Program-made: the position numbers and the translations under genes
Notes under the pieces: model-generated
What the model was told of the DNA's origin: nothing
Database searches by the model: none
What the model saw: only the letters and a program-made list of their open reading frames with translations
Part shown: positions 1-64,000 of the stretch, one piece after another
Layout of the letters: each line of letters starts with the position of its first letter
Numbering within the stretch: position 1 is the first letter of the stretch
Assembly: GCA_905178155.1 (NCBI GenBank)
Contig: CAJINV010000005.1
Coordinates: 612,564 to 676,563 of the forward strand
Origin: Amoebophrya sp. A120
Lineage: Eukaryota; Protista; Dinoflagellata
Direction of reading: 5' to 3'
DNA length: 64,000 nucleotides

Positions 1-671
1 TCTCCACCAGCTCGGTAGAAATGCCCTGAAGAGGCATTTCCGGCTGGGATGCGCTGCGGATGCGTTTTCAATGTGCTTCCGGCTGGGCTTCCTTGCAGCT
101 GGAAACGCACTGCGGCACGACAGCAGAGGCAGTGTCTTTCTCAGTTGATACCGAAAACGCCTGCGCGCCGTCGCGGCAGGTGAACTCTGTGAAAAATGTT
201 CCTTCTAGCGCAAGTTTGCGATGTCACACCCAGCGGGCGAAGCTATTCGAATCTCGTGTGGCTCTACATCTTCTCCTTCTTCTGCAAGAATTGCGCCGCG
301 GTACTCCGGCCTAGTTGCGCGTCGAGGAGACTCGTGCTGCGCGACATGCAGTCGTGGTGGCACAGGCACGCCCTCAGGTTGTCGTACAGGAAATGCGTGG
401 CTGTCGTTCGTTTGACACGTCGAGAGGTGTGGCGCGGAAGTTCCGTACGCTGCTAGTAAAGCGGCCACTTCGCTTACACTGGGTCCACAGCTCGAGGGCG
501 TTGTCCAAGACTTTTCTTGCCGCGGCTGCGCCTCGTCGGATATGCATTTTCGCAAAGGTATCGCGTACACTTTGAACGACAAAAAGACGAAACAAAAGAA
601 ATCTACTTGTCATTCAAAAACAAGTATCGAAAAGCGTTATTCTCACTTTCTAGCCCGTCGAGAAAATGAAC

Positions 672-3600
672 TCAACCTGGTCTGCTTAGCCTGCACACTC
701 TGCTGAAGTACACGATATCTTTGTTGTTCCAAAGGATACCGTGGTCGGAGGACATTAGCTGTGGATCGCTCAATCCCAGCTCCGCAAGCGCCGGGATACT
801 CACGGTGGGGAATACAACAGTGCTCTCTTCAACACCGCCGGATGGTGCGTCTTTCCCTTTGCATACTGTGGTCATAGCGTTGATACTGTCACCGGCAGTT
901 TCATCTGCCGGGCCTGGTGCTCCAGGAACAAGTGCTGCAACAGCAGGATTTATTTCCATCATCTCCACCTTTTCGACAGAACCAGAAGCCTCCTCGAGCA
1001 CCGGATGGACGATCAAGTCCTCTTCTTCTAGTTCCGACGACAGCCGCCGCCGCAATGCTTCGTCTCGTCCGTGAAATCCCCCGAAAGAAGGAGCTCCTCC
1101 TGCACGACCACTAGGAATGTGTATGTCCTCCTCTCTCTGCATGTGCTGCAAGCTGCTACTTCGCGTCCTCAGTCTCGATGTCGGACCAGAAACCTTGCTG
1201 TTCACGCAAACAGGTGGATCATGCTCGTCATCTTCTTTATTTCCAATGAGAGATTTTGTCTTGTCTGTCATTTGTGGCGCTAGCAGCACACCAGCAGTTG
1301 GGCGTCGTGCCGAGGATGGCACAATACAATTCGGCATGTTGAAGAACATCGTTTGTTGCTGCAGCGGTACTAGCAGCTCTCGACTAGTCCAGGAAGGAGG
1401 CGGCGGCGAGGGCCCGGTAGTGTCTTCTCGCAACAGGCCGCGACTGACGGGCACCGCAGGGTGCGACAGACGACCTACCGGCACACCAGAGCTAACCGGG
1501 GACGCAGCAGCGGCGAAGCCTGGCGGCCGGACGCTGGCAGTACCAAGCTGTAGGTGCGCGTTGAGAAGCTGAGATGATGAGGAAGAGGATGAAGTTGAAG
1601 AGTTGTTGTGTAATGTTTTTGTGTAGCAGTGGTCTTGTTTACATTTACTCCCGGCCCCGGCCGTCCCGCGATCATTGATGATCGTAAAGGCAGCAGATGG
1701 TCGCGGAACCAGAGAAAAGCGCCGCTGATGAAGATCTACCGGCGTCGTGCCTGCAGTAAAGCCGGGCAGTAGCAGCTGAGCGACATTTTCCTGCGGTCGT
1801 TTGTCTGCTGTCAAGAAACTTGCCGTAGAACCCGCGCGAGGCAAGGAGAGACGGCTCACCTGCCGAGGAAGGTTACCAAAAAATGCAGCGGAGGACAAAT
1901 TTTGCAGCAGCAAAGGCCTCTGCCGCTGCAACTGTGAAAATAGCACGTTATTTACTTCGTGATCTTCATCTTCCACGTGCGGGGGAACTGTAGCTCCTTG
2001 GTGCGCCTGCAGTTGCTCCCGAGTCTGTATGCGGCCAGCGGATTTGCTCCCTTGGAGAGTTGTTACAGCTCTGGTAACAGCTGGAGCCTCTGGCAGGACC
2101 TCCGATGGTATCATGTCACTCGTCGATGTGGTTCTCGTTGTTCTATTACCAGCTCCTGTTCCGCTTGCTTTTGGAAGGCCCATCGGCGAAAAGTGCTTCT
2201 GCAGATTATGCCCCGCAGGCGCAATGTTCTTAATGCGAGTCTTCGGCTCGAAAGCGGGCAACTTCTTAGTCAGGACATTCAGCTGCGCTGCTGATGTCGC
2301 TCTTGCAGATTGCAAGGTACTAGAAGGCATGACCTCCGCTAGTCCTACTTCTGCGGGACATTGCAGCCCTAGCTGCACTGGTGCGCGACGACAAGCCGTT
2401 GCAGCTTCTACTCCTTCCGCCCTCTGTTCTGCCGGGCCAGCCGGAGGCGGCTCACCGCTTCCGACGGTTGCGACGAGGCCCTTTGGTGCTCCTGCAGAAG
2501 AACACGCACTGGTCGGCACCGGTCGCGCTCCCAGCGTGCGCCGGAAAAACGTGCTGGAGCTCGATGGCTGCAAAAGCGGTGGTCGTTGTAGTTGCAACTT
2601 CCGGAAACCTCCGGTCAGCCCCGCCGAGAAGGCCCGCTCGCGGGTCGTCGATGACGAGGATGTGCTGGCGTTTTGGTTTCTTGGACGTCCAATTGCAGTT
2701 CCTGAGGAGGTCGAGGAGATGTTACATTGTGGGACTCCTCGCCCAGCAGCTATCTGCAAAGGGCGGTTCAAAAACTCGACTCTGCAGGAGGGTTTTGATT
2801 CAGATTTATTCCATTCGTGTCCATCATCTTCTCTTTCTGCACCAGTGCAGCTGCTGCAAGCTGCTGTGTCTTTTGTCGTGTGGGCGACAGAGTGCGGCGG
2901 CTCTGCAGGCCGTGCCGGTGCGTGATGTGCAGGACGCAGCACCGGACCAAGATTCTTGTCTTGGACATGTAAAAGTTGTGCAGGAGAACGCAACACGTGC
3001 GCGTCGTGGAACCCGGAGGCTACCGGTTTCATGAGCGGGTCAGACCCGTCAATGCTTCTTTCGTCGGCAGTGGAAGACGACGAAGCGGTGTTTTGTTCAT
3101 CTACAGGAAGAAGTTGAGGTTCTTCTTCAAAATCAGCTACTACATCTCGTTTTAGTTTCGTGACTCCGGCGGATCCACGTCGATCATTTCCAACGAGAAC
3201 AGCGGTGTCGTCGTGGTCGTCCCGCCCCTGGTAGTCGACCACTGCGTCATCCACTTCTATTTTGCCCAAGAGTTCCTCGTCCCCCTGGCTTCCTCGTAGA
3301 TGCAGATCCACAGTCGGACAGGAGGACGGACCACTGCCGCTACTCTCACTGTGACCGATGCGGCTTGCTGCCTCGACAATCTCCGGCGCACCTTGCTCAT
3401 CTTTATTATACTCCGCTACAACAGGACGAGGGATCACTGCCGGCGCTAGTTGTACTTCTTCTTGGTGTTGAACTTGAACATGGTGAGCATGATCATCATG
3501 CAACTTGCTCTTCTCACCCGTGACATCACCGCTTTCTTGCCCGCCCTCCGGCAGGATAGATTTTTCAGGCGTGTTGTTCATCTTTCCCGGACTTGTATGA

Positions 3601-4437
3601 AATGCAAAAGCATCGTACTAGTATAAATCGCATGACAAATTTCGTCAGCATGAGAAAGAAAATTTGTAATGGGGATTTGACTTGAGAAAGAAATTTGTAT
3701 TGCATGAATGCGATTAGTACGAGTACGATACTTTTGCACAGGATAACTTGGTCGGGGCCGTATCACGAGCCGTTTCAGGGGTGGGCTCAGGTTCAGCGCG
3801 GGCATCTTTCTATGGAAGCGTCAGGTTTCTTCAAATCGTCAAAGTTCAAATAATTTGTAATGCATAAAATGCGTGACCCGAGACACGTGCGTTGCAGAGC
3901 AGGCAAGTGAGGCCGATTGTAAGCCTGTTTGGGGTTACAGCTCGAGCTGCTAAAGTAGCATGAGAAAATCGCTCTTCTTTGCCTAAACAGCATGACAAAG
4001 TGGATTTAGGGACCACCGAAGTTTGTCTTGCGCCACTTAGAAACTGGGTTCCAACTGGCATCCATTTTATGCATGACAAATTATTTCAACTCTGTCGATT
4101 TCAACTCTGACACATCCATACTTTCTTGTGGCGGGGTAAAAGACCGTCTTCAAGGCGGGTGGCGGCAGCAGGACCGCCGGCACTGATGATGGGCAAAAGT
4201 ATCGCACTCGTACTAATTACAATTATGCATGACAAATCTTGCTCTTAAGGTAAAACAGCATGACAAGTTCCAGTTTTCATGCTGAGCAAATTTGTAATGC
4301 CATTTATACTAGTACGATACTTTTGCAATGCATAGTACTGATGATGGGACAACTACAGGTGATGCAGCTGCGTTCGGCGGAAGCAACTGATGCCGGACCA
4401 CCTGCTCCCGGTGGGGCAGCGGCGCGGGGGCAGGCAT
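672..4437 (-). CDS. Low-complexity hypothetical protein (~1,046 aa) interrupted by 3 introners
   Basis: ORF 672..3581 extends in frame to an ATG at 4437 (MPAPAPLPHREQ...LVIRPRPSPGKMNNTPE) after removing 3596-3750, 3811-4125 and 4194-4348; the remaining 3,141 nt is divisible by 3. A further 3' exon (374-570) via a GC-AG intron is possible but unproven. Confidence 0.7.
3596..3745. mobile_element. Introner family A (150 bp), TSD ACTTG
   Basis: ACTTG|TATGAAATGCAAAAGCATCGTACT...AGTACGATACTTTTGCACAGGATA|ACTTG; excision restores the frame. Confidence 0.92.
3811..4120. mobile_element. Introner family B (310 bp), TSD CTTTC
   Basis: CTTTC|TATGGAAGCGTCAG...CTGACACATCCATA|CTTTC; closely similar copies at 21075 and 27784. 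Confidence 0.92.
4194..4336. mobile_element. Introner family A in reverse orientation with an atypical 12-bp direct repeat
   Basis: Reverse-complement homolog of 3596-3745; flanked by ACTGATGATGGG at 4182-4193 and 4337-4348; left TAT terminus missing; removing 155 bp restores the frame. Confidence 0.85.
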
Positions 4438-5677
4438 TCTGATCTTTTCGAATGCTGATATACTTGTTAATCAGAAATAAAATCACGAATCACCGTCTCG
4501 TTGCTGTCATTCCGTGTACGCTGTGCTGCGCGGAAAGGAGCGAATCTGCGAGACAAAAATCAAGCTCTTCTTGCAAATTATGGAAACGCATCAACAAAAC
4601 TCCACCCAGCTCACTGCTCCCCACTTTTGGTTCCCGCTGGTGCGCTTGCGCAGAGAAGGCCGCTTGAAGATGACACGTAAAATCACAATCAGCTAAGCAG
4701 TGGCAGTGGGCTCTTTGCATCACAATTTACTTCTTTCACGCAGAAAAAACACTCAGAATTCACCAGCATTTTTACTCTCGGCAGCTACTAACTTCTGTCG
4801 TTCTCAGGCGTTCTTTGTTTCCTCGGTATGGCACTTCACAACGACCTTTTTTCTGAGCAGTGCACACTCGTCACAGCACGTCAGACAAAGATTGATACAA
4901 CCGACAGGATCCAGAACATAAGCTTGTCGCACGACACGACACGCTGCCACAACTTCTATGTCATTCATAGGGGCGCTATCACTAAGCAACGATGACCACG
5001 AGAGGTAATTTGATATCGCTGGTTTGCCTTGGCATTCGATTTTTGTTTTTCGAAACAGGATGCATTTTTCTCTTCATCAAATTCAGTATCATCTTCAGCT
5101 CTTCTGCTGTTGAGCGCATCTTCATCATCAACGACCGAAAATTGAAACCTGAATTGTTTTCGTTGGTAAAAAGAAGTTCGAGTTCATAGTTATCTTTCTT
5201 TCGCCCTAAATCTGGAGGTTTTTTGCACTACTTTTCCAGATGTTGCGAACGGACTACAAAGGAAAAATATCGTGAAGCTCAAATAAATCTGCCATTGTTT
5301 GTAGTTCCCCCGAAACAGTAAACAGCAAGTTCTCCTTCTCGTCGTAAAACGGTAATGTTTATATCCTCAGTTTTCATCGCGTTCATTGTAAGTTACTTAA
5401 GCAAGGACGAGAGATTCGTCGGCGTTGTGCGGTGGCATTTGGTTAAATTGTGTAAAGATCACAAAAATTCATATAGGTGAAAAAGTCAGTGTAACATTTT
5501 TAGTGCTAATTGCAGCCCTGACAGTACTAAAAGTTTATATAGCAATCTGGCTTTGGCATAGAGGCAGTCATCAATTTCCTTTTTTCTTTAAGGGTTTTGT
5601 ATCAGGTTGACATAGCTTCTGTTGATAGATGGTGTTGCTTTTCATTTTCGTACAAGAAGTCGCACGGTGTTGCAGCT

Positions 5678-6806
5678 TACTAAGTGGAAAAATGTCTGCA
5701 GCAAAAAAAATCAAAGTTTTTGGTAGGGCAGTTTGTGCCCTTCTCTTCTCGCCCGGACTGCAGCGCGCTGGTGAGCGCCGTGGCCTTCATGCTTGGGAAC
5801 TTGACCGAGGTGCTGTGCTCCATTCCTGCTGCGTCGTTTGGTCGAAGCTCCAGCGCGAGCTTGAAGGCCCCCTAGTAGTCAGCCCAAGCCTTAGTCCTCA
5901 CACTTCTCGTTCTGGAAGTAGTTCCTTTGGTCATGATGCTCCTGTCCAGCATGCCGCGAACCTCAGCCAGGTACTTGGGCGTGAAGCCCCTCCCGCCAAA
6001 AGTGGCAATTTGTAATGCAGGTCTCGCGTTACAAATGGCCTTTTCTTCTGACCCGTTCTGGGTCAGCTTTCTGGACCGCATCACAAATCTGAGCTCCTGA
6101 ATCGGCAGAATGCCGTGCTGTGAGGGTTCAGATTTGTGATGCAAAACGTGGCTCCGCGAAAAACGTCTGCACCTCGTCCAGTGAGGTCCCCAAGTGAGGT
6201 GCAGACGTTTTTCGCGGGAGGGGGGGAAAGTGGGGCCCATAGCCCGTGTTTGTCTGCGCCGCGAAAAACGTCTGCACCTCCGAGATCGGCCTCCAGATGA
6301 GGTGTCCTCGGACACCTCTTCGGAGTCGTCCCGAGTCGCGGACCTCCGGGGCGACAAATTGCGGCCGCCCTTTTCGCAGGGCCCCGACCTGTATCGAGCT
6401 CAATTTGCCGGCAAAAGCCTGCAACTTGAGCTCATCCCCGAGTCGACCTCCTCCGAGGCCGCGAGGTTTGAACAAAAAGCGAGTCTGTTCCTCAGCAAAT
6501 TCACCCCATTCCCAAACAAGATATGTACGCGGTAAATCGTCAGGAATCAGGAGGGGGTGTGGGAACTTGAAGAACTACAACTGCGAACCCGGGTGGACGA
6601 CGTCCACCGATACCGACGCACCGAGTCCCCCGGTGGCTGAGTTGTCTCCTCTGTTTCGTCCGCCGAGGCCTTGCCGGAATACCTGGCCTACCCATTCCCT
6701 TGATTTTGTTTCATTTTGAAAAAAAATAAACACACAAGCAGGCGCCCGACTATGTAGGATGCAAAAATTTTGATTTTTTTAGCTGCAGACATTTTTCAGC
6801 TTAGTA
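5678..6806. mobile_element. Intergenic non-autonomous DNA transposon (MITE-like, 1,129 bp), ~45-bp TIR, TSD CAGCT
   Basis: CAGCT|TACTAAGTGGAAAAATGTCTGCAGCAAAAAAAATCAAAGTTTTTG...CAAAAATTTTGATTTTTTTAGCTGCAGACATTTTTCAGCTTAGTA|CAGCT; GC-rich interior with several hairpins; no credible ORF. Confidence 0.9.
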
Positions 6807-7589
6807 CAGCTAGCTCTTCTTTGATAAGCAGGTAAAATTTCTTCCTAGCTCAGTACTGGTTAGTGGAAGCGCATTTAGATGAAATTACTAGTGTACACCA
6901 CATTCGTTTTGTTGCTTTGTGAAGCTTGTTGTTCCACTTATGGCGTTTTGGATTTTGACCGGAAGTCATGACAAACAAGCTCCTCGTCCATTGTTTTCAA
7001 AAATGTTTTCTATTCATTCTCTAGAATCAAAATTTTTCTCGCCTGCTTAATTCGCTCACTGTATCGTACACAAACGTCTTCGTTATCTGCTAATGAGTTT
7101 GAGTTCTCTATTAATTTGCAAACAATATATTTGCAGCAATCGTCGCATCGTGCACCAGAGTTTACGGCACAACGAATATTACACTAAGTACATTCATCTG
7201 CGATAAAACCTCCCTCCTTATGGCTTGTAGCCCTGCCGCAGCATCACGTCCACGAAGGAGCACACCTGATTCATATATGAGTACATTCATTTTATCTTTC
7301 GCAATTTCTCATGCGCATTCATATACACCTTCGGGTACGGATGCAGTAGAGCGGCCTTGTTTTAGGTGTGTAAAACCAAAACGAAAACTTCATTTAGAGT
7401 CCACATACCGGTCCCTTCAGATTGTAAAACAGCCGCTCGTTTTGCTTTATGGCAAGCTCAGGTGGGAATGTCTCAAAAATGGAGCAGGTTTGGTGTGCAA
7501 CATGGTTGCCAAAGACCCAGATCACACAGAGAAAAATTTGTTGTATCTCTTACTCTTAGGTCCTGACGCAATTACATGCAAAAAAAACC

Positions 7590-8187
7590 TGTTCCACATT
7601 CGAGAAATTCCACCTTGGTCCGCTGGCATATGGTTGATCTCCTTCTGGTACGCTCGGTTCCAGCGCGGATTCGTTATGTGCGTGAGGTCGGAATACCTTT
7701 TTGATTTTGATGCCGGTGCACAAACTCTTGCAACCAGTTGCGACGACATCTTGATGTCACTCCTCGTCGCGGTAGAAACTCGATTGCACATGTTGCCTGT
7801 TGGCGACTTCTTCGAAACAATGGTCTTATTTTGCATCGTTTGAATAAAGGTAGAACGACATTTTTGCCTCGACCTGCAGTTCAAGAAAGACACAATAAAC
7901 GTCGTGGCAGAACCTCCACAAACAGTAATATACTCGCCAATCCCCTTTCTTCGGTTGAACCCTTGTCCGCTCTCCACGCTCGGTGGCAACTCCTGGCCCT
8001 GGAAGTCGGTTTTCTGCATGGTAATTAAGCCGGACTTCTGGTCGGTCACAAACACATCCGTTTGGTGCGTGATCGGGTTGTAGGCAAACATCGGTGGTCG
8101 CCGCGGTCGCGCCGCGTCCCAACCGAGGCAGTACCGGTAGGGAAAGTTGTTCGTGGTTGGGATCCGGGCCTTCTGACGCCAATATTC
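7590..8187 (-). CDS. Hypothetical protein, partial model with GT-AG introns
   Basis: Exon EYWRQKARIP...PMFAYNPITHQ...RRKGIGE joins YSDLTHITNPRWNRAYQ across a GT...AG intron; both ends of the gene are uncertain. Confidence 0.4.
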
Positions 8188-8861
8188 CTGATACAGTTTT
8201 AGATTCAGTGACTAGATTGTTGATCACATAAATTGCTTTTGATCAGAAAGATGGTTTGCAAAACCAAAACATCACACATCCATGCTCTACAAAGAAGCTT
8301 TATTCGAATCGAATCTTATCTAACTTCTATGCTTGCACAGTATGAGTTGTGTCGAATAAGTGTTGTATAATTGATGTACCTTGTAGATCTCTTGCTTCTT
8401 TGGGCTCAGGGTCGACAGCTGCCGCACATCCCAGTCTGCGTAGGGCGGACGCTCCGGGGACTGCTCCGCTGGGTACTCCGAGTAAGTCGCGACGGATCGA
8501 CAAGTATACCACGCTCAGAGGATGTGAGAATTTACTTACACAGTCACGACAAGGTTGCATATTTTGGAGGCATTCGCTTTCATCTGTATACAGGACTGCG
8601 AATCGCCTCGGGCGTCGTCATTTCATGACCATCATGACGCCGGGGTGATTCGAATGCGACATCAACTCTGTAAATGTTTATACATACATCAACTTTCTTG
8701 CCCTACGGCGTTTCACTGTACCGTATTGCATGGAGGCGATGCAATTCCACGTGCACAACCGCGGTACTGACCGCTTCTAGTACAGCACTAAGCGCATGAT
8801 TCTGCCTCACAAGCGAACCGTCTCTGCCTTGTCACTGCACAGGACATCATACATTATCACA

Positions 8862-10635
8862 TCAGCTGAGTGGGCGATAACTAGAGAGCGCTGGATCGGC
8901 GGAACGTGTGCGTCCGCGGGCAGATTCCGTGACCACCTGAGTAATTGGGATTTTTGGTGATATTAAGAGGACGAAATGCAAACGTAGTTCATCAATATTG
9001 TAGGGCTACACGAAACCAATTTTTGTTTTGAAGATGAACCATACAGAAAGAACATATATATTACCGGTTGCCGACTAATTGGGAACCCGTTTTTTGCGGT
9101 CGTGTCCATTCCGTACCCGCCACTGCCGTAGTCGCGATTCAGCTCCGCCCGGTCTTCCTGCAGCACCGGCACGCGCGCGTCGCGCCTTTTGTTCGCCGGA
9201 TTCGTGCCCCACTCGTCCAGGTACACCGATTTTTTGTCGTCCTTGGACTTGGTCATGAAGAGGTTCCCGGCGGATTTGGGGCGCATCAGCTCCCGGGGCT
9301 GGAAGGTGCCGTCCAGGTTGTCGTACCCCTCCAGCTTCGGGTACTGGTTCTCGTAAATCGGGACCGGCGGCCCGTAGCTCGCCTTGCCCAGATTGTACAT
9401 TTGGTGCAGGGAGGTGATGTTGGGCCGGTGCACCGGCCGGGGGGTTTCCATCTGGGTTCGCACCTCCGGGTTGTTCAACTGCAGATCGATCATGGTAGTC
9501 GTCACCGGGTTATGAACTGCAAAAGTATCGTATTCATACTCGTATAAATGCATTACAAATTTTCTCAGCATGAGAAAGAAAATTTGTAATGCGGATTTAC
9601 CTTAAGGAAGAGATTTGTAATGCATGATTGCAATACGAGTACGATACTTTAGCACAGGATACGGGTTGTGGTACGTGTTCTTGTTCGCGTTCTCGTCAAA
9701 GTTGGCAAATCTCGGGTCGTCCTTGTATAACAGTGCACAACTCCCCCTCCCCCTCATTTGTAATGCAAAATACCCAAGTCACCCTTTGCCTCTTCGCAAG
9801 TTCTGGCTGCCCAAATAGCATTATCCTCTTGTACAAATTTGTTATACAAAACCGGCAGTCTTGCTGATGCTTGTATTGCCGTTCATGCTATACAAATGAG
9901 GGGGAGGGGAGTTGTGCACTGTTATACCTTGTAGTACTCCTTCATGAACTCCTTGTTGTACTTGCTATGCGGGGGCGCGGCCCGTGACTGCAAGTGCGGT
10001 TCCTCGACCACAACTGCTGGGTGGCCACTGTTCATCATTCCTGTGCTGGTCCGCGACTTGTAGTGCCCAACACCCCCCTTGCCGGACAGGTCGGCGTGCT
10101 TGTTCTGCTCGGAGGTCGGCGATGGCGCCATACCGGGCGGCGTCAGCGGTGGGGTCCCGGGACGGTGCTGGACAGCAGAGCTACCGCCTCCGATCATAGC
10201 ACCAGAAGTTGATTTCGAGGAAGTGCTGACTCCTTTGCCGATCTCGACCTGCTGTTCTGCCGCTCCGGGAGAGGTGACCACGGGCAAAGTGTCGACTTCC
10301 ATAGATACGTCGCCGGTCGTGGTAGCAGCTCCCTTCTTCTGCACCATCTTCGGTCGCAACGGGGCCGTCACGGGCCGCTTCTTGTGGTAAGTCGGCGCGA
10401 ACACCGCGGTTCTTGGCGGCTGGTCTGTCGCGGTGTGGACGATCTCGCTGTTGTGCATGTGGCGCTGGGGCCACTTCTGGCCCCCGGAGGTAGAAGATGT
10501 GGTCATCGTTGCGGTGCGCGGCCGCTGCGCTCGTGCACCGGAGGCCGGAGTTCTCGCGGACGGCTGGGACCGTGCGGAAATGGTCACCGGGGCCGCGGAA
10601 AAAGGCCGCGGGTTCACAGAGGGATTCAGATTCAT
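8862..10635 (-). CDS. Hypothetical protein; 2 introners plus 1 GT-AG intron
   Basis: ORF 9922..10737 joins ORF 8963..9571 through the exon DDPRFANFDENANKNTYHNP after removing both elements; GT-AG intron 8937-9064 leads to a stop at 8862. Start could be 10635 or 10737. Confidence 0.7.
9511..9661. mobile_element. Introner family A (151 bp), TSD CGGGT
   Basis: CGGGT|TATGAACTGCAAAAGTATCGTA...TACGATACTTTAGCACAGGATA|CGGGT. Confidence 0.92.
9726..9926. mobile_element. Introner family C (201 bp), TSD CCTTG
   Basis: CCTTG|TATAACAGTGCACAACTCCCCCTCCCCCTCATTTGTA...TACAAATGAGGGGGAGGGGAGTTGTGCACTGTTATA|CCTTG; ~36-bp TIR. Confidence 0.93.
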
Positions 10636-10736
10636 CCTTTCTTTCGATATGGAGGGCTGGGTTCTCTCCTCACTTTCACAACCACCAGCCCATCGGAGAT
10701 AGCAAATCAATTTGACAGAAGTTTGTTGTTTCACCA

Positions 10737-10980
10737 AGCTTGCGAAAAGCTCAACAGACCAAAAAGCTCTGCCTACTGGTTTTCATTTTCGATATAATGG
10801 GAAAAGAAATGTAAACAGTCATCAAGTTTAGCCACAGTTTTTCATTTGTGGTGACACAAACCGCACTAACAATTGTCCTCCGACGCTCACGGTGAAATAC
10901 CTCTCTATATTGCTAGTCTGTGTTTTAATTCTCTCAGTTAGAATATCCTCAACACTGACGAAACGACGTTTGGCTCTCGA
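10737..10980. repeat. Upstream-region duplicate, copy 1 (copy 2 at ~12971-13222)
   Basis: AGCTTGCGAAAAGCTCA(A/C)CAGACC(A/G)AAAAGCTCTGCC(T/C)ACTGGT and AATTCTCTCAG...CGACGTTT blocks recur in the same order. Confidence 0.8.
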
Positions 10981-11279
10981 GCGACTCATTTATGTTCATT
11001 TTACCGAAACTGACAATTTCAAATGAAGGAGAAAAGACATCGATCAGAGACCTGCCTGAGTGAGATACAGAAAAGTACAAGTCGTGCCACCGATGGCGGT
11101 AGCGTTGAACCGGTTCCTCGCCGCCGGATTCGGATAGTCACAAAAAGTTCATAACGAAGCTCAAACATACCTGCTTGCACTGAAAGCATCCCGCCTCAGT
11201 TATCTACTATTCTGCAAAGAAGGTGAAAGTAAGGATTTGTTTGATACGAAGACCATTAGTCGAAGGTTGAGTGAACTAC

Positions 11280-12587
11280 TTACAATCCCACGATCCGCGT
11301 CTGAGTCGATTCGACGGACCGCTCGCTGACGGTGCCGCCGCCGGTGTCGGTACTCAAATTCGACATGTTGTCATCCTGGCGGCTGTTCGGTCCCCGGACG
11401 ATCCCCATCTGCCGATTCGCAAGTCGCCTTTGCTCTTGTTGCACTGCACGCACTTCCTCTCCGAGCGATTCCCGGAAGGCTCGCTCTTCCTCCTCACGAG
11501 CTGGTGCTCTCGCTTGAAATTCTGCCTCGTCCTGCCGATTCTGTGCGACCTAGAAAAAGTGTGACGATGATTAATAAAGCAAGTCGTGCTCGTGTGCAAC
11601 CACATGATAACTTCCTGACTTTCTTATTCATAATCGTACAGCAGAGGCATAGGCATTTCCAGATTCACAGCAGTACGTAAGCACCCACAACCACATCTCG
11701 TTGCCGCACTACACCTCGCAATGCGAAATACAAAGCAAGAACAATTTAGTCCACGTGGTCTTCATGTAGCACGTCTAGTACTCTAACTGTATATCTAAGT
11801 CTTAGTACTACAAAACCAAACGAGAAGTACCCGTGTCATGGCAGTCTGCTGGAGAAACTCGATCTTCTCCTGCACTAGCGGTGACGGGTTTGTCAGCCCC
11901 AACTTTCTCACCAGCTCCGCAATCTCCTCTTCAGATCTGGCGTACTGGAGAGCATCCATCATCCTCTTCTGCTCGGACGACACTTGCAGTCGACCGGACG
12001 CCTTGGATGCGGACGAGTCCTGACAGGAAAACCAATGACATTGAGCGATGGTCTAAACTACATGAATTCGACGTTATAGGATGGCATGTTGATTTTGTTG
12101 CTGGTCATGGTCGAATATGCATCGGTGTAAAGATGTGGCAGCACTGATTCGATGCCGAAAATTGACAAAGGATAGACGTGCTCGACGCGAACCAAGAAGC
12201 TTCTACTACACAAAGAAGATGTTGCATTGCTTTGGCTACATAATCAAGTACCCCGCCCCTCCATCGCGATCTCGCCGCTGATAGAGCCCGTCCGAAGGCG
12301 CTTTGTTCACCCAGGAAGGACTCCGCTTCATCCGTAAACTCGCCACTCGTGCCACCATTCTGCGCTTTCTCTGCGACCACGTCTCCACCGCCGTCGACTT
12401 GTGCTTGTGCATTCGTGCTTTGCGCCTTCCCCATAAGACACAAGTTTGCGCCGCCGCCACTGCCCAGGCACATCTTCACGCTGGTTTTCACGAACCGGGG
12501 TACCACGGCCGAGCGGGAGCGCCCTGTCGAGCTCTGGTGGTGGAGATTGCGTGCGGGTAGAGTTGAAGTTGTGGCCTGTTTTTGCAT
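11280..12587 (-). CDS. Hypothetical protein with canonical introns (5' end uncertain)
   Basis: Exons ~12240-12587, ~11831-12020 (SSEQKRMMDALQYARSEEEIAELVRKLG) and 11280-11549 (VAQNRQDEAEF...RIVGL*); the last two are joined by a GT-AG intron. Confidence 0.5.
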
Positions 12588-12807
12588 TCACATACTCTAC
12601 TCATTTTAGCTTTCACGAACAGATCATCGACGACCCTGTGAACGCGTAATATTCGAATCAAACACGATATCGATATCAAAGTCTACTACTGGTCCTTGAC
12701 TTTTGTTTCTAGAAAGGAACACCAAAAATGCATAGAAAAGTACGACGCGGCTGTGCAAACGGGAACCGTAGAGGATTTGGTCCTCGACCTCTCTTGTTCT
12801 TCCGTTT

Positions 12808-12834
12808 GTTGGTTGGTTGGTTGGTTGGTTGGTT
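12808..12834. repeat. (GGTT)n microsatellite
   Basis: About 6-7 tandem GGTT units. Confidence 0.9.
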
Positions 12835-12970
12835 CGTTGTTCGCGTGCGTGCTCGTCGGGCATTCCCGTTGGTCTTGGAGACTGCAGGGGGACCGCGGAG
12901 CACGACGGCAGTTTGTTGACACCGCGGAGCGAATTCATTTTCCACAAGTTTCGTTGTTTTTTTCGAACCT

Positions 12971-13222
12971 AGCTTGCGAAAAGCTCACCAGACCGAAAAG
13001 CTCTGCCCACTGGTGGTTTTCACTTTGATACGAATTTTTAAGGGTGAGAGTCATTGATGTTTGCCAGAGTCTATCCTCCTTTGTGATGAAACAAAGCGCG
13101 CCACCAATTCTTTTCCTTTTCCGAAGATACTTTTGGCGAAGTACCTTTTCGCCTTGTTAGTTCGTGCTTCAATTCTCTCAGCCAAAATACCCTTAACCAC
13201 GACGATGCGACGTTTTTCTCTC
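12971..13222. repeat. Upstream-region duplicate, copy 2
   Basis: See 10737-10980. Confidence 0.8.
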
Positions 13223-14384
13223 GGTTCCGCGATACATACTTTTATTCTATTTGCATCCCGCCACGAAACTGGAGACTCCATGACCATATTCTAGACTAAG
13301 GACGAGCAAACCTCAGACAATTATCGCCGTAAATCGCACTCTTAACCGATCAAAACGTGGGACATCTGGATTTTCATGCGAAGAGCCGATCGACACCACC
13401 AACGAGAGAACGGTGGAGGACGTAGCCTGAACAATTTCCATTTTCTGCGTATTCATTGCAAACACGCATGCCATTAAAACTGTTGTGATTTCCGTTCATG
13501 GCTTTGGCTGGTAGCGAGTTTTATATGCGCTGTCAACGATCGCACTGCGACTCGAAGTTTTAATCAAATTCAAGGGTTCATTTGTCTACTAGACGCGGGG
13601 CCTAGGTGGGATAACATTAAAGTTTGATTCGCCCTACCGCTGCGGGCGAACTGCGAGAGAGAAGCGGTAGTAGTTGCAGCTCTTGCTAAATTCATTTTTC
13701 ATTTTCTCTAGTATCTTCTTTGTTCATTATGTTATTACATAACACACCAAAGTGGTAAAGACAAAAATTCGTGAAACTGCAGAGCAGTTGAGCTTCATGA
13801 TACATCAATATTAGACAGGCGCGTTTTATGTAGACAAAGACAAATCATTGCTTAGAGTATGATGTATGAAACAATAGCGTTGTAGTAGGTGAAGTGAATG
13901 AAGACAAACGCCGAAAGAGCGACATGGTGATACTGGCAATACGAACTCATAAATTTTTGATATAGTTTTTAGCGTTTCGTGGGTAGTTTTGTTTTGTTTT
14001 CCTATCTTCCTCTTTCCTCGGTTTTTACATGGTCTGCTTTGTTGCAACTAAATTGCCGCTCTCTACTTTTGGATATCTTCCTCCATCGGCTTCTCACACC
14101 TTCACAGACGCGTCCGACTTGACTTGTACTAGAAGTTGCCTCCCGAAAGTCATCAGAGCCTCTCTGCTGCGACAGTTATCAAAATCGCAAAATTCCACCT
14201 TAATATATACTTTTTACTTTTGCTTTATTCTCGCCGGGGACATCAGATTTATTGTTGAGCTTTTCGTCACTTTTGCGTGATTCGGATTTTCATAAAAAAG
14301 TCAGATTCAAGTACAAGGAGCGGTTAAAAAGTCATTTATCAATTTTCAGGAGCTGCTTTCCCTCCGGTTTTTTCGTAGGGCGCT

Positions 14385-15705
14385 CTACTGATGCGCGGCC
14401 GCGACCACTCCACCGAGCGTCGGACCCGGACGGGTGGTCAACACCTGCCTCGAAGTTGGCTTGAACGCCGACAAGGCGCCAAACGCAGGCAGCCGCGCGG
14501 CCGCGGCACTCCCTCCGCTGCCTCCGCCGGACGAGGCGCCAGTTGCGTAGGTGGCGGAGGCGCTCGTGGTTTTGAAAAGCCCCCTCTTCGTACTGCTGCC
14601 CGCCGGTATAATGTGCGTCGAGGAAATGTTCATTTTTTGCACGGCACTGGGAACTACAGAGGAAGCCATCGACTGCTGCAGAAACTGCGCCGTAGGGCTG
14701 GAGCCACTGTTCTTGGCAGCTGCTCCTGTAGAAGTTGTGCCTGTTGTACAACTACTCGCCACCGTGGAGGTAATAATTCCCCCGGAAGTTGTAGATGAAA
14801 AGTCGTTGCTGTAGGTCGGCTTCCTGCCTGCCTTCCCCAGGCTGGACTGCGTCCGCGGCGGCGGCGACATCGCGTCCTCGGGGCCCTCCTCCTCCACGGG
14901 ACTGGGAGCGGCGCGCGGAACGTTGTGCTTCTTCCGCATGCGCACGGCCTCGGGCACACCGAGGGTTTGATGTTGATGCTGCTTCGCCAGCATTTGGTCC
15001 TTGATGGTAGCGGGACGAGGAGAGATTTTTACAGCATTGTGCTGCTGCTGCGCAAATTCCGCATTTGATGCTTGATTTCCGCTGTTACCGAACGCAAACA
15101 CCGGGGCTGCAGGGTTCGCGCTGCCGTGCTGCTGCGAGGAACTATGTGTCACCACTGGTGCAGCAGCCCCTGCTGCTGTTCTGACGGGAACTGCCACTCC
15201 TGGAGCAGCCAGACGACTCCCACTACTAGAAGCAGATGCCGCTCCCGCCCCGGCGCCGAGGCTCAAGCGGGTCAGCGGAGTTGCGAGGTGTGGTCCGGCT
15301 CCGGAACCACCGGATTTTGTTGCTGCGCTCGATGAAGAGGATACGACACTCGTCACCTTCGCACTGATGCTGGTCGCGCTGGAAGTGTTTGGGGCCAACA
15401 GTAGAGGTCGCGCGGACGGCAGCGCGGTCGGGCCGAGGGTCGGCGGTGGTGGGGCAGGCACGGTTTGCAGGCCGCTGATCCGCCTCGGCTTCAGGGACGC
15501 GTTGCGGAGGGGTGGGCCACCAGCACGGGTAGATTTTTCCTGTTGGGGCAAATGCTGCTGCTGAAAGGTTCTGAACGTCGGAACGGTCGCGTCGCGCTGC
15601 CTCGGTGGGACCATCACGGAAAAAGTACCCGAAATCCGCGGCCGTACCGACCGGGAACGAAACCCAAGAAGCCCCGCTCGCTGGACCTCGTGCTCGTCTT
15701 CAACC
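14385..15705 (-). CDS. Low-complexity S/A/G/P-rich exon; possibly the 3' part of the gene starting at 19227
   Basis: 410-aa ORF that stays open upstream to a CAG acceptor near 15706; I could not resolve its linkage to upstream exons. Confidence 0.55.
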
Positions 15706-16206
15706 TGATGCAGGATAATTTATTTTCTGCACGTTATCGTTATATATTCGCATGGGTTTGTAACGTTGCGTGTTCCTGTTTGTTGTTGATGCTGCACGAA
15801 ACGAAGAACCTGCTGTGGTCGTTTACCACGATGTCGTCACGACCGTTGCTCCTTTTCATGTGACAAAGAAAGCGATAAGTAACCTCCTTTCTACCGGGCT
15901 CAGAATCGCGGGCGGCGCGCGGGGCTCGGGCTGTCGAAGTTCCTTCCCGCGAATCATGGGCGTCCAGAAACCAGGCCGGTCTGCGAGTAAGCCTCTGGTC
16001 CCCGGGTGGACCGAGTAGGACGTTTGTGGCACCTACGTATGGAGAACGGAACGTTGATATTAAGAGAGTCATGGAAATCTTCTCGAATGAACTGACGCCT
16101 AGTTTCTCGAAACCGATGCCTACGTTACTTCGAATAAAAAAAAAGGACTGCAACAGCAGCGCATGAAAACATCAAGTAACGCCAGCACAATACGTGTACA
16201 AATTAC

Positions 16207-19200
16207 TTGCAGCTGCTGCTTGGTCGACTGGTCCGCCCCACTCCCCTTCGCTGCAATCATTTCACTGTTCTGCTGTTTTTTCGGCGGCTGAATGACGAAG
16301 GGCGCGACGACTTTCGGGACCGAAGCGGAAACTGTGCCTGTGTTGGTACCGCCCGCAGCCTTGCTTCCGGATGAACCTCCAGGGTTGGTGTTGACAATTT
16401 TTGCCGTGGAGCTGGAATTTGGCGGCGGGGACAGCAGCGACCTTTTCTTGTTCTGCACCAAGCTCGCCTCGTCGACATGAAGGCTGGACCTCGCGGGGAC
16501 TACCACCGCATTACAACTCTGCTCGGTGTTTGTTCCAGCAGCAGCCGCCTGGTCCTGCTGTTCAAACGGCGAGGACCGACTGCTGCTCGACTGCGACCCG
16601 GGCAAAACGGGCACTTCCATCTGCAAGAGCGAGGTTGCTGGCTGGAAAGAAGAAGAGCCGCTTCCTATTACAATGAAAAATGCCCCCATCCCCAAAGTTG
16701 CAATAATTTGTCATGCGAAGTTTCCAAATGAAAACTTTTTGTCATGCATGAAAGGAGTGTGAATCTCTCTAATGCAGAGTCTAGGCGTATACAGCATCGC
16801 TTGCATGACAAGGGCCGCTCTTGCTGGGATCTTTTGCAATACAAGTTTTTGCTATTCCCGATTGAAGATCTGTGATGCTGGTAGATGTAAGAGGGCGAGT
16901 GTTTCATTTGGAAAGGTTTGCAATACAAATGCTCCAAAGTTCAAGTTCTGCGGTGGGGGCACTTTTCATTGTCATACTTCCGTTGCGCTGGATCAGCGTT
17001 TGGTTCATTCCCAGCAGCGTGTTGGTCGGGGACAAACGACTCGACAAAGAGTTTTGGTTTTGCTGCTGCTGTTGCACCACCTCTTCGACGTGTTCTTGTT
17101 CGTCTGGTATGCTTTCCGAGCCGGGCAAAATGGTCCGTGTCGACGTGATTCCGTTATAATCCCCAAGGAGACTAGCACTCGATGTCATGGTCATGGAGGG
17201 TGGTCGACTGGCTAATATCTCGCCAGCGATATTAGAAGTGGTCCCGTTCGAATGGTTGTTGTTATTTGATGTTCCGTGCAGGTTCATCGCAGAATTGTTA
17301 CTGGTAGAGCTTGATTTTGACAAAACCATCTCGGAGCTGGGCTCGGTGCCGGAAGAAATCGTCTTCTGCATCTTCTGAAGGGGAACGAAGCCGTGCTTCG
17401 AACTGGTTTTCTGCTGCTGCTGCACTCTCAACATAGAGGAAGAGTTGTCTGGTGCTGGGTCGACCGACACTGAAGACGACTCCGAGTGGTGACCTCCGGA
17501 GGAAGAAAGCGACAAAATCCGGCTCATTCCGGAGGCTTGTCTAGCGCCAGTCGCAACTACTCCATGCTGCAGCAATTTAGGATGTCTATTTTTAGTACTG
17601 TGCTTGTTGTTTCCTGGCTTGCTCGTGTTGAAAAAGCTGGTTTGATGTGCAGGAGCACCTCCTCCTATTGGTCTACTACTGCTCGAGGAGGAACTATGGC
17701 GCTCTCAAGTGTTACATTCTCAACTGTTACATGATTTGTCATGCAAAACTACAATCATCATCATCATCATGTAGTGGACACCCGCACCCAGCGCCACAGG
17801 TCAAGGATCCCCTCCCCGGGGGGGTGGGCGAGGAAGCACTTTCGGCGACCTCAACATACAAAAGCCGAGCGCTACCACGGCAAGTCGCCCCAATAAAAGT
17901 GCCAACCAGTCGGGAGCTACCCACCACACCTGATCAGTACAGCCCGGCCAGCTAGCCGAGCGCGACAGCCCAACATACAGAACGATCCAGGACCCGACCC
18001 ATTTTACGCCTTAAGTTTTTGTTCTCACGGAAGAGACGACGTACCCCTTTGGGCTACTTAAGGGGCGAGACTCTCCCTTAAGCCGCAACCCCACCCGGAC
18101 AGGGGAGGCTGGACCATTTGCGCCTTACCTGCGGCACGGACGAAAAAGGCAAGTGCCGCGAACCGGAGATGTCAAACCATTGGCCAGTTGTTTGTCACTG
18201 CTGACTGGCAACCCACCTGGGGCACAGCGACAACTTAACGGCTTAGTTTCTGCGTGGCGGTCAGAGTGCAACTCCTTGACTTATTCTGCAACAGAAGCAA
18301 AGGGTGGGAGGGGGGACGGGGGGCGTAAGCCGGAGTCGCGACGGAGCTTACCTTGAGCTTACCTTGAGCCTACAATCAGAATCTACACAATCAAGCTTCT
18401 TAGCATGACAAATTCTTTGAGGGCCAAACAGGCTCAGACTCTGTGCCAAATCTGTCATGAAAGACGCGCAAGGTCACCCCGTTCACTTTTTCCATTCTTG
18501 CATCACAAATTCATGTACATGTATATGTAACAGTTGAGAATATGACAGTTGAGAACGCCATAGGAACTGCTGCTGTGTTCTACGCCAGTCAAAACACTTG
18601 TTGGTGGGTTGAGCAACCGGGCTATGAAAGCCTCAGGTTGGAAATCCTCAAAGTGGAAATAATTTGTAATGCAAAAAAACGACCCCAGTTGAAGCGGCAT
18701 TTGTAGTCGGCGCATGACAAAATTCCCGGGCCTTTAAAGCATGTCTGTCATGCAGGTTAAGGCAAAGGGGTGCCCTTCTGTCGTGCTCGGCAGCACTCCA
18801 ATTCTTCACCCCTAGCAGGACAATGGTTGGCTTCCATTATGTCCTCTGCAATACAGTCTTTTTTGCCTTGCATATCATGCATCACAAATTGTTTCCATTT
18901 TGAGGATTTCCATTCTGAGGCTGTCATACGAGCACCGACGCTCGTAGTGCCACCTGCTCCACCCACTCCGCCGTATGCCCCGCCGAGCTGCATGCCAACG
19001 CGGCCCTCATAGTACAGGTTGCCCCGGGATTTTGGGGGCGAGGTGAAATACCGCGACTTCAGGTGCTTCGCAGGGACTACCTGGTGCTGTTCCTCTGAGG
19101 AGTTGTTGGGGTTAGTCGCGGAAGTAGAACCACCTATAGCACCAGCATTTTTATCCTTCGACGTCGCGTGAACCGTGCGGGTTCTACGTCGCTTCGCTTG

Positions 19201-19227
19201 GTTGCGCATCGCCTTTCGGAGAACCAT
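16207..19227 (-). CDS. Low-complexity hypothetical protein, 5' part, interrupted by 3 introners
   Basis: MVLRKAMRNQ...SVGAR|LLNPPT...HSSSS|SSSSSRPIGG...QRNGS|GSSSFQP reads continuously after removing the elements at 18623, 17695 and 16666; GT donor near 16206. Confidence 0.7.
16666..16976. mobile_element. Introner family D (311 bp), TSD CTTCC
   Basis: CTTCC|TATTACAATGAAAAATGCCCCCA...TGGGGGCACTTTTCATTGTCATA|CTTCC. Confidence 0.9.
17695..18562. mobile_element. Introner family E (868 bp including a nested insertion), TSD GGAAC
   Basis: GGAAC|TATGGCGCTCTCAAGTGTTACATTCTCAACTGTTACAT...ATGTAACAGTTGAGAATATGACAGTTGAGAACGCCATA|GGAAC. Confidence 0.9.
17758..18369 (-). mobile_element. SINE-like retroposed insertion nested in introner E
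   Basis: 9-bp direct repeat CTACAATCA at 17749-17757 and 18370-18378; (TCA)5 tail at the left end; GC-rich non-coding body. Confidence 0.65.
18623..18928. mobile_element. Introner, B-related (306 bp), TSD CGGGC/CGAGC
   Basis: TATGAAAGCCTCAGGTTGGAAATCCTCAAA...TTTGAGGATTTCCATTCTGAGGCTGTCATA. Confidence 0.88.
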
Positions 19228-19406
19228 CGCAAACTCCAACCAGCTTTGGATTACCTGGATATAAATTTTCTGCAATCGGATCATGCGGACGCTTATGTAC
19301 ACGACCTTTATAGTTACATCCTTATTCTGGTTTTAGCTCATATACTAGCTTATGATGTCAGAAGTAAAAATGTGTTTTTGAACAATTTATCAGAGTGAGC
19401 TGGGTT

Positions 19407-22400
19407 TTACGATTTGGACTCATGGGCTCTCGCCTCATATGACCATCGTGAGAAACTTCGCTTTTTCTCATCACTTTTTGGATCATACGGAAGATACGTG
19501 GGGTCGTGTTTTACCGTCGGTAAATCACAATGACAACACAACAAGTGTAAGTCTCGTGCTTTGCATATGAGTAACTTTAGACAAGATGAACAACCTGAAT
19601 TTGAAAAAATCATCCTCGTCATATATACCTCGGTGCCACAGTTTTCGCGGAGCGTCAGAAAGCTACACGCGTTAGCCATGGAGGAATCCTCGAAGAGCGA
19701 TTGCATCACTAGGCACAGCGGATCCTTGGGTCTGTGAGATCATGATTTGAGGATGAACAATTTGTACTATGTATTGTGCGTACGCTTGTGAACAACTGAC
19801 GTCACACTTATGGTTCTCACTTCAATCCACTGAAAAATCCATACTTCCTTCAAGATTAAGTACTCGTGCCGTTCGTTTTTCGCCATGTCGTCGAGCATCC
19901 TTCGCAGCGCTGCATGCGACTCTCGCACGGCATCGACGGCCGTTCCGGAGGCGTCCGGGTCGTCTGCGTATCAAATGTAAAAATGTCTGGGTCTGGAAGA
20001 TTAGAACTTGTCATGCTAAATCTAAATGATGCAAAAATCTGTGTTGCGTGAGTGCCAAAAGCTGTCCGCTTTTGACCAAGTTGAGAGGGAGTTTCTCACG
20101 CAGGAAAGGCATGATAGAGACCTCAAAGAATCTGTCATGCTAGGTCTCGCATTCCAGACCTCCTGGCCCATGCAAAACGTGCATGACAAGTCTCAGAATC
20201 TTCCAGACCCAGACATTTTTGCAGTTGATACTGCGGCTAGGTCGACGAAGGACAGCGTGAACCGGTGCGGCTTTGACGATGATGAGATCTTCGGGGGTTC
20301 TATCCTGAGTAAAAACGTCCCCACACCAGAGTCAGGATGGGGATTTTGCAACACAAACCTAGCGGTTTTGGGAGTCACGCATGACAAATTGCACTCCGCA
20401 GTGTAGTGCTGGTTAGCAAGTGCAGCTGCATCACAGATTCATCTGCTCATCCTGTTCACAGCATCACAAATTCCAGAACACGATTGGAAAGCACTCTCAT
20501 GGGGATGCGCATTACAAGTCTTCCTGTCTTTGCAAATCTGCATTACAACTCTGGCGTGGGTACGTTTTTACTCAGGATAGGTCCTTCTGTATTGTTTGTC
20601 TCTCCTACGTCGCTGGGCTTCATTACACTTGACGGTGGATCTTCGATGTTCACCAGAAAAACGCAGTGGCCCCTACTGGTCTCCGTACCGCGCTCGAAAT
20701 GCCGGTTCTGGTCGCCGAAGAAAAGTTATCGCTTTGGTACAAAATAACTGTGTGTTCCAGATCGCTTTGCGGATACAAAAAGCCGAATGTTGATGCAGCA
20801 GCGTCCCTCTTGAATGAGGCGCCGTTGTGCGATGTGTGAAATAAAGCTGCTGCGGTTTACACAGCCGCTCCGTTTGCGATCTACTGTGTCCGAGACTTTC
20901 AATTTTGTCAACATAATTTCGAGAGAAGCTACGACTTCTTTATGTAGTTCCCCTTAGTGTAGTTGCCTTCATCGATTGCTGCAAAACATAAAGATTTGCT
21001 TGTTTCAGTACACAGCAAGGAGGATCAGAAACACTACGTTGTGTTGCAGTATCGGATAACAGCCGGTGGTAGGCTATGGAAGCGTCAGGATTGAAATCGT
21101 CAAAGTTGAAATAGTTTGTGATGCATAAAATGCATGGCCCGAGGTACGTGTGTTGCAGAGCAGGCAAGTGATGCCGATTGTAAGCCTGTTTGGGGTCGTT
21201 AGAGCTCGAGTTGCTAAAATAGCATGAGAAAATCGGTCTTCGTTGCCTAAACCGCATGAAAAACTGGATTTAGGGATCACCAAAATTTGTCATGCGCCAC
21301 TTGGCAACTGGGTTCCAACTGGCATCCATTTTATGCATGACAAATCACTTCAACTTTGTCGATTTCAATCCTGACGCTTTCATATAGGCATCGGATTCGT
21401 CGCGAACCTCCTTCTCCGCCAGATCCAAGACTATCCTGCGCAAAAGTATCGCACTCGTAGTCGTACTAATTGCAATATATGCATGACAAATCCTGTTCTC
21501 AAGGTAAAACAGCATGACAAGTTCCAGTTGTCATGCTGAGCAAATTTGTAATGCCACTACTAGCACAAGAATACTTTTGCTTTCCATAAAGACCACCTCG
21601 CCGCCATTCCGCAGGATCACTTCGCACCCGACCCCGCTGCCTCCGTCCCCGGCGTCGGTACTAGTGGGAGTGGACGAGTTTTGGTGCAGCAACAAGTCGA
21701 CGATTTTCTGTTTGTACACCTCGAAAAAGCAAACCGTGACTATCCTGAGTAAAAACGTACCCACAGAGTCAGGATGGGGATTTTGCAACACAAGCCTAGG
21801 AGTTTTGTGAGTCACGCATGACAAGTTGCACTATGCAGCGTAGTGCAGGTTAGCAAGTGCAGCCGCATCACAGAATCATCTGCTCATCCTGTTCACAGCA
21901 TCACAAATCCCAAAACACGATTGGAAATGGCTCCCATGGGGATGCGCATTACAAGTCTTCCTGTCTTTGCAAATCTGCATTACAACTCTGGTGTGGGGAC
22001 GTTTTTACACAGGATAGTGATCCGCTGGGACTTTGTCCTTTCGTCCTGGAACAGCTTGGTTAGCGTGCGCGGAATCAGCCCGCGCAACGCGAAGGAGCTG
22101 CTGCCCCCGGTGAGCAAAAACGTCTTCCCCGCAGACTTGGGCCCGTAGCCGAAGAGAAACACGGATTTTTTCGCTTCAATGGCCGGATCGAGGAACCTCT
22201 TATCGAATTCGGTGAAGCGATCGTCTTGCTTCGTATTCGGAGGCATGATACCATCGAACTCGTAGGGTTTGCCGGTACCTGTGTCGTGTTTTTTTCTTTT
22301 ATCTACTTTATTTTTCTACACAACTTTTATTGATTTGCCATGCCACTTCTAAACCTTGACGGTCTGCTCCATGGTTATCGGGTCCTTGCATTCCGAGTAT

Positions 22401-22543
22401 GACAACACAAATTTTTGCTTTACTGATATTGTAGTACTGTCCTCCGCCGGATTCTGGGTGAAGTAAACGGTGCTGGCATCATGGTAAAGAAAATCGGGCG
22501 ACTGGTCGCAATTCAACACGCACCACGTGCTGTTCTGCGTCAT
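19407..22543 (-). CDS. Divergent kinesin motor-domain protein (kinesin-9/KIF6-KIF9-like) with 6 introners plus GT-AG introns
   Basis: Reassembled motifs in kinesin order: YEFDGI, FGYGPKSAGKT (P-loop), RGLIPR, FFEVYKQKIVDLL, LFFGDQNR, TSRGHCVF (switch I), SFVDLAADD (switch II). 3' exon junctions are uncertain. Confidence 0.85.
19969..20230. mobile_element. Introner family F (262 bp), TSD CTGCG
   Basis: TATCAAATGTAAAAATGTCTGGGTCTGGAAG...CTTCCAGACCCAGACATTTTTGCAGTTGATA. Confidence 0.93.
20301..20579. mobile_element. Introner family G (279 bp), TSD GGTTC/GGTCC
   Basis: TATCCTGAGTAAAAACGTCCCCACACCAGAG...CTCTGGCGTGGGTACGTTTTTACTCAGGATA. Confidence 0.92.
20727..21058. other. Fossil introner / non-canonical intron (332 bp)
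   Basis: TATC...GATA termini and a decayed TSD AAAGT/ACAGC; removing 337 bp yields the kinesin motif DAYHRLFFGDQNR. Confidence 0.7.
21075..21384. mobile_element. Introner family B (310 bp), TSD TAGGC
   Basis: TATGGAAGCGTCAGGATTGAAATCG...CGATTTCAATCCTGACGCTTTCATA. Confidence 0.93.
21432..21588. mobile_element. Introner family A, reverse orientation (157 bp), TSD AAGAC
   Basis: TATCCTGCGCAAAAGTAT...ATACTTTTGCTTTCCATA. Confidence 0.92.
21741..22016. mobile_element. Introner family G (276 bp), TSD GTGAC/GTGAT
   Basis: Near-copy of 20301-20579. Confidence 0.92.
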
Positions 22544-23399
22544 CTTTTATATTCAAACGAAAGGATGTCCCTCCAGCCGGCGGACGGCTGCTCTGGTTCG
22601 GGTCAGCGTCTCTCAGAAGTAGATCAATCGTAGCGGCTCTCCTCGTATGTGTGATTCCAAATAAGAGGCGGCTGTCTTCCTAATCATTGGGATTTCACAT
22701 TTGCGGCGATTTTCTTTGGACTCGCATTTCAAAAATCATTTGCCTGATTCATAGAAAATAAAGAAGTGGAGGTAGAAGTACAAGAAGCACACACGTCTAT
22801 TATTCCCAAGTTACAACTTTTGGACTCAAGAAACACGTTCCAGCACAGGAAGAGACGTGGAAATATCACCCCGTCTGTTTGACCTCTCTCACAGTCCTGT
22901 AGTGGTTGGTCTACACGGGGCTATCGCTATCTTCATCTCAAACGACGACGGGATAATTATACTGGAAGTGACGCGAGTCCTCATTGTACAGATACTACAA
23001 CACGCACACACAAGAATCAGAAGCATCCACGGAGCACCGATTGAGGCATGGACGGACACAAACAGGAGGGAACTGTAGCGGTAAACGCGAGTACACCTCC
23101 GCTGATGTTTTTGTTTTCCTTTTTTTTAAGAACAAAAACTTGTTGACTGGGTGGAAGAAGTAGATTATATATGTCCGCAAGCGACGATCGGCTTCTCGGA
23201 TGCGAATTCTCGCATCAAGGAGGATCTGTGTACAACTTCTTAGACAGGCAGCGTCGTGGTTCTGTAGGTGTTCCATCAATGGTACTGGTAAAAGTGCATG
23301 GGGCATGTAGCAATAAGTACTTACGGATAATATACTGAATGCGAGCGCCAGCTCTACCAGAAAGGCGGGACCGCAATAAAGTACTGGAAAATTTCTCTT

Positions 23400-26300
23400 T
23401 CACTGCAGATCGATCCGAATGCAAGAGTCCGCGGAGAAAACGTAGGGCACCGCCCCCACCTGGCTCGCTACCAGGCCGAACGCTGAGCTGGAGGCGATCA
23501 CCGCGACAGCCTTACTGAGCACCTGGAAGTCCAGCCACCCGTCGGAGACGCCCCGGATTTCGTCGAGCTTCGTGCGAGATGGATCGCCTCGGATGCGCTG
23601 GTCTTGTTCTTGCAAATGATTATTTCCTCCTTCTCCCAAATCTGCTGCACCTTCGGTAGTAGTTGTCCCAGCACTTGTAGTAGTTTTGTTGTTATTGAAC
23701 TGGGACAGGTGCGTTCGCGATTTCAGATTTCCATTGTGGACGATCTTTCCCTGCTGGATCCACGAGCGGATCTGCGGTACTTCCGAGAGCACCGCCGCGT
23801 TGTCCGTTGCCAAGTACCACTTCACCGTCACGCGCGGCCGTACTGGTATGGACGCTGTGCTGTTTTTGGTGGTACTACTACTAGCAGCTGACCCGTGGTC
23901 CTCCAGAAGATTCAACAGCTTCGAATGGCTTGCTAGGCTGTTCTTCTCGTTTTTCATCTCCAACTCTAGCACTCGTTCCACCTCTGCCGCGCAGCCCAGC
24001 ATCCGGACGAGCATATCGGTGCCATGGCGGATATCCAGGTCCTCGTTGACCTGGCCGAACCCCGCCACCAGATCGCCGGCACGGTAGTGAATCCCGATAA
24101 AGTACTCCCGGAACACGTCGAGACTGTTGGAGGTCAGGTCGTTTTGATCTCTTACTTCCTGAGGTGCATCTAGGTCGTCTACTTCTTTCATCGGCTGCTG
24201 TTTCTCTGCGACGTCAACATGCTGTTTCATCTCTTGTTCAATTCCTTCTTGTTCTTCCCCCTCCCACCGCTCCGCCAATTGCAAGTAGTGTTGCTGCGCG
24301 GCTAGCTGCACCGCCTCCTGATTCAGCTCGTCGGTATCGAAAGGCACGTAGGGATTCCGCAGAAACAGCATCCGCTTGAGCATGTGCAGGGAAGGTTGGA
24401 ACAAATACTCAAACATGTAGTGCATCAAATACGGCATCCGCACCCACTCTGTTGTGATCACGCGCTTCTCGTAGAATAAGTAGCGGCACTATCCAGGAAA
24501 ATAAAACACCAATCCCCAATATTTGTTTCTTGGATGACAAAAACACAAATGAAAGGCTTTGCTAGCGCATGGTATTGCATGACATCAAATTATTGGATAG
24601 GTATGCGTGTTTTTTCCTGGATAGGTACACTTGCCCGAAGAAGGACTTCTTGTTCGTGTAAATCAACAGCACTTCCTCGTCGGATTCGAGAAATTCTCGG
24701 AAATATTTCTGTTTGAACTCGTCGTAATCCCAGAGCAGGTAGGCCTTTTTCCGCAACAACCGCAATCTCTCCCGCTTCTCGTCGGTAACCACCCAATCGA
24801 CGTTCTTCTCCCCGGTGAAGGGGTCGCGCGCGGGCACCAGGAAATTCGAGAGCGCGATCGGGTCCTATGACAGTGCACAACTCCCCCTCCCCCTCCCCGC
24901 CCGCGCCCTCATTTGTGTTGCTGTTGCATTAACAGCAACACAAGCGCTGGCAAAGATGCAGCTTTTGCATGACAGATTCCTAGAGGGTTAAAGTGCTGTT
25001 TTGGATTCAGGAATCTGTCATGCAAACAGTGCTAACAGGCAAAGGATGGACGTGGAATTGCAATTTTGCATGACAAATGAGGGGGAGGGGGAGTTGTGCA
25101 CTCTCATAGGTCCGGCATGTCGATGAGAAACTCGCGGCCCAGGACAATGGCGAGCAAAAAGCTGACGAAAATGCCGTTCCACCGGTCCCCGTGGCCGCCA
25201 CAGGCGTAGGCCCCCGCGTGGCAACCGAACACCACGTATTTCTTTCTTTTCGTGAGAGAAGGGTCGTTCTTTCGGTTCTTCTTTCCCTCCTCGTCCCGCA
25301 ACCTCCCCCAAGCCTCTTCCAGTTCCCGTTTGAACAGAAATTTTCCGGCTTCCAAATCCCACGTCAGGTGGTCCTTCGGCTCCTCCACCAAATACTTTTT
25401 GTTCAGGTCGGACCGCAATATCCTGAGTAAAAACGTCCCCGCCCCAGAGTCAAGATGGGGATTTTGCAACACAAACCTCGAGGTTTTGGGAGCCACGCAT
25501 GACATAAACAGACTGTGCTGCTGCGGGAATGGCATTGTGTTTCGGGTGAGTTGATCAACCCAAAGACGCCGCCACCCCGGGCCCAACGGACCTGGCACTC
25601 CAAACAATAAACAACACACACACACACACGCCAACATATTTGTTGGACCTTTCAACCCAGCACCCGAGCACAATATACAGCAACGGGACCAGAACTGGAG
25701 CAGTCCAAATTACTTCACTATTTGGCAGAGCACAGTCCATCAGCGCATTGGAAGCACAGACAGATGTTTATCCTTGCCAGTTGCAGGCTGTAGTGTAATG
25801 CGGCTTAGCAAGGGGAGCCGGATAACAAATCCATCTCCTTATCCTGTTTACAGCATTACAAGTTCCAAAATACAATGGGAAATCAAATGCCTCTTATGGG
25901 GATGCGCATTAAAAATGCTCTCGTGCTTGCAGATCTGCATGACAACTCTGGGGTGGGGATGTTTTTACACGGGATACGCAAACCAGAATTCTTCCCGACC
26001 ACGATCGGTGGCAGAATTTGCGAGTCGTGGAGCGCAGTATTGCTGGCCGACGAGACCCAGGCCGCTTTCGTCTCGCCGTCCGCGATATGGATTGCAAAAA
26101 TGTCTGGGTCTGGAGGAATGCAGGAGTCTGTCATGGAGATTTTGCATGACCCATGAGGTCTGTGATGCATGCCCTAGCATCAGAGATTTTGCGAGGGCTT
26201 TCTGATGCTCATACCGCATGAGAAATGCCCTCTCCGCGTAGCACAAGTTACACCTCTTTTGCTGTTCATGCAATACAGTTTTTATGTAGATTGCAAAAGT

Positions 26301-29300
26301 AGCATCACAAGTTGTATCCTTCCAGACCCAGACATTTTTTATTTGATACGCGACCCCGCACCAGGCGTCGAACATCATCCGGCGTTTATCCCAAGTAAAA
26401 GCGTCCGCATCCAATACTTGTGCATGCAAGTCTGCATGCTGAAAATGTTTCTCATGCGGAGCCCCATGAAAAGCAGTTTTCTAGTCGTGTCACGGAATTT
26501 TTGATGCTCCAATCAGCACGACGTCCTACATCTGTGATGCTTCTGGACTACCTAAACAGGATCACACTACGAGGCAAAACTTGTCATGCGCGCCAACCAA
26601 AGCTTGTCGATTTGTCTAGCAGATTTTCCATCTTGGCTACGGGGTGGGGACGTTTTTACACAGGATAGCGTTGGCTAGTGCAGGAAAACCCGTCCACGTA
26701 AGCGTTGTGGTACGCCTCCCCGATGGCGTCCCGCATCCAACCACGTTCGTCGGTTAACCCAGCCGTGGAAGTCGCACTGAGCTGGGCGAAGAGATTATCA
26801 GAGTCGACGTTTTCGATGGTTTCTGAAAAAGTGCTAGTTTCTTCTGTTCTTTCTCCTGCGACCCCTTCTTGCTCCGCAACGAACCCTTCTAATAACTTCC
26901 CTCGTACGACCTGATTCTGCTCCAACGCCAGTCTTCGGGCATGCAAAACGGTGGTCGCCGTCTGCTCGGGGCCGCAATGCGGCGACAGTTTGATGTAGCA
27001 CCCCGGCAGCAATTCCCCGTTCGTTGTCGGCACGAAGTCGCCTTGCACGGCCAGGCTCTGGCTGCTCACATGTTCCTGCTTTCGCTGTTGCTCACTGGTC
27101 AATTGTAGGAAGTGCGGGGGCAGATACCACTTGAAACACCTATTTTTCGCGGCTACCTCGCAAATCCAGTCGACCAGTCGCGGGATGGTCATCCAGAGAT
27201 CCAAATCCCCGAAATCCAAATTCAGGTCCGGCTCCCAAAGCGTTTCCAGGACGCTCGCGCCGAAGTAGTGGTTGAGCCAGTAGACGTAATGCGGGGATTT
27301 CACGACTAGTAGAATGTTCACGGCCCAATTTGCGGCGTTCTGCACGATTTCCTGTAATTGCAACGTGGACAAAGAGTTCCGGGTTGACACGGGGTGGATG
27401 TAAATCACCAAAACGTCGGCGGCCACCTGCTCCTCCTTGTGCCCGAGCAACGGCCCGAAACCCCCGCGGGCCCGCGCCGACGTGGGCGCGGTGGCGACGC
27501 GGTTCTCCCCGAGCGCGACGTGGATCTGGTCGCGATTGCCGTGGCCGGAACGACGGAGGTGTTTTTTTTTTAACCACCGTTGGGTTCGGACGTGGAGCTT
27601 GCTTTCTAATTCCGGGGTCGCGAAGGAGTCGATTGCCTCCTCTTGCACGGCAATATCAACACCAGCGAAATAAAATCGTGTTGTTTTCATCGGGCACAGC
27701 AGAGTCTTTTCCATTTCCTCCTCTTGCTCTTCCGACAGCATGATGTCTGCGACGATGGCGCGACCCCGCGTTTCCTCTTTTTTTATGGAAGCGTCAGGAT
27801 TGAAATCGTCAAAGTTGAAATAATTTGTTATGCATAAAACGCAACCCACAAAGTGCCTGTCTTGCAGAGTAGGCAAGGGAGGCAGATTGCAAGCCTGTTG
27901 AGGGGTAGAAATAGAGCTGCTAAAGTAGCATGACAAAAGGCGTCTTCCTTACCCAAACAGCATTACAAACTGGATTTGGGCACCACCGAAACTTGTCATG
28001 CGCCACTTGAAAACTGGGCTCCAACTGGCATCCATTTTATGCATGGCAAATTATTTCAACTCTGACGATTTCAAACCTGACACATCCATATTTTTCGCCT
28101 CCAGCTCATCTTCGAAATACGGCGTTGAAGAAGTTTTCGACTTGACTGCTTTATCAGACATGCTGCTTGTTTCTCTTTCATGTGATGTAGTTGTACCATC
28201 ATTTTCATTATGTGCCCCGTCGACGGGGCTTGTTTCTTTCTTCTTTTCCCAGCGCCACGAGGGCAGCGCGTTAAACGTATCGGGGTGGGCGAACGCAGAG
28301 GCAGGCGCGGCGGTGCCAGCACCTGTTGTAACATGATGTTGATCCTGCGCCGCGATGAGCCTCGTCCTCCCGGGCACAAACGCCAGCAATTCCTCGTCAT
28401 ACGCCACTACTCGTTCGGTCACCGGCTCCGTCACAAAGCCCGCCTTGACCACCCGCCACTCAAACTCGTTCTTTAATCGATTTGCGAGCACCAAGGCCGC
28501 ACGGCCGTCAGGTAAGGATCCGGATCGGGAGGTTGTTCTCGGGCTTGATGATGATGATGATGTTGTTGCACCCGAATCATCATGTGATGCTGCACTGGAA
28601 ATAACGGTGCTGCCAACATCTTCGAATTCCTTCCCGCCTCCGAAACTTGATGCTTCTGCGAAAGCAAACGCGCACCAGGCTTTTTCTTCGTCTTGAAAGC
28701 CGTTCATCTCGGCAAGTACGCCACCATGAAAGCTAGTCTTTGGCCTGCTCCCTGCAGCTTCCGCCAGTCCCTCCAGAAGCCACGCCTCTTCCTCATCCTG
28801 TTCCTGGCCGTCAGTGACGTCCTCTTCGGCAGGAGCGCTGTTGACTGTCAACGTTCTCCTTGCAGGGGAATCATTTGACGCAACAGCGGCTGCGCCATCG
28901 TTTATTGTTTCTGGTGTGCTAGATACGTTTTCGACGTTGTTGCCCGCTTCTGCTGCTCCAATTATACCCTCGTCGTCGTCTTTCTCCCAAAGGCGGCTTT
29001 GCTGAACATGATCTCCACACCCTCTCTGCGCCCACTGCTGCAATAAAGAAATCTTGTGGTGCGCCACGCGACCATTCTTGTGCAGCACGGCGCCCTCGGC
29101 GGTTAAGAAGTCTTCCTTACGATATTCCACCGACAAGAGCCGCTCCACATCGCTCTCCAAACTGCGGCCCAGGTACCGCAGCTCAGCTGCCCAATCGCGA
29201 TGCTTGAAATCGGGAGGCGTGTTAGCGAAGACGAGTGTCAAGAAAACTTGTAGCGGTAACAGAATGCATCTGAGCAAGCGCGGCCATAAGGGGTGATGGG

Positions 29301-29475
29301 GCAAAGCCCTAAGACGGAAAATGGAAAAAAACGATTTTCTCACAGGTTGTAGATTCGAAGCGGCCCAAGGCATGGAAAGCAACCTTTTTTCGCTGGTGGC
29401 CTCTGCGAAACCTGAAAGCAAATTTCTCGAAATAACTAGTACAGGTCTTATTTGACACGTTGCGTCCATCGCCAT
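23400..29475 (-). CDS. Large protein (~1,419 aa) with a C-terminal GT-B fucosyltransferase-like domain; 6 introners
   Basis: Removing six elements (+5 bp each) leaves 4,260 nt in one frame. Motifs GGHGDRWNG, GIHYRAGD, YLATDN and DFQVLSKA...SSSAFG match motifs I-III of alpha-1,2/alpha-1,6/O-fucosyltransferases. The start codon is uncertain. Confidence 0.8.
24490..24623. mobile_element. Introner family H (134 bp), TSD GGCAC/GGTAC
   Basis: TATCCAGGAAAA...TTTTCCTGGATA; the join gives GQVYRYLFYEKRVITTEW. Confidence 0.85.
24866..25108. mobile_element. Introner family C (243 bp), TSD GGTCC
   Basis: TATGACAGTGCACAACTCCCCCTCCCCC...GGGGGAGGGGGAGTTGTGCACTCTCATA. Confidence 0.92.
25419..25976. mobile_element. 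Introner family G with a ~280-bp nested insertion (558 bp), TSD CGCAA
   Basis: G-family ends; extra sequence ~25504-25777 is absent from the other G copies. Confidence 0.9.
26086..26348. mobile_element. Introner family F (263 bp; opposite orientation to 19969), TSD CGCGA
   Basis: TATGGATTGCAAAAATGTCTGGGTCTGG...CCAGACCCAGACATTTTTTATTTGATA. Confidence 0.92.
26387..26667. mobile_element. Diverged G-like introner (281 bp), TSD GCGTT
   Basis: TATCCCAAGTAAAAGCGTCCGCATCC...GGGTGGGGACGTTTTTACACAGGATA. Confidence 0.85.
27784..28090. mobile_element. Introner family B (307 bp), TSD TTTTT
   Basis: TATGGAAGCGTCAGG...CCTGACACATCCATA; the join gives LEAKKEETRGR. Confidence 0.92.
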
Positions 29476-31661
29476 GGCTCATCTATTTAGTTAGACAGAA
29501 TTTATCATTGCATACAAGTCGTGTAGAGAAAGAAAAAGAAGACTCAGACAGAACCACTTCTACGACTCGAAATGCATTCGTATCATGTACAGAGAAGATC
29601 CAATAATAATTGCGTTTGCTTGTGTACACCATCACCAGCGAAAGATTACGATAGTGATATTAAACGGGATCATGGCAGGCTTTCTCACGATGAAGATGAA
29701 GAGCCAAGATCTGTCCACATAGAGTGTCAGTCGTGCACAAGATCTAGAACTCTCAAAGAAACAAGAAATATTAGTAGAACAAAAAATCTGCACGACCACC
29801 AGATCCGGAACATTATTTTTACCAGCACGACGACATCCATGGTAGGAGACCGAGCAGACCACCGGGATAGAAATTGCAACGAGTCTACGACGAGTCATTC
29901 TACTGCGGTTGATGTGTCACGATGCTTCAACAACCTCCTAAACCCAGGTCAGACCGGTACAGTACGTGCTACCACGTCCGGAAAGAATTCTGTTGCGAAG
30001 AGTAGCCCGCAACTTGTTGCAAGGCCGCTCAGCGCACTGGATTCAGAACGCCCTTCTGCCTTTGAAATAGTCCGATCGCAATGCCATTGCGATCGCACTA
30101 TTCCAACGCCTTACACCATTGAATGGTGTATTACTGATTCAATTTCAAATAAAATTTTCATTCAAATAAAGCTCTGCGTGAAACATTTGCGACCTTTTTG
30201 AAGGTCTGTTGGTGATTAAATATTTCCATGTTTTTTGTTCACATCTTTCAAGCGTTGACCCAGCCGTGGTGGGAAAAAATCATTCAGCATCAGCTTTCAG
30301 GTGATTTGTAACAAGTAAAATTACAGATAGGCATGGGCCGATGCTGTCCTAGCGGCCGCATGAAATAAAGTAAACGCAGTACGTGAAAGAACAAACGTTG
30401 AGGTAGATAAAGCAGTAGCAGGCCGAAGATTATCATAGAGACTTTGTTTTCATCATGAAGCTCGGCTTTCAAGTTCTTTCTGATGAATAAGAGAGCTGCG
30501 CTGGAAAGTAGCTGCGCTGTCTATATGTTCATTTTGCTACCAAAACGTGTGATGTGGCTGAGACTCATAGCTCTCCGATTTTCTGGCTGGCCTTGGTAGA
30601 TCGCAAAAAGTGTATCGGTACGTCAAGTGATACGTATACAAAATGGTAGTCCTTCATACGCACGCTTTGCAGAAGGTATTCCCTTGCACGGTTCAGCCCC
30701 AGCACCTCGCGTATCATCATAAGGGGACAAGGAAAGGCAGCACTTTCTTAGCTGCATATCTTCATCTTAATATCGCCAATATAAGTACGCAATTACAAAA
30801 CTGGGAAACGATTCTACCTGCCCACACCAATCATATTAGAGCACGAAAGGCCAATATTTCTGGAGGTCCTGTGCGAGCAACAGCGAGGGCCGCATTGCAG
30901 CTGTCGCATCAACAACTTACAGTGACTCTAATTCATTAGAATAAGTGCAACATTGAATTTACATTTATTTTCTGATTGACTATACATAGGGCAAAAACCT
31001 TTCCCGCGCCAACATTCACAGTCTGATTCTGACGCAAGAGCCCCAACCTCAATCTGATCCTGCCACACTGAACAAGATGGCGCGATCGACACAGTATAGC
31101 AATCTTCAAAGATGCGTCTGTCCTAGCTAACAAGTCAAAGTGTCTATAATTCTTCGTCCGGCTTATATATAATCATTAGTGTAAACATCATGCCGTTCTT
31201 CCGATGTATGGATCTCGGAAACCGAAAAAAAAAATGAAAAACAAAACCCCCGAAAGTATAATACTGATCTCGGCCACGATCAAGACCAATTTATGGAAAC
31301 CTGTGTTGCTTTTGGTTTCGGTTTGAAAAAAATACAAAGACATGATGTATTTTGTGGCCTAGAATAGAGGGCCGTCAGTTTTGTTTTTGGATTTTTTGTG
31401 CGTGGGGGGCACAGAATAAACTAACATAATCAGGCGTGTGTGATCCAAGAGCGAAGTTGAGTGAGATCATTGTTTTGTTAGTGTACGAGATTAGGGCCGT
31501 TGATGACACTTCTGGACTGTGAAGTATTTTTGATTCGTCATTGGTTTTTATTTCTAATATTGGACTGCAAGCGAGATGCTCAAGCCTTGCAGCACACAGA
31601 GGCAAGACTCGGAAAATTGTGACAGCCGCCTCGATGTTTCAACAACAAGCGCAAACTTTTT

Positions 31662-34600
31662 TCACTGGTATTCATACCCCGTGAGCGATCGCAGGGTGCG
31701 CTGCGCCGGACGCCGGTACGACTGGCTCGGCGAGTTGTGTCCGTGCGATTTTGACAAATTTTCTCCGTTGTTTGCCCCTGTATCCTCGTCGGAAGAGGAA
31801 GTGGGAGATTGGTTTATGTCACCTCGCCTGTTCATAGTCATGTAATCCCCAAAAGGATCACTAATGCTGGAGGAGGTCACAGGCGGAATCATTGACATAG
31901 AACGCACAGCGTTCGTGGCCGGAAAGACCTCTCCTGAGGATGATGAACTTTGCTGTCGATGACTCTCTGCAGCTGCGGCAGCTGCGCCGGCATCTGCAAG
32001 CCGCCGCAACTGTTGTGCCGCCGGCGCAGCACTCTGTGCAATTTCTTCTACTTGGCCAACAACAGGATTAGTATTGTACCCCAGATTGCCTGTGGTCATT
32101 GTTCCGACGTTTGCAGCAGGGAGAGTAGAGCCCTCCAGTTGAAGTTGGCCTTGCTGGTGAAGTTGTTGGCCCTGCTGCTGACCACCTGTTCCAAGGCTGC
32201 CTTGTTGCACCTGCTGCTGCATTAGTGCGTGTAATTTTCGATTTTCCTCCAACAATTGCTGCACCAAAAGCTGCTGGCGCATCGCATCATTCTCTTGCTT
32301 CTTCCTCGCGTTTTCTTGGATCAGTCTCTGCAACGTCTCTGGGGACGAGCTCGGATCATGGTTGAGAAGCTGCGTGTTTGTTGTTCCCGTCGCAAATGAA
32401 GCCGTCGAGTGCGCCGGCTGCTGTTGCTGTGGTGCAATAACGTGACTACTATTACCTCCGAGGAGCGCTAGCCCTCCACCCCCACCGACCGCACTGCTGT
32501 TTGTGGACGGTGGCAGCTGCTGTGAACCTCCTCCTACGCTGTGCCCTTGCTGCTGCAGCAAGTGGCTCAGGCAACTGATTCCGAGAGTGGTTTGGTGCTG
32601 CTGTTGTTGCTGTGGTTGATGTCCAACATGTCCACCTCCACCTGGCAGCTGCAGCAGAGGCTGTCCCCCTCCACCAACGCCAGACCACGTGGCGGACCCG
32701 GTGCTCAACCCGCTGAGGGACGCGGTAGACAGAAGAGGCGGGCATGCGTTAGGCGTTTGCAGATTCAGATTCTGCTGGAGCTGAAGCTGGTTCAGAGTGA
32801 CATTGTTGATACTGCTAGTACTAGAGACCACTCCACTGCTGGAAAATGTATGTGCACGATCATGTTGTGGTTGTGCTGTCGCACCAGCTACGGTACTGTG
32901 GAGGACAATCTCGCCGGAGGTACTGCTCGTCGAATTACCACTGTGCATCTCCGAGTGCCGCTGCCGAACCAAGGGATGGCCGCCAATCTGTAGGCTGTCG
33001 CTAAACAGGTTATTTGTAGTTGGATTCACTGCTGCACCCGATGATCCCAATAGTCCCTGCTGCAGGTTGATAGTACTCTGATGAGAATCTGTCACAACTC
33101 CCGCCGGATTTGCTGGGTTAGAAGCTTCTGCACCCACGAGATCATGAAACGCGCCAGTGTTGGTCGTGGTTGGTTGAACATGAACACCAGAAGGAGGATG
33201 GTTGACATTAAGAGCTGCTGGCCCAACAGCAGGCCCCCCGCCTCCCACATTTGAGGCAGCCCCGCCGCTGGTGTTGATGAGTGGCTGCTGGTTCTGCTGC
33301 TGAAACATCTGCGCGACAAGCGTTTGCAGTCCATTGTTTGCACCCGTGTAGTTCATCAACGTCGACCCAGCGACGTCATGCGCGGACACAGCACCGCTCT
33401 GAACACGATGTTGGGCCGCGGCCACTGCACCCGACGGGTGACTCGTTGTGTTTGGCTGTTGCAGTGGCGTTTGCGGATAGAGGTTGCTTGTATTTGCCGA
33501 TGCCGGCGCGCCGTGGTTCATGCTGCGATGTAGTTGATCGGTAGTGAAGATGTTGCCACTCAAATTTCCGCACCCACTGCCTGCGTGTGTCGTGTAGTCA
33601 GCGGTGGGCATGCTCAACAGCAGTGGACTTGGACTTGATGTGGATGTAGTTCCAAGAATGTTAGTACTACCTCCCGGGGCGGTGGGAGTCTGTGTCTGCT
33701 GTTGCTGCTGCTGCAGGTGGCCCCCGGTTATCAGGTTCATATTATGGCTGCTAGTATTATGTCCACCACCGACTGCAATAACTCCAGACGATGAACCGAG
33801 CTGCTGCATTTCCGCGGTATTAAACTGGCCACTGGCCGTTCCCAGCATCCCCCCAGCCCAGCTACCCGAGCCTGAGTGCGTCCGTGCACCGAGGGAGGAG
33901 GGGTGCTGTGTGGTGGCTGTCTCCCCATGGATAGAGGAAGGCGGGACGTGTTGGACGTAATTGTCATTGTTTCCGCCCATAATCTTGCGGGCCAGATCAT
34001 GAACATGATGATGCTGGCTGTCTGTTGTAGTCATTGACTGAGACTGTTGCAATGGTGCCCCCGGCTGGACCTTAGGATCCCCCGTCGTGTTATTTGCTTG
34101 TTGTTCCAAGGGAATCAGCTGCTCCTGATGCATCTGCTGGTGCCCAACGTGGTCCACCTGCGCAACTACAGATGAGCCCGATCCAGACCCAGCTTGATGC
34201 TGCTGGTGTTGCAGTTGCACTGCTGGCCCCCCGCCACCACCGCCAAACAGCAAAGAACCAACCACCGACCCTGATGCAGCAGAAGAACCCCCCGCGGAGG
34301 TTCCGAAAGCTGGGGGAGCAGACAACACAGGTTGGAAATGGCCTTGGCCGCTAGCGTTGCTTACAATCGTACTTGCTCCGCCGACAGAATACTTGCCCGG
34401 GGTTGCTTGCTGTTCTTGCTGGTGAATAAACATCGTGGGAGTTGCTCCTGCAGGCCCGCCAGGAGCCGACGAAATTTGTATTTGACTGTTAATATCCGGC
34501 TTACTAGTATCACGACCTCCCCCTGCTCCATCTGACAGATAGTGGTTGTTCAGGGAACTGGAACTCATTCCAGATGAGCCGACGTAATTATTGCTGTAGC

Positions 34601-37600
34601 TGTTGATATTATTCGTTCCAACGTCAGCACTCGATGAGCCCGCCGTCGTTGCGGTCACCTGGTGATGCGAAACATCACGACCGGGTTGCCCATTTTCACT
34701 TCGGTGTGGAAAAGTGCTGGATGTTGAACTGCTGCTGTTATTATTACGAACGAGTTGTTGTGAATTATGGCTACTTGTTCCACCACTCGAATTGTTCTGG
34801 TTCTGAAACACGTTATGATGCAGCAGACCCCCCCGACCGTAATGGATGTTCTTTCCTTTTTTTGCACCAGCAACAACACCTGGAGGGTTGTTGTAAATGT
34901 TCATCATGTTGGAACTTGTGTCCAGCATCCCATTTTTCCCCTTCTCCTCGTCTCCGCCAAGGTTCATTCCGGTTTGCCAGCACTGCGAAGTTAGCTCCTC
35001 AATGACCCGCCGCTCCTCTCGCCGTTGCCGCTCTTTGTCTGCATGCTCCTTGTCAAGTCGGGGACCTTTCTTTCCAGCCGGAGGGGGCGCAGATGGGAAA
35101 GGTAGCACACCTTCGACGTCTCCAGCAAAGGTACTAGCACCGAAATGACTTCCACCATCGCCTGCTCTCGCGGAAGCTTTAGATATCGTGTTGAACTTAC
35201 TGTATTTCGCAGAAGCGGGATCTTGTATATTTCCAGCATGCAGGTTGCAGGCGGCCATGTTGATCGTCATATTGTGGTCACCCTTGCCTCTTTTCCCAAC
35301 GCCCTTGTGAACAAGATGTGAGCAGTCATGTTCGTCATCATATCGCGACAGCGGCTCTCCTCCTCCCGGTGGACCACGTGGTCCTTCTCCACCGTCCCAG
35401 GCACTATGGTTGTTGCTGTAAGAGCTCACCGCCGCGCGATCATGCTCACTGCCTTGATCTTGAAAAGGGCGTTGCTGCTGGTAATCCAATTTGTGTGACG
35501 TTGAGGCATGCACACTTGCGCCCCAGTAGTTGCTGGATGAAGACCAAGAATTATCACCGTTGTACATATTCACTCTATTACCGTAGCTCGTGTTCTCAAC
35601 AACGTCGTTGGAATGCGCTCGACGAAATAAGCCAGTTGCACCTTTTCCGCCTTTTTGCTGAGAGAAGTGTGGCGGGTCATGGTGCTGATGTGTCTGAGGA
35701 AAATCTTCTTGATTTTGATTGTGGAGGTGATCAAACGGTGGAAACTGAACAGCTTGTTGAGCACCTTTATTCCCGTTGTATTCATCCGAAGTTGCCGCCG
35801 AGGACTTCGACGATCCAACGGGATCCAGCACTTGATGCTCCCCTCTGCTGTGCGGCCATGATGACGACGTCGAGAACAAGTAATCGTTGTTTATTCCCTC
35901 TTCAATGTTCATTTTACCGACACCCGCCACGTCATCCAGCGCGGCAGTGCGCTGCTGCAGGTCTTCTTCAGAACCGCCCGGTAACATGGAGCCCGGAAAA
36001 TTTCTGTGACCAAGGACTTGGTCCAGCGAATTGTGCATCCTGGCGCCGCCGCGCTCGCGCCCAACACGCCTCCAGGCACACTGCTGGGGCCCGCCTCCCC
36101 AGAAGTCGCCTTTACCATTATTTTTGTTTCGATTAATACAACCTCGAGAGACGGTTGTGCTGTTTTTTGAGTTGTAACCACCTTTCGTTCGACCGGGCGG
36201 GAGGTGAAAGTTGGACATCAATTCTCCCGGGTTGCTGTACAATGATTCCAGCACATAATCAAACGGCGCGGCTCCCGGAACCGGCAGTCGTGGTGGGGCT
36301 GGCGGTGGAGGTGGTGGTCCTCCGGACGGTCCTGTCGTCCTGGCCGACGTCGAAAATCCTGCTGCCTCCTGCTCTTGGTGCTTCTCCTGCTTCGAGGGAG
36401 AAGGACGAGAAAGGTCACTCGCATTGACATTGTGTTGAAGATCATTTTGATTCTGCTGCTGGCCCCCAGTCTGGACAACAACAGCATTTCCCCCGTTATT
36501 TCTACTGTTGCCACGATGTTGTCCCTGCTTGTTAAACTGGTAGTTTTCTGTGGCTTGTTTACTCCTCGAAGACCTGTTGCCGCCTCCTGGGTGGGTGTTC
36601 GTCGTGGCTCCTGCTGTCGTTGTATACTGCGTCAATCTTCCCGCAATCGAATGAAGCATGGGCGCGTCGGAAGCGCCTTGATGGAAATGGTGCTGTGGAG
36701 TAGATGATATAGCCGACGACCCCAAAGCACCGGTTGCATTCGCTGTCGCGATTCCTGTCGTGCCTCCGTGGGACGTAACTTTCTGGGAAGTCGTCACGCG
36801 GTGGTCTTGCTGGTTTTTATGCTTGAGGTTGTTCTGACCAGCTGCATTTTGCTGTTGATGTTGATGTGATGAAGTACTATCATTCTTGATCTTGTTCCCG
36901 GCAGCCCCCAAAGTAGCACCAGCACCAGCACCTCCCCCAATGCCCCCGCCGCGTTGCGGCCCTCCGTTGTTTTTTTCGTACAGCTGCGCGTCCTGCAGTA
37001 GCAGTTCCTCCTGCAAAAGTAAAATCTCCTCCAGCACGTCCCGGCGGTCCAAAGTGGACATCATAGCGTGCGTTTCGGCCAGAAACGTTGGCGGCTGCAG
37101 CTGCACGAGCGCCGCGGCGGTCTGCTGCATTTGCTGCAGGTCTTGCGGAGCGGTGGCTGGTACTTCTACTTGTTGGGTGGTGTTATAATTTGCGTCTAGG
37201 GTTTGGATTTTGTTCTGGCTCTTCTTGCTTCCGGCTGGATCGCCTCGCGCTTTCTCCCGGTTAACATCCTTCTGGTCCTGGGTGGCTGAGTCTCGTAGTT
37301 GTTCCCTTCGCTGCCACTGCTCCATGGCCACCGAGCTGCTCATAATCGCGGTCCAAACCTGCGGTGGGAGTTTCCGTCTCAGCTCGTTCGCCGTCATGTG
37401 AATAGCAGCGTAGACTCTCTGGAACCGCATGCCCAGGAACCGCTTCACGCAGGAATGTAAGTTCGTCTGGTCCCGGGTCATCATGCCCTTCGTGTTGATT
37501 TTCTTCTTGTTGTTCTCCGTGACAATGTCGTAACTCTGATCCCGGGGAACCTGCTTCACCAAGCCAGACCGGCGGAAAGTCGTAGCGTTCTGCTTGTCCT

Positions 37601-39678
37601 CCTCGGTCGCGGCATCAAGCTGCTCGGTGTCGTTGTTTGCACCACGGCCATCTATTGTAGTTTCGACTTGTTTGCTGGAGGTTTCATCTTGACGTACGCC
37701 GACCTCTGCACGCGTCGTGCCGCTTCTAGTGTCACTTTTATTGTCAAAAGGAACAAGAACAACGCGAGGTGTGGTTGAAGAACCTCCCGCGACTTGTGAC
37801 AAAACCATCTCCTCGTTCTTCGGTGCTGGGATTTCTTGAATGACGCTGTTGCTCAGGACAGGATTCTGGTCGGAGATGACCTTAACCTCCCCCTGCTGTG
37901 CAGCTGTTGTGGCAAGCATGGTTGTTCCATCTCCAGGGCCGGACGTTGTCGCCGCGGTCGAAGTCGTGTTGCTTTTTTTCTCTAACAAGAACTCCTGGCA
38001 GCTCGTCGGGTCATAATTCTCATCATCCGCATCCGGACGGCGATAGGACGTCGTGTTTCTACTATTCGTTAAAAAAGCAAAATTGGAAGGCTCCACGCCC
38101 TCCAAACCGCTTTCCGAACTTCTAGCCCCCGCCGCGAAAAAGTCGGGCCACGACGAGCTCAAACGATCGACGTCGATGCTCGTGCGCGAGCTCTTCCTCG
38201 TCGGGGAAAAGTATAAAGAGCAGCGTTTGATTCGACTCGCCGCTGCTTCGTAGTGCGCTTCCGCCAAGGCTTCGGTATCGGAGCAGGTGGAACCGCGACG
38301 GGGCCGCAAATAGATTTTGCTTGGTCGAATCTCTTCGGTACTGCTGTTTCGCTCCCTTGGGGGGTGAAACATCGATGCTTTCACTTTCTCCTTCGTTCTC
38401 CTGGTGTCTTTGAAAGTAGTACCCCTGGTTCTTGATAAAAGTAGGTCTTTTGAAGATACTATTATTTCCTGATCCTGCTGCGCAGGGTCGTGGTCTACTT
38501 GTGCGTTAGTTTCAGAATGATCATCGTGCGTGTAGTTTTTCGCACCAGTAGTCGCTACGGAGACAGAAACCTGTGTCGCAGCGCCTGGCAAAGAGGACGA
38601 ACCTTCTGCAGATGACGAGCCCGCCGGTGGAACGGCAACAGCTTCGACTTTCTTCGGTCTCGACCTGGAATCCCAGTGAATCAGGAATTGGTCGGTAATG
38701 TGGCGATGAAATTTTTTCGTGATTTTGCGGCAGCCAGAAAGGTTCAGGTCAATGTACTCCAACGTATCTCCGAGTTCCTTCTGGGCCCGCAGAAACACCT
38801 GCATGCAGTGCAGGCGCTGCTGACTCAGCGGATCCAGGGGAGGTGCTGGTGCTTGTAAAGCGGTGCTGGCATGTTCCTTACTACTGGAGCTAGAACGACT
38901 TGCGGCGCTGGCTTTCTCTGTACTAGACCTCTCGTCCAGGGGGCGAGCTTTGCTTCCTTTGCTATTATTCCCGACCTGTTTTAAAAATATTAATCTTGGT
39001 GCGAATCAAATGGAAATCTTATTTTTCGTGGGGCTCGTAAGATTATACCATTCGTATTCTTGCTGGTACCAGAATTATGTGGTCGACACACATCTAGATC
39101 GACTTCCAGAGCAAACACGACATTTAGGTAATATCAAAAAAATATACCTGTATCACGGTCTGCGTAAACACGCTGCCTCTGCCCGTTCTGCTTCCACTCG
39201 CGCGCCCTACCCCGCTGCCACTCACACTTGAGACCAGACTATAAGCGCCGCCGCCGACGCCGCTGCTCGAACCGCCGCCCCCGGCTCCCCGCATGTAATT
39301 ATGAGCCGACGACGAAGTGCCGGCTGCAGCTGCCGTCCAGGTCGTGAACGTCAGCTGCGGGCTGACCGCGGCGTAAAGATGCGCACAGGAGGACAGAACC
39401 TGGATCCCCGGGAACACTTGCACGACAAGAAATTGAAATTCCCCCAGCAGCGTCTCGATATTCTGCACCATGAGGGTTAGATTTTCCTCCACAGAAGAAA
39501 GATCGTTCGCCAAAACGCGTTCCCATTCGTGCCGCAGGGATACCATCGAGTTCGCGTCCCCACATTGGGCGGCTTCGAGAAGGGCCTTGATCACTTTTTT
39601 CAGCTCCTCGTAGGAGATGTATCCATGGCCCTCGAGGTCGTTGACCCCGAGGTTTTTCAGGTGCTTTCCGAATTTCAT
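31662..39678 (-). CDS. SPX-domain protein with a very long Q/N/G/S/H-rich low-complexity C-terminus (~2,614 aa)
   Basis: Exon 1 (39148-39678) starts MKFGKHL...YISYEELKKVIK; GT-AG intron 38976-39147; exon 2 contains EYIDLNLSGCRKITKKFHR, the SPX C-terminal KxxKK motif. Confidence 0.85.
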
Positions 39679-40955
39679 GGTGACGGAAGTTGCCAAGGCA
39701 CGCAGCTGGTTCAATCCGCGAGAAATAGAAAAATGTCGTCTTCTTCACGAAGAGTAAAAGTATCATTTATTCTTCAACAAATAAACGCTCCCGCCGTGTC
39801 CGCTCTTCCTCTTGTAGTTTGTCTGCGCAATAGGGCAGAGTGCTGCTGTCGCTAAGTTTTCGTCGTCTTATCCATGACGTGGAAGTTGTAGAGATGCGAG
39901 GCCCTCAATCATGTTCATGCCGCGGGTCGCTGTTTACTGCACACACAAAGCTGTAATACGTTCATTACTACAGACGCAGAGGGTCGTCATGTAATCGTAG
40001 TCCTCGTCGTCGTGGTCGATTACAGGGGCTGTTTGCTTAAAATCCGCGTAATCATGTATTTCTATTTTCTATCGTGAAACCGAGTGACTACACGGCGCTC
40101 CTCAAGTAGGTTCTATGTCTAATATCTAGGAAGTTTTACAAGTACTAAACCACTCATAGACAATACTTCAAAATCATATTCTCTGAGTTCAGCCGCCACA
40201 CAGGGAATGCCCCTGCAGGGGGAGGTACGGAATCCCGATGCGAAAACGTCCTTGTAACTACCAACCATATAAAGAAAATATGTTGTCCTCGAGTAAAAAC
40301 GTGAAAACGAAACGTAAAGTACATATGCCAAGTACAAAACATGCCATTTCTGATTGGAGGAAGAAGCAAATGTTCTCTTCTAATGACAATGAGTAAAGGC
40401 GTGCGTGATCTCATATATTCTTATCACGATACAGGACGCTTGGTAGGTGTAAGTGCGTTCCGATACACATGATGGAATCGTCACTATAAATCAATTCATT
40501 GAAATCCACCAAAGTGGTCAGGTGCGCGCGTACAGCTACAGAACACACTATCGGGAGCTAGGCCGTGCAAGCTTCCATCACTAACCCTTGTTTACCAAAA
40601 TGGCGAACACTATAGAAGTTTCTAGGGATCTCAAAGGACGTGTGGCGTTTTTGGTCAGTCTTAGTCTTTGCTTTTCATTGGTCGTTTTCATCGCAATTGA
40701 GCATCTTTCTGGCGCACATAAAACCAGGCCGTATGGGAGTCTTCTGTCGGTAGATGATGATATTAGATCACTTCTACTGCATACTACTTAGTCATGAACA
40801 ATCCTCAAGGAGCATAATGTTGCAGAGCCAAGAAAGTTTGTTTGGCATTGGCATCGCGAAATCGTCGTAATCAATGCGTTTGCAGCACGAGCAGGAGATG
40901 AACGACATCATCGGTCACGCAGGAGCCATTTGTGTACTACTTCTAGAGCTTGTAG

Positions 40956-42960
40956 TCACCCTTGCTCATTCTCCTGGTCACGACCCTCGTCCTCGGCAAA
41001 ATCATCTCCCTCCAGAGCATCAACATCCTCATCGTCGTCCCCCTGCTCGTCGTCTTCTCGCTGGGCTTCGAACTGCAACAAGGCTAGCTCTATCAAATGC
41101 AAAAATGTCTGGGTCTGGAACGTTGCCGGGTTTATCATGCATATTTTGCATGACCCAGGACGTCTGCAATGCACGACCTAGCATCCCAGATTTTTAGAGG
41201 GCTTCCTGATCCTGATGCCTACTCCGCATGACAAATGCCCTCCCCGCGTAGCACAAACTAGACTCCTTTTGCTTGTCATGCAGTACAGATTTTTTCAGAG
41301 TCCAAAGTTAGCATCACAAGTTCCAACCTTCCAGACCCAGACATTTTTGCAGTTGATAAGCTCCGCGTCGGCCTCATCTTCTTCCAGAACGTCGTCACTG
41401 AAGCCGTCAAGAGAGCCTGCGGCAGCGCGGCCAGAACCAGATGTCGTCGACAGAGAGGTTTCATCTCGTATGTTCCTCCCCTCCTCACCGTCAACATGTT
41501 GCAGCGTTGAGATGATACTGTTCATGTTCTGCGACCTACTTCCCAGGAACCTTTCCGAAGACACTTTTTCCCCCGTCTGCCTTAGGTCCTCCAGATCTGG
41601 ACCTAGTTGGAACGCTGGATGCACGAATTCGGTTTTCTCCGCACGGAGGATGACTTGGCTTCGGTTGTTTTTCGCTCCGCTTATCTCCAGTTGGTCAACT
41701 TGGTGCCGGCCGTGGTAGGTGACACGGTCCTGTGAAGACCCAGATCCGAAAGCGGCGGCGCCTTCGCATTGTTCCCTGTCGTGATCCTGACCATCGGTAT
41801 AAACACCTTGTTGCGTCACAGGATCCAGATCCGAAACTGCACTTGTTGCTCCCGATTCTTCAATAAAGCTAGTGGTTCCGATGTTATGCACGAAGTACAC
41901 CTTGCTCTTCCTTTCGTTTTGCGTGGCCACCGGTCGCGGCACCGTGTATACCGGCTTCTTGCCCTTCTTGTTCGCGAAATCCTGCGGCGCGATCTCGCCA
42001 CGGTACCGCAGCAGAATTCCGTCCGTGGCGTTGACGAAGTCGAAGAAGGATCCCTTGACCCGATTTGCGCAGAAGAACCGATCCGCGTTGCAGGCGCACT
42101 GCGCCAGACAGCGTTCGCCGCAGTAGCCCTTTTCCTGCCACTTTTTGAACATGCCTAAGTGCTTCATCCGCTGCCCCTCGATCATCGCCAGCGACGCCGT
42201 TAATAACGCCCGCCCCGCGTTTCGCCAGTCCGTGGAATGCTTCGGCCGGAGCTCGTGGGGAATCACTTTCGTCGGATACATATCAACTGTAAAAATGTCT
42301 GGGTCTGGGAAATTCTGACTCTTGTCATGCACGTTTTGCATAAGCCATGATGTCTGTGATGCATACACTAGCAATACAGATTTTTAGAGGGCTTCGTGAT
42401 GCCTATTCCGAATGACAAATGCCTTCTCAGCGTAGCAAAAACTGCATTCCCTTTGGTACTCATGCAATACAGATTTTTTTGGAATCCAACTACAGCATCA
42501 CAAGTTGCATTCTTCCAGACCCAGACATTTTTACATTTGATAATACACCGGGTCATCCAGGTCCTTGCCATGGTCGTGGTTCCCGCGGTATCAAATGTAA
42601 AAATGTCTGGGTCTGGAAGAATACAAACTTGTGATGCTAAATCTGGATCCTGAAACAATTTGTGTTGCATGAGGGTCAAAGTCAAAAGCTGTCCACTTTT
42701 GACCAAGTTGGGAGTGAGTTTGTCATGCAGAATAGGCATGATACAGATCTCACAGAATCTGTCATGCTAGATCCTGCATTCCAGACCTCATGCGTCATGT
42801 TGAACCTGCATGACAAATCTTGCAATCTTCCAGACCCAGACATTTTTGCAATCCATACGCGGTACCCGATCGGCCGCGGGTGGTACTTCTTGTTGCGGTG
42901 CAGCGTCGGTACCTTCACGTACTTCGCCTGCGCCGGCACATACGAACTGCTCGACGCCAT
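40956..42960 (-). CDS. Hypothetical protein (396 aa, Cys cluster, acidic tail); 3 introners
   Basis: MASSSSY...PIGYR|GNHDHGKDLDDPVY|PTKVIP...DAEL|ALLQFEAQ...; 1,191 nt remain after excision. Confidence 0.75.
41091..41358. mobile_element. Introner family F (268 bp), TSD AGCTC
   Basis: F-type TIRs and an exact TSD. Confidence 0.93.
42281..42542. mobile_element. Introner family F (262 bp), TSD ATACA
   Basis: F-type TIRs and an exact TSD. Confidence 0.93.
42589..42857. mobile_element. Introner family F (269 bp; opposite orientation to 42281), TSD CGCGG
   Basis: F-type TIRs; interior colinear with 19969-20230. Confidence 0.93.
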
Positions 42961-43817
42961 TATGATATGGGTGGTGATGATCGTGGTGTAGGTGTGTCAG
43001 GTAGACCTAGACCTCCGAATCATATAGCATGCCCATGCGGCGCTCGCGCTGGGGCAAGAAGCGGTAATTAGAAATTGAAATGTAGAACCAGTATATAAAA
43101 GTTGTATACACGACAGGTGGAGGACAAAAAACTCAGGAACTTTTGGGCGGATCACGACTAGACGATAGGTCCAATGTCCATACGATCGAACAACCTGGAG
43201 ATACGACACACAAAGCCCAGATTCTTTGCTACCGGCACGACACGCAGCTAGTCCTTTACCTTGGTGGTGGTGCAGCTGCGGGAGTCCATGTGATGAATCA
43301 ATCATAAGTAGTTACTTACGGAATGCCGCGGTGTACTTGCAAATCTACTCGATCTCTAGAACTGCTGACAAGCAGATCAGAGAGAGTGCTGACTCCACCT
43401 CCAGCTTTTCCCGCCAAACCGAAAATAAATGAGAGAATCAATCACGCATTCAAATTCAATATACAAACTCACAGACTGTATTCTCAAAACTGTGTGCAGG
43501 GAGTGATACATCCCAATCTTTATTCTCAAGTTGATTTTCTTGTACCAAAACTCCGGACCTTCCGCTGGATGGAAAACACCAAGCGGGACGAAGTAGATTG
43601 TGCATAAATGAGCAGATCCACCAATAAAGACGTGTCAACATAGACGCACGTTCAGCACGTCGTTGCGATGAATTTACCTATTACGGTTTCAGCAGATACA
43701 AAAATAGAGCCCCTGGCCCTGCCCAACATAAAAAAATATCAGAAAGGCATGCACATGCAATGTTAGTTCCACATCTACGTATATCTATCGAAATCGAGCA
43801 AGCCGGTCGTAGCTTCC

Positions 43818-46800
43818 TCACTTTTCCCCAACTGCGGATGACGAGCCACCGCTACTCGTCGTTGTTCCCGACGAGTGATTCCTATCCAGGTGCTGGCAGT
43901 TGCTGTGCCCGCGCCTCCTAGTCCTCGTTCTCCTTGGTTTATTCCGTCCGGAATTCATTGCCACTTCCCACCCGATGTTCAGGGCTGCTGCGGCCACGTA
44001 AAAACACGACAACGAGCGCAGCGTGCTCTCGGTGGCAAGCTGCACGGCGTGGGCGTTCTTCTTGGCCGCGGCTTTTGTGGCTGCTTTCGACATTGGAGGG
44101 GCTGCGGTAGTTGTTGTGGGACCATCTTCACTGGAAATTTTCGTTGCACCGGAGGCAGAAGCTTTGCTTCCTCCAGAGCCTGTCCCTGTGTTGCCACCGT
44201 AAGTAGTAGGAGCACTCCCAGAAGATAGATCCTCGTCCTCTGCAGGTACTTCTTGCTGCGCCATCTGAAACAGTGAGATCACCTGATTTGCAATCAAGGG
44301 CCCGACCACGTAGTTCATAGCCTCGTCAATGATGTTAAATGTTGCGAGGGAATGCAGTTTTTGTTGCGTGGACGAGGATGCGAGCACCTGCACTCCGCCC
44401 ATGGTCGCCTGCATCAAAAGAAGCAGAACCAACGCGGTCGTGGTAGGGGGAGAGTTGAACGCCTTTTCCAATAGGGCGCGGGGGTTGTAATGATGCTTTT
44501 CTCTGTGCTGATCGTCTCCTTCGTGGTCGTTTTTGAGCGAATTCAGGAGTTCTGTGACTTGAAATACATCCGCATCATCCAGAAACGACGTCAAAAATTC
44601 ATCATCTTCTTGCGCGCCGCCGCTAGTATTGCTGCCGAGGGTTGTGTCGCTTTCGTTGGTTGTCCCCAACTTCTTTCTGTCCGTTGAAAAGGCCTGTCCT
44701 CTATCGTCGTTCTCGTTCATCGCGCTTTTCATTGAAAGACCCTCTCTGGAGCTTCTACTGTCGTGAGGAACAGCACCAAAAGACCGCCCCTGGAGAATCG
44801 TACTAGTGATGCCCAGTGGCGGAAGGCGTTGCAAACGAGGTGATTTGTGTTCTACGGATTTTGCTCCCGCCGACGACGTTTCGCTTTCCCCACTAGAGTC
44901 GCCACGACCAGCCACGGCGCCGCTGTTCCGCTTCCTATCATTTCGTGACGCTGCTAGAAACCTCATTGCAGCAGGCGAGATGCGGGGCTGCAGGTCACGC
45001 TGGTCCTGTTCCGAGGAAAACAACCCTTGGAGTCTCTGATTCTGTCTCGGGTCGTCGGTTTTTTTCACCAAAATTTGCGGCAACACAGTGTAAAAAGTTT
45101 GCACGGCACAGAACATGGCCAGCTGCGGACCCGCACGCATCACAACACCATCCCGCTTCATGCACTTCCTGACCCGGCGAGCAGTGCTTTTCAGAAGTGA
45201 CGCGGCCTTTCTTGATGTTGTTGCGCTTCTGGTCGTGGCACTGTCTGCGGTAGGTGCCGCTGAAGACGACATCGCAGCGTCCAGTTCTTCTTGGCCCTCG
45301 CTATCTGGTGTCCTACCACGCTGCATTGCGGCAGGACAGCCATCGGATGTCGCAGCGTCTTGACCTTCCTCAGTGTGTGCCGGTTTCGTCGGACCGTCGC
45401 CTTTATTCCGCTCCAGCAGCCGAAACAGCCAGGGCTGCACCACACTTGCCGCAAGCACCGCACCAAACAACGGCCCCATCGTGACCAAAAACGCGGTGAG
45501 ATCCTTCGGGAGCCCCGCGCCCTTGTGACACAGGTGCGAGGCGGTGTTGGGGGCCAGGTTGCTTTGTGCGGAAGTGCCGAGGGAACACATCATCCACTGC
45601 GTCAAAAGGAGGATCTGCTGCTTGCGGTCTTTCGATTTACTCGCAGACGAATGGGGTTCCTCTTCCTCGTTTATTTGCCCTCGCCGCAAGTGCTCATGAA
45701 CTTCGTCACCAACGTCGGCCACAAGAGTGGCCGCGAGGTCATGATCAACTTCTGTGTCCTCTGCCGCATTGCTCTTGCCAGCACTGGCTGTGGAACAAGC
45801 ATCCGTAGTCCTAAATTTGGTGGACATTGTGCGCCGCTGATTTGTCGTTTCTTGCCCTCGCCCGCGCCACTCGGCCGACGACTCCGACCCGAAGTCAGCG
45901 CCGCACAGTTCTTCCTCGGGCCCGCCGAATAAGAATGTCTGGCTGCCAAAGCAAGTTCCAGGAGAACTCCCCGCGGCCGGGGAGGAGCAGGCGGCGGTCG
46001 TTGCGGGTGTGTAGGTGTTCGCCTTAATGTCCTTTTCATAGCTTGATACAGATGCCGGTGTGTTTGTACTGTTTTCGCTCTGCCTGCCGGATCGAAATGC
46101 ACCGTGGCACAAACTCCCTCCGCCAAGGGCCAAGGCAGTGGTGACGATAAACACGTTTGCCAGGACGACATTTTTGATCCAGCTGTCCGGACTTCCACAG
46201 GCAGCCACGTACTGGCCCAGGCCCGGGATCGCGTTTGTGAACAGTGGCAACTTCGCCAGCGCCGCCGCTTGCGCCTGCTCCTCAGACATTGCAGCTTCCT
46301 GGGATGCTGATGAAGCCGGATCATTCACGTCGTTCCCTACTAGGTCGTCATGATCATCAGCATCGACCATCATATTAACCACGTCTAGATCCTCAGTCTG
46401 ATCTGCTTCACCAGCCACTGCTCGTCCTGCCGATTCTTCTCTATCACTTTCTAGCAAACAGCTGGTCGTGTCACTGCTGACCCTCGAGGTCGAGGCCACA
46501 CTACCGGGCAAGGAGGGCGGGATCGAAAACAATTCCTTGGTGATCGTTCCAATTAACGGTGCCATAAAACCTTGGACCGCACCGCAAAGCCAGTTATTCA
46601 GCCAGTAGGACACAAGCACCTTGTCGAGGTTTCCCTCCTCCCATCCCGCCTCGAGCCCGAGGAAAATTATGACTGCGTCAACTTACCCAAACTCAACTTA
46701 CCCAAAAACTTTATTAGCGATTTTTCATAGCTAGAAGGCATGCTGATTTGTAATGCCTAAAAGTAGTAGCTATGGTTAGCTAGATAGAACTTCATATAGC

Positions 46801-48410
46801 TAATTAAGACCGTTTTCACGCGTGTGTAGAACCCGCAACCTCCGCTACCAACGATCACGGATTCCCTTCCGCTGCCAACGATCGCGGAGGCTGAGCTGCG
46901 TTGCCACCGCGTTGCGACACCATTCACAAGCTTCATACCTTGGCTGGATTTATACACGAAGTGATAGCATGCGACAGGTATTGAGATATTCTATCATTTA
47001 TGCCATTGAATTGAAAAAAATCCGAGGCATCTTTTTTGTCTAATCACGTTGGTAGGGTGATTTTTTGCCAATCCAAAACCTAGCATCGGGGAGGGGGATC
47101 ACTCATCCCCCTGGTCCATGCCTAAAAGTATACTGCTTCCCCGATGCTATGCCCCATGCAAAAGCAATATAATCTGATTTGATAGCATCAACTCGAAGGA
47201 GTTTTATCATGAGACACAGCATCGTTGGGGAGGGGATCCGTGATCGTTGGTAGCGGAGGTTGCGCCTTCTACACACGCCGGAAAACGTCCTTTTCGAAAT
47301 AGCTATTTACCTCAACTAGTAAGTGTAGACTGAGCGGCGCCGGATAGTAGGTTCGGACTCTAAGTAGCTAATTAAAGTGGTTAGTTAAATTTTTGGGTAA
47401 GTTGAGTTTGGGTAAGTTGACGCAGGCATAAAAATGAGCGCCACACTGATAACCGCGGTCGTGATGGACACTTTGCGCAAAAGCTGGATTTGTCTTTGGA
47501 GGTCCTGACGATGGGCTTCGGCTTCCGTGCTCGCGTGATCGTTTCCATCTTCATCGTTTCTGTCGCTTTCGCGAAGGTTCTGTCTTGCCTCGACCAATTC
47601 CCCGTACAAGTGACTGCCAATCACGGACACAAGCCCGCCCATGGAAGTTTTCCATCCGACGAGAAAGTCGTTCTGTGTCAACGGCGTCGGCGGCCCCATG
47701 CCTTCGCTCTTCGCGTCCGCGGCGGCGCCAGCCGTGAGAACTTTGGCAATTTTGGGTAACAGCAGCTGGTTTACCGTTCCGTCGGGAAGGCAGATGAGGC
47801 CCTGCATCATGCCCAAGAGAATCAGAGTTTGCGTCTTCTTGCTAATTTTCGGGAAGTGGACCCGCGAAAGTTTTTTCCGCAACATCGAGGTTGCGCATTG
47901 TCTAACAGCTCTGGTTCCGTCTCCGAGGCTTTCCATGCAGGCGCCGATTTTGTCGAGTAGCTGGTATCCATCTTCTTCCACCACCTGTGAAGTCGTGTGC
48001 TCGTCTGCAGGACGCGGAACAGCAGCAGTATCGGGATGACGATCATGACCCACTCTGGCACTACAACTCGCAGTTGTGCTACTGCTAGTACTCCCTTCAA
48101 GCAACGGACGGCGCAGCGAGGAAGCGAATCCAGACGCTGCTGTACTAGAACACGTCTTTTCGTTATTGCCAGACCGCGAGAATGATGAAGTTGCTACTCG
48201 GAGAGTCGCAAATTGGCTCGCCAATCTGTCTGCGGGGTCTATTTTTTCCGTGTCGTCCGCCACCGAATGGACGAGTGGAGCCTTGTGCAGTAAGCTTCTA
48301 CGCTTGAGCTTCCTCCCGAAACTCGATCGAGTAAAAACCGACACCCAGCAGCTGAAAAGCGCAACGGCAACGCGCCGACGAGAAGACGAAGAGGCTCGCA
48401 TGTTGTTCAT
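43818..48410 (-). CDS. Multi-pass membrane protein (~1,274 aa), possibly a divergent MFS-like transporter with long low-complexity loops
   Basis: ORFs 47385..48410 and 43818..46619 fuse (SVALIF|LGLEAGW...LVSYW) after removing 768 bp; about 10-12 hydrophobic segments. The MFS assignment is an inference. Confidence 0.6.
46668..47430. mobile_element. Introner family I (763 bp), TSD AAAAT
   Basis: TATGACTGCGTCAACTTACCCAAACTCAACTTACCCAAAAA...TTTTTGGGTAAGTTGAGTTTGGGTAAGTTGACGCAGGCATA; a second ~57-bp inverted pair at ~46812-46868 and ~47230-47286. Confidence 0.92.
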
Positions 48411-51400
48411 CGTGTCTTTCCCTTTGGAGGAAGCTTCTATCCAGCAGCTCTGATCTGAAAATTGTTTCGATCGAAGAAAAGAAAAATATGAACAGCACTC
48501 CAGATGAAGGAAGCAAAACGAGAAAAAGTTTTCAATAAAGAACTAGCTCAACGACCACACTGAACACAGCCGCCAAGAAGCAATCGGATCTTAAGCAATC
48601 GCATACATGCTTTGCTACCTGCACCTGCACACGCCAGGGTGCACAAGGCAGGCGAATTTTTACGAGGGATGTAGTTGTAAAAAGGCGTTCTTTTCCACAG
48701 ACGTTCTATCTTTGGTCTCGTCTCAACGAGCCTGAAGTCTTCAGTGCGGTCATTTACGTTTTCATGCGGGTTGCCTGTTCGAAACGAAACAGCCCTGTTC
48801 TATAATAAAAGCATTTACAATTGCAAATCAACAGTATATATTCTCATATTCTCAGCTTGCTAGCCGTATCATGCACATGAGACGTCAAACCCATGCAGGA
48901 ACAGATACAACTAGACTACGATAAAGAAGCACCCGCAGCAAAATACCAGTTCTCCCACTGCAAATAAAGTCTTCAGAAAATATCGTCTAAAAACTTCAGG
49001 GAAGTGAATAAATTCATTGTCTCCTACACTTCCTAGACCATATACTCTTCCTTCGGCAGCATAAAGGAAAAAAGTGCAACAGCTCCGTGGCAATTCGTTC
49101 ACATGACATGGAAGATGTCAGTGGAATATTAGTGATATTACACCACGTGCTGTTGTCACAAATTAATTTCCTTTGTGGCTCAAAGAAAATGCTGAAGATT
49201 AGACATTTCATAACAGACCTCTGCACGATTTTTGGAGCAAGCTGGCATGACTGCAAGCGTGAAAAAAGCTGTGATAGTTGTGCAATTGTAGAGTGGTTCT
49301 TGTACAAAATATTCTTTCTTTTAGAAAGTAAAGATTGAGATATTGTCGATCGCAAATAAAAATCTTCGCCACGAAAGCTGACGAAAAAACTAACGATGCA
49401 TTCAAACAAGTCATTCGGATTTATGAATAATTAAAGTACATTATCCTAGCCCGCCAGCGCAAGCGGGCTGCTCTGCCAATGCCATCGCTATGCAGTACAG
49501 AAACTACACTGTTGAGCCCGGTGCGCAGTGGCAGTCTTCGTTACCCTTGTTGCTGTCAGCTCGTCGAATGATGAACATTCATCCAGATGTTGTCTTTAGA
49601 AGCCCAGACTGCAGTACAATGAAACAAAGGTGATCATGGATGGTGTGCTGAAGCAGAAACTGGGATTCTCGGCGTCGTATATTGAATATTCCTTGCTCTA
49701 AGCTTTTACATTAGTATTTTTCCGGATGGTACTCTCATCCCATACCGCTTGCAACAGCACACCACAGCAAGACCAAGACAAGAGATCCCCTGCATGCACC
49801 AGAACTACTCAGTATTGCTTTTATCGAAGGCAAGAAGCGGTGGATAAACTACCTATCTGAAGACGAGCCCACGGTCTGTAATATAGTGTGGCACGGTCCT
49901 CGTGTAGGAGCAACTCATTAAGTGCTCCTGGGCCGCAACATTTTTTCCGAATGAAAGGTTGTTCTCTGTTCTGAAGTATCGAAAAGTCAAAAGTTGTCGC
50001 TGATGTAATTTTACTTGTTCTAACTTCCGTTCTAACTTACGCAGAGCCGTTAAGAGACTTCGAAGAAGCAACTATCTCCCATCATGAAACTGCAGGCCCG
50101 CCGATTTCGAGACTTCACAACAACAATTTTGCTAGTGCAAAGAGTTTTGTTGCTTTCGCCACCGTCTCGATAAAATTGTCAGGCCCAGCAGGCACAGATA
50201 GAAAAGGTCGCTCCTCCTCTACATTACAACTGGTGGCATAGTTTGTAGCCTGTAAAGTGATATCATTTATTTTGTCGTAGTTCGCGGCAGCATCATGATC
50301 ATACCGTCCTGTCTCCTCAGAACATGACTACAAGATTGAATTTGTTTTTCGTTTTCCTGTAAGCTGGAAATAAAACCACTGCTGTCAAACTCAAACAAAG
50401 CTCTAAAGTTACATCAAGAAGTGTCGCTGCTTGTACATTGACGCAGGGGACTCAGACTGAAAAGGCTTAGGCTTAGGTCGAAGATAAACGAGCCTGCGCC
50501 TCGGCAAGAACCCTTTGCGCAGTATATTGATGCCGCTGCAATAAAGCTCTGCCGTGTAGAGGAGTCCCTCCTGGTCCTGGTAGTATCTTTGTACAAATAC
50601 TAACCGCTCGCAAATGGTTTTTTTTTGATGCCGTCCTCGAGCTCGAGACTACTGAGTTGAATACTTTTTTTTACACCTATATCGGTAAAATTGCAGGGAG
50701 GAAAACGAAAAAATTTCGAGTATGAGGTTTCACATCGGGCTCAAGAAAATGTCGACTATTTCTATATCGAGTGTAGTGGTTAAGTCCGCGGGTTGATGTT
50801 TATCGGTCAAGACGCTTAAGTAAGCGGATCAGAAAATAAGCTAAATTTTGGTGACGAGGTTTTTTTTGGGGGGGTTCGAAAATGACAACGAAAAAACAAA
50901 TGCTGCAAAGCGTGTTCAGGATAGCTCTACCTGATCCGGCTAGAACAAAGGAAAGCAAGAGATGCCTTTTAGCTCGTGAAAAGAGTTCGTTGGTAAAAAA
51001 GAAAGGATGTTGATAGAAATACTGCAGATGGAGCGGCAACAGGGTCGTCGTGTTTCGAAAAGATGTGTTTGTAGTCATTGTTATCCTCTTCTAGGCCGGC
51101 AACTATTTCGTATGAATCATCACAGGAACATGTATCGTCCTGGCTTTGAAGCTAGTACAGACACAGCGACCATTACCGCTCCTGCTACTGTCAAACAAAT
51201 ATATTCTCATGATAAAATGCTATTATATTCTCAAATTTATTTCTATCAAATGAAGGAGTGTTATCCTTATCCTGGAGGAGGGGCAGAAATGCAGCAGCAG
51301 CGTCTCTCGCTTGTGCTTTACTAGCGCTCGTGAGGTGATCAGGAAGTAGAGCCGTCCTAGCAACTTGCTTTGGTTGGGGACGGAGCGAAAAATAAAACTG

Positions 51401-51603
51401 TGATTGGCGAAAGACGAACAGAAGATCGATAAAACCTGGTGCAGGAATAAAAGTTAGAAACTCTTTCTCATAAAATTGCGAATCAAAGTTAATAGATACG
51501 GTAGGTGGAGCGACATCATCTTCGAGCACGACTGAAAATGTTTCTTCCGAACAGGAGAATATATTCCTGTTGCAATTATCCGGCGTAGAAGATCGTCCCT
51601 CTG

Positions 51604-52717
51604 CTAACACCTTGGCTGGTCAGTGCAAGCCCTGCAAAACCGCGCATCGTCGCGATCGCGGTAGAGATTCTGAAGCACATGCCCGTGGCACGGATGCGGA
51701 TGGCACCTGGTAGAAGTTTAAATAAGAATTCATGCATGACCATATTTTTGCACTTCACTTGGTTGCACAAACACAATCATTCCATGCATGAAAACGAGCT
51801 TTCCTGATGCAGTTTTCGGACACTGAAACGCCATAGCTCAGTACCAGCAGCCCAGAATTTTTCCGCGAAGGTCTCCTAAATGAACCAAGACTTCTGGATG
51901 GTCGTTCACCAGGTACTCGCGGTACTTCCGGACCACTGTTTCACCTGTTTTCATTTTCATAGTTTTTCTTGCAAATACAAAGTCTGCATCAAAACCAAAA
52001 GAAAAGTAGCGTAGCTTCAGTTGAAACACATTTAAGCTGCTTCGGAAGCTCTTGGCGTGTCCAGAAGGTCGTGTCATCGCAAACAAATCTCGATCAGCAA
52101 GTAGTTGGAGGTCGACAAGCCGTGAAGGAGGACCGAGATGAAAAGCTGCTGTGCTATTTGAATCGACATGTTGAAAACCAGCAGCAGGGGCAAAAGAAAT
52201 TGTCTGGTGAAAATTAAATACGGCTGTCCCCGTGGTCCCCAATGCGGAAGGGGTTTCCCCAAATGGAGGGTCGGCCGATGTAAACGTGGCGCTCGGGATC
52301 CTGGGCAACCCAGAGTTTAATCTTCTTCGAGTTGCTTAGCGGGTACTGCCCGGTGGGAATGGCATCGTGCAAATTGATCACCACCGGCGCCTCCGGATCG
52401 ATTTCCCCCGGGTTGCGCTTCTTTTTCGGGCGGATCATGCCACAGACCCAGTTTTCCCCAAACGCGTGGACCCGGTCGACCCAGGTGGTGCCGGGCGCGC
52501 CTGAAACAAAGTGTGTTTTTCATCCGATCAATTTGCGCAGAAGTTATTTAATTTCCGGTTCGAATAGTAAAAATTTCTACGATACTGTGGTATATAATTC
52601 ATCAAGAGGTTCACTGTCCAACGTCCTCGGCAGTTAGAAGCTAGTGTAGTTCCCAAAAAAAATATAGCAAAAAATACCAGGATGAAAAAGGCCGTAGATG
52701 TCGTTGATGATGGACAT
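51604..52717 (-). CDS. DUF4326-family protein; 3 GT-AG introns
   Basis: Spliced (introns 52501-52677, 51945-52221, 51707-51844): MSIINDIYGLFHPG...HVYIGRPSIWGNPFRIGDHGDSRETVVRKYREYL...LRGKILGCWCHPHPCHGHVL, the DUF4326 signature. Confidence 0.85.
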
Positions 52718-54513
52718 CCTACAATTGTGGTTCGACGGAGAAAATTGAGTGGTTGCTTGCAGCCGTACTCGACCCAAAGCACTCGTCGAGGCACTTATTT
52801 AAGCACGCGACCCCTTACTCTCGGCAGCGAACCGTTGCACACCAGAATTACCGGCTCTGGTCTCGTCTGCTTGCGGCCCCAAGAAGCGGCAGCAGCAGGA
52901 GCAGGAAGCTCTAACTATCGAAAAGAGCGCCTTAGGCTCTTCGATCTAATTCTTGCTTGTGGTCGTTCGTTTTCTGTATAAATTTTTAGCGGTTTTGTTC
53001 TTCGTGTCGTTCGTCTTTGTGGGTGGAATTTGTTTTCATCAGATGGATCCACACTTCCTTGTAGCTTGTTCTCCCACGCTTTAATAGTTCTCCGGTGCCG
53101 TGCGACTCCGAAGCAGGACAGGAGGGCAGCTGCGATCAGGTTTGTGCTTTTAACGTTGTGTTTTCGCAACACAAACTCAAAGCCCGGAAGAAATCGAGAT
53201 AATTCCAACCGGGTGCACGCACCAGGCAGTCGGGAATGAGTAAAATTGCTGAGGGACCAGGAAAGAAAAGCTCCGTGTCTAAAAACTCGGACAATTCGAC
53301 GCCAGCGCAGATGTTCGTAGTGCCTTCTTCTTCGTTCCAAATGTTGAGATAGGGAATTTGGAGACAACGATGAAGTCGTTCAGTGCTTTTGTCTCGAAAA
53401 GTTGGGTGTTGGTGAGAACGGTGAACTTTCAGATATTGGGCGTAATCTTCAAAAAACGCCTGCTAGTAGTAGACCTCCTATTCCACGAAATAGCCTATTC
53501 ACCTACACTTTTTCTTCTCAACGGAGAATATCGACGGCGCAAATAAATCTATCAACTAGGAAATAAAACTGATTTTCTACTTGGTAGCTATACTGATATC
53601 ACCTACGCAGCCATTAAGCAGCGCGCGCAAGATGAAAAGTTGAAATTTCTATGTATCCCTTCTAAAGTGAAGTGCTGCTGGTGCCTTAGATCATGCGATA
53701 GTGGGCATACGAACCAAAATCATCTACCCGCTCGCGCAGTACTAGATATAGGCTGTATTCTTCCCGTATCGCCTTAGAAAAATTTGCGAAAATTGCCTTG
53801 AGCTTCTTTCTTGATAGGCTTGAAAAAGGCGTTCGTGAAATAGTGTGTGAGTTCTAAAAAAAAAGACCAACTTTTTAGGTTCAAGGCAAAATGATGATTG
53901 GCGCCGTATAGTGCATCGTCGAGAAGATGATGGCAACGGTTATTCTCTTTCCCTGCTCGTCCCTGATATCAGTGCAAACACAAGAGAAAAATCTCAAAGA
54001 AAGGCATGAAAGCAGAAGATTCTATCTTTAAATCACATGTGGCATAGCGTGATGCGTAGAAAATGAAATGGTGGTCGCATTGAAAAATGTACCCCGTTCT
54101 CCATGGCTAAAAGAACTTATGCAATCAACGGGGATCCTCGCCGTCAGCTTCAGAGATCGACACTACACGCAAAAGAATCGCAAACCTAATAGATCCGCCA
54201 TAGCATCATGCTTGCTGATGCTGCTTGTGGTCACGGTCACCCTGCATGAGGGACATCCACAGTTTGTCCTTGTACTTGTCTACCCCTAAAAATACGTTTC
54301 TCAGATCCATCTGTTGTTATGTACTTCGAGCCAGATCTAAACGCGAGATCAGCCACTTGCTCTTGTCGTTGTCAATCGGATCTTGTTGCAGGGATTATAA
54401 CTCAATGTGCCTACTTCTGTCCAGTTCTAAGTAGAACAATATGTTGGCACCAGGATTACACACGACAGGAGACACACGTCGTGACATAACTAAATACAAG
54501 CAGGTGCAGGTCT

Positions 54514-57282
54514 TTATTGCGCAGTTGCTATCGCGTAGCGGTAGTTGACATTATTCGAACTATCACGCACCTCTAGAAGCTGTACCCCGTCGATATCCAT
54601 ATCACTAGGACACCGATCCTCAGTTTTTTTGTGCTCTGTCCTCATCATATGCGTAGCTTCGCTTTCCTTTTTGTAGTAGTTGCATGAAGGTTCTTTTAGT
54701 ACGTGCGCACCAGTAGGACAAGGACTTCTAGCAGTTGCATGCGCGAATCCGATTTCTTTTCGCAGTGTAGGTCCTCCAACATGCTGGAGGAGATCTTCTG
54801 TTCTGGAAGAACGAGGTTCATCATTCGACACATCAGTGTAAGCTGCGGAGTGGTTCCTGCTCTTTTTCGTTGCAGCACCGACATGCAGCAGTTGCAAAAA
54901 CCGGTCGGCAACTGGACGTGCGAGCTTTTTATCCCATGAAAAAAGCGTTACAGTTACGCATTTGTTGGAGTTTCTGCATCACACATTTTCTCTGTGTGTC
55001 AGAGAAAACTTGTAATGCAAAGTAGATCCTAAGGGAAAATACGTAGGAAACGAGGCTCGCAAGCATTTCCTGCGTGACAAAGGTTGTCTGTCTTGCGGCT
55101 CCTGCAACACAATGTGTGACTGTAACATTTTTTTCTTGCGATACTTTTCTTTGTGAGCCCAGTCGGCTTCGAACTTCTGCCTGAGCTCGTTTTCCTCCCT
55201 CTCCTCTTCCAACAACATATCCTGTGCAAAAATGTCTGGGTCTGGAAACTTGTGATGCAAGTCTGTGAACCGTGGGCGCACTACAATATGCAGCCAAGCA
55301 TGACAAGTTTTTGCACGTGCCATGTGCTTCGTTTTCCGCATGGCAAACTGCGTTTTTGCATGACAGGCAGGAGGCCCCGCTCCTGCTGCTTACGCATCAC
55401 AGATCCAAGAGTCATGCCAGACAAGCATGACAAGTCCTGCATTCTTCCAGACCCAGATACTTTTGCAATGCATACAGCACGAATTTCAGCAATTCCCGGA
55501 CCGTGTTTCGCCTTTGCGCGGTCCTAAACTGCGCCATCGCGAGCTCTTCCCGGCTTCTTTTCTCCTTTCTTTTCCCCACAGAACTCCTCCAGCACCGAAC
55601 GGTTTTGCCCATCGAGTTCAGATATGGATTGCAAATATGTCTCAGTCTGGAAACTTGTAATGCTCAAAGTGGATGATAGACGCACTGCAATACGCGGCAA
55701 CCATGCATGACAAATTTTTTGGCTGCCATGTCTTACGTATTCCGCATGGCATGGCAAACTGCGTTTTTGCATGACAGGTAGGAGGGCTTTTTCCTCCATA
55801 TGCAACACAGATTCTCGAGTCATGCCAGACAAGCATGACAAACCTGCATTCTTTTTCTTGCAGACCCAGACATTTTTGCATTTGATATCAGATACCAGAA
55901 CGTCAACGCTGTCCTCAGGTGTTCCGCGTTCTGCTTCTCGGTTATGGTTTGCTTCCGCCAGCACTTTAAAATAAATTCCCCGAGAAACTTCTTCCGGAAG
56001 AACTTCCTGGCCGTGTCGTTCTGGATCTTTGTTTCCGGTCTGGCATGCAGCACCGTGTAATCTCGTTGCCAGCGGAGGAAAAACGGGCGGAGGATGAAGT
56101 CCAGTTCGTGCTGGTCCAAAGACGCTTCAAACTGCTTCCTGCGCGTCACGCGATGTCTCCAGAGAAAGAAGCTCCGCTTTTGCAGACCAGGGAAGCGAGT
56201 GTTCCTCGTAAAAGCGTTTAGCTTCAATTCCGTGCTGGTCCGCCAGTCGCGCTTTTTCCTCGCCGCGGCAAACCAGATGGGCACGGTGCGCTGTTTTTTT
56301 CGAAGAGACACGGACTCCGCTAACTGGTCCGTAAGCTCGCGAAGCTGCTGGCGGCGAAGGACGCGAAGCTTCAGGAGAAACAGTACCTGTGTGAAGAGAA
56401 GAAGTACTTACAACTTCCGCTACAGAGGTGGTGGAGTTTACTTTTTAATACCCCGTGCTTGATGTAGATTGGAAATGTAAATGATTTCCTCCGACAAGGA
56501 CAAGCATCTTCGAGTAATATTCAAAAGTTGTTTTCTCCTAACTGTACCTTGCACAACAACTTGCGCACATACTGTCGCCTGGGCCGCACCCACCGCAGGT
56601 AAATGCGATCTCGTGCACTGTGCCACGCCTGCCAGGACCGCTGCAGTAAGTTGCGCAGGGCCCGCAGCTCCAGAATTTTCTCCTGCTCGTTCCTCGTTGT
56701 TTGACTGCTCCTCACGGCGGCTCTCCAGCAATCGCGGAACACGAAGCGCAGCTTCGCTCTCTGCGCAAACTGGTACGCTTTGATTTTCAAAACAGAAATC
56801 GCCGCCTCGCGCTGCTGGAATGCGTACCAGCTCCTCACCGCGTTCAAAACTTTGCGGTGCTCGCGGAACCGGCAGGCGAGGGTGAACGATTTCCAACTAC
56901 GGAACTCCTCCTGCAGCACCCGCGCGCGGTGCAGCCCCTTCAACACGCAGCTGGCTTCAAACAGCTTCCGTTTCTGGATCGCGTATTGCTTCAACCCGGT
57001 GAGGAAGCACGACCGGAGAAACTCCTTCAGCTGCCCCTTCTCCCTCTTCCGTCGAAGCGCGGTGAAGGCGCGCAGGTTTTTCTGCTGCGAAGCGTTTTTC
57101 CGCCAGCGGTGGAAGGTTTGGGCCTGCTGCTTTCGCTCGAACGTTCTCGCGACATTCTTCTCGGACGTTTCCAACTTGGCCTCCCGCTTCACGCGGTTCG
57201 ACCACGCGCGAATCACGCGGAGAAGTAGAAAAGACGACCATACGCCGTCGACCGCGAAAAGGAACAGATCCTGGCCCAGCAT
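54514..57282 (-). CDS. Sfi1-like Trp-periodic basic helical-repeat protein; 3 introners plus a GT-AG intron (ends uncertain)
   Basis: Repeated LxxxFxxW-type units (FHRWRK, FRSWKS, VRSWYA, FLWRHR, FLRWQR); frames join after removing the elements at 55623, 55218 and 54930 and the intron ~56387-56547. Similar sequence at 52915-53367 may be further exons. Confidence 0.65.
54930..55143. mobile_element. Introner family J (214 bp), TSD CTTTT
   Basis: TATCCCATGAAAAAAGCGTTACAGTTACGCATT...AATGTGTGACTGTAACATTTTTTTCTTGCGATA; the join gives HKEK|LARPVADRFLQLL. Confidence 0.88.
55218..55474. mobile_element. Introner with F-type ends (257 bp), TSD CAACA/CAGCA
   Basis: TATCCTGTGCAAAAATGTCTGGGTCTGGAA...TTCCAGACCCAGATACTTTTGCAATGCATA. 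Confidence 0.9.
55623..55887. mobile_element. Introner with F-type ends (265 bp), TSD TCAGA
   Basis: Interior similar to 55218-55474; the join gives FWYL|NSMGKT. Confidence 0.9.
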
Positions 57283-58949
57283 GATTCAAGTTCTGATCTT
57301 CACATTATATAATTGCAGATCCAGATGGGGATTGATATCATAAAAAATGCTACTGGCGCTGCTTATAGGTTTCTCTTTTTACTACGTGGTTTACATTCTT
57401 TGTTTATTAACTCGGAAAACCAAACTCTAAGCCACAAAGTGCATGATTTATTATTTATTTAGATTCGCTTCAAAGAAGCGCGCTAGCCAACCGGCAAAGC
57501 CGATTATGGCAGCGAGTGTCCAGGTCTCACGTGCGTTCACCTTCAGCGGGTCCTCTGTGTAACTTCTTCACCGGGTTCTCTCAAAGTAGTACTAAAAAAC
57601 TATGGGTAAACTCTAAGTAAAGTTTTCTAAAACTCCTCGTACGCTGCAAGAAAAATTTCTTTTTGTTCTGTGAATATCGCTCTGTGCAATCTAAAACTTT
57701 TTTTCTCCAGGATCCTGAGCTATGGCCGACCTTGTTGTGCAAGATCCTATTTGAAAAGTGCTTGACTAAAAAAGCGACAATACTGCAGTTTGGGCGCTTT
57801 GGTAGTGTGAAAACCCCTATTTCGACTACTTATCCTATAACCTTGAATTAGCAACTAAATAGAAAGAGAAAAAAAACTAAAAAAGGGCAAGCTTGCATTT
57901 AGTTTGACCTTTCATCTAGACACAGCATTAGCATGTTACTTGTGCGTGAAGGAGACAAAGGCTGCTAGTCCAACTATTTGATCTAAACTCTGACCGCCGC
58001 CTCATCCGGAGCCCCCGGTTTATCTTCCGTCTCCGGTTGTTCGAACTTACTTGTGGTCCGGTGGTAATCCACGCGTTCTCCTGTTGACTTTGCCGTGACA
58101 GTTTCTGCGCCGTGGGTACCTGGGCGAGCCATACGAACACCGCGCACGTGAGCCTGTTGCACAAACTCGTCTATCCTCATAAGCTGACCGATGAAGACTA
58201 GCCTCGGGGCTTCCGGCACAGAGTATAGGAAATGAAAAAAAATCCGCTCCCTTGGGGAACCATAAGCGAAACACTATCTTTTTTCTTCTATGCACGATTA
58301 CCTTCTTATTTTGAAACAGAAAAGTCTTAAACCCCCTGAACATATAACACCGTCGTTCAAACTCAAATCCTTACTACATAAACGTCGCTCATCTGCATCT
58401 TGTTGCTTTGACTCCTGTGGATCATATCTACTTTCTCACTATTTGTTTCGCTTAGTCTCCGACTAGGAGAGCGGGCAGTTCACTTGTCATCGTTTCCGCC
58501 CCAAAAGAGATGGCATGTGAGCTGTGATTCTGCTGTGGGGCAATGCCAGCGGCGATATCTAAGCCATCTTTCCGGCGAATAGAAAACTGTCGACAACTTT
58601 GCAGCGACTCCGAGACAACTCGTAGCGTTTTGATCCATCCTCGTGTGGGCCGGGACAAAAGCGTTGGCAAAGACTACGCTCATGCACGATAAGAAGTCGT
58701 CTTGGTTCCGCACGATTACTTTGGTACGGCTTTGCTTTTCTGAAAATTGTATCCACGCTCATGCCTTTTCCCCAATAAGGATTTTGTCCATGTTCATCCC
58801 ATCCTTGACCGCCGCTGGAACAACACACAAATGCGAACGATGGCTGGCAGGCAAACTGCGAGCGATGAGACGGCCGTGGCATCCGGTAGCCATTCCAAAA
58901 TGTAGACGCTGCATGCAAGTAGGAATCGGTCGCGCACCTGCGCGGCCGC

Positions 58950-60400
58950 TTGGGCCCTCACAGTAACCCTGACAGCGGCACAGCAACCGCGCCCAGTCCA
59001 TGAGGCAACCCGGCCGCCTTCAAACAAGGCTCGGGCCGAACCGAAAAACCACCAATGGATGCCATTGCCGGGGGGCCAACACACATCAACATCACACACC
59101 ACCCGGGCCGCCTCGCTTCCATATCACAACCTCGGCCGCGCCCGGAGACGCAGGCTGGTGCGCCCACGCGCCAGGGAATGCGCGGCGGGGCGGGGGGGCC
59201 TGCCTTGTGGCTGGCTGTGCCGCCTGCGTGCCAAGTGGGGCAAAGGGCACAGCCTGAAGACTAAGGGCCCCGGCTGGGAGAAAAAAACCGGGCCGCCAGG
59301 GGGCGCGGCGCCGTGGCGCCCAAGATTTTGCGCGCCCATGCGGAGGGACAGGACTGACTCGGTCGCGGCGCGGCGCAATGCGCGGGCCCGGCTCCGTCTA
59401 CGTCCATCGGAACCGTGCTGCAGAGCTGTGTCCTTCGCGTCCGTCCGGCCCTTTCGCTGTTGTCCGGAAGCCGGCCCCGCGGCTCGACATTGGCGTCGCG
59501 TTTTTCCTTGGGCGGCGCTGGTCACTGCCAGACTGGTTGGCACAACCATGGCGCCCCTCAACACCAAGGGCGATGGAGCCTCCTGCTTCTGCCCGTTGGA
59601 CTTCCGGAAACAAACTTCCGCGAAAGCGGCGCGGCTCCAGATGGATTGCAGACGGCTCAGCAGGGGAGCGCGCCCTGGGGTCCCACTGCTGCCACCAAAT
59701 ATCTTCCTCAGCATGGGACGAGACCGCAGCACGGTCCGGAAGCCGAAAAATGCATCATCATCGGAAGCATTCCCATTTCCGCACACGCGGGCGAGCAGCA
59801 AGGCGCGACGCTTCAGATCGCAGCAAGGAAGCTTCAATATGTTTGGCCCTCCTCGCCCTTGACGCCGCGGGGGCCTCAGGACTCGGAGCCCCGCCAGTTA
59901 TGCCACCGCGGCCGCCGGATGGCAGCCCGCGGGGCAGGCGGCAGGACCTGGCAGGAACTGCAGGCCGGCGCCTTGCTTGGGCGCCAGCGCCGGCATGGAT
60001 GTGGCTGCGGGGGGCGAGGCCCCCCGAATCCGGGCCGCACACTTCCCCACCGCGCCCCAATGAACCCGCGGCCCGCCTCGCAACGCGGCGCGGGTGCTGC
60101 GCCAGTCACTGGCGCGCGCGCTGCCATACGCTTCGAACAACCGCCAAGCAAGGACGCGGCTGCGGGCGCGCGCGATTTGCATCCAGAGAACGCCGGAAAT
60201 ACACGGGGCCACCCGCGCCCGAAGCTGTTGCCGCCGTACTGCGTCGCCAACGGGGGCAACCCCCCCCCCCGTCGCGCACGCTGCCGGCCGCAGCAAGTGC
60301 GGCAGCCTTGCGCCCGGCACCCCCTCAGGCTCTGCATCAATGTCGCGCCATGGGAGCGCAGTGCCGAATCCCAGACCCTTCGCGGCCATAAGGGGCGCAA
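58950..60400. other. GC-rich island with no coherent ORF (decayed gene or mobile element?)
   Basis: For example 59161-59220 is 48/60 G+C; long G/C runs; overlapping Arg/Pro/Gly/Ala-rich ORFs in several frames; AT-rich flanks. Confidence 0.5.
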
Positions 60401-60698
60401 CGATTTCAGTCTCGTCGCTTTCCATGCGCGTCAGTGTAATTGTAGCGCCCTCCTGACGGTCTTCATGGAACACAAGAAAAGCATCGGGGGTCTTTTCACT
60501 TCAGAATCAAGATCAGGTCCAATTGGGAAGAATCCATAGAGCCTTGATTTTTCTTTGTGTGCTCGACTTTAAACCGCGTGTAATTCTCTTTACACTAAAC
60601 AATTTAGAAGATGAATTTCCCGGTGGTAAGGTAATATTACTCCGACGACACTTATATAATTTGTTCGAACCTTGTCCTTGCAGATTCATCTCCCCGCA

Positions 60699-61904
60699 TC
60701 ATTTCCCACCCATCTCCCTTCGCTTCTCCCACGGGGGGTCCTCCCAATTGGCCGCGGCTTTCGTGCTGGGGTCGAAGACGCTGCTTGTTACCAAACAGAT
60801 CTCGTAGTTGTCCGGATCGAGCACGATGGCGATCTCAAGTTTCCCCAGCGGCTCGTCTAGTATCTGCATTTCGTGCAAAACTTTATCCGTCGCAAACTTC
60901 TTGTAGTACCCAGCGACGTCCCCACAGGAAATGGCGAGTCTACCAGAATGCGCGCTGGGTTTGATGGCTGTAATGAATTGATTTTGAACAGGCATATGGA
61001 AAAATCTGATATCTTCTCCTTCTCGACTGATATATTACAATTACTCACGATCGGTAGATAAACATAGCTACGATGCTTCGTCGTGCAAGCATATGTAGTA
61101 CCTGGCGCATCTGCTGCCTTCTGCTCCAGCACTAGGTAGGTCGTGTTTCCTCTTGATGACGCCGAGGTTCCTGTTCCTTCCAGTGTCGCGTACTTCAGCA
61201 CTACTTTATTCGCTGCGCCTTCCGCGGCTTCCTCGACAGGTTCCATATCCAGTACCTCCGTGTAAAACTTCTTCGAGGCTTCCAAGTCGTTCACGACAAT
61301 GGTCACTCCGACAAACGGCTCTTCGGATTTATGTGATGTTCCCTCCGCCGTGTCTTGTATCGGCACGTACGGGTAGTTATCGGGCCCGAGAATCGTTCGG
61401 GCTCCGTCGTCCTGCGGCGGCCCCTCGGCGTACCCAAGTTTCGTGGCCGTTTCTATTACTGTTTTTGGGTCGGAGGGTGTGGTAATTGAAATAGCTCTGA
61501 TGCCATTGTCGACGTCGTATTTTCTAACGCCGTAATTGTACGTGAGCTCAAGGCAATACCTGCGCAGAAAAGTTTTTGTTTTTTCAGGCTGTTTTTATAC
61601 ATCGTTCTGAATTTCGTAGTCATGCAAGTGTAAACAACTCAAAGAGAAAGAACTTCTAGTCGTAGTCCAAGCAAGAATGATACCATTTGTCCTCAGTGTG
61701 CCCTTGGTATCCCATCATCGTTTTTGACCAGGGCCTGTCAAACCTTCCGTTGCAGGTGATTTTGCACGCCGCCGGGTTTTCCTCGTGTCGAATGGTTACC
61801 ATTCCAAAGACCGTTTTGAAAAATTCGACCGTTTTCTCGAGCTCCGTAACCCGCAGCACCCAGTGGGCCATGCGGTTTCGCGGGACAGCTGCCGAGGTCG
61901 CCAT
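60699..61904 (-). CDS. GLOD4: Glyoxalase domain-containing protein (GLOD4-like, VOC family); 2 GT-AG introns
   Basis: HWVLRV...RHEENPAACKITCNGRFDRPWSKTMMGY...YCLELTYNYGV...GRLAISC...LDPDNYEICLV; introns ~61560-61683 and 60968-61101. Confidence 0.9.
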
Positions 61905-62520
61905 GGTTTTTTATCTTCTGGTCCTCGTGGTTCTAGAGCATTCAATTTTCTAGTATCACGTTAGTGGGCGGGGGGAAAAAAATGTTGATACACTCCGTAA
62001 TCAAATTTTGAAACGATGTTGGGTACTGACACTGAGTAATGGTGATCTCAGCAGATCACTAGTAGCATTGGATCTGGAGCTTGCGGTGAGTAAAATGGGT
62101 CAACAGAAAACATACAGAAGAAAAAACACACTTTTCTAATTTTTTTATTTTTCTTTTTTCTGCAGCATTGGATGGGTGGCGTTGCGATTTCTACGAAATC
62201 TGTTTTGTGCTACCTACAACTACAAAACAATAACCATAGACGTTGAATTCCATGGTGCGAAGGTAATATCGTTTTCGTCGTTCCATTCATTCAGAACTTC
62301 ATTCTCATTCAGAGAACAATGAAATTCTCTTCCAAAAAACAAGTGGGATTACAGAGGAAAAAAGAGCACTCGAACGAAGTAAGATGAGGTGCGGCAGTCA
62401 TAACCATAAAGCAAGCAACTCGAACAGCCCCTTGAATGCCTAAAAGCTGATATTCGAGATTGCAAGAATGCAAAAAAGTAAATGCTGAATGCGATGTTTC
62501 TTTTGCATGAATTTCACTTT

Positions 62521-63171
62521 TTATGCCGGCATCACCAAGTTATCTCCGATGAAAAAGGTAACCGCCGCCAAGGCTCGCAGTGTTATTATCAGATTTAGCA
62601 GCATGGAGTAGGCAACGCCGCCGGTGTCCAGCAAATACTGTGGCAACCTGAGCGCTACCGCGATCACAAACGAAAGTGCAAGTTTCCACACGTACTCATC
62701 GACCAACTGTGCTAGCACGTCCTCTTGCATCAAAATTTCCCACCTGCTCCGCTGTCGCCGGCTCTTCCGGTCGCCCGACACGGGAGGCTGGTGGTGATCT
62801 ACTCCCCGACTGGACGAACTGCCACTCCCCGCGCCAGGGCCACTGCCCAAAGCCTGACTGGACGAGCTGCTAAGCGTGGGGCTGGCGGCGCTCACGACCG
62901 CGGCCTGGCCTAGGCTGGCGTCCTGGAAGATCTTCCGCCGGCGCTTCTTTGCGGCTGCGGAATCGAGAAAAAGCTGCATGGAGGTCCACAGGGCCATGTC
63001 CAAGAAAAACCCGAGGAAGTACAACCCCTGCCGCACGTAGATCCACCAGCCGTACTGGTTCCATTCTTGCAACCAACGCACCTCCTCGGGATCCAGGTTG
63101 CTGTCCGCACGGGTTACCGGTTTGGGCTCTGATGGATTTCCATTTCGCATCGATTCGTGTACTATCTTCAT
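62521..63171 (-). CDS. Hypothetical membrane protein (3' exon)
   Basis: 216-aa ORF with several hydrophobic segments; upstream exons (63531-63968) unresolved. Confidence 0.5.
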   Translation of the reverse strand: MKIVHESMRNGNPSEPKPVTRADSNLDPEEVRWLQEWNQYGWWIYVRQGLYFLGFFLDMALWTSMQLFLDSAAAKKRRRKIFQDASLGQAAVVSAASPTLSSSSSQALGSGPGAGSGSSSSRGVDHHQPPVSGDRKSRRQRSRWEILMQEDVLAQLVDEYVWKLALSFVIAVALRLPQYLLDTGGVAYSMLLNLIITLRALAAVTFFIGDNLVMPA

Positions 63172-63322
63172 GATTTGACAAAGATTTTATCTTTTTGAAG
63201 ATGTTGCGCCAGCAACGTCTATGCGGAGCATGAGAGCTGGAGGTTCAAAGCAAGTATCAACATCCAAAAAGAAGTATGCAATACCGCATTGGATCTCTAA
63301 TTCGTGAAAGGAGACGCGGCTT

Positions 63323-63530
63323 TATCAAATGCAAACAGTTCTAGGTCGCGGAAGAGGCTGACTTTTATGTCATGAGGATATCTAATTGGCGGAGTGGGTA
63401 GGTGGCTCGTCATCTGCTGTGCTACCCTAAAATTTAGGCGCCTGCACGGTTTGACAAACAATGAACTCTTTCTATCACCATCACAAGTTTTTTCGCATTT
63501 TTGCAGACCCGGACACATTTGCAGTGGATA
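63323..63530. mobile_element. Degenerate F-like introner (208 bp), no TSD retained
   Basis: TATCAAATGCAAACAGTTCTAGGTCGCGGAAG...GCAGACCCGGACACATTTGCAGTGGATA; frame restoration not established. Confidence 0.55.
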
Positions 63531-64000
63531 TCCGAGTGGTCCCGACGATGTTTACTTCCCACCGATCCCCCTCGGTACTGTCCGGCCTTTTGGAAAGCAA
63601 CAAAATCTTCGCTCCAGCATGCACGATGGAGGTGCCAATATCCTTGCCGACGTGCGTACGACAAATATTCCCCGGGACATAGCCTGATCATACATTGACA
63701 TTTTTATTATTTTTTTCTTTATTATAGAATTTCAAAATGGACGAGGCATGTGCACTTATTGAGGATGCGCTATACAATCTTCTCTCCAGGAGCTTAGCAG
63801 AACAAACAACGCCACTATCTCTAATATACCTTTCTCGATCTTCTGTCTCTCCAAATCTTCCGCTTTTCTTCTCGCCAGCGTTGTCTCGTCGATCTTTTCG
63901 CTGTCTTCCGGTCGCAGCCCCAGCTTCTGGTCGAGCAGGTCGATGATCACCAGCAGGTCATTCGACAAGACTTTAAGCGACCGTTTTATGTCCTGGACAA

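What the first reader, a model, noticed from the sequence alone, without database searches (positions are those of the whole stretch)
3596..55887. A non-GT-AG excision system: 27 TAT...ATA inverted-repeat elements whose removal with one direct repeat restores the host ORF
Seen: 27 insertions in 8 genes from ~10 unrelated families. Nearly all are bounded by 5-bp repeat|TAT...ATA|5-bp repeat (one has a 12-bp repeat, one is fossil). Removing element + one repeat rejoined the frame every time and rebuilt recognisable kinesin and fucosyltransferase motifs. Sliding the junction within the repeat gives GT...AG for only one (9726). Ordinary GT-AG introns coexist in the same genes. Known: Amoebophrya genomes were reported to carry non-canonical introner elements with inverted and direct repeats; to my knowledge the removal mechanism is unresolved. 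Inference: a second, sequence-symmetric excision pathway acts here, on RNA (hairpin-guided or modified spliceosome) or on DNA (ciliate IES-like, with the 5-mer as pointer).
Basis: partly seen in the sequence, partly recalled or inferred. Interest (0 to 1): 0.9.

Follow-up and report, generated by a model that had tools for sequence, protein, structure and literature searches.

The report
Transposon introns spliced without GT-AG
These are the already published transposon-derived introns of the marine parasite Amoebophrya A120, present in its DNA and missing from its spliced transcripts; new here is evidence that removal follows the direction of transcription and likely uses a relaxed "N-T-A" start signal with no AG at the end, which would make an open splicing puzzle testable.

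Summary
Observation confirmed and slightly undercounted: 30 TA…TA inverted-repeat elements with 5-bp direct repeats in 7 transcription units. The window is Amoebophrya sp. A120 and the elements are the introner elements of Farhat 2021 (PMC7789003), so the phenomenon is known. DNA contigs hold them; spliced RNA-type contigs lack them, which argues against DNA excision. In 313 strand-called elements the first T at the transcript-5' end never changed, while its mirror A at the 3' end changed 8 times (p=0.008), with no strand bias elsewhere. Imperfect repeats put the cut after at least 3 repeat bases (4 of 4 annotated proteins, 2 of 2 orthologs), most likely after 4. The intron would then read N-TAT…ATA-NNNN: a GTA donor with the G relaxed and no AG. 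No selection on RNA hairpin pairing or on GT/AG in the repeats was found. Best reading: MITE-like DNA transposons removed by a modified U2-type spliceosome (inferred, 0.6). An 8-mer shared by 43 of 45 clusters suggests one mobilising protein; no transposase was found.

The parts
3596..3745 (-). introner, DR CAAGT (sense), 150-nt cluster; gene 1
3811..4120 (-). introner, DR GAAAG, 310-nt cluster; gene 1
4185..4334 (-). introner whose sense-3' tip is replaced by a copy of the upstream exon tail (the 12-bp repeat); DR AGTAC/AGTGC
5678..6806 (-). TAC..GTA element in the 3' UTR of gene 2; RNA-type junction 6805|5673 keeps 3 extra nt, removed piece starts CTAAG and ends 4 nt after the element
7448..7630 (-). 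old introner with weak arms, DR AACCA/AAGCA; annotated protein has the upstream variant (N)
8505..8879 (-). introner, DR CTAGT/CTTGT; annotated protein has the upstream variant (S)
9511..9661 (-). introner, DR ACCCG; absent from RNA-type contig together with one DR
9726..9926 (-). introner, DR CAAGG; the only one that reads GT-AG, at the cut after 4 repeat bases
16666..16976 (-). introner, DR GGAAG; junction 16660|16977 seen directly in RNA-type contig
17695..18562 (-). 868-nt introner with an internal repeated sequence, DR GTTCC
18623..18928 (-). introner, DR GCTCG/GCCCG (synonymous)
19969..20230 (-). introner, DR CGCAG, 262-nt cluster; long hairpin predicted (z -9.5)
20301..20579 (-). introner, DR GGACC/GAACC; annotated protein has the upstream variant (G)
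20727..21058 (-). old introner, DR GCTGT/ACTTT; 337 nt removed in the protein model
21075..21384 (-). introner, DR GCCTA
21432..21588 (-). introner, DR GTCTT; ends predicted unpaired (0.02) yet absent from the annotated protein
21741..22016 (-). introner, DR ATCAC/GTCAC; annotated protein and ortholog have the upstream variant (I)
24490..24623 (-). introner, DR GTACC/GTGCC; ortholog P0003 has Y, the upstream variant
24866..25108 (-). introner, DR GGACC
25419..25976 (-). introner of the 279-nt type with an internal insertion, DR TTGCG
26086..26348 (-). introner, DR TCGCG
26387..26667 (-). introner, DR AACGC; joined peptide found unchanged in ortholog P0003
27784..28090 (-). introner, DR AAAAA
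41091..41358 (-). introner, DR GAGCT
42281..42542 (-). introner, DR TGTAT
42589..42857 (-). introner, DR CCGCG
46668..47430 (-). 763-nt introner with long arms, DR ATTTT
54930..55143 (-). introner, DR AAAAG
55218..55474 (-). introner, DR TGCTG/TGTTG (synonymous)
55623..55887 (-). introner, DR TCTGA
14385..22543 (-). kinesin gene (P0001, 1327 aa): 9 introners and 5 GT-AG introns
5014..10777 (-). gene 2 transcript (P0004): 5 elements and 4 GT-AG introns; model of 3003 nt equals RNA-type record 9
23400..29478 (-). gene with 6 introners; ortholog P0003 at 51-73% identity; function unconfirmed

Best explanation
The elements are non-autonomous DNA transposons of Amoebophrya A120 that sit in exons with a 5-bp target duplication and are absent from spliced transcripts; they are likely cut out of pre-mRNA by a modified U2-type spliceosome that likely starts one base before the element (N-TAT) and ends four bases after it, needing neither the G of GT nor an AG. 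Shown: anatomy, presence in DNA contigs, absence from spliced contigs, polarity of the first T, no GT/AG enrichment. Inferred: the exact cut (after at least 3 repeat bases is well supported, after 4 is likely), the spliceosome as catalyst, a 3' end set by distance and not by AG, and mobilisation by one DDE-type transposase binding the shared GCATNACA 8-mer. Exon restoration is then a consequence of geometry: donor at -1 and acceptor at +4 remove exactly one copy of a 5-bp duplication, so the repeat need not be read.
For: Identity: P0001 and P0004 are 100% matches named A120; Farhat's A120 consensus (TAT, 7 nt, AAA; 5-bp DR example) matches the end profile. RNA level: X3 records 9 and 11 lack GT-AG introns and elements; 16666 joined directly, 9511 and 9726 by a 59-nt budget, 8505 and 7448 by a 531-nt budget; the 8 listed X1 pieces cross exon-element borders at depth 36-46. 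Polarity: first T changed in 0 of 313 sense-5' ends, mirror A in 8 of 313 (p=0.008); 0 against 11 of 383 with weak strand calls (p=0.001); positions 4-30 give 310 against 310; interior TA steps 168 against 175 of 1533. The idea was noted before the test. Register: upstream variant in 4 of 4 informative annotated junctions (repeat positions 1, 2, 3, 3) and 2 of 2 ortholog checks; at a position-5 mismatch (L057, S or W) two orthologs have T and V, leaning to the downstream S. All 9 GT-AG introns modelled start GTA. The UTR junction starts CTA and ends at +4. Farhat's top A120 sites all start NT and top A25 sites all TT. GT-AG is reachable in 11 of 239 against 8 on the antisense strand, and repeat bases match coding background. 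[quoted passage not shown]
Against: No direct evidence on the catalyst (no lariat, no inhibitor data). No read-level junction for any mismatched repeat: the register rests on annotated proteins, which an aligner shaped, and on three ortholog comparisons, the position-5 one weak. Table S4 may reflect aligner preference for partial GT/AG matches. Six of the 8 changes at the 3' A are A to G, which would keep a U-G pair, so a closing-pair reading is not excluded by that position alone; positions 2 and 3 go the other way (2 against 4, 11 against 5). One dropped row (L042) would count as a 5' loss, giving 1 against 8 (p=0.04); a GTATGT donor lies just upstream of it. The UTR junction skips an available GTAC donor and is a single contig. 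No branch-point or other 3'-specific signal was found. X3 is only guessed to be RNA, X1 may be the source of the assembly, and contigs drop rare variants. The 531-nt budget also fits 59 GT-AG-only solutions; P0004 picks the model. The organism of the 136 loci was not established.
Confidence: 0.6

Rival explanations
1. RNA removal by a non-spliceosomal, structure-guided nuclease and ligase (Euglena-like or tRNA-intron-like) that cuts near the base of the hairpin and also reads one or two bases.
For: Arms usually pair in prediction (mean 0.78; first three bases paired >0.5 in 180 of 230; z -9.5). No GT or AG is needed. Euglena's code (N3CDG..CHG N5-6|R) is also offset from the arms (abstract). 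Six of 8 terminal changes keep a U-G pair.
Against: No excess of G-U over A-C between arms (260 against 278). Sense and antisense fold alike. Ends predicted unpaired in 25 of 230, including 21432. The protected bases match the GTA of this organism's ordinary donors. The UTR donor lies inside the stem.
Confidence: 0.2
2. Spliceosomal removal in another or a variable register (cut after 3 or 5 repeat bases, or sliding), the perfect repeat hiding the difference.
For: Only 'at least 3' is well supported. Half of single mismatches are synonymous (24 of 48, against 0.32-0.38 expected if one copy is free), as expected if both copies sometimes reach mRNA.
Against: Mismatches occur at all five positions (11, 9, 7, 4, 10). 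The position-5 ortholog check, the UTR acceptor at +4 and the GT-AG case at 9726 all fit a cut after 4.
Confidence: 0.14
3. Programmed DNA excision (ciliate IES-like) with the 5-mer as pointer.
For: TA ends, direct repeats and transposon origin resemble IESs (recalled). DNA and RNA runs come from different samples, and 993 joint rows were not shown.
Against: DNA contigs carry the elements unbroken at even depth. The constraint follows transcription direction. The UTR junction ignores the repeat. No separate germline nucleus is known to me in this parasite (recalled), so precise excision would erase the elements from progeny.
Confidence: 0.04
4. Pseudogenes, retained elements, or nearby cryptic GT-AG sites.
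For: The length budget alone admits GT-AG-only solutions.
Against: Direct junction at 16666; orthologs are colinear across the joins at 19969, 21075, 21432, 26387; retention would stop or shift the frame in 306 of 313; published RNA-seq support.
Confidence: 0.02

Closest known systems
Amoebophrya A120 introner elements (Farhat 2021, PMC7789003; sections 10-12, 16, 25, 32, 36 and supplement passages read)
   Same: Same strain, TAT + 7 nt + AAA ends, 5-bp direct repeats, many families, mixed with GT-AG introns, RNA-supported.
   Different: In the text I read the borders are left unknown and no splice signature or polarity is given; a shared internal 8-mer is not mentioned there. Figures were not visible to me.
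Fritillaria borealis non-canonical introners (bioRxiv 10.1101/2025.08.15.670264, abstract and introduction; PMC11282704 passages)
   Same: TIR/TSD MITE-derived introns without GT-AG, removed by the U2 spliceosome.
   Different: Fritillaria has preferred sites (AG-AC, AG-AT), keeps U1 and has duplicated U2AF. Here both terminal dinucleotides vary except intron +2/+3, and U1 snRNA was not found.
Euglena nonconventional introns (PMC12501133 abstract; PMC11282704 passages)
   Same: Paired ends, TSD-like repeats, coexistence with GT-AG introns, machinery unknown.
   Different: Euglena needs CDG/CHG pairing and a purine at the exon start. Here no selection on pairing and no exon-base preference was seen.
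IS3EU/GingerRoot DNA transposons (PMC10045372, PMC12730594 passages)
   Same: TA..TA or TAY..RTA ends.
   Different: Their target duplication is usually 6 bp, here 5; no transposase was found to compare.
Micromonas, Aureococcus and Symbiodinium introners (PMC9860276, PMC11282704 passages)
   Same: DNA transposons that become introns using their target duplication.
   Different: They carry one canonical site and co-opt the other, so insertion is limited to suitable targets. Here any 5-mer is tolerated.

Membership tests
Amoebophrya A120 introner elements | Strain A120 | tested here: met
   P0001 and P0004 100% identical, named A120
Amoebophrya A120 introner elements | Ends TAT, seven looser bases, then A-run | tested here: met
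   T1 55, A2 56, T3 54, A13 51 of 56 ends
Amoebophrya A120 introner elements | 3-5-bp direct repeat at the borders | tested here: met
   exact 5 bp in 21 of 28 and 275 of 345
Amoebophrya A120 introner elements | Repeated copies, removed from RNA | tested here: met
   clusters up to 171 members; 6 elements absent from RNA-type contigs
MITE / non-autonomous TIR transposon | Short, TIRs, TSD, no transposase | tested here: met
   median 261 nt; none of 29 ORFs reaches a Pfam cut-off
MITE / non-autonomous TIR transposon | Autonomous partner or empty-site polymorphism | tested here: inconclusive
   no genome held; no locus shared with the window; the one 2.46-kb element has no Pfam hit
IS3EU/GingerRoot | TA..TA ends | tested here: met
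IS3EU/GingerRoot | 6-bp target duplication | tested here: not met
   exact 6-bp repeat in 0 of 28 and 0 of 345 (the second scan required a 5-bp match); not filed as a member
IS3EU/GingerRoot | IS3-like DDE transposase | not testable with these tools
   no autonomous copy available
U2-type spliceosomal intron | GT-AG ends | tested here: not met
   1 of 28; 11 of 239 against 8 antisense
U2-type spliceosomal intron | Polar 5' signal with invariant +2 U | tested here: inconclusive
   polar invariant T shown; that it is +2 depends on the inferred register
U2-type spliceosomal intron | Branch point and lariat; U2/U6 dependence | not testable with these tools
   no 3'-specific motif found
Euglena-type nonconventional intron | End pairing required for removal | tested here: inconclusive
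   pairing predicted but no sign of selection on it
Euglena-type nonconventional intron | N3CDG..CHG signature | tested here: not met
   end profile is TAT-N7-A-rich
Ciliate-type IES | Absent from a somatic DNA copy | tested here: not met
   8 listed DNA pieces cross the borders; one DNA run, contigs only

The most novel reading that the evidence does not exclude
A120 runs a U1-less spliceosome whose code for tens of thousands of introns is N-T-A at the donor and a fixed distance, not AG, at the acceptor. With both terminal G's dispensable, a transposon with TA ends and a 5-bp duplication becomes a perfect intron at any target, and one transposase binding a GCATNACA site spaced at three helical turns spreads all families.
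Probability: 0.45. Interest if true: 0.8.

Novelty: already known. Interest (0 to 1): 0.5.

Why it matters
How A120 and A25 remove more than 60% of their introns without GT-AG is open in the papers read. A fixed register and a polar N-T-A donor turn that into specific tests and would explain why insertion needs no target selection. A spliceosome that does without both terminal G's would bear on how splice sites are docked. The imperfect-repeat and end-decay tests can be run genome-wide on public data.

Tried and rejected
No whole genome was held. The run search listed no holder on record as RNA. Raw RNA runs X9 and X10 gave only element reads (230 and 2) and say nothing on these genes. The length budget alone for 8505 was inconclusive (timed out; one search gave 59 GT-AG-only solutions and none with element+5 until the 7448 element was found). 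GCATNACA as branch point: rejected, since it is not better kept at the 3' end; a rough test suggested 5' bias (21 changes in 133 against 52 in 147) but the alignment test did not uphold it (3.2% against 4.0%, p=0.09). Selection for G at repeat position 1 or 5, hinted in the window (11 and 12 of 28), vanished against codon background (79 and 81 against 70 expected). In-frame stops do not explain the phase bias. No transposase in 29 + 4 ORFs. No Rfam hit in the window. The atlas gave no answer on P0003. Rows dropped: 16 of 399 inner-register duplicates; 11 of 40 shifted or crossed pairings; then L066 (mispaired) and L042, both 5' calls; 70 of 383 lacked a confident strand. Earlier findings of the scan: none.


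Full report
1. Observation. A scan for TA..TA ends with an exact 5-bp direct repeat and paired arms finds 20 elements at arm score >=8 against 0-1 in ten shuffles. Allowing one mismatch gives 26 TAT..ATA rows against 0-4. I catalogued 28 elements; the repeat is exactly 5 bp (21 exact, none at 6-8), and only 9726 can be slid to GT-AG. With element plus 5 nt removed, 27 of 28 sit in a minus-strand frame open for 40 or more codons on each side. Two older ones, 7448-7630 and 20727-21058, appeared when published proteins were threaded on the DNA. That makes 30 elements in 7 transcription units.

2. Identity. The kinesin exon and gene 2 match proteins named Amoebophrya sp. A120 at 100%. Farhat 2021 (PMC7789003; sections 10-12, 16, 25, 32, 36 and supplement passages) describes A120 introner elements beginning TAT, seven looser bases and an A-run, with 3-5-nt repeats, RNA support and unknown borders, and reports U1 snRNA undetected. 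Gozashti 2025 (PMC12130899; passages, and 22 of 58 A120 rows of one dataset) classes most of those rows as TIR DNA of unknown superfamily. The phenomenon is therefore known. My eight paper searches found no paper fixing the cut position or polarity. Roy 2023 (Curr Biol) I saw only as cited by others, figures were invisible to me, and bioRxiv supplements were closed.

3. DNA or RNA. In one search all 8 listed pieces of run X1 (kind not on record; it holds introns and spacers) run from unique sequence into elements at depth 36-46. Run X3 (RNA by guess) has contigs that lack GT-AG introns and the elements. Record 11 joins 16660 to 16977, which is the element plus one repeat. Record 9 leaves 59 nt across 9511 and 9726 and 531 nt across 8505 and 7448; a model with element+5 removal gives exactly these lengths, totals 3003 nt, and has P0004 as its prefix. 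The 531 figure alone is not unique. Orthologs are colinear across several joins. One exception: at the UTR element 5678-6806 the contig keeps 3 extra nt; the removed piece starts CTAAG, inside the element, and ends 4 nt past it, passing over a GT and two AGs. No read-level view of the mismatched repeats was obtained.

4. Larger sample. One end pattern retrieved 136 loci, 411 kb, with the same families at up to 96% identity; their strain was not established, and they are enriched for one family by design. They gave 345 hits against 0 in 40 shuffled loci (162 real in the same loci), 16 of them inner-register duplicates. With the window and a relaxed scan the set is 383 elements, 313 with a confident gene strand. 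The large clusters insert in both orientations. Repeat bases match coding background, and GT-AG is reachable in 11 of 239 against 8 on the other strand, so neither G is selected.

5. Polarity. If removal were symmetric, both ends should decay alike. The first T changed in 0 of 313 sense-5' ends and its mirror A in 8 of 313 sense-3' ends (p=0.008); with weak strand calls, 0 against 11 of 383 (p=0.001). Positions 4-30 give 310 against 310, interior TA steps 168 against 175, and substitution rates are strand-equal. Position 2 is low at both ends (2 against 4). Counting the dropped row L042 gives 1 against 8 (p=0.04); it has a GTATGT donor just upstream. Six of the 8 changes would keep a U-G pair, but G-U is not favoured over A-C in the arms (260 against 278), and sense and antisense fold alike in 230 of the 313 tested. 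The hairpin looks like a by-product of transposon ends, although a role is not excluded.

6. Register. Where the two repeat copies differ, annotated A120 proteins carry the upstream base in 4 of 4 cases (positions 1, 2, 3, 3), and orthologs agree in 2 of 2. At a position-5 mismatch in L057 the choice is S (downstream) or W (upstream); two orthologs have T and V, a weak vote for downstream. A cut after base 4 fits these, the GT-AG case, the UTR acceptor, and the NT-/TT- starts of Farhat's Table S4 (possibly aligner bias). It makes the donor N-T-A-T, and all 9 ordinary donors modelled here start G-T-A. The register is inferred.

7. Mechanism. A DNA transposon inserts and duplicates 5 bp (inferred from anatomy). 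The transcript is cut one base before the element and four bases after it (inferred), which removes one copy of the duplication at any target. The protected T is the +2 U that spliceosomes hold most tightly (established knowledge, recalled), so a U2-type spliceosome relaxed at +1 and at the AG is the likeliest catalyst (0.6); Fritillaria is a precedent. What marks the 3' end is unknown. A structure-guided nuclease-ligase (0.2) and another or variable register (0.14) remain; DNA excision (0.04) and pseudogenes or cryptic sites (0.02) fit poorly.

8. Mobility. GCATNACA occurs 83 times in 9.3 kb of elements and 5 times in the other 54.7 kb, in 388 of 399 rows and 43 of 45 clusters, mostly 33-45 nt inside each end and often 31-33 nt apart. 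It is conserved on both strands alike (3-4% change against 10%), which suits a DNA-binding site of a shared transposase (inference). TA..TA ends recall IS3EU, but the duplication is 5 bp, not 6, and no transposase was found, so membership is not claimed.

9. Verdict. Real, known as a phenomenon, and not symmetric. The added value is a specific, testable splice rule. Interest 0.5; novel case probability 0.45, interest 0.8.

Noticed in passing
L001-L136 and window: Codon phase of insertion differs by family in both orientations (one cluster 12 of 13 in one phase, the largest 70 of 136, another 1 of 13; p=0.0002); not explained by target bases or in-frame stops.
   Followed up: partly
window 4182-4196 and 4335-4348: The sense-3' tip of the element is replaced by a copy of the upstream exon tail; could be partial conversion by spliced cDNA or a longer duplication.
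   Followed up: partly
window 19969-20053 and 18875-18928 (run X9): Raw RNA reads of another sample hold element ends joined to unrelated flanks (73 and 14 reads) and no exon reads: a retained element in a relative's transcript, or DNA carry-over.
   Followed up: no
L068 476-2934: 2.46-kb element with the common ends and a 5-bp repeat carrying a 415-aa ORF with no Pfam hit.
   Followed up: partly
L042 1602-1750: Element with a decayed sense-5' end has a GTATGT donor about 10 nt upstream, a possible step from introner to ordinary intron.
   Followed up: partly
window 10701-10979 and 12928-13223: 69% identical direct repeat upstream of two neighbouring genes, perhaps a duplicated promoter or 5' region.
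   Followed up: no
window 21064-21074: Exon of about 6-11 nt between two introners in the kinesin motor.
   Followed up: partly
window 31662-39005: 2447-codon ORF with no element and no Pfam hit.
   Followed up: no
window 60857-61594: ORF with a glyoxalase/bleomycin-resistance-like domain hit.
   Followed up: no
window 17754-17941: Internal part of the 868-nt element is 97% identical to part of an element in L015, suggesting a shared nested repeat.
   Followed up: no

Follow-up and report, generated by a model that had tools for sequence, protein, structure and literature searches.

The genes of the marine parasite Amoebophrya sp. A120 are rich in small mobile introns, and two reports on these introners (PMC7789003, PMC12130899) describe, in the text available from them, non-canonical introns of about 240 nt with direct repeats of 3-5 nt and inverted repeats built from TAT, seven variable nucleotides and an A-run. 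The available text of PMC12130899 lists 16 A120 families as 'TIR DNA' of unknown superfamily, among 20/58 families, and that of PMC7789003 reports putative transposases in A25 and none in A120, argues against general transposase mobilisation and records U1 snRNA as undetected in A120. These accounts describe the element ends; a shared internal motif, its spacing, selection on it and a clustering of elements at 35-85 nt go unmentioned in the same text, and we found no report of a spaced shared motif in A120 introners in the literature searched. Non-canonical introns of this kind number in the tens of thousands in A120.

Among DNA transposons, Ac and En/Spm carry subterminal repeats that are bound by transposase, hAT elements duplicate 8 bp of target (5 bp in the hAT5 subgroup) and Transib/RAG-like elements have CAC termini. 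The 5-bp duplication of the A120 elements analysed here is not hAT's typical value, and is the sole agreement with Transib/RAG-like elements, from which the TAT/TAC termini differ. Subterminal repeats of a MITE are bound by transposase in the Emigrant/Lemi1 system (PMC1636448), and the available text on the hAT element Hermes (PMC10368747) describes BED-domain sites; in these systems, as far as that text goes, a short word lies in both orientations inside the TIR ends and its arrangement matters for binding. The A120 elements likewise carry a conserved, repeated word close to either end and pointing both ways, but there the word is common to several TIR types and occupies the element over its full 150-320 bp, and no transposase is known for it. 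IS3EU/GingerRoot elements (PMC10045372) have the same TA..TA termini as the A120 elements, with duplications usually of 6 rather than 5 bp. Euglenid nonconventional introns (PMC11282704) likewise have TIR-paired ends, duplication-like repeats and non-canonical junctions, but differ by a CAG/CTG end motif, and an internal array is unmentioned in the available text.

Results

Introners of the window and of metagenome loci

The window, a 64,000-nucleotide stretch of A120 DNA, holds 29 TIR elements with TAT/TAC ends that together cover about 9.5 kb (Table 1); one of its encoded proteins matches a named protein of A120 at 98% identity. These elements are the already-known introners of A120, non-coding TIR transposons that are cut from RNA as introns. 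With TIRs, a duplication of fixed length, many copies and no coding capacity they have the properties of MITEs, and summed contig depth in element bins reaches 10^3-10^5 against 26-32 for unique DNA, a depth that does not equal copy number. TAT..ATA ends are flanked by 5-bp target duplications, the sixth flanking base being generally unlike on the two sides. The inverted repeat reads TAT, seven nucleotides and AAA in families A, D, F, G, H and J, and likewise with TAC in M, so that these seven families have a common TAN-N7-AAAA end; families B, C, E, I and X lack the A-run and keep TAT, and TIR positions 11-30 are unlike between families. The preliminary description had called the families otherwise unrelated, which is too strong given the end common to seven of them and the TA..TA termini and 5-bp duplications common to all.

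Table 1. Elements and decayed introns of the window (window coordinates; strand not assigned; TSD, flanking duplication)
Element	Coordinates	Features
A1	3596..3745	TAT..ATA, TSD ACTTG; sites at 35, 53, 69, 100
B1	3811..4120	TSD CTTTC; exact sites 3855, 3990, 4071
A2	4193..4334	outermost 8 nt of left TIR missing; flanks duplicated over 12 nt; 3 exact sites
M1	5678..6806	TAC..GTA, 1129 bp, TSD CAGCT; exact sites 6010, 6078, 6134; in transcript beyond coding end, probably 3' UTR; RNA skips 5674-6804 = element + 2
Decayed TAT..ATA intron	7448..7630	TIR 9/25; no site of at least 6 bits; RNA skips 188 nt = element + 5
X1	8505..8879	0 exact sites (top score 8.7 bits); 380 nt (element + 5) skipped in RNA
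A3	9511..9661	3 exact sites; element + 5 skipped in RNA
C1	9726..9926	all sites of at least 7 bits read GCAUNACAA on transcript; RNA skips element + 5
D1	16666..16976	3 exact sites; element + 5 skipped in RNA
E1	17695..18562	868 bp; exact sites 17736, 18403, 18500; removal by contig-length accounting
B2	18623..18928	orientation opposite to B1/B3/B4
F1	19969..20230	exact sites 20008, 20181
G1	20301..20579	six same-way sites (48, 79, 128, 161, 209, 240), UUGUNAUGC on transcript
Decayed TAT..ATA intron	20727..21058	TIR 9/25 and duplication 3/5; no site above 8.3 bits; 337 nt (element + 5) skipped in RNA
B3	21075..21384	3 exact sites; RNA skips B3 after 10-nt microexon
A4	21432..21588	4 exact sites
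G2	21741..22016	six sites, all same way
H1	24490..24623	0 exact sites; best 10.4 bits
C2	24866..25108	orientation opposite to C1
G3	25419..25976	558 bp
F2	26086..26348	TSD CGCGA
G4	26387..26667	orientation opposite to G1-G3; every site reversed
B4	27784..28090	3 exact sites
F3	41091..41358	3 exact sites
F4	42281..42542	2 exact sites
F5	42589..42857	3 exact sites
I1	46668..47430	763 bp; single site, 81 bp in
J1	54930..55143	1 exact site
F6	55218..55474	outer sites 33 and 42 bp off ends
F7	55623..55887	3 exact sites
Decayed F-like element	63323..63530	no duplication recognised, 0 exact sites

A larger set of 360 further elements comes from 555 kb of metagenome loci that were fetched with the F-family end pattern; 126/147 loci were used, 10 being excluded as overlapping and 11 as coming from other sources, the latter with 0 or 1 motif apiece and resembling chance pattern matches. 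A protein of these loci falls in the same 90% cluster as an A120 protein. The element finder demanded a duplication match of at least 4/5, and 308/360 elements match at 5/5 and 52/360 at 4/5; a logo of the 720 ends has TAT/TAC termini. The context is coding-like for 253/360 elements, and the 6 non-coding-like copies found are too few for a comparison of coding with non-coding insertions.

A shared word inside the elements

The word GCAT(G/T/C)ACAA has 67 exact matches on the two strands of the window, far above background (mean 2.15, largest 8, in 100 dinucleotide shuffles), and 64 of them lie inside the 29 elements, for which 300 element shuffles gave a mean of 0.61 and a largest value of 4. 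At least one exact site is present in 26/29 elements, the exceptions being X1, H1 and F8. The early observation of several copies on both strands in many families holds. The three matches outside elements (4717, 16508, 45137) correspond to the chance rate, and no exact match occurs at 28.1-41.0 kb of the window. In the window the middle base is G in 34 cases, T in 18, C in 12 and A in 1. The sequence TTGTNATGC resembles a Sox-Oct composite core, which we take to be a coincidence. The 360 further elements contain 765 sites (8.3/kb) versus 41 sites in long ORFs totalling 178 kb (0.23/kb), in agreement with the scarcity in long exons that had been noted by eye, and 11 GT-AG introns (2251 bp) contain 1 site of at least 9 bits. 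Among detected elements, motif density is flat with respect to TIR or duplication decay, at 1.66-1.81 per 100 bp.

Site spacing and sequence constraint

The first site lies 32-34 or 40-45 bp off the element ends, and the outermost site falls 30-50 bp inside at 585/716 ends, as initially described, with one closer than 30 bp; in M1 all sites are at least 333 bp from an end. The sites first quoted were correct within 2 bp: in family B, 3855 and 4071 lie 45 and 42 bp inside the ends, in F, 20008 and 20181 lie 40 and 42 bp inside, and in E, 17736 and 18500 lie 42 and 55 bp inside. Direct pairs 31-33 bp apart make up 16-43% of adjacent spacings in 7/8 lineages, with a median of 26% versus 2.7% under the null, a median that 0/3000 null draws reached; in lineage E they make up only 4%. 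The flanks of the paired units are 31% identical (355 pairs), so the units are not tandem copies. Inverted pairs peak at 16-17, 33-34 and 48-50 bp. Over all sites a period of 16.4-16.6 bp fits best, which is no clean multiple of 10.5. A strict 16-bp lattice, apparent in the window, is blurred in the larger set, and we retain the peaks at 16-17, 31-34 and 47-50 bp.

Across 10 families the 8 core bases evolve at 0.27 (internal branches) and 0.48 (terminal branches) of the spacer rate, for columns that were picked from the consensus, and the middle base at 0.99 and 1.05. The core rate is 0.54 of the spacer rate in 32 close pairs (at least 92% identity) and 0.45 in distant pairs. The 8 core bases are thus under purifying selection. 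A slow core, a free middle base, and fixed end distances and spacings refute descent without constraint: the motif is constrained in both position and sequence.

Elements also cluster. Of 254 gaps between neighbours, 84 measure 35-85 nt, versus 21 +/- 4 expected, and neighbours are excluded below 35 nt; only 5/93 close pairs are of the same family. This is the pattern that tethering to existing sites would give. Distances from the sites of one element to those of its neighbour are not more tightly distributed than the gaps and add no support for tethering.

Removal from RNA

Removal was followed in one RNA sample, in which contigs demonstrate the presence of the spliced form and not its efficiency; RNA-like runs were accepted as RNA because GT-AG introns are skipped in them, and raw-read runs X9 and X10, with element fragments only (2 and 1 of 30 bins), were left out. 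RNA joints or pieces skip M1, X1, A3, C1, D1, B3 and the decayed introns 7448-7630 and 20727-21058, and contig-length accounting indicates removal of six more elements, E1, G1 and G2 included. Removal takes place at non-canonical junctions and comprises the element plus 5 nt, or plus 2 for M1, which is presumably the element first described as an intergenic MITE and is skipped as part of a transcript. At the DNA level, 0/15 joints listed skip an element, and DNA-like contigs enter elements at genome depth.

Three decayed introns without a site of at least 9 bits (7448-7630, 8505-8879 and 20727-21058) are still removed at element + 5. These three may form a separate class. C1 and G1/G2, which present opposite words on the RNA, are all removed, G1/G2 by length accounting. 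Across 106 elements of confident orientation, the transcript carries 245 sites in one sense and 203 in the opposite sense, so the motif need not be read on one RNA strand; in 7 of these elements all sites point in one sense and in 5 in the other, and elements with all sites one way are removed in either orientation. A single-strand RNA splicing signal was rejected, as both orientations occur and motif-less introns are removed. The proposal that sites on both strands explain orientation-independent removal is likewise unsupported, given the three motif-less introns and M1, where only inner sites exist. The symmetry of the ends accounts for removal in both directions with no need of the motif.

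Search for a transposase

Pfam transposase families matched 0/122 of the locus ORFs searched (122/136) and 0/12 window ORFs, and a protein search with the M1 interior returned no relative. Neither long TIR pairs of up to 15 kb nor the ORFs of long elements in the 555 kb of loci revealed an autonomous element.

Discussion

We propose that the shared 9-mer serves as a binding site on double-stranded DNA, read by a single protein that would mobilise all families and is probably a transposase or its cofactor, and put the probability of this reading at roughly 0.55. A site for a common trans factor had been predicted, and constraint in 10 families, a fixed end distance and a 31-33 bp spacing over unrelated spacers speak for it. 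The protein would occupy several sites in each element along a single face of the helix, 31-33 bp being about three turns of B-DNA and the two end distances about one turn apart, and would pair the element ends and make cuts staggered by 5 bp. Copies with a preserved array would leave more progeny, and the word would so be kept in families that can no longer be aligned over the rest of their sequence. For removal from RNA, the ends and the duplication would be read, and not the motif. Of the two binding partners first envisaged, transposase or excision machinery, the former is favoured, since removal proceeds without the motif and symmetric ends explain removal in both orientations. Against mobilisation by one protein stand the lack of a transposase in the searched loci and window ORFs, the family-specific TIR positions 11-30, when subterminal repeats usually accompany one TIR type, the absence of the direct 31-33 bp pair as a feature of lineage E, and a 16.4-16.6 bp period unlike a multiple of 10.5. 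The constraint between close copies (0.54) would also be expected from selection on resident introns.

Constraint that lasts between close copies makes a helper role in splicing possible, in which the array is bound by a protein, either on the DNA while it is transcribed or on the RNA whichever way the word reads, and young elements are thereby flagged for the non-canonical splicing machinery, older introns having adapted to its absence. The slow core on terminal branches (0.48) and in the closest pairs fits such a role, as do the 253/360 elements in coding-like context, where failed removal is costly, and the undetected U1 snRNA (PMC7789003, available text). The removal of motif-less introns and of one-way-site elements in either orientation weakens it, as do the removal of M1, whose outer 332 bp on either side hold no strong site, and the opposite words of C1 and G1/G2, and we regard it as unlikely. 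Somewhat less probable still is binding by a chromatin or architectural protein of the host, by which the element is bent or opened, transposition gaining indirectly and neighbours entering the opened flank: one word across unlike TIRs, the 16-17 bp base period, the empty zone below 35 nt with its pile-up at 35-85 nt and the preference of introners elsewhere for nucleosome linkers (PMC9860276) would suit it, but a site for a host protein might also be expected outside the elements, and the word is at chance outside the window elements and sparse in ORFs and GT-AG introns.

Folding of the intron RNA by complementary sites that join its ends appears very improbable. In predicted minimum-energy folds, without a shuffled control, 44/106 window sites pair with another site and 83/106 are mostly paired, but family G, with six sites one way, has 0 site-site pairs, and facing sites show no covariation in their middle bases: in 5/5 families tested, left and right outer sites agree no better there than after shuffling (4% vs 5% in the largest family), so site-site pairing is not needed. 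Pairing alone, moreover, would not fix one word across families. Least credible is a functionless leftover of common descent. The seven-family TAN-N7-AAAA end and weak cross-family matches of 35-79 nt before masking point to relationship, and masking cuts true links too (two F clusters drop from 1509 matches to 9), so an ancient common origin is conceivable; but a core that changes 2-4 times more slowly than either the spacers or the word's own middle base, and a spacing kept over unrelated spacers, refute this explanation as stated unless the consensus-based choice of columns biased the rates.

Returning to a DNA-bound protein, an extended form in which it mobilises all families, steers copies to 35-85 nt off and marks the DNA template so that the ends are cut either way seems to us improbable. 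If true, such a two-job protein would amount to intron definition in double-stranded DNA, in an organism without detected U1. More generally, the data suggest that many TIR families depend on one factor rather than on many transposases, and the conserved spaced word offers a bait for the protein, a handle for finding autonomous elements and a means to separate mobilisation from splicing.

Motif sites concentrate within the introners

The motif GCATBACAA (complement TTGT(C/A/G)ATGC), with eight core bases around a free middle base, matches the window 67 times over both strands against a mean of 2.15 in 100 shuffles, and 64 of these sites fall inside the 29 elements, where shuffled elements give 0.61; the remaining three are at chance level. 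The motif reported in the preliminary description is thus confirmed, and its site coordinates proved correct on re-checking. Exact sites are absent from the 11 GT-AG introns of the window, of which nine come from RNA joints and two are inferred; their 2251 bp include a single profile site scoring at least 9 bits.

All 29 elements were delimited, with TAT..ATA ends and in one case (M1) TAC..GTA, and 5-bp flanking duplications (4/5 or 5/5) are present at 27 of them. Within minus-strand genes, each of families A, B, C, F and G has copies in either orientation. A window protein shares 98% identity with one named Amoebophrya sp. A120, and families A, D, F, G, H, J and M fit the A120 introner ends described in the text of PMC7789003, namely inverted repeats in which seven variable bases separate TAT from an A-run, with direct repeats of 3-5 nt. 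At the element ends, the seven bases at positions 4-10 evolve 1.0-1.5 times as fast as the spacers, mostly without covariation between ends. This gives each end a bipartite look, with TAT and the A-run on either side of a spacer; families A and F share the same variants.

Features of the window
Feature	Position	Strand	Remark
Element A2, including flanks	4182-4348		outer 8 nt of one TIR missing; flanked by a 12-nt duplication
Frame in M1 interior	5683-6030	-	protein-like, one stop; no match in Pfam, no protein relative
Kinesin-like gene	19864-22278	-	five elements within; by eye, putative
SPX-like start	39150-39678	-	by eye, putative
GC-rich stretch (up to 67%)	58900-60500		several overlapping open frames without a match in Pfam; perhaps a further mobile element
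Glyoxalase-family gene	60699-61953	-	

As a larger sample we scanned 555 kb of metagenome loci with an element finder blind to the motif; the loci were retrieved by element-end pattern, which enriches for family F by design, and come from an organism sharing a 90% protein cluster with A120, hence representing other loci rather than an independent lineage. Exact sites are present in 336 of the 360 elements called, and motif density reaches 8.3/kb within elements versus 0.78/kb outside and 0.23/kb in long ORFs. Among the 319 remaining outside sites, 230 lie no more than 250 bp from another unassigned site and probably mark elements that the finder missed. Three long elements with 5-15 sites each (L068:9991-11021, L026:10304-10760, L049:571-1051) are apparently nested insertions, one element in another, and a TAC..GTA element of 866 bp (L022:11405-12270) has TIRs and zero motif sites.

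Elements are themselves clustered: 84 of 254 gaps between neighbors in these loci measure 35-85 nt, versus 21 +/- 4 (largest value 34 in 500 draws) under a null that assumes uniform placement in ORF-like sequence, and four are shorter than 35 nt versus 16.5. Close pairs belong to the same family in 5 of 93 cases, adjacent clustered elements mostly differing in family, and the window is alike, 9 of its 28 gaps measuring 38-74 nt (for example 3745/3811, 9661/9726 and 20230/20301). Tethering to bound sites, chromatin opening and minimum exon length could each contribute.

Core constraint and site geometry

Element interiors formed 57 clusters, the 16 largest of which collapse into eight lineages by links and ends. 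Cross-lineage matches span 35-79 nt and vanish once the motif is masked; as masking also erases most true links, an ancient kinship of the lineages may still fit this result. In trees of 10 families, the eight core bases evolve at 0.27 times the spacer rate on internal branches and 0.48 times on terminal ones, compared with 0.99 and 1.05 for the middle base, which controls for the small bias possible from picking motif columns in each family's majority sequence. The core is clearly under constraint.

At 585 of 716 ends, the distance from the element end to its outermost site is 30-50 bp; it peaks at 32-33 and 40-44 bp for the inward TTGT reading and at 34-35, 43 and 46-48 bp for the other. Direct pairs 31-33 bp apart make up 16-43% of adjacent spacings in seven of eight lineages (median 26% with one copy drawn per lineage, versus 2.7% in the null), their spacers being mutually unrelated, and may reflect helical phasing.

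Removal from RNA

Deleting the element plus one 5-nt duplication copy (element + 5) gives the longest minus-strand frame at the 20 elements outside 24-28.5 kb, M1 and the weak, decayed F-like element F8 excepted, and likewise at 6/6 inside it. RNA-like contigs from one sample skip X1, A3, C1, D1, B3 and two decayed introns at element + 5, as well as GT-AG introns. Across 17689-22278, contigs of both RNA runs hold 1254 nt, exactly what remains, with a 654-codon open frame, after removal of E1, B2, F1, G1, B3, A4, G2, the decayed intron and two GT-AG introns; this evidence is at the level of the sum rather than of the individual joints. A 10-nt microexon (21060-21069) between the decayed TAT..ATA intron and B3 is retained in the RNA contigs.

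Where duplication copies differ, the transcript-upstream copy is kept (3/3 cases). M1 is skipped (5674-6804) at element + 2, unlike element + 5 elsewhere, leaving 3 extra nt at a joint without shared letters, which hints at the actual register of the cut; a 3' cut ~4 nt past ATA would fit both observations. Separately, RNA of two studies (runs X3 and X9) contains 85 nt from the left end of an F element of another locus, matching 19969-20053 and joined to the same foreign sequence in both.

A role on DNA or on RNA

The motif had been linked to orientation-independent removal, a link now weakened: introns 7448-7630, 8505-8879 and 20727-21058 (TIR 9/25, 18/25 and 9/25 matching end positions) are all cut at element + 5 despite best sites of <6, 8.7 and 8.3 bits, and the motif is therefore unnecessary for their removal. 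On the transcript, sites of 106 oriented elements read 245 one way and 203 the other; the C1 transcript carries only GCAUNACAA and those of G1 and G2 only UUGUNAUGC, and all three elements are removed. Pairing between sites is impossible in family G, and covariation is absent from the free base of facing outer sites. Counting against a purely mobilizing role, core constraint is still 0.54 between the closest copy pairs; as the sample holds ~50 copies per family, active ancestors missing from it still lie on the terminal branches, and this value is compatible with mobilization and with another role alike.

Most likely, on our analysis, a shared protein would bind the site array on double-stranded DNA and mobilize the elements, for which the subterminal repeats of the Emigrant MITE (PMC1636448) offer a precedent. 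The earlier proposal of a common trans-acting factor stands in part: core constraint, end distance and the 31-33 bp spacing favor it, while binding and the protein's identity are what we infer. No transposase was found in the metagenome loci or window ORFs. The TA..TA ends are shared with IS3EU/GingerRoot, in which a 6-bp duplication is usual (PMC10045372), and we therefore assign the elements to no superfamily.

The motif is unreported in the literature searched, outside subscription papers and Repbase; it is unmentioned in the passages and supplement text examined of PMC7789003, figures S19-S25 aside, and in those of PMC12130899 (20/58 A120 rows). The elements are known A120 introners whose internal motif, selected and spaced, is apparently unreported.

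What the first reader, a model, noticed from the sequence alone, without database searches (positions are those of the whole stretch)
3596..55887. Positional grammar of the termini: TAT-N7-AAAA versus TATG-N6-TCA
Seen: positions 1-3 are TAT (TAC in the MITE). Positions 4-8 vary even between the two ends of one copy (TATCAAATG, TATGGATTG, TATCCTGTG). From position 11, families A, D, F, G, J and the MITE read AAAA (often AAAAAYGTC), while B, E and I read TCA. Inference: a bipartite end (cleavage tip plus binding box) typical of cut-and-paste transposons, with at least two lineages; tip pairing need not be perfect. From memory, TAY..RTA termini are listed for the IS3EU superfamily, though with 6-bp TSDs, so that link is tentative.
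Basis: partly seen in the sequence, partly recalled or inferred. Interest (0 to 1): 0.7.

Follow-up and report, generated by a model that had tools for sequence, protein, structure and literature searches.

The report
Known introner ends of Amoebophrya A120
These repeat ends belong to short elements, likely transposon-derived, that interrupt genes of the marine parasite Amoebophrya and are missing from its transcript-like contigs and annotated proteins; the main end pattern was published in 2021, and only minor end types and a shared inner motif may be new.

Summary
A window ORF is 100% identical to an Amoebophrya sp. A120 protein. Farhat et al. 2021 describe A120 introner ends as TAT, seven less-conserved bases, then at least three As. 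All 12 elements within two annotated genes are absent from the proteins, three TCA-type among them. Transcript-like contigs skip four elements. Removing an element plus one 5-bp duplication gives the best reading frame at 20 of 27 window sites and 65 of 84 coding-like sites elsewhere. The duplication is 5 bp in 241 of 348 pairs and 6 bp in 1, so IS3EU membership fails that test. Not found in the paper's text: TCA and CACA box classes, a subterminal motif GCATNA[C/G]AA shared by all classes (argues against separate machineries), and a decayed intron that keeps TAT tips without the box. No autonomous partner was found in about 0.69 Mb.

The parts
3596..3745 (.). Introner, AAAA class, 150 bp, TSD ACTTG
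   Evidence: one of 3 junctions in a restored 1057-aa minus-strand frame
3811..4120 (.). Introner, TCA class, 310 bp, TSD CTTTC
4185..4334 (.). AAAA-class copy whose left tip lacks TAT but keeps the AAAA box; boundary inferred
5678..6806 (.). TAC-ended element, 1129 bp, TSD CAGCT, likely in a 3' untranslated region; skipped in contigs leaving 3 extra bases
   Evidence: no Pfam hit in the 6 of 15 ORFs scanned
8505..8879 (.). Diverged TCA-class element, TSD with 1 mismatch; least certain
   Evidence: no copy in loci
9511..9661 (.). Introner, AAAA class, TSD CGGGT
   Evidence: together with 9726 net-exact skip in X1/X2 contigs
9726..9926 (.). Introner, CACA class, TSD CCTTG
16666..16976 (.). Introner, AAAA class, TSD CTTCC, in kinesin gene
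   Evidence: contig joint 16660 to 16977 = element plus one TSD; absent from P0003
17695..18562 (.). Introner, TCA class, 868 bp, TSD GGAAC
   Evidence: absent from P0003; contig piece stops at 17688
18623..18928 (.). Introner, TCA class, TSD with 1 mismatch
   Evidence: absent from P0003
19969..20230 (.). Introner, AAAA class (commonest family), TSD CTGCG
   Evidence: absent from P0003; hairpin z -11.2
20301..20579 (.). Introner, AAAA class, TSD with 1 mismatch
   Evidence: absent from P0003; cut at offset 2-5 of the TSD
20727..21058 (.). Decayed TAT..ATA non-canonical intron without the position 11-14 box; flanking 5-mers match at 3 of 5
   Evidence: inferred from P0003; hairpin weak, z -1.66
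21075..21384 (.). Introner, TCA class, TSD TAGGC
   Evidence: absent from P0003; hairpin z -9.6
21432..21588 (.). Introner, AAAA class, TSD AAGAC
   Evidence: absent from P0003
21741..22016 (.). Introner, AAAA class, TSD with 1 mismatch
   Evidence: absent from P0003; cut at offset 1-5
24490..24623 (.). Older AAAA-class introner missed by my scans, TSD with 1 mismatch
   Evidence: intron of P0001; cut at offset 3-5
24866..25108 (.). Introner, CACA class, TSD GGTCC
   Evidence: absent from P0001; A25 orthologue P0002 aligns across the site
25419..25976 (.). Introner, AAAA class, 558 bp, TSD CGCAA
   Evidence: absent from P0001
26086..26348 (.). Introner, AAAA class (one end has a 1-base shorter tip), TSD CGCGA
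   Evidence: absent from P0001
26387..26667 (.). Introner, AAAA class, TSD GCGTT
   Evidence: absent from P0001
27784..28090 (.). Introner, TCA class, TSD TTTTT
   Evidence: frame restored
41091..41358 (.). Introner, AAAA class, TSD AGCTC
   Evidence: in restored 408-aa frame
42281..42542 (.). Introner, AAAA class, TSD ATACA
42589..42857 (.). Introner, AAAA class, TSD CGCGG
46668..47430 (.). Introner, TCA class, 763 bp, TSD AAAAT
   Evidence: restores a 1318-aa frame
54930..55143 (.). Introner, AAAA class, TSD CTTTT
55218..55474 (.). Introner, AAAA class, TSD with 1 mismatch
55623..55887 (.). Introner, AAAA class, TSD TCAGA
14388..22543 (-). Host kinesin gene (P0003, 1327 aa) holding 8 recognisable introners, 1 decayed one and 5 GT-AG introns
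23403..26736 (-). Host gene (P0001, 610 aa, Amoebophrya sp. A120) holding 5 introners

Best explanation
These are the ends of Amoebophrya A120 introners: short inverted-repeat elements with a 5-bp target duplication that sit inside genes, are absent from annotated proteins and transcript-like contigs, and were likely spread by an unidentified cut-and-paste enzyme. Shown: the anatomy, insertion in either orientation at nearly random 5-mers, and removal of the element plus one duplication from the coding sequence. Inferred at DNA level: an integrase-related DDE transposase acting in trans cuts at the TA tip and binds the 11-14 box and the subterminal GCATNA[C/G]AA repeats, with positions 4-10 as a loosely specified spacer. 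Inferred at RNA level: the inverted repeats fold into a long hairpin that brings the two duplications together, and the splicing machinery cuts within them, set by the TAT tip and not by GT-AG. Three imperfect duplications allow cuts at offsets 2-5, 1-5 and 3-5, so a common cut at offset 3-5 would fit all three.
For: Organism: 100% identity to an A120 protein. Published end grammar identical for the AAAA class. P0001 residues 1-249 match the element-free frame at 100% with no gaps across 4 elements; P0003 326-843 matches at 99.8% with no gaps across 3. Junction peptides are verbatim at 9 of the 12 sites in these two genes; the other 3 are explained by TSD mismatches or a neighbouring intron. 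X1/X2 contigs: exact skip at 16666, net-exact skip of 9511 plus 9726. Frame test best at 20 of 27 and 65 of 84. Orientation relative to the gene 30 same, 24 opposite. No 5'/3' asymmetry of tip or box in 65 oriented copies. 201 distinct TSDs in 279 elements; AG|G proto-splice site in 1 of 65. Hairpins z -9.6 and -11.2.
Against: No transposase was found here, and Farhat et al. found none in A120 and argued against general transposase-mediated movement. The protein evidence is from gene models, not from reads I inspected. X1/X2 are only guessed to be RNA by the tool and come from one sample; they do skip a GT-AG intron at 22279-22437. The TAC element is skipped with 3 extra bases left, so removal is not always exact. 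A cruder frame test on loci was weak: 128 versus 100 and 100 of 207. The decayed intron has little hairpin (z -1.66). No binding or cleavage was tested.
Confidence: 0.9

Rival explanations
1. The 11-14 box is a splicing signal and not a transposase box: read at the 3' end, AAAA is a U-tract at a fixed distance from the cut, and the TCA class reads YTGA(C), like a branch point; the subterminal motif about 40 bases in (A-T-N-A-C) could also be a branch site.
For: The box is the best-matched part of the two ends after the tip. The nearest subterminal copy lies 30-49 bases from the end in one orientation at 293 of 431 ends that have one within 90 bases. U1 was not detected in A120, so unusual signals are plausible. 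Branch-point consensus is recalled, not from a call.
Against: Conservation is equal at sense-5' and sense-3' ends (3 versus 2 deviations at 11-13 in 65 copies), although this set is mostly young copies. The decayed intron 20727-21058 has neither box nor subterminal motif yet is removed in the gene model (one case). AAAA, TCA and CACA give no single RNA consensus.
Confidence: 0.25
2. The elements are non-autonomous IS3EU/GingerRoot transposons.
For: IS3EU always ends TA..TA (PMC10045372) and fungal IS3EU ends TAYGG..CCRTA (PMC12730594); several TCA-class ends read TATGG.
Against: IS3EU duplications are usually 6 bp; here 241 of 348 pairs have 5 bp and 1 has 6 bp. No transposase was found to place.
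Confidence: 0.12
3. The elements spread without a transposase, for example by reinsertion of the excised hairpin RNA or DNA, and the end pattern is inherited from a few founders.
For: Farhat et al. found no transposase in A120. Tips form a limited vocabulary: 120 hexamers in 558 ends, one of them 139 times.
Against: A fixed 5-bp duplication at diverse targets points to a staggered-cutting enzyme (established knowledge). The box is more concordant than the rest of the inverted repeat (15 of 399 versus 200 of 1330 mismatches), which descent alone does not predict.
Confidence: 0.15

Closest known systems
Amoebophrya A120 introner elements (Farhat et al. 2021, PMC7789003; read: section 11 in full, passages of other sections, supplement legends and Table S7; figures not seen)
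   Same: Same organism; inverted repeats, 3-5-nt direct repeats, non-canonical introns, ends TAT + 7 variable bases + at least 3 A; 29,850 such introns in 1,954 families reported.
   Different: Nothing in kind. The text I saw does not mention TCA or CACA boxes or the subterminal motif (no hit for GCATG or subterminal); the logos in Fig. 3 and Fig. S25, which I could not see, may show them.
A120 introner family 38 (Gozashti et al. 2025, PMC12130899; read: passages, and term searches in 2 supplements)
   Same: TIR-flanked A120 introner with ORFs similar to Copia/Gypsy elements, lacking Ginger termini and TSDs; a candidate for the kind of partner sought.
   Different: Its termini and TSD are not given in the text I saw, so a link to these ends is untested.
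IS3EU/GingerRoot DNA transposons (PMC10045372, PMC12730594; passages)
   Same: TA..TA termini.
   Different: 6-bp duplications; transposase not shown here.
Non-canonical TIR/TSD introns of Fritillaria borealis and euglenids; Micromonas introners (review PMC11282704; passages)
   Same: MITE-like origin, TSD at the junctions, end-joining hairpin in euglenids.
   Different: Micromonas uses 3-bp TSDs and canonical sites, Fritillaria mostly AG-AC/AG-AT; here the TSD carries no splice consensus.

Membership tests
Amoebophrya A120 introner elements | Lies in the A120 genome | tested here: met
   window ORF 100% identical to a protein named Amoebophrya sp. A120
Amoebophrya A120 introner elements | Terminal inverted repeats beginning TAT, 7 variable bases, then 3 or more A | tested here: met
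   33 of 52 window ends AAA at 11-13; the TCA and CACA classes depart from the A-run
Amoebophrya A120 introner elements | 3-5-nt direct repeat at the exon-intron boundary | tested here: met
   5 bp in 241 of 348 pairs
Amoebophrya A120 introner elements | Removed from mRNA with non-canonical sites | tested here: met
   12 of 12 elements in two genes absent from annotated proteins; skips in X1/X2 contigs; no raw-read junction seen
Amoebophrya A120 introner elements | Repeated in families | tested here: met
   9 of 11 window elements tested have copies in the loci at 80-97%; 279 elements in 25 clusters
MITE (non-autonomous TIR DNA transposon) | Short, TIR, TSD, no transposase | tested here: met
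   median 262 bp; no transposase Pfam hit in the ORFs scanned
MITE (non-autonomous TIR DNA transposon) | Mobilised by a cognate autonomous element | tested here: inconclusive
   none in about 0.69 Mb; longest real element 1129 bp; whole genome not held
IS3EU/GingerRoot | TA..TA termini | tested here: met
IS3EU/GingerRoot | TSD usually 6 bp | tested here: not met
   1 of 348 pairs
IS3EU/GingerRoot | DDE transposase of the IS3EU/GingerRoot clade | not testable with these tools
   no partner protein found and no whole genome to search
Canonical U2 introns | GT..AG ends | tested here: not met
   exact removal gives GT-AG in only 1 of 65 oriented copies

The most novel reading that the evidence does not exclude
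A120 introners come from an undescribed integrase-related transposon lineage (TA..TA ends, 5-bp duplication, one shared subterminal motif, at least three box variants) whose end does double duty. The TA tip is read by a U1-less spliceosome as an N|TA donor on whichever strand is transcribed, the acceptor is set by distance from the opposite tip, and the 11-14 box serves only the transposase. Imperfect duplications would then map the cut genome-wide and make the open question of Amoebophrya splicing testable by computation.
Probability: 0.25. Interest if true: 0.65.

Novelty: already known. Interest (0 to 1): 0.2.

Why it matters
As stated, the finding repeats a published description, so it adds little. 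The system behind it is an open problem: how a genome in which U1 was not detected removes tens of thousands of introns without fixed splice dinucleotides, and what moves them. The extras here (box classes, shared subterminal motif, cut offsets from imperfect duplications, a box-less decayed intron) suggest cheap genome-wide tests of which end features serve splicing and which serve transposition.

Tried and rejected
No whole genome is held, so genome-wide logos were replaced by 153 loci (626,589 bases, overlapping, chosen by one family's end); those listed in the call's table all come from one assembly. No listed run is on record as an RNA holder. Raw RNA run X8 covered 2 of 30 bins and only a related element end: not used. 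Only one read-laying result exists, so raw-read or further contig junctions for TCA-class copies are lacking. Partner search: no TAT-ended element over 1104 bp in the loci except one 6197-bp pair that I judged false because both ends are internal sequence; no transposase or integrase Pfam hit in 106 loci ORFs of 260 aa or more, 6 ORFs of the TAC element or 30 of 115 window ORFs; loci not searchable by handle; no match in viral contigs. No annotated protein was found for the 672-3581 gene, so removal of the degenerate 4185 copy is untested. No earlier scan notes. Gozashti Dataset S2 gave no row under Amoebophrya, IS3EU or Ginger. A splice consensus in the TSD was sought and not found. Literature: 5 searches; Roy et al. 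2023 was seen only as a citation.
Full report
What is there. The window is eukaryotic, about 50% G+C, and its long ORFs lie on the minus strand. A scan for exact 5-bp direct repeats around inverted ends, with no assumption about end sequence, gave 26 pairs; 18 begin TAT or TAC at both ends, against 0-4 pairs in each of 10 shuffles. Relaxed scans brought the list to 27 elements of 150-1129 bp. Two older ones appeared later from gene models.

The end pattern. In 26 complete copies the two ends differ 7-14 times at each of positions 4-8 and 0-1 times at 11-14. A pattern scan of metagenome contigs returned 153 loci. They hold 279 TA-ended elements in 25 clusters; the family-weighted information is 1.8-2.0 bits at 1-3, 0.1-0.6 at 4-10 and 0.85-1.3 at 11-13. 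Without the family used as the pattern, end-to-end mismatches are 260 of 665 at 4-8, 15 of 399 at 11-13 and 200 of 1330 at 15-24. Anchoring on positions 15 onward gave 229 pairs, 199 with TA at both tips, and the same profile, though positions 8-9 are well kept in two families. There is a third box, CACA, and TATG also starts 105 of 484 AAA-type ends.

What it is. A window ORF is identical to an Amoebophrya sp. A120 protein. Farhat et al. 2021 (PMC7789003) report that more than 60% of A120 introns are non-canonical and that repeated ones, introner elements, have inverted and direct repeats. [quoted passage not shown] That is the first half of the finding's title.

They behave as introns. Removing each element plus one duplication gave the longest open minus-strand frame at 20 of 27 sites, and at least 120 open bases on both sides at 26 of 27, against 14 and 16 for cuts shifted by 1 or 2 bases; 3 of 27 stay open if retained. 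In the loci, 84 of 229 sites looked coding and 65 of these scored best with that removal; a cruder version was weak (128 versus 100 and 100 of 207). Annotated P0001 matches the element-free frame at 100% over 249 residues and 4 elements, and the A25 orthologue aligns across the 24866 site. Kinesin P0003 lacks all 8 recognisable elements in its gene, 3 of them TCA-type. These are gene models. Contigs of X1 and X2 (one sample, RNA guessed by the tool, but they skip a GT-AG intron) join 16660 to 16977, exactly element plus duplication. They leave the predicted 59 bases between 9505 and 9927, stop at 17688 as expected if the 17695 element is skipped, and skip the TAC element leaving 3 extra bases.

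How it likely works. Copies lie in both orientations relative to the gene (30 versus 24). Tip and box are equally kept at the sense-5' and sense-3' ends, and the duplication has no splice consensus (AG|G in 1 of 65; 201 different 5-mers in 279). So the signal for removal must lie in the symmetric element (inference). Two young copies fold into long hairpins (z -9.6, -11.2). Three imperfect duplications limit the cut to offsets 2-5, 1-5 and 3-5. A decayed intron at 20727-21058 keeps TAT at both tips but has no box, no subterminal motif and little hairpin. This single case suggests that the tip matters for splicing and the box for movement. The fixed 5-bp duplication implies a staggered-cutting enzyme; integrase-family enzymes often leave 5 bp (recalled). 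Gozashti et al. 2025 report a TIR-flanked A120 introner family with Copia/Gypsy-like ORFs, a lead I could not tie to these ends.

Lineages. GCAT[G/T/C]A[C/G]AA occurs in 235 of 242 AAA-class, 14 of 14 TCA-class, 6 of 7 CAC-class and 16 of 16 other elements, at 8-11 per kb against 1.2 per kb outside detected elements. In the window, 65 of 73 copies of the related CAT[G/T/C]ACAA lie in the 9.2 kb of elements. A shared motif argues for one superfamily with box variants more than for unrelated machineries (inference). I did not find this motif or the TCA/CACA boxes in the main text of Farhat et al. or by five searches, but I could not see that paper's logos.

IS3EU. Its termini are TA..TA and its duplications usually 6 bp. 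Pairing ends by inverted repeat alone gave 5 bp in 241 of 348 and 6 bp in 1. Membership is not supported; a related enzyme remains possible. No autonomous element was found in about 0.69 Mb of a genome of about 115 Mb, which says little. Farhat et al. found no transposase in A120.

Verdict. Real, correctly described, already known; interest 0.2. The mover and the splicing mechanism remain open, and the side observations give direct tests.

Noticed in passing
window 5678-6806: The TAC-ended element is skipped in X1/X2 contigs from 5673 to 6805. On the minus strand the cut falls 2 bases inside the element (at C-T-A) and 4 bases into the second duplication, although a GT donor is available 3 bases upstream.
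   Followed up: partly
loci elements, positions 4-8: End-to-end mismatches at 4-8 are mostly transversions (326 versus 154 transitions), unlike positions 15-26 (188 versus 213), so the hairpin would tend to have an open loop just below the tip. Unexplained; counts are not independent.
   Followed up: no
window 16666-16976, 9726-9926, 24866-25108: Some tips (TATGACAA, TATTACAA, TATGACAG) resemble the subterminal motif CATGACAA, so tip and inner repeat may be versions of one binding word.
   Followed up: no
window 4180-4350: One tip of this copy is replaced by a stretch that repeats the flank at the other end (a 14-base direct repeat with 1 mismatch), while the AAAA box stays in register.
   Followed up: partly
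window 14388-22543: All 5 canonical introns of the kinesin gene can be read as starting GTA and ending YAG; the introner tip TA resembles this donor without its G.
   Followed up: no
window 63255-63530: A further degraded element end of the commonest family lies outside the finding's coordinates; no matching duplication found.
   Followed up: partly
window 60857-61366 (-): Glyoxalase/bleomycin-resistance-like domain (Pfam PF00903).
   Followed up: no
L073, L015, L016, L008: Loci with introners also hold conserved host genes: RNA polymerase largest subunit, SNF2 helicase, C-5 DNA methylase, ubiquitin E1.
   Followed up: no

What the first reader, a model, noticed from the sequence alone, without database searches (positions are those of the whole stretch)
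5678..6806. Intergenic 1.1-kb MITE with introner-type ends and a dense hairpin core
Seen: TAC...GTA termini, 5-bp TSD CAGCT and AAAAATGTCTG at +11 as in family F. Inside are inverted pairs at 6008-6018/6026-6036 and 6078-6092/6128-6142 (both built from the shared motif), a 22-mer CCGCGAAAAACGTCTGCACCTC in +/-/+ orientation (6154, 6196, 6259) that resembles the TIR box, and small hairpins near 6048 and 6299. Inference: it ties the introners to a DNA-transposon family and may be a deletion derivative of the autonomous element.
Basis: partly seen in the sequence, partly recalled or inferred. Interest (0 to 1): 0.7.

Follow-up and report, generated by a model that had tools for sequence, protein, structure and literature searches.

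The report
Long transposon spliced out of transcript
This 1.1-kb mobile DNA element is not intergenic: assemblies of likely RNA skip it almost completely, at unusual cut sites in what is likely a gene's 3' untranslated region, and those sites likely expose the short sequence code with which a likely parasitic dinoflagellate splices its transposon-made introns.

Summary
The anatomy is confirmed: a 1,129-bp TAC...GTA element with 45-nt terminal inverted repeats, a 5-bp target duplication, a hairpin core and the motif shared by all neighbouring introners. It is a low-copy, heterogeneous family (roughly 10-20 copies). 'Intergenic' is wrong. In both RNA-type runs, about 97-99% of depth skips the element (joints 5673|6805 and 5690|6783); the DNA run has neither joint. 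It is a long introner, likely in the 3' UTR of the upstream minus-strand gene. The tie between TA-ended, 5-bp-TSD Amoebophrya introners and DNA transposons is already published. No transposase remnant or autonomous parent was found. The useful part is the splice geometry. Neither joint has microhomology, so both are unambiguous. On the gene's strand both start at CTAA and bypass a canonical GT three bases away. In 246 oriented coding introners, terminal TA changes 2 times at the 5' end versus 11 at the 3' end, while position 3 shows the reverse (9 versus 2; p=0.003). This suggests a 5' code N-T-A-(A/T) supplied by the transposon end. The 3' rule is unsettled.

The parts
5673..5677 (.). left target-site duplication CAGCT
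   Evidence: sequence
5678..5722 (+). left TIR (TAC, 7 nt, AAAAATGTCTG box at +11)
   Evidence: I1; 17 of 21 to family-F ends
5713..6000 (-). left arm, weakly coding-like frame with one TAG; possible decayed ORF fragment, no homologue found
   Evidence: score 0.1; 4 of 103 non-coding windows higher; 15 copy differences split 5/5/5 over codon positions
6008..6036 (.). inverted pair built from the shared introner motif
   Evidence: I15
6078..6142 (.). 15-bp perfect inverted pair built from the shared introner motif
   Evidence: I8
6154..6280 (.). three copies (+/-/+) of a 22-mer that repeats the inner TIR box without a TA terminus; inferred extra transposase-binding sites
   Evidence: I2, I4, D1, D3
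6296..6433 (.). further hairpins (6296-6321, 6396-6433)
   Evidence: I20, I9
6762..6806 (-). right TIR; on the minus strand it holds both used 5' cut sites (CTAAG at 6804, CTAAA at 6782)
6807..6811 (.). right target-site duplication; its G with the element's TA forms the canonical GTACT at 6807, for which no joint was seen
5674..6804 (-). main excised intron, 1,131 nt (element + 2; leaves 3 nt more than the empty site), ends CT..CT on the minus strand
   Evidence: joint 5673|6805: depth 550 in X3, 177.2 in X4, none in X1; no microhomology
5691..6782 (-). minor excised intron, 1,092 nt, ends CT..TT on the minus strand
   Evidence: joint 5690|6783: depth 62.3 in X3, 12.1 in X4, none in X1
6805..7265 (-). 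last coding exon (stop at about 7244-7246) and proximal 3' UTR of the host gene
   Evidence: record 13; translation; strand inferred from GT-AG introns and ORF
5008..5673 (-). distal transcribed segment, inferred 3' UTR (longest ATG ORF in the spliced UTR 40 aa)
   Evidence: record 10; records 9 and 16

Best explanation
It is a 1.1-kb multi-copy transposon with terminal inverted repeats that likely-RNA assemblies show cut out of a transcript, likely from a gene's 3' UTR and likely by a relaxed spliceosome that reads N-T-A-(A/T) instead of GT. Steps: (1) Shown: TA-ended TIRs, a 5-bp target duplication, sister copies at other flanks, and the end box and internal motif of the local introners. (2) Inferred: a DDE transposase of the integrase-like IS3EU/GingerRoot type, acting in trans, inserted it. 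(3) Shown: about 97-99% of RNA-type contig depth skips it at two unambiguous joints. (4) Predicted: the TIRs pair into a long stem that brings the two ends together. (5) Inferred: the 5' cut is chosen by N-T-A-W. Ordinary TAT introners supply N|TAT from the last TSD base plus their own end. This TAC copy offers only G|TAC there, so the next CTAAG wins and 3 extra nt stay in the mRNA, which a UTR tolerates. (6) Weakly inferred: an adenosine a few nt before the 3' cut serves as branch point and no AG is needed.
For: Joints in 2 of 2 RNA-type runs laid (X3, X4) and 0 of 1 DNA run. Interior depth is 5.8-7.9 against flanks of 869 and 645 (X3), and 2.6-6.4 against 278 and 90 (X4). X4 behaves as RNA: it skips GT-AG introns and has zero depth at 4535-4988 where DNA is even. 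Unspliced contigs across both borders are letter-identical to the window (records 12, 13, 17). Microhomology is 0 at both joints and 5 at the TSD junction, which was not seen. The minus strand of 6760-6816 holds 4 NTA sites; the two used are the two NTAA, and GTACT and CTAGC show no joint. In 246 oriented coding introners (of 424 found), end positions 1-2 change 2 times at the 5' end and 11 times at the 3' end; position 3 changes 9 and 2 times; Fisher p=0.003; neighbouring strand calls agree 119 of 123. A stricter finder gave 0 vs 9 and 9 vs 1 in 192 of 335. Six of nine 5' TAC/TAA variants follow a G against 57 of 183 overall. Published data fit: all 9 top A120 splice types start NT; fam1 has NT starts in 892 of 1,322; A25 ends are TTA plus two purines; U1 snRNA was not found.
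Against: Contigs are unstranded and the runs are only guessed to be RNA. On the plus strand both joints would instead end in a canonical TTAG. X3 and X4 are two samples of one study. The 5' rule rests on one element with two joints plus a small-count asymmetry; the two finders use the same loci and are not independent. TSDs show no enrichment of G at position 5 (57 vs mirror 55) or AG at 3-4 (19 vs 11). The 3' rule is unsettled: fam1 has AN ends in 864 of 1,322, which points to a -1/+1 cut, while two window introners sum to element + 5 each (record 13); the stop test could not separate them (1 observed, 3.4 expected). No transposase was found and the TSD is 5 bp, not the 6 bp of IS3EU/GingerRoot.
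Confidence: 0.62

Rival explanations
1. The element is removed from RNA by a structure-guided, non-spliceosomal cut-and-ligate process, as proposed for euglenid nonconventional introns; the NTA starts only reflect the TIR sequence near the stem base.
For: A long terminal stem is predicted, extended by the palindromic AGCT of the TSD, and the main 3' cut lies at its base. Neither end is canonical on the minus strand. PMC7789003 proposes hairpin-aided joining.
Against: The cuts are not at a constant stem position: the 5' cuts lie 2 and 24 nt inside the element, both on NTAA. End constraint differs between the 5' and 3' ends. Nearly all spliceosomal proteins are present in A120.
Confidence: 0.15
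2. The transcript across the element is on the plus strand and uses canonical TTAG acceptors with degenerate donors.
For: Both joints end in TTAG after a pyrimidine run on the plus strand. Loss of U1 could relax donors.
Against: The contig that reaches 6805 carries GT-AG introns and an ORF of a minus-strand gene. All 14 oriented window introners are minus. Published A120 starts are NT.
Confidence: 0.08
3. The joints are reverse-transcription skips across a stable hairpin (falsitrons) and the element stays in the mRNA.
For: Very stable fold. 22 of 57 falsitrons in PMC8240250 had no direct repeat.
Against: The 5-nt direct-repeat junction that slippage would favour was not seen, and both joints have zero microhomology. 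About 97-99% skip here; that paper reports up to 70%. Coding introners of this kind must be removed in vivo to keep frames open.
Confidence: 0.08
4. The joints are DNA excision footprints or empty alleles in the cultures behind X3 and X4.
For: The main joint keeps the terminal TA and loses 4 TSD bases, which could pass for a repair footprint. No DNA run of those two samples was available.
Against: Absent from DNA run X1; two different joints occur in both samples beside letter-identical unspliced borders at low depth.
Confidence: 0.05
5. One reading: an intergenic MITE that is not spliced.
For: No coding frame crosses the site.
Against: Both flanks are covered by deep RNA-type contigs joined across the element.
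Confidence: 0.02

Closest known systems
Amoebophrya sp. A120 introner elements (PMC7789003; PMC12130899 supplement file 8)
   Same: End pattern TAT + 7 nt + A-run at +11, 5-bp direct repeat, non-canonical splice sites, terminal hairpin. Families of 1.1-1.2 kb are listed (fam103, 27 copies; fam135; fam74).
   Different: TAC at both ends (0 of 333 elements; 12 of 666 ends are single TAC), 1,129 bp against 150-350 bp for most, likely UTR position, shifted cut register, internal copies of the TIR box.
A120 family 38 (Ginger-like, '5-bp TSD, TA/TA termini', PMC12130899)
   Same: TA...TA ends, 5-bp TSD, TIR about 50 bp, length near 1 kb, intron-forming.
   Different: Family 38 is reported to carry ORFs with Copia/Gypsy homology; none was detected here.
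IS3EU/GingerRoot DNA transposons (PMC10045372, PMC6839031)
   Same: TA..TA termini and TIRs.
   Different: Their TSD is usually 6 bp (here 5); no DDE transposase found.
Fritillaria borealis non-canonical, MITE-derived introns (via PMC11282704 section 6 and PMC13326754 passages)
   Same: Transposon-derived non-GT/AG introns removed by a changed U2-type spliceosome; 5' site composition linked to U6 ACAGAGA.
   Different: U1 is kept there and main types are AG-AC/AG-AT; here the inferred 5' code is N-T-A-W in a lineage where U1 was not found.
Euglenid nonconventional introns (PMC11282704 section 6)
   Same: TIR stem joins the ends, TSD-like repeats, non-canonical borders.
   Different: Released as circles by an unknown route; here the cut sites look sequence-selected (inferred).

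Membership tests
Non-autonomous TIR DNA transposon (MITE-like) | terminal inverted repeats | tested here: met
   45 nt, 91%
Non-autonomous TIR DNA transposon (MITE-like) | target-site duplication | tested here: met
   CAGCT; 18 such elements vs 0-1 in 10 controls
Non-autonomous TIR DNA transposon (MITE-like) | dispersed copies at other flanks | tested here: met
   105 X1 records at 85-100% identity; foreign flanks at 5678 (2 contigs) and 6806 (4 contigs)
Non-autonomous TIR DNA transposon (MITE-like) | no intact transposase | tested here: met
   longest open frame 175 aa; no family hit
Non-autonomous TIR DNA transposon (MITE-like) | short, high-copy, uniform family (strict MITE; definition recalled) | tested here: not met
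   1.1 kb, roughly 10-20 copies by depth, copies differ by deletions and 5-15% substitutions
Non-autonomous TIR DNA transposon (MITE-like) | empty-site allele in another strain | not testable with these tools
   no genome held; X9 and X10 laid 0 reads; the orthologous site was not among L001-L143
Amoebophrya A120-type introner | IR begins TAT, then 7 nt, then at least three A | tested here: inconclusive
   spacing and A-run met, third base C at both ends
Amoebophrya A120-type introner | direct repeat of 3-5 nt at the borders | tested here: met
   5 bp
Amoebophrya A120-type introner | removed from the transcript at non-canonical sites | tested here: met
   in runs guessed to be RNA
Amoebophrya A120-type introner | repeated in the genome | tested here: met
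Amoebophrya A120-type introner | identity with a published family (fam103, fam135, fam74) | not testable with these tools
   only lengths and labels in supplement file 8
IS3EU/GingerRoot superfamily | TA..TA termini | tested here: met
IS3EU/GingerRoot superfamily | 6-bp TSD | tested here: not met
   5 bp here and in all 18 catalogued window elements (finder required 5; one search scanned 2-10 and gave 5)
IS3EU/GingerRoot superfamily | integrase-like DDE transposase in the element or its parent | tested here: inconclusive
   no homologue; parent could not be sought without the genome
Spliceosomal (U2-type) intron | GT...AG ends | tested here: not met
   CT..CT and CT..TT on the minus strand
Spliceosomal (U2-type) intron | lariat with branch adenosine | not testable with these tools
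   only contigs; indirect constraint on the third-last base

The most novel reading that the evidence does not exclude
This lineage's U1-less spliceosome has dropped the GT rule and reads a 5' site N-T-A-(A/T) that the transposon's own TA-T end provides in either orientation, with the TIR stem standing in for exon definition. That would explain why tens of thousands of TA-ended transposons became introns, and this TAC-ended UTR copy is a natural mutant that shows the code by preferring CTAAG over an adjacent GT.
Probability: 0.4. Interest if true: 0.75.

Novelty: new variant of a known kind. Interest (0 to 1): 0.5.

Why it matters
How Amoebophrya removes its majority of non-canonical introns is stated as open in PMC7789003. 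Ordinary introners can hide their true cut sites inside the 5-bp duplication. This copy has joints without microhomology, so it shows the sites directly and gives a rule (5' N-T-A-W) that existing RNA-seq can test genome-wide. It also shows that introner-type excision covers a 1.1-kb, heavily folded element outside coding sequence; the published intron analysis used a 40-1000 bp window. As a transposon it is ordinary.

Tried and rejected
Whole-genome search: no genome held, so no autonomous copy could be sought. Raw RNA runs X9 and X10 laid 0 reads: no test. Element TIR in metagenome contigs: 0 matches. 22-mer in viral contigs: 0. No relative of the element in loci L001-L143 (about 0.63 Mb distinct; best blastn E 0.065). 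Transposase remnant: Pfam nothing under E 0.25 for 8 frames; NCBIfam 0 of 4; homologue searches 0 hits in 3 of 3; 0 hits in 1.84 billion representatives; PDB best E 0.41. The Atlas gave DDE_Tnp_1 clusters at 0.93 for 5875-6012, but recognition 2242 and 153 shared features are under the tool's marks, so it is a lead only. The full 96-aa read-through could not be scored in the Atlas. Selection on the arms: left arm 5/5/5; right arm best frame 9 synonymous of 15, not significant over 12 frames tried. Arms are not diverged copies of each other. Rfam: 4 hairpin matches, all below gathering score. Three long 'elements' (6,197, 4,208, 1,031 bp) were judged chance pairings of separate ends. TSD composition and the stop test did not fix the general cut register. 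Earlier scan findings: none returned in 3 of 3 look-ups.

Full report
Observation. The element spans 5678-6806 (1,129 bp), ends TAC...GTA and is flanked by CAGCT. The TIR is 45 nt at 91%. A finder for TA-ended TIR elements with a 5-bp duplication gave 18 in the window and 0-1 in each of 10 Markov controls.

Kinship with the introners. The left end matches family-F ends at 17 of 21 positions, reached by 2 of 3,986 background TA-starting 21-mers; the right end matches at 15 (15 of 3,986). The motif YTGT[ACG]ATGC, defined on the other elements, occurs 75 times in 7,676 bp of 25 window elements (25 of 25 carry it) and 3 times in 53,707 bp of background. The element has 3 exact copies and one with a mismatch (Poisson 4e-5). 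The window's elements fit the pattern published for Amoebophrya A120: TAT, seven looser bases, then at least three A, with 5-bp direct repeats (PMC7789003). The organism type is my inference from that match.

It is a small, mixed family. No genome was held, so I used public runs. In DNA run X1 the flanks have depth 41-46 and assembly breaks at both TIRs; 105 records at 85-100% identity lie on the stretch, summed depth at variant sites in the arms is about 250-850, and foreign flanks follow 5678 (2 contigs) and 6806 (4 contigs). That is roughly 10-20 copies; the tool warns that depth is not a copy number. Sister copies show skips 6178-6481 and 6483-6778 and an opposite-strand joint 5829/6460.

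It is not intergenic. In X4 one contig covers 5008-5673 and another runs from 6805 into the upstream gene, skipping its GT-AG introns; 4535-4988 has no depth. So this run behaves as RNA. From those contig ends I predicted a joint 5673|6805 (note). One search found it in X3 (depth 550) and X4 (177.2), plus 5690|6783 (62.3 and 12.1); X1 has neither. Unspliced borders remain at depth 5.8-7.9 (X3) and 6.4 (X4), identical to the window, so 98.7% and 96.7% skip. The host ORF stops at about 7245 and the spliced remainder (about 1.1 kb) has no ATG ORF above 40 aa. The site is therefore likely a 3' UTR of a minus-strand gene. Strand is inferred, since contigs are unstranded. X3 and X4 are two samples of one study; X9 and X10 laid no reads.

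The cut sites. Both joints have zero microhomology. On the minus strand the main intron is CTAAG...GTAAGCT (element + 2) and the minor one CTAAA...CAGACATT. The 57 nt around the 5' end hold four N-T-A sites: CTAGC, GTACT, CTAAG and CTAAA. The two with A at +4 are used; the canonical GT three bases upstream shows no joint (minor forms can be dropped from contigs). Two ordinary introners in the same gene are removed as element + 5 each in sum (421 genomic nt, 59 kept). The register used by this element would create a stop in 37 of 246 coding introners, so it cannot be the general one and suits a UTR.

A test on other introners. The family-F end pattern retrieved 143 loci of assembly JACKZZ01 with the same families. 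Of 333 elements, none has TAC at both ends; 12 of 666 ends are single TAC. I oriented elements by the coding strand of their flanks. Of 424 found (loci plus window), 246 were oriented; 100 non-coding-like, 52 with short flanks and 26 ambiguous were dropped; neighbours agreed in 119 of 123 pairs. End positions 1-2 were changed 2 times at the 5' end and 11 at the 3' end; position 3 was changed 9 and 2 times (Fisher p=0.003; one of the two 3' cases looks like an off-by-one boundary). Internal T positions of family-F ends change at least as often at the 3' end (14 in 89 ends vs 8 in 90, five positions), so simple strand bias does not explain the position-3 result. Six of nine 5' TAC/TAA variants follow a G.

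Mechanism. Shown: TIR element, copies, excision, cut sites. Predicted: a terminal stem. Inferred: the 5' site is read as N-T-A-W, that is positions +2 to +4 of the usual GTRAG consensus (recalled) without the G. Published numbers agree: all 9 top A120 splice types begin NT, fam1 has 892 NT starts of 1,322, A25 ends are TTA plus two purines, and U1 snRNA was not found. U6 ACAGAGA is known to contact +4 and to accept A or U there (PMC13326754). The 3' rule is open. The conserved third-last A would be at -7 under element + 5 removal, but fam1 has 864 AN ends of 1,322, which suggests a -1/+1 cut in many cases; my stop test gave 1 observed against 3.4 expected, and TSD composition showed no signal.

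Transposase. The left arm has one coding-like minus frame (score 0.1, like 3 of 4 held-out genes; 4 of 103 non-coding windows score higher) and two 3-nt indels among copies, but copy differences are spread evenly over codon positions. All homology searches were empty and the Atlas DDE lead is weak. TA..TA ends point to IS3EU/GingerRoot, whose TSD is usually 6 bp; PMC12130899 already labels A120 fam38 'Ginger, 5-bp TSD, TA/TA termini'. The parent is unknown.

Literature seen. PMC7789003: passages, sections 10 and 11, supplement part 2 and table passages; its figures, including the splice logos of Fig. 3, were not visible and may already show the NT bias. PMC12130899: passages and 56 of 58 A120 rows of supplement file 8; files 13-14 were not searched. 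PMC11282704: passages and section 6. PMC10045372, PMC6839031, PMC8240250, PMC13326754, PMC11453091 and bioRxiv 2022.06.08.495308: passages only. Henriet 2019 and Roy 2023 were not read. Searches returned no paper stating an N-T-A 5' code or a branch rule for Amoebophrya; the library lacks most subscription papers.

Verdict. A real element and a variant of a known kind: a long, TAC-ended introner, likely in a UTR. The transposon link is known. The value lies in unambiguous cut sites that make an open splicing question testable. Interest 0.5.

Noticed in passing
window 17695-18562: 868-bp TAT element (TSD GGAAC) whose ends match a short family; its positions 60-247 match L019:10372-10558 at 96.8%, so the interior may be a separate repeat.
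   Followed up: partly
window 46668-47430: 763-bp foldback-like TAT element (TSD AAAAT) with nested inverted repeats to about 200 bp from each end, inside a long minus-strand gene; no match over 60 bp in L001-L143.
   Followed up: partly
window 25419-25976: 558-bp introner: a 280-bp family member with an unrelated insert of about 280 bp at 25505-25780.
   Followed up: no
window 5829 and 6460: Two DNA contigs (summed depth 78) join these places on opposite strands, as if one sister copy had the core inverted; X4 also has a loose end at 6460. The left-arm minus frame and a right-arm plus frame would join in frame there.
   Followed up: no
window 5644-5690: In X3 this contig has depth 228.8 but only 62.3 + 5.8 continues beyond 5690; further minor joints may have been dropped.
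   Followed up: no
window 5060-5390: The distal transcribed segment holds short protein-like acidic frames on the minus strand; possibly a decayed gene now in the UTR.
   Followed up: no
L001-L143 and window: Insertion phase of 246 coding introners is uneven (115/74/57); under a -1 cut the largest class is phase 0.
   Followed up: no
L063:11024-11995 and L039:3862-4492: Family-F-ended elements of 972 and 631 bp with extra, non-coding-looking interior.
   Followed up: partly
window-wide introners: The motif YTGT[ACG]ATGC is in 326 of 333 elements of otherwise unrelated families, in both orientations: a candidate transposase or splicing-factor site.
   Followed up: partly
window 10701-10979 and 12928-13223: Two 69%-identical copies of a 280-bp sequence without TIRs, each just upstream of a minus-strand ORF.
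   Followed up: no

What the first reader, a model, noticed from the sequence alone, without database searches (positions are those of the whole stretch)
20722..21074. Fossil introner keeping only TATC...GATA ends, next to an ~11-nt micro-exon
Seen: 332 bp with no family similarity, no long TIR and a 3/5 TSD match (AAAGT/ACAGC, both differences synonymous). Removing exactly length+5 is needed to build HRLFFGDQNR. Only 16 bp separate it from the next element. Inference: this shows the minimal signal that survives selection, and that old introners persist as non-canonical introns.
Basis: partly seen in the sequence, partly recalled or inferred. Interest (0 to 1): 0.7.

Follow-up and report, generated by a model that had tools for sequence, protein, structure and literature searches.

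The report
Worn jumping intron pins splice cut
A 337-base intron without the standard splice signals, likely the worn remnant of a jumping intron, is cut cleanly out of transcript assemblies of a motor-protein gene in a marine parasite; this kind of intron is already described there, but its worn flanks help narrow down where the cut likely falls.

Summary
The window is from Amoebophrya sp. A120. Transcript-like contigs from four runs of one sample lack exactly this 337-nt segment and the 315-nt neighbour and keep the micro-exon. No GT/GC-AG cut is possible. The public gene model already contains the junction, and non-canonical introns with TAT starts are described for this strain (PMC7789003).

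It is likely an aged introner: single-copy in a DNA run, target duplication 3/5, no family motif. 'Only TATC...GATA survives' is overstated: the arms still match at 24 of 36 positions (p about 0.005 to 0.02 in most scorings, not significant in one). One case cannot show a minimal signal.

The useful part is that the decayed duplication limits the cut. Across 11 RNA-supported elements plus one annotation-based case, the only shared cut gives N-TAT...ATA-NNNN. That puts T and A at donor +2/+3, as in 8 of 8 canonical donors here. The paper calls these borders variable or unknown. Each bound rests on one element. This scan noted similar signal-less transposon introns in two other dinoflagellate genomes (unchecked).

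The parts
20723..21059 (-). Non-canonical intron, 337 nt, drawn in the preferred register (starts TTAT, ends GATA plus 4 nt); the cut can slide to 20722-21058 or 20721-21057
   Evidence: RNA-type contigs X1-X4; equivalent cuts listed
20727..21058 (.). Decayed introner body, 332 bp, TATC...GATA ends, single-copy, GC 0.44, none of the family subterminal GCATnASA motif
21021..21058 (-). 5' arm of the residual inverted repeat (24 of 36 aligned bases match the other arm)
   Evidence: significance depends on the scoring used
20727..20763 (-). 3' arm of the residual inverted repeat
   Evidence: the predicted fold pairs parts of the two arms
21059..21063 (-). Upstream copy of the 5-bp target duplication (GCTGT on the transcript strand); positions 1-4 are kept in the mRNA
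20722..20726 (-). Downstream copy of the target duplication (ACTTT); positions 1-4 are intronic
21060..21070 (-). Micro-exon, 11 nt if one cut rule holds for both flanking introns (10-17 nt over all equivalent cuts); encodes part of YHRL in the kinesin motor domain
21075..21384 (.). Young multi-copy introner (310 bp, perfect TAGGC duplication, 24/25 TIR) forming the intron on the other side of the micro-exon
14385..22543 (-). Host gene: kinesin-motor-domain protein, 1327 aa, 14 introns (9 TAT...ATA type, 5 GT-AG); identical to annotated GSA120T00018787001 / CAD7949223.1
63323..63530 (-). Comparator: decayed introner with a 1/5 duplication; the annotated protein needs length+5 removal at offset -1, -2 or -3, which excludes offset 0
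   Evidence: annotation, not reads
24490..24623 (-). Comparator: short-TIR (12 nt) element, duplication 4/5, removed as length+5 with the upstream copy kept

Best explanation
This is a 337-nt intron without GT-AG ends that transcript-like contigs lack exactly, and it is likely an old introner insertion still removed by the route used for young introners in this genome: predicted end-pairing of the RNA plus a likely fixed cut one base before TAT and four bases after ATA. Shown: exact removal, length+5, upstream duplication copy kept, single copy, no GT/GC-AG option. Inferred, step by step: (1) A small terminal-inverted-repeat element inserted into a kinesin exon and duplicated 5 bp. (2) Its interior, family motifs and most of its arms then decayed, while TAT/ATA and a weak end-pairing stem remained (terminal 4 bp predicted paired, P=0.89). 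(3) The 5' cut falls at N|N-TAT, so the intron begins N-U-A. This matches positions +2/+3 of the canonical GUA donors here and points to the U2-type spliceosome with a relaxed first base. (4) The 3' cut needs no AG and would be set by distance from the end of the stem. (5) A younger introner inserted 11 nt upstream (order inferred from its perfect repeats) and left a micro-exon, tolerated because each intron would be defined by its own ends. My odds: aged introner 0.8; fixed -1 register 0.6; spliceosomal chemistry 0.6 (untested).
For: Joint seen in X1-X4. Retention would put stops in frame. The model equals P0001, and homologue P0002 has no indel here. All 11 RNA-supported non-GT-AG introns I could resolve are TAT...ATA, length+5, and 0 of 8 GT-AG introns have that geometry. 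In 5 of 5 RNA-supported elements with a mismatched duplication (positions 1-4) the mRNA keeps the upstream base. The focal intron allows offsets +1/0/-1; the ten analysed share only 0/-1; element 63323 allows -1/-2/-3 (prediction noted beforehand, result). 8 of 8 canonical donors start GTA. Table S4 of PMC7789003 lists nine predominant non-canonical motifs per strain, all with T second. Residual arms.
Against: All RNA support comes from assembled contigs of one sample whose RNA status is the tool's guess; the three raw-read RNA runs laid (X9-X11) had next to no coverage of the gene. The register rests on one element for each bound. The bound that excludes offset 0 comes from an annotated protein, not reads, and there offset -2 gives GA..AG, a motif known in dinoflagellates that the protein cannot tell apart from -1. 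PMC7789003 describes the borders as variable, 1-5 nt from the repeat. Table S4 motifs depend on how the aligner places ambiguous joints, and 8 of the 9 A120 motifs also fit a -4 register. Folding support is weak: z -1.42, with 14 of 150 interior shuffles pairing the ends as well. Several functional elements have low predicted terminal pairing (0.11-0.26). Arm similarity vanishes under strict scoring. No homology to any family was found, so introner ancestry rests on geometry alone. No lariat or chemistry was tested.
Confidence: 0.7

Rival explanations
1. It is an aged introner, but the cut is not fixed: each intron is cut somewhere within a few bases of the hairpin ends, as the original paper describes, and the shared -1 register is a coincidence of few informative cases.
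For: PMC7789003 Fig. 3 legend and Fig. S23 legend call the sites variable, 1-5 nt from the repeat. At 63323 a GA..AG cut at -2 fits the protein equally well. Only 6 of the 12 elements have an informative mismatch.
Against: All 12 share -1. 5 of 5 RNA-supported mismatches resolve to the upstream copy (about 0.05 if the six registers were equally likely, worked out by hand). The apparent variability is expected from perfect duplications, which allow 6-8 equivalent cuts.
Confidence: 0.25
2. The intron is removed by a non-spliceosomal, structure-guided route like that proposed for euglenid nonconventional introns; TAT/ATA is only the transposon end that closes the stem.
For: No GT or AG at any register. 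U1 snRNA was not detected in this strain (PMC7789003). The ends are predicted to pair. Euglenid introns with TIRs and TSD-like repeats leave as circles (PMC11282704 section 6).
Against: The cut is asymmetric in the direction of transcription (1 nt before, 4 nt after the stem) and lands T and A on canonical donor positions. Nearly all spliceosomal proteins are present. Terminal pairing is predicted weak in several working elements.
Confidence: 0.2
3. It was never an introner: it is a non-canonical intron of other origin (for example a drifted older intron) that acquired TAT/ATA ends because the splicing system selects for them.
For: No similarity to any of 25 window elements, no family motif, no other copy in DNA run X5, and only a 3/5 duplication.
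Against: Removal is exactly length+5, the arms keep residual inverted similarity, and the paper finds conserved-position introns to be 98.6% canonical. The window also shows intermediate decay states (8505-8879, 24490-24623, 63323-63530).
Confidence: 0.12
4. The missing segment is an artefact of reverse-transcriptase skipping across a hairpin, or the contigs are intron-less DNA.
For: A hairpin plus direct repeat is the classic substrate for template switching (own knowledge). The runs are only guessed to be RNA.
Against: Here only 2 nt of homology exist at the joint. The same contigs also lack the GT-AG introns, the intergenic bin 22678-23011 has depth 0 in X1/X2, and DNA run X5 holds the segment.
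Confidence: 0.03

Closest known systems
Non-canonical introns and introner elements (IEs) of Amoebophrya sp. A120 (Farhat et al. 2021, PMC7789003; read: abstract, sections 10, 11, 12, 16, 25, passages, supplement parts 2-3 as text; figures not seen)
   Same: Same organism and gene set; non-GT-AG ends; TAT start; 5-bp direct repeat; predicted hairpin. The paper counts 24,976 unrelated 'singleton' elements in A120, and the junction is already in its gene model.
   Different: This copy fails the paper's IE definition (exact IR 4 nt, or 6 with flanks, not 8-20; broken direct repeat; not repeated). The paper's text leaves the border position variable or unknown, while the decayed repeats here point to one register.
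Fungal introner-like elements that degenerate into regular introns (PMC3609843; abstract only)
   Same: Multi-copy structured introns decay into unique introns.
   Different: There the end state is a regular spliceosomal intron; here it stays non-GT-AG.
Fritillaria borealis non-canonical MITE-derived introns (via review PMC11282704 section 6; passages of PMC13326754)
   Same: TIR/TSD-bearing introns without GT-AG, thought to be removed by an adapted U2 spliceosome.
   Different: Those have dominant AG-AC/AG-AT ends and a conserved U1. Here the first and last dinucleotides are free and U1 was not detected.
Euglenid nonconventional introns (via review PMC11282704 section 6)
   Same: End-pairing TIRs, TSD-like repeats, non-canonical junctions.
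   Different: Different motifs (CAG/CTG) and excised as circles. The excised form was not tested here.

Membership tests
Amoebophrya non-canonical intron (NCI) | RNA-supported intron whose ends are not GT-AG | tested here: met
   (contigs, one sample); no GT/GC..AG among the equivalent cuts
Amoebophrya introner element (IE, Farhat 2021) | Exact inverted repeat of 8-20 nt at the intron ends | tested here: not met
   exact repeat is 4 nt inside the element, 6 nt counting flanks; residual 24/36 only
Amoebophrya introner element (IE, Farhat 2021) | Direct repeat of 3-5 nt at the exon/intron borders | tested here: inconclusive
   3 of 5 match but not contiguous; removal is exactly length+5 as in intact elements
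Amoebophrya introner element (IE, Farhat 2021) | Repeated in the genome (member of a family) | tested here: not met
   single-copy depth in DNA run X5; no match in the window; diverged relatives elsewhere could not be searched, as no genome is held
Amoebophrya introner element (IE, Farhat 2021) | A120-type end: TAT triplet, about seven free bases, then a run of at least three A | tested here: inconclusive
   TAT at both ends; A-rich stretch present but displaced by about 3-4 nt (alignment, read by eye)
Amoebophrya introner element (IE, Farhat 2021) | Predicted hairpin joining the intron ends | tested here: inconclusive
   terminal 4 bp P=0.89, but 14 of 150 shuffles reach it; z -1.42
Canonical U2 GT-AG intron | GT or GC donor with AG acceptor | tested here: not met
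Spliceosomal intron (any) | Lariat with a branch point; dependence on snRNPs | not testable with these tools
   contigs cannot show lariats
Euglenid-type nonconventional intron | Excised as a full-length circle, without a lariat | not testable with these tools
   no raw-read coverage of the gene

The most novel reading that the evidence does not exclude
Amoebophrya A120's tens of thousands of 'variable-border' introns obey one fixed rule, N-TAT...ATA-NNNN. A U1-less spliceosome reads only U+2/A+3 of the donor and measures an AG-free acceptor four bases from the transposon end. Fossil introners like this one, whose duplications have decayed, let the rule be read from existing genome and RNA data.
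Probability: 0.4. Interest if true: 0.72.

Novelty: new member of a known kind. Interest (0 to 1): 0.42.

Why it matters
As a single intron it is ordinary for this genome: about 65% of A120 introns are non-canonical, and this junction is already in the public gene model. It matters as a tool. In young introners the perfect 5-bp duplication hides the real cut, which is probably why the splice sites were reported as variable. Decayed copies break that ambiguity. If the -1 register holds genome-wide, the open question of how Amoebophrya splices without GT-AG or detectable U1 becomes a concrete, testable model. The case also argues against reverse-transcriptase skipping as the source of these junctions, because the cut stays exact where the direct repeat is gone.

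Tried and rejected
No run on record as RNA was listed as a holder; X1-X4 are RNA by guess. The raw-read RNA runs X9-X11 gave next to no coverage of the gene, which is no evidence either way.
A metagenome scan for relatives of the kinesin exon found 0 of 440 pattern matches confirmed, so no empty-site or sister-strain comparison was possible.
Two searches for the protein of the gene at 672-4437, meant to test whether an element lacking its terminal ATA (4200-4334) is spliced, found nothing. That test stays open.
Rfam gave one chance-level hit (E 0.52).
A sequence-only scan for other fossils is unusable: 43 chance pairs. One attractive candidate, 60884-61060, overlaps what reads as coding sequence after a GT-AG intron (read by eye) and was rejected.
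The GT-AG intron 19255-19628 has TAT/ATA near its ends but would be length+6 and has no arm match, so it was treated as canonical.
The synonymous-change argument was rejected as uninformative.
Joint tables were truncated (15 of 30 shown; 15 shown and 297 hidden), so intron counts cover only the joints I could resolve.
Literature searches showed no paper stating a fixed register for Amoebophrya. The images of Fig. 3, Fig. 4 and Figs. S19-S25 of PMC7789003 and the supplements of PMC12130899 were not seen and may bear on this.

Full report
Setting. The locus lies in a minus-strand kinesin-motor gene (Pfam Kinesin, E 3e-23). An exon query returned a 100% identical protein named Amoebophrya sp. A120 (GSA120T00018787001). 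The window holds at least 28 TAT...ATA elements besides the focal one, most with long inverted ends and 5-bp duplications. This matches the introner elements described for this strain in PMC7789003.

Observation. The element is 20727-21058 (332 bp, TATC...GATA), with flanks matching 3/5 and 16 bp to the next element. Contigs of X1 and X2 join 20722 to bases 21060-21069 and then to 21385; X3 and X4 show the same. All four are one sample, and their RNA status is the tool's guess. They behave as RNA: they also lack the GT-AG introns, have zero depth in an intergenic bin (X1, X2), and the DNA-like run X5 holds the segment. The intron lengths that my model had for this gene agree with the joints; the model used record offsets, so this is only partly independent. 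The full 14-intron model translates to P0001 exactly. An MMETSP homologue has the same stretch without an indel. Equivalent cuts give AT..TT, TA..TT or TT..TT, never GT/GC..AG.

Chance. The sequence pattern alone is weak: 381 chance TATN..NATA pairs of 200-500 nt lie outside elements, and 43 of them have a duplication of at least 3/5. At an RNA-defined junction, the chance of these ends is about 3e-4 for TAT/ATA and 8e-5 with the fourth pair. All 11 non-GT-AG introns I could resolve from the two lays have TAT...ATA and length+5, and none of the 8 GT-AG introns has it. The joint tables were truncated, so these are not all joints in the region.

Is it a fossil? For: one contig at depth 28 in X5, against tens of thousands in the adjacent bins. 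No match to 25 window elements. None of the GCATnASA motif that occurs 1-5 times in 26 of 28 elements (the motif was picked by eye from the window's repeats). The duplication is decayed. Against reading a weak TIR as age: the multi-copy element 21432-21588 scores as low (18 vs 20). A more diverged family elsewhere could not be excluded.

Is only TATC...GATA left? Not quite. The arms align at 24 of 36 bases. 5 of 1000 interior shuffles reached the score. Among 381 chance pairs, 3, 2, 9 and 0 reached it in four scorings and 119 in the strictest. I chose the first scoring after seeing the alignment by eye. The predicted fold closes a terminal stem that extends two pairs into the mismatched duplication copies. 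Terminal pairing is 0.89, but 14 of 150 shuffles match it and the overall z is -1.42. The fourth base pairs in only 19 of 28 elements, so the shared signal is TAT/ATA. One case cannot show selection. The two synonymous differences are real but uninformative: the downstream copy is mostly intronic, and two of three other mismatches in this gene would change the residue (by hand).

What the decay reveals. Perfect duplications allow 6-8 equivalent cuts, and the paper leaves the border unknown. This intron allows only offsets +1, 0 and -1 relative to TAT, the tightest upstream limit in the window. The ten elements share only 0 and -1, and 24490-24623 agrees. To separate these I noted a prediction for element 63323-63530, whose duplication differs at position 5. 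Its annotated protein P0003 is reproduced only by length+5 removal at -1, -2 or -3. The annotation was built from transcript alignments, but I did not see reads there. The single shared register over 12 elements is -1: N-TAT...ATA-NNNN. In it the focal intron is 20723-21059 and the micro-exon is 21060-21070, 11 nt. T and A then sit at donor +2/+3, as in 8 of 8 canonical donors, all GTA. The first base is free (G 11, T 7, C 6, A 4 of 28), and the last two bases are AG in only 2 of 28. Table S4 of the paper lists T second in all 18 predominant non-canonical motifs of both strains, which fits but depends on aligner placement. Caveats: each bound rests on one element, -2 at 63323 would be GA..AG, and a fixed rule is assumed rather than shown.

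Mechanism. Most likely an inverted-repeat element inserted and duplicated 5 bp, then decayed, and is still removed by an adapted U2-type spliceosome. That spliceosome would read N-U-A at the donor and place an AG-free acceptor four bases past the paired end. Removal and geometry are shown; ancestry, register and chemistry are inferred. The 11-nt exon is the shortest of 11 close inter-element exons in the window (the others are 33-104 nt), consistent with each intron being defined by its own ends. Rivals are a variable register, a euglenid-like non-spliceosomal route, a non-transposon origin and an artefact.

Comparison and novelty. It is a member of the Amoebophrya non-canonical intron class and works like an introner element, but it fails that paper's IE definition on repeat length and copy number. 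Decay of introners into unique introns is described in fungi (PMC3609843, abstract). Passages of PMC12130899, PMC11282704, PMC11453091 and PMC13326754 did not state a fixed register for Amoebophrya, and searches listed no paper that appears to. Figure images and some supplements were not seen. Two earlier notes of this scan report signal-less transposon introns in other dinoflagellates (unchecked). Verdict: real, of a known kind and already annotated, with a modest but testable lead on the splice rule. Interest 0.42.

Noticed in passing
window 4200-4334: An introner whose last 9 bases (transcript direction) appear replaced by a copy of the 9 exon bases upstream, so its true end lacks ATA. An internal ATA plus 5 gives an in-frame join, and so does removing the whole insert; the two differ by 15 nt. 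A natural test of whether ATA is required. Two protein searches found nothing.
   Followed up: partly
window 63323-63530: Decayed introner with a 1/5 duplication and a 13-nt TIR; the annotated protein excludes a cut exactly at TAT. It may have gained a GA..AG option.
   Followed up: yes
window 24490-24623: Short (134 bp) element with a 12-nt TIR and a 4/5 duplication, removed as length+5 in X1; an intermediate decay state.
   Followed up: partly
window 8505-8879: 375-bp element with a worn TIR of about 30 nt, a 4/5 duplication and no family motif; its junction was not among the joints shown.
   Followed up: no
window 20727-20781: The element's left end seems to carry an imperfect internal repeat of its own first ~20 bases, 33 bp downstream (seen by eye).
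   Followed up: no
window 17695-18562: An 868-bp introner whose interior (17902-18353) matches a separate RNA-type contig at about 97%, so related copies are transcribed or retained elsewhere; it may carry a captured or nested piece.
   Followed up: no
window 19969-20053: In raw-read run X9, about 200 reads carry only the first 85 nt of this introner family between unrelated flanks: a truncated element kept in an abundant transcript from another locus.
   Followed up: no
window 5677-6800: An intergenic-looking stretch bounded by inverted AAAAATGTCTGCAGC-type ends near 5690 and 6790, with GC-rich internal inverted repeats; possibly a larger transposon related to one introner family.
   Followed up: no
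window 58900-60500: A GC-rich island (0.58-0.67) with long open frames on both strands, unlike its neighbours; possibly a mobile element.
   Followed up: no
window 10733-10780 and 12967-13014: A 48-nt direct repeat (92%) near the 5' ends of two neighbouring minus-strand transcripts.
   Followed up: no
window 31662-39005: A 2447-codon open frame on the minus strand without any introner.
   Followed up: no
window 60700-61900: A small gene with GT-AG introns that looks like a glyoxalase-domain protein (label recalled, not searched).
   Followed up: no
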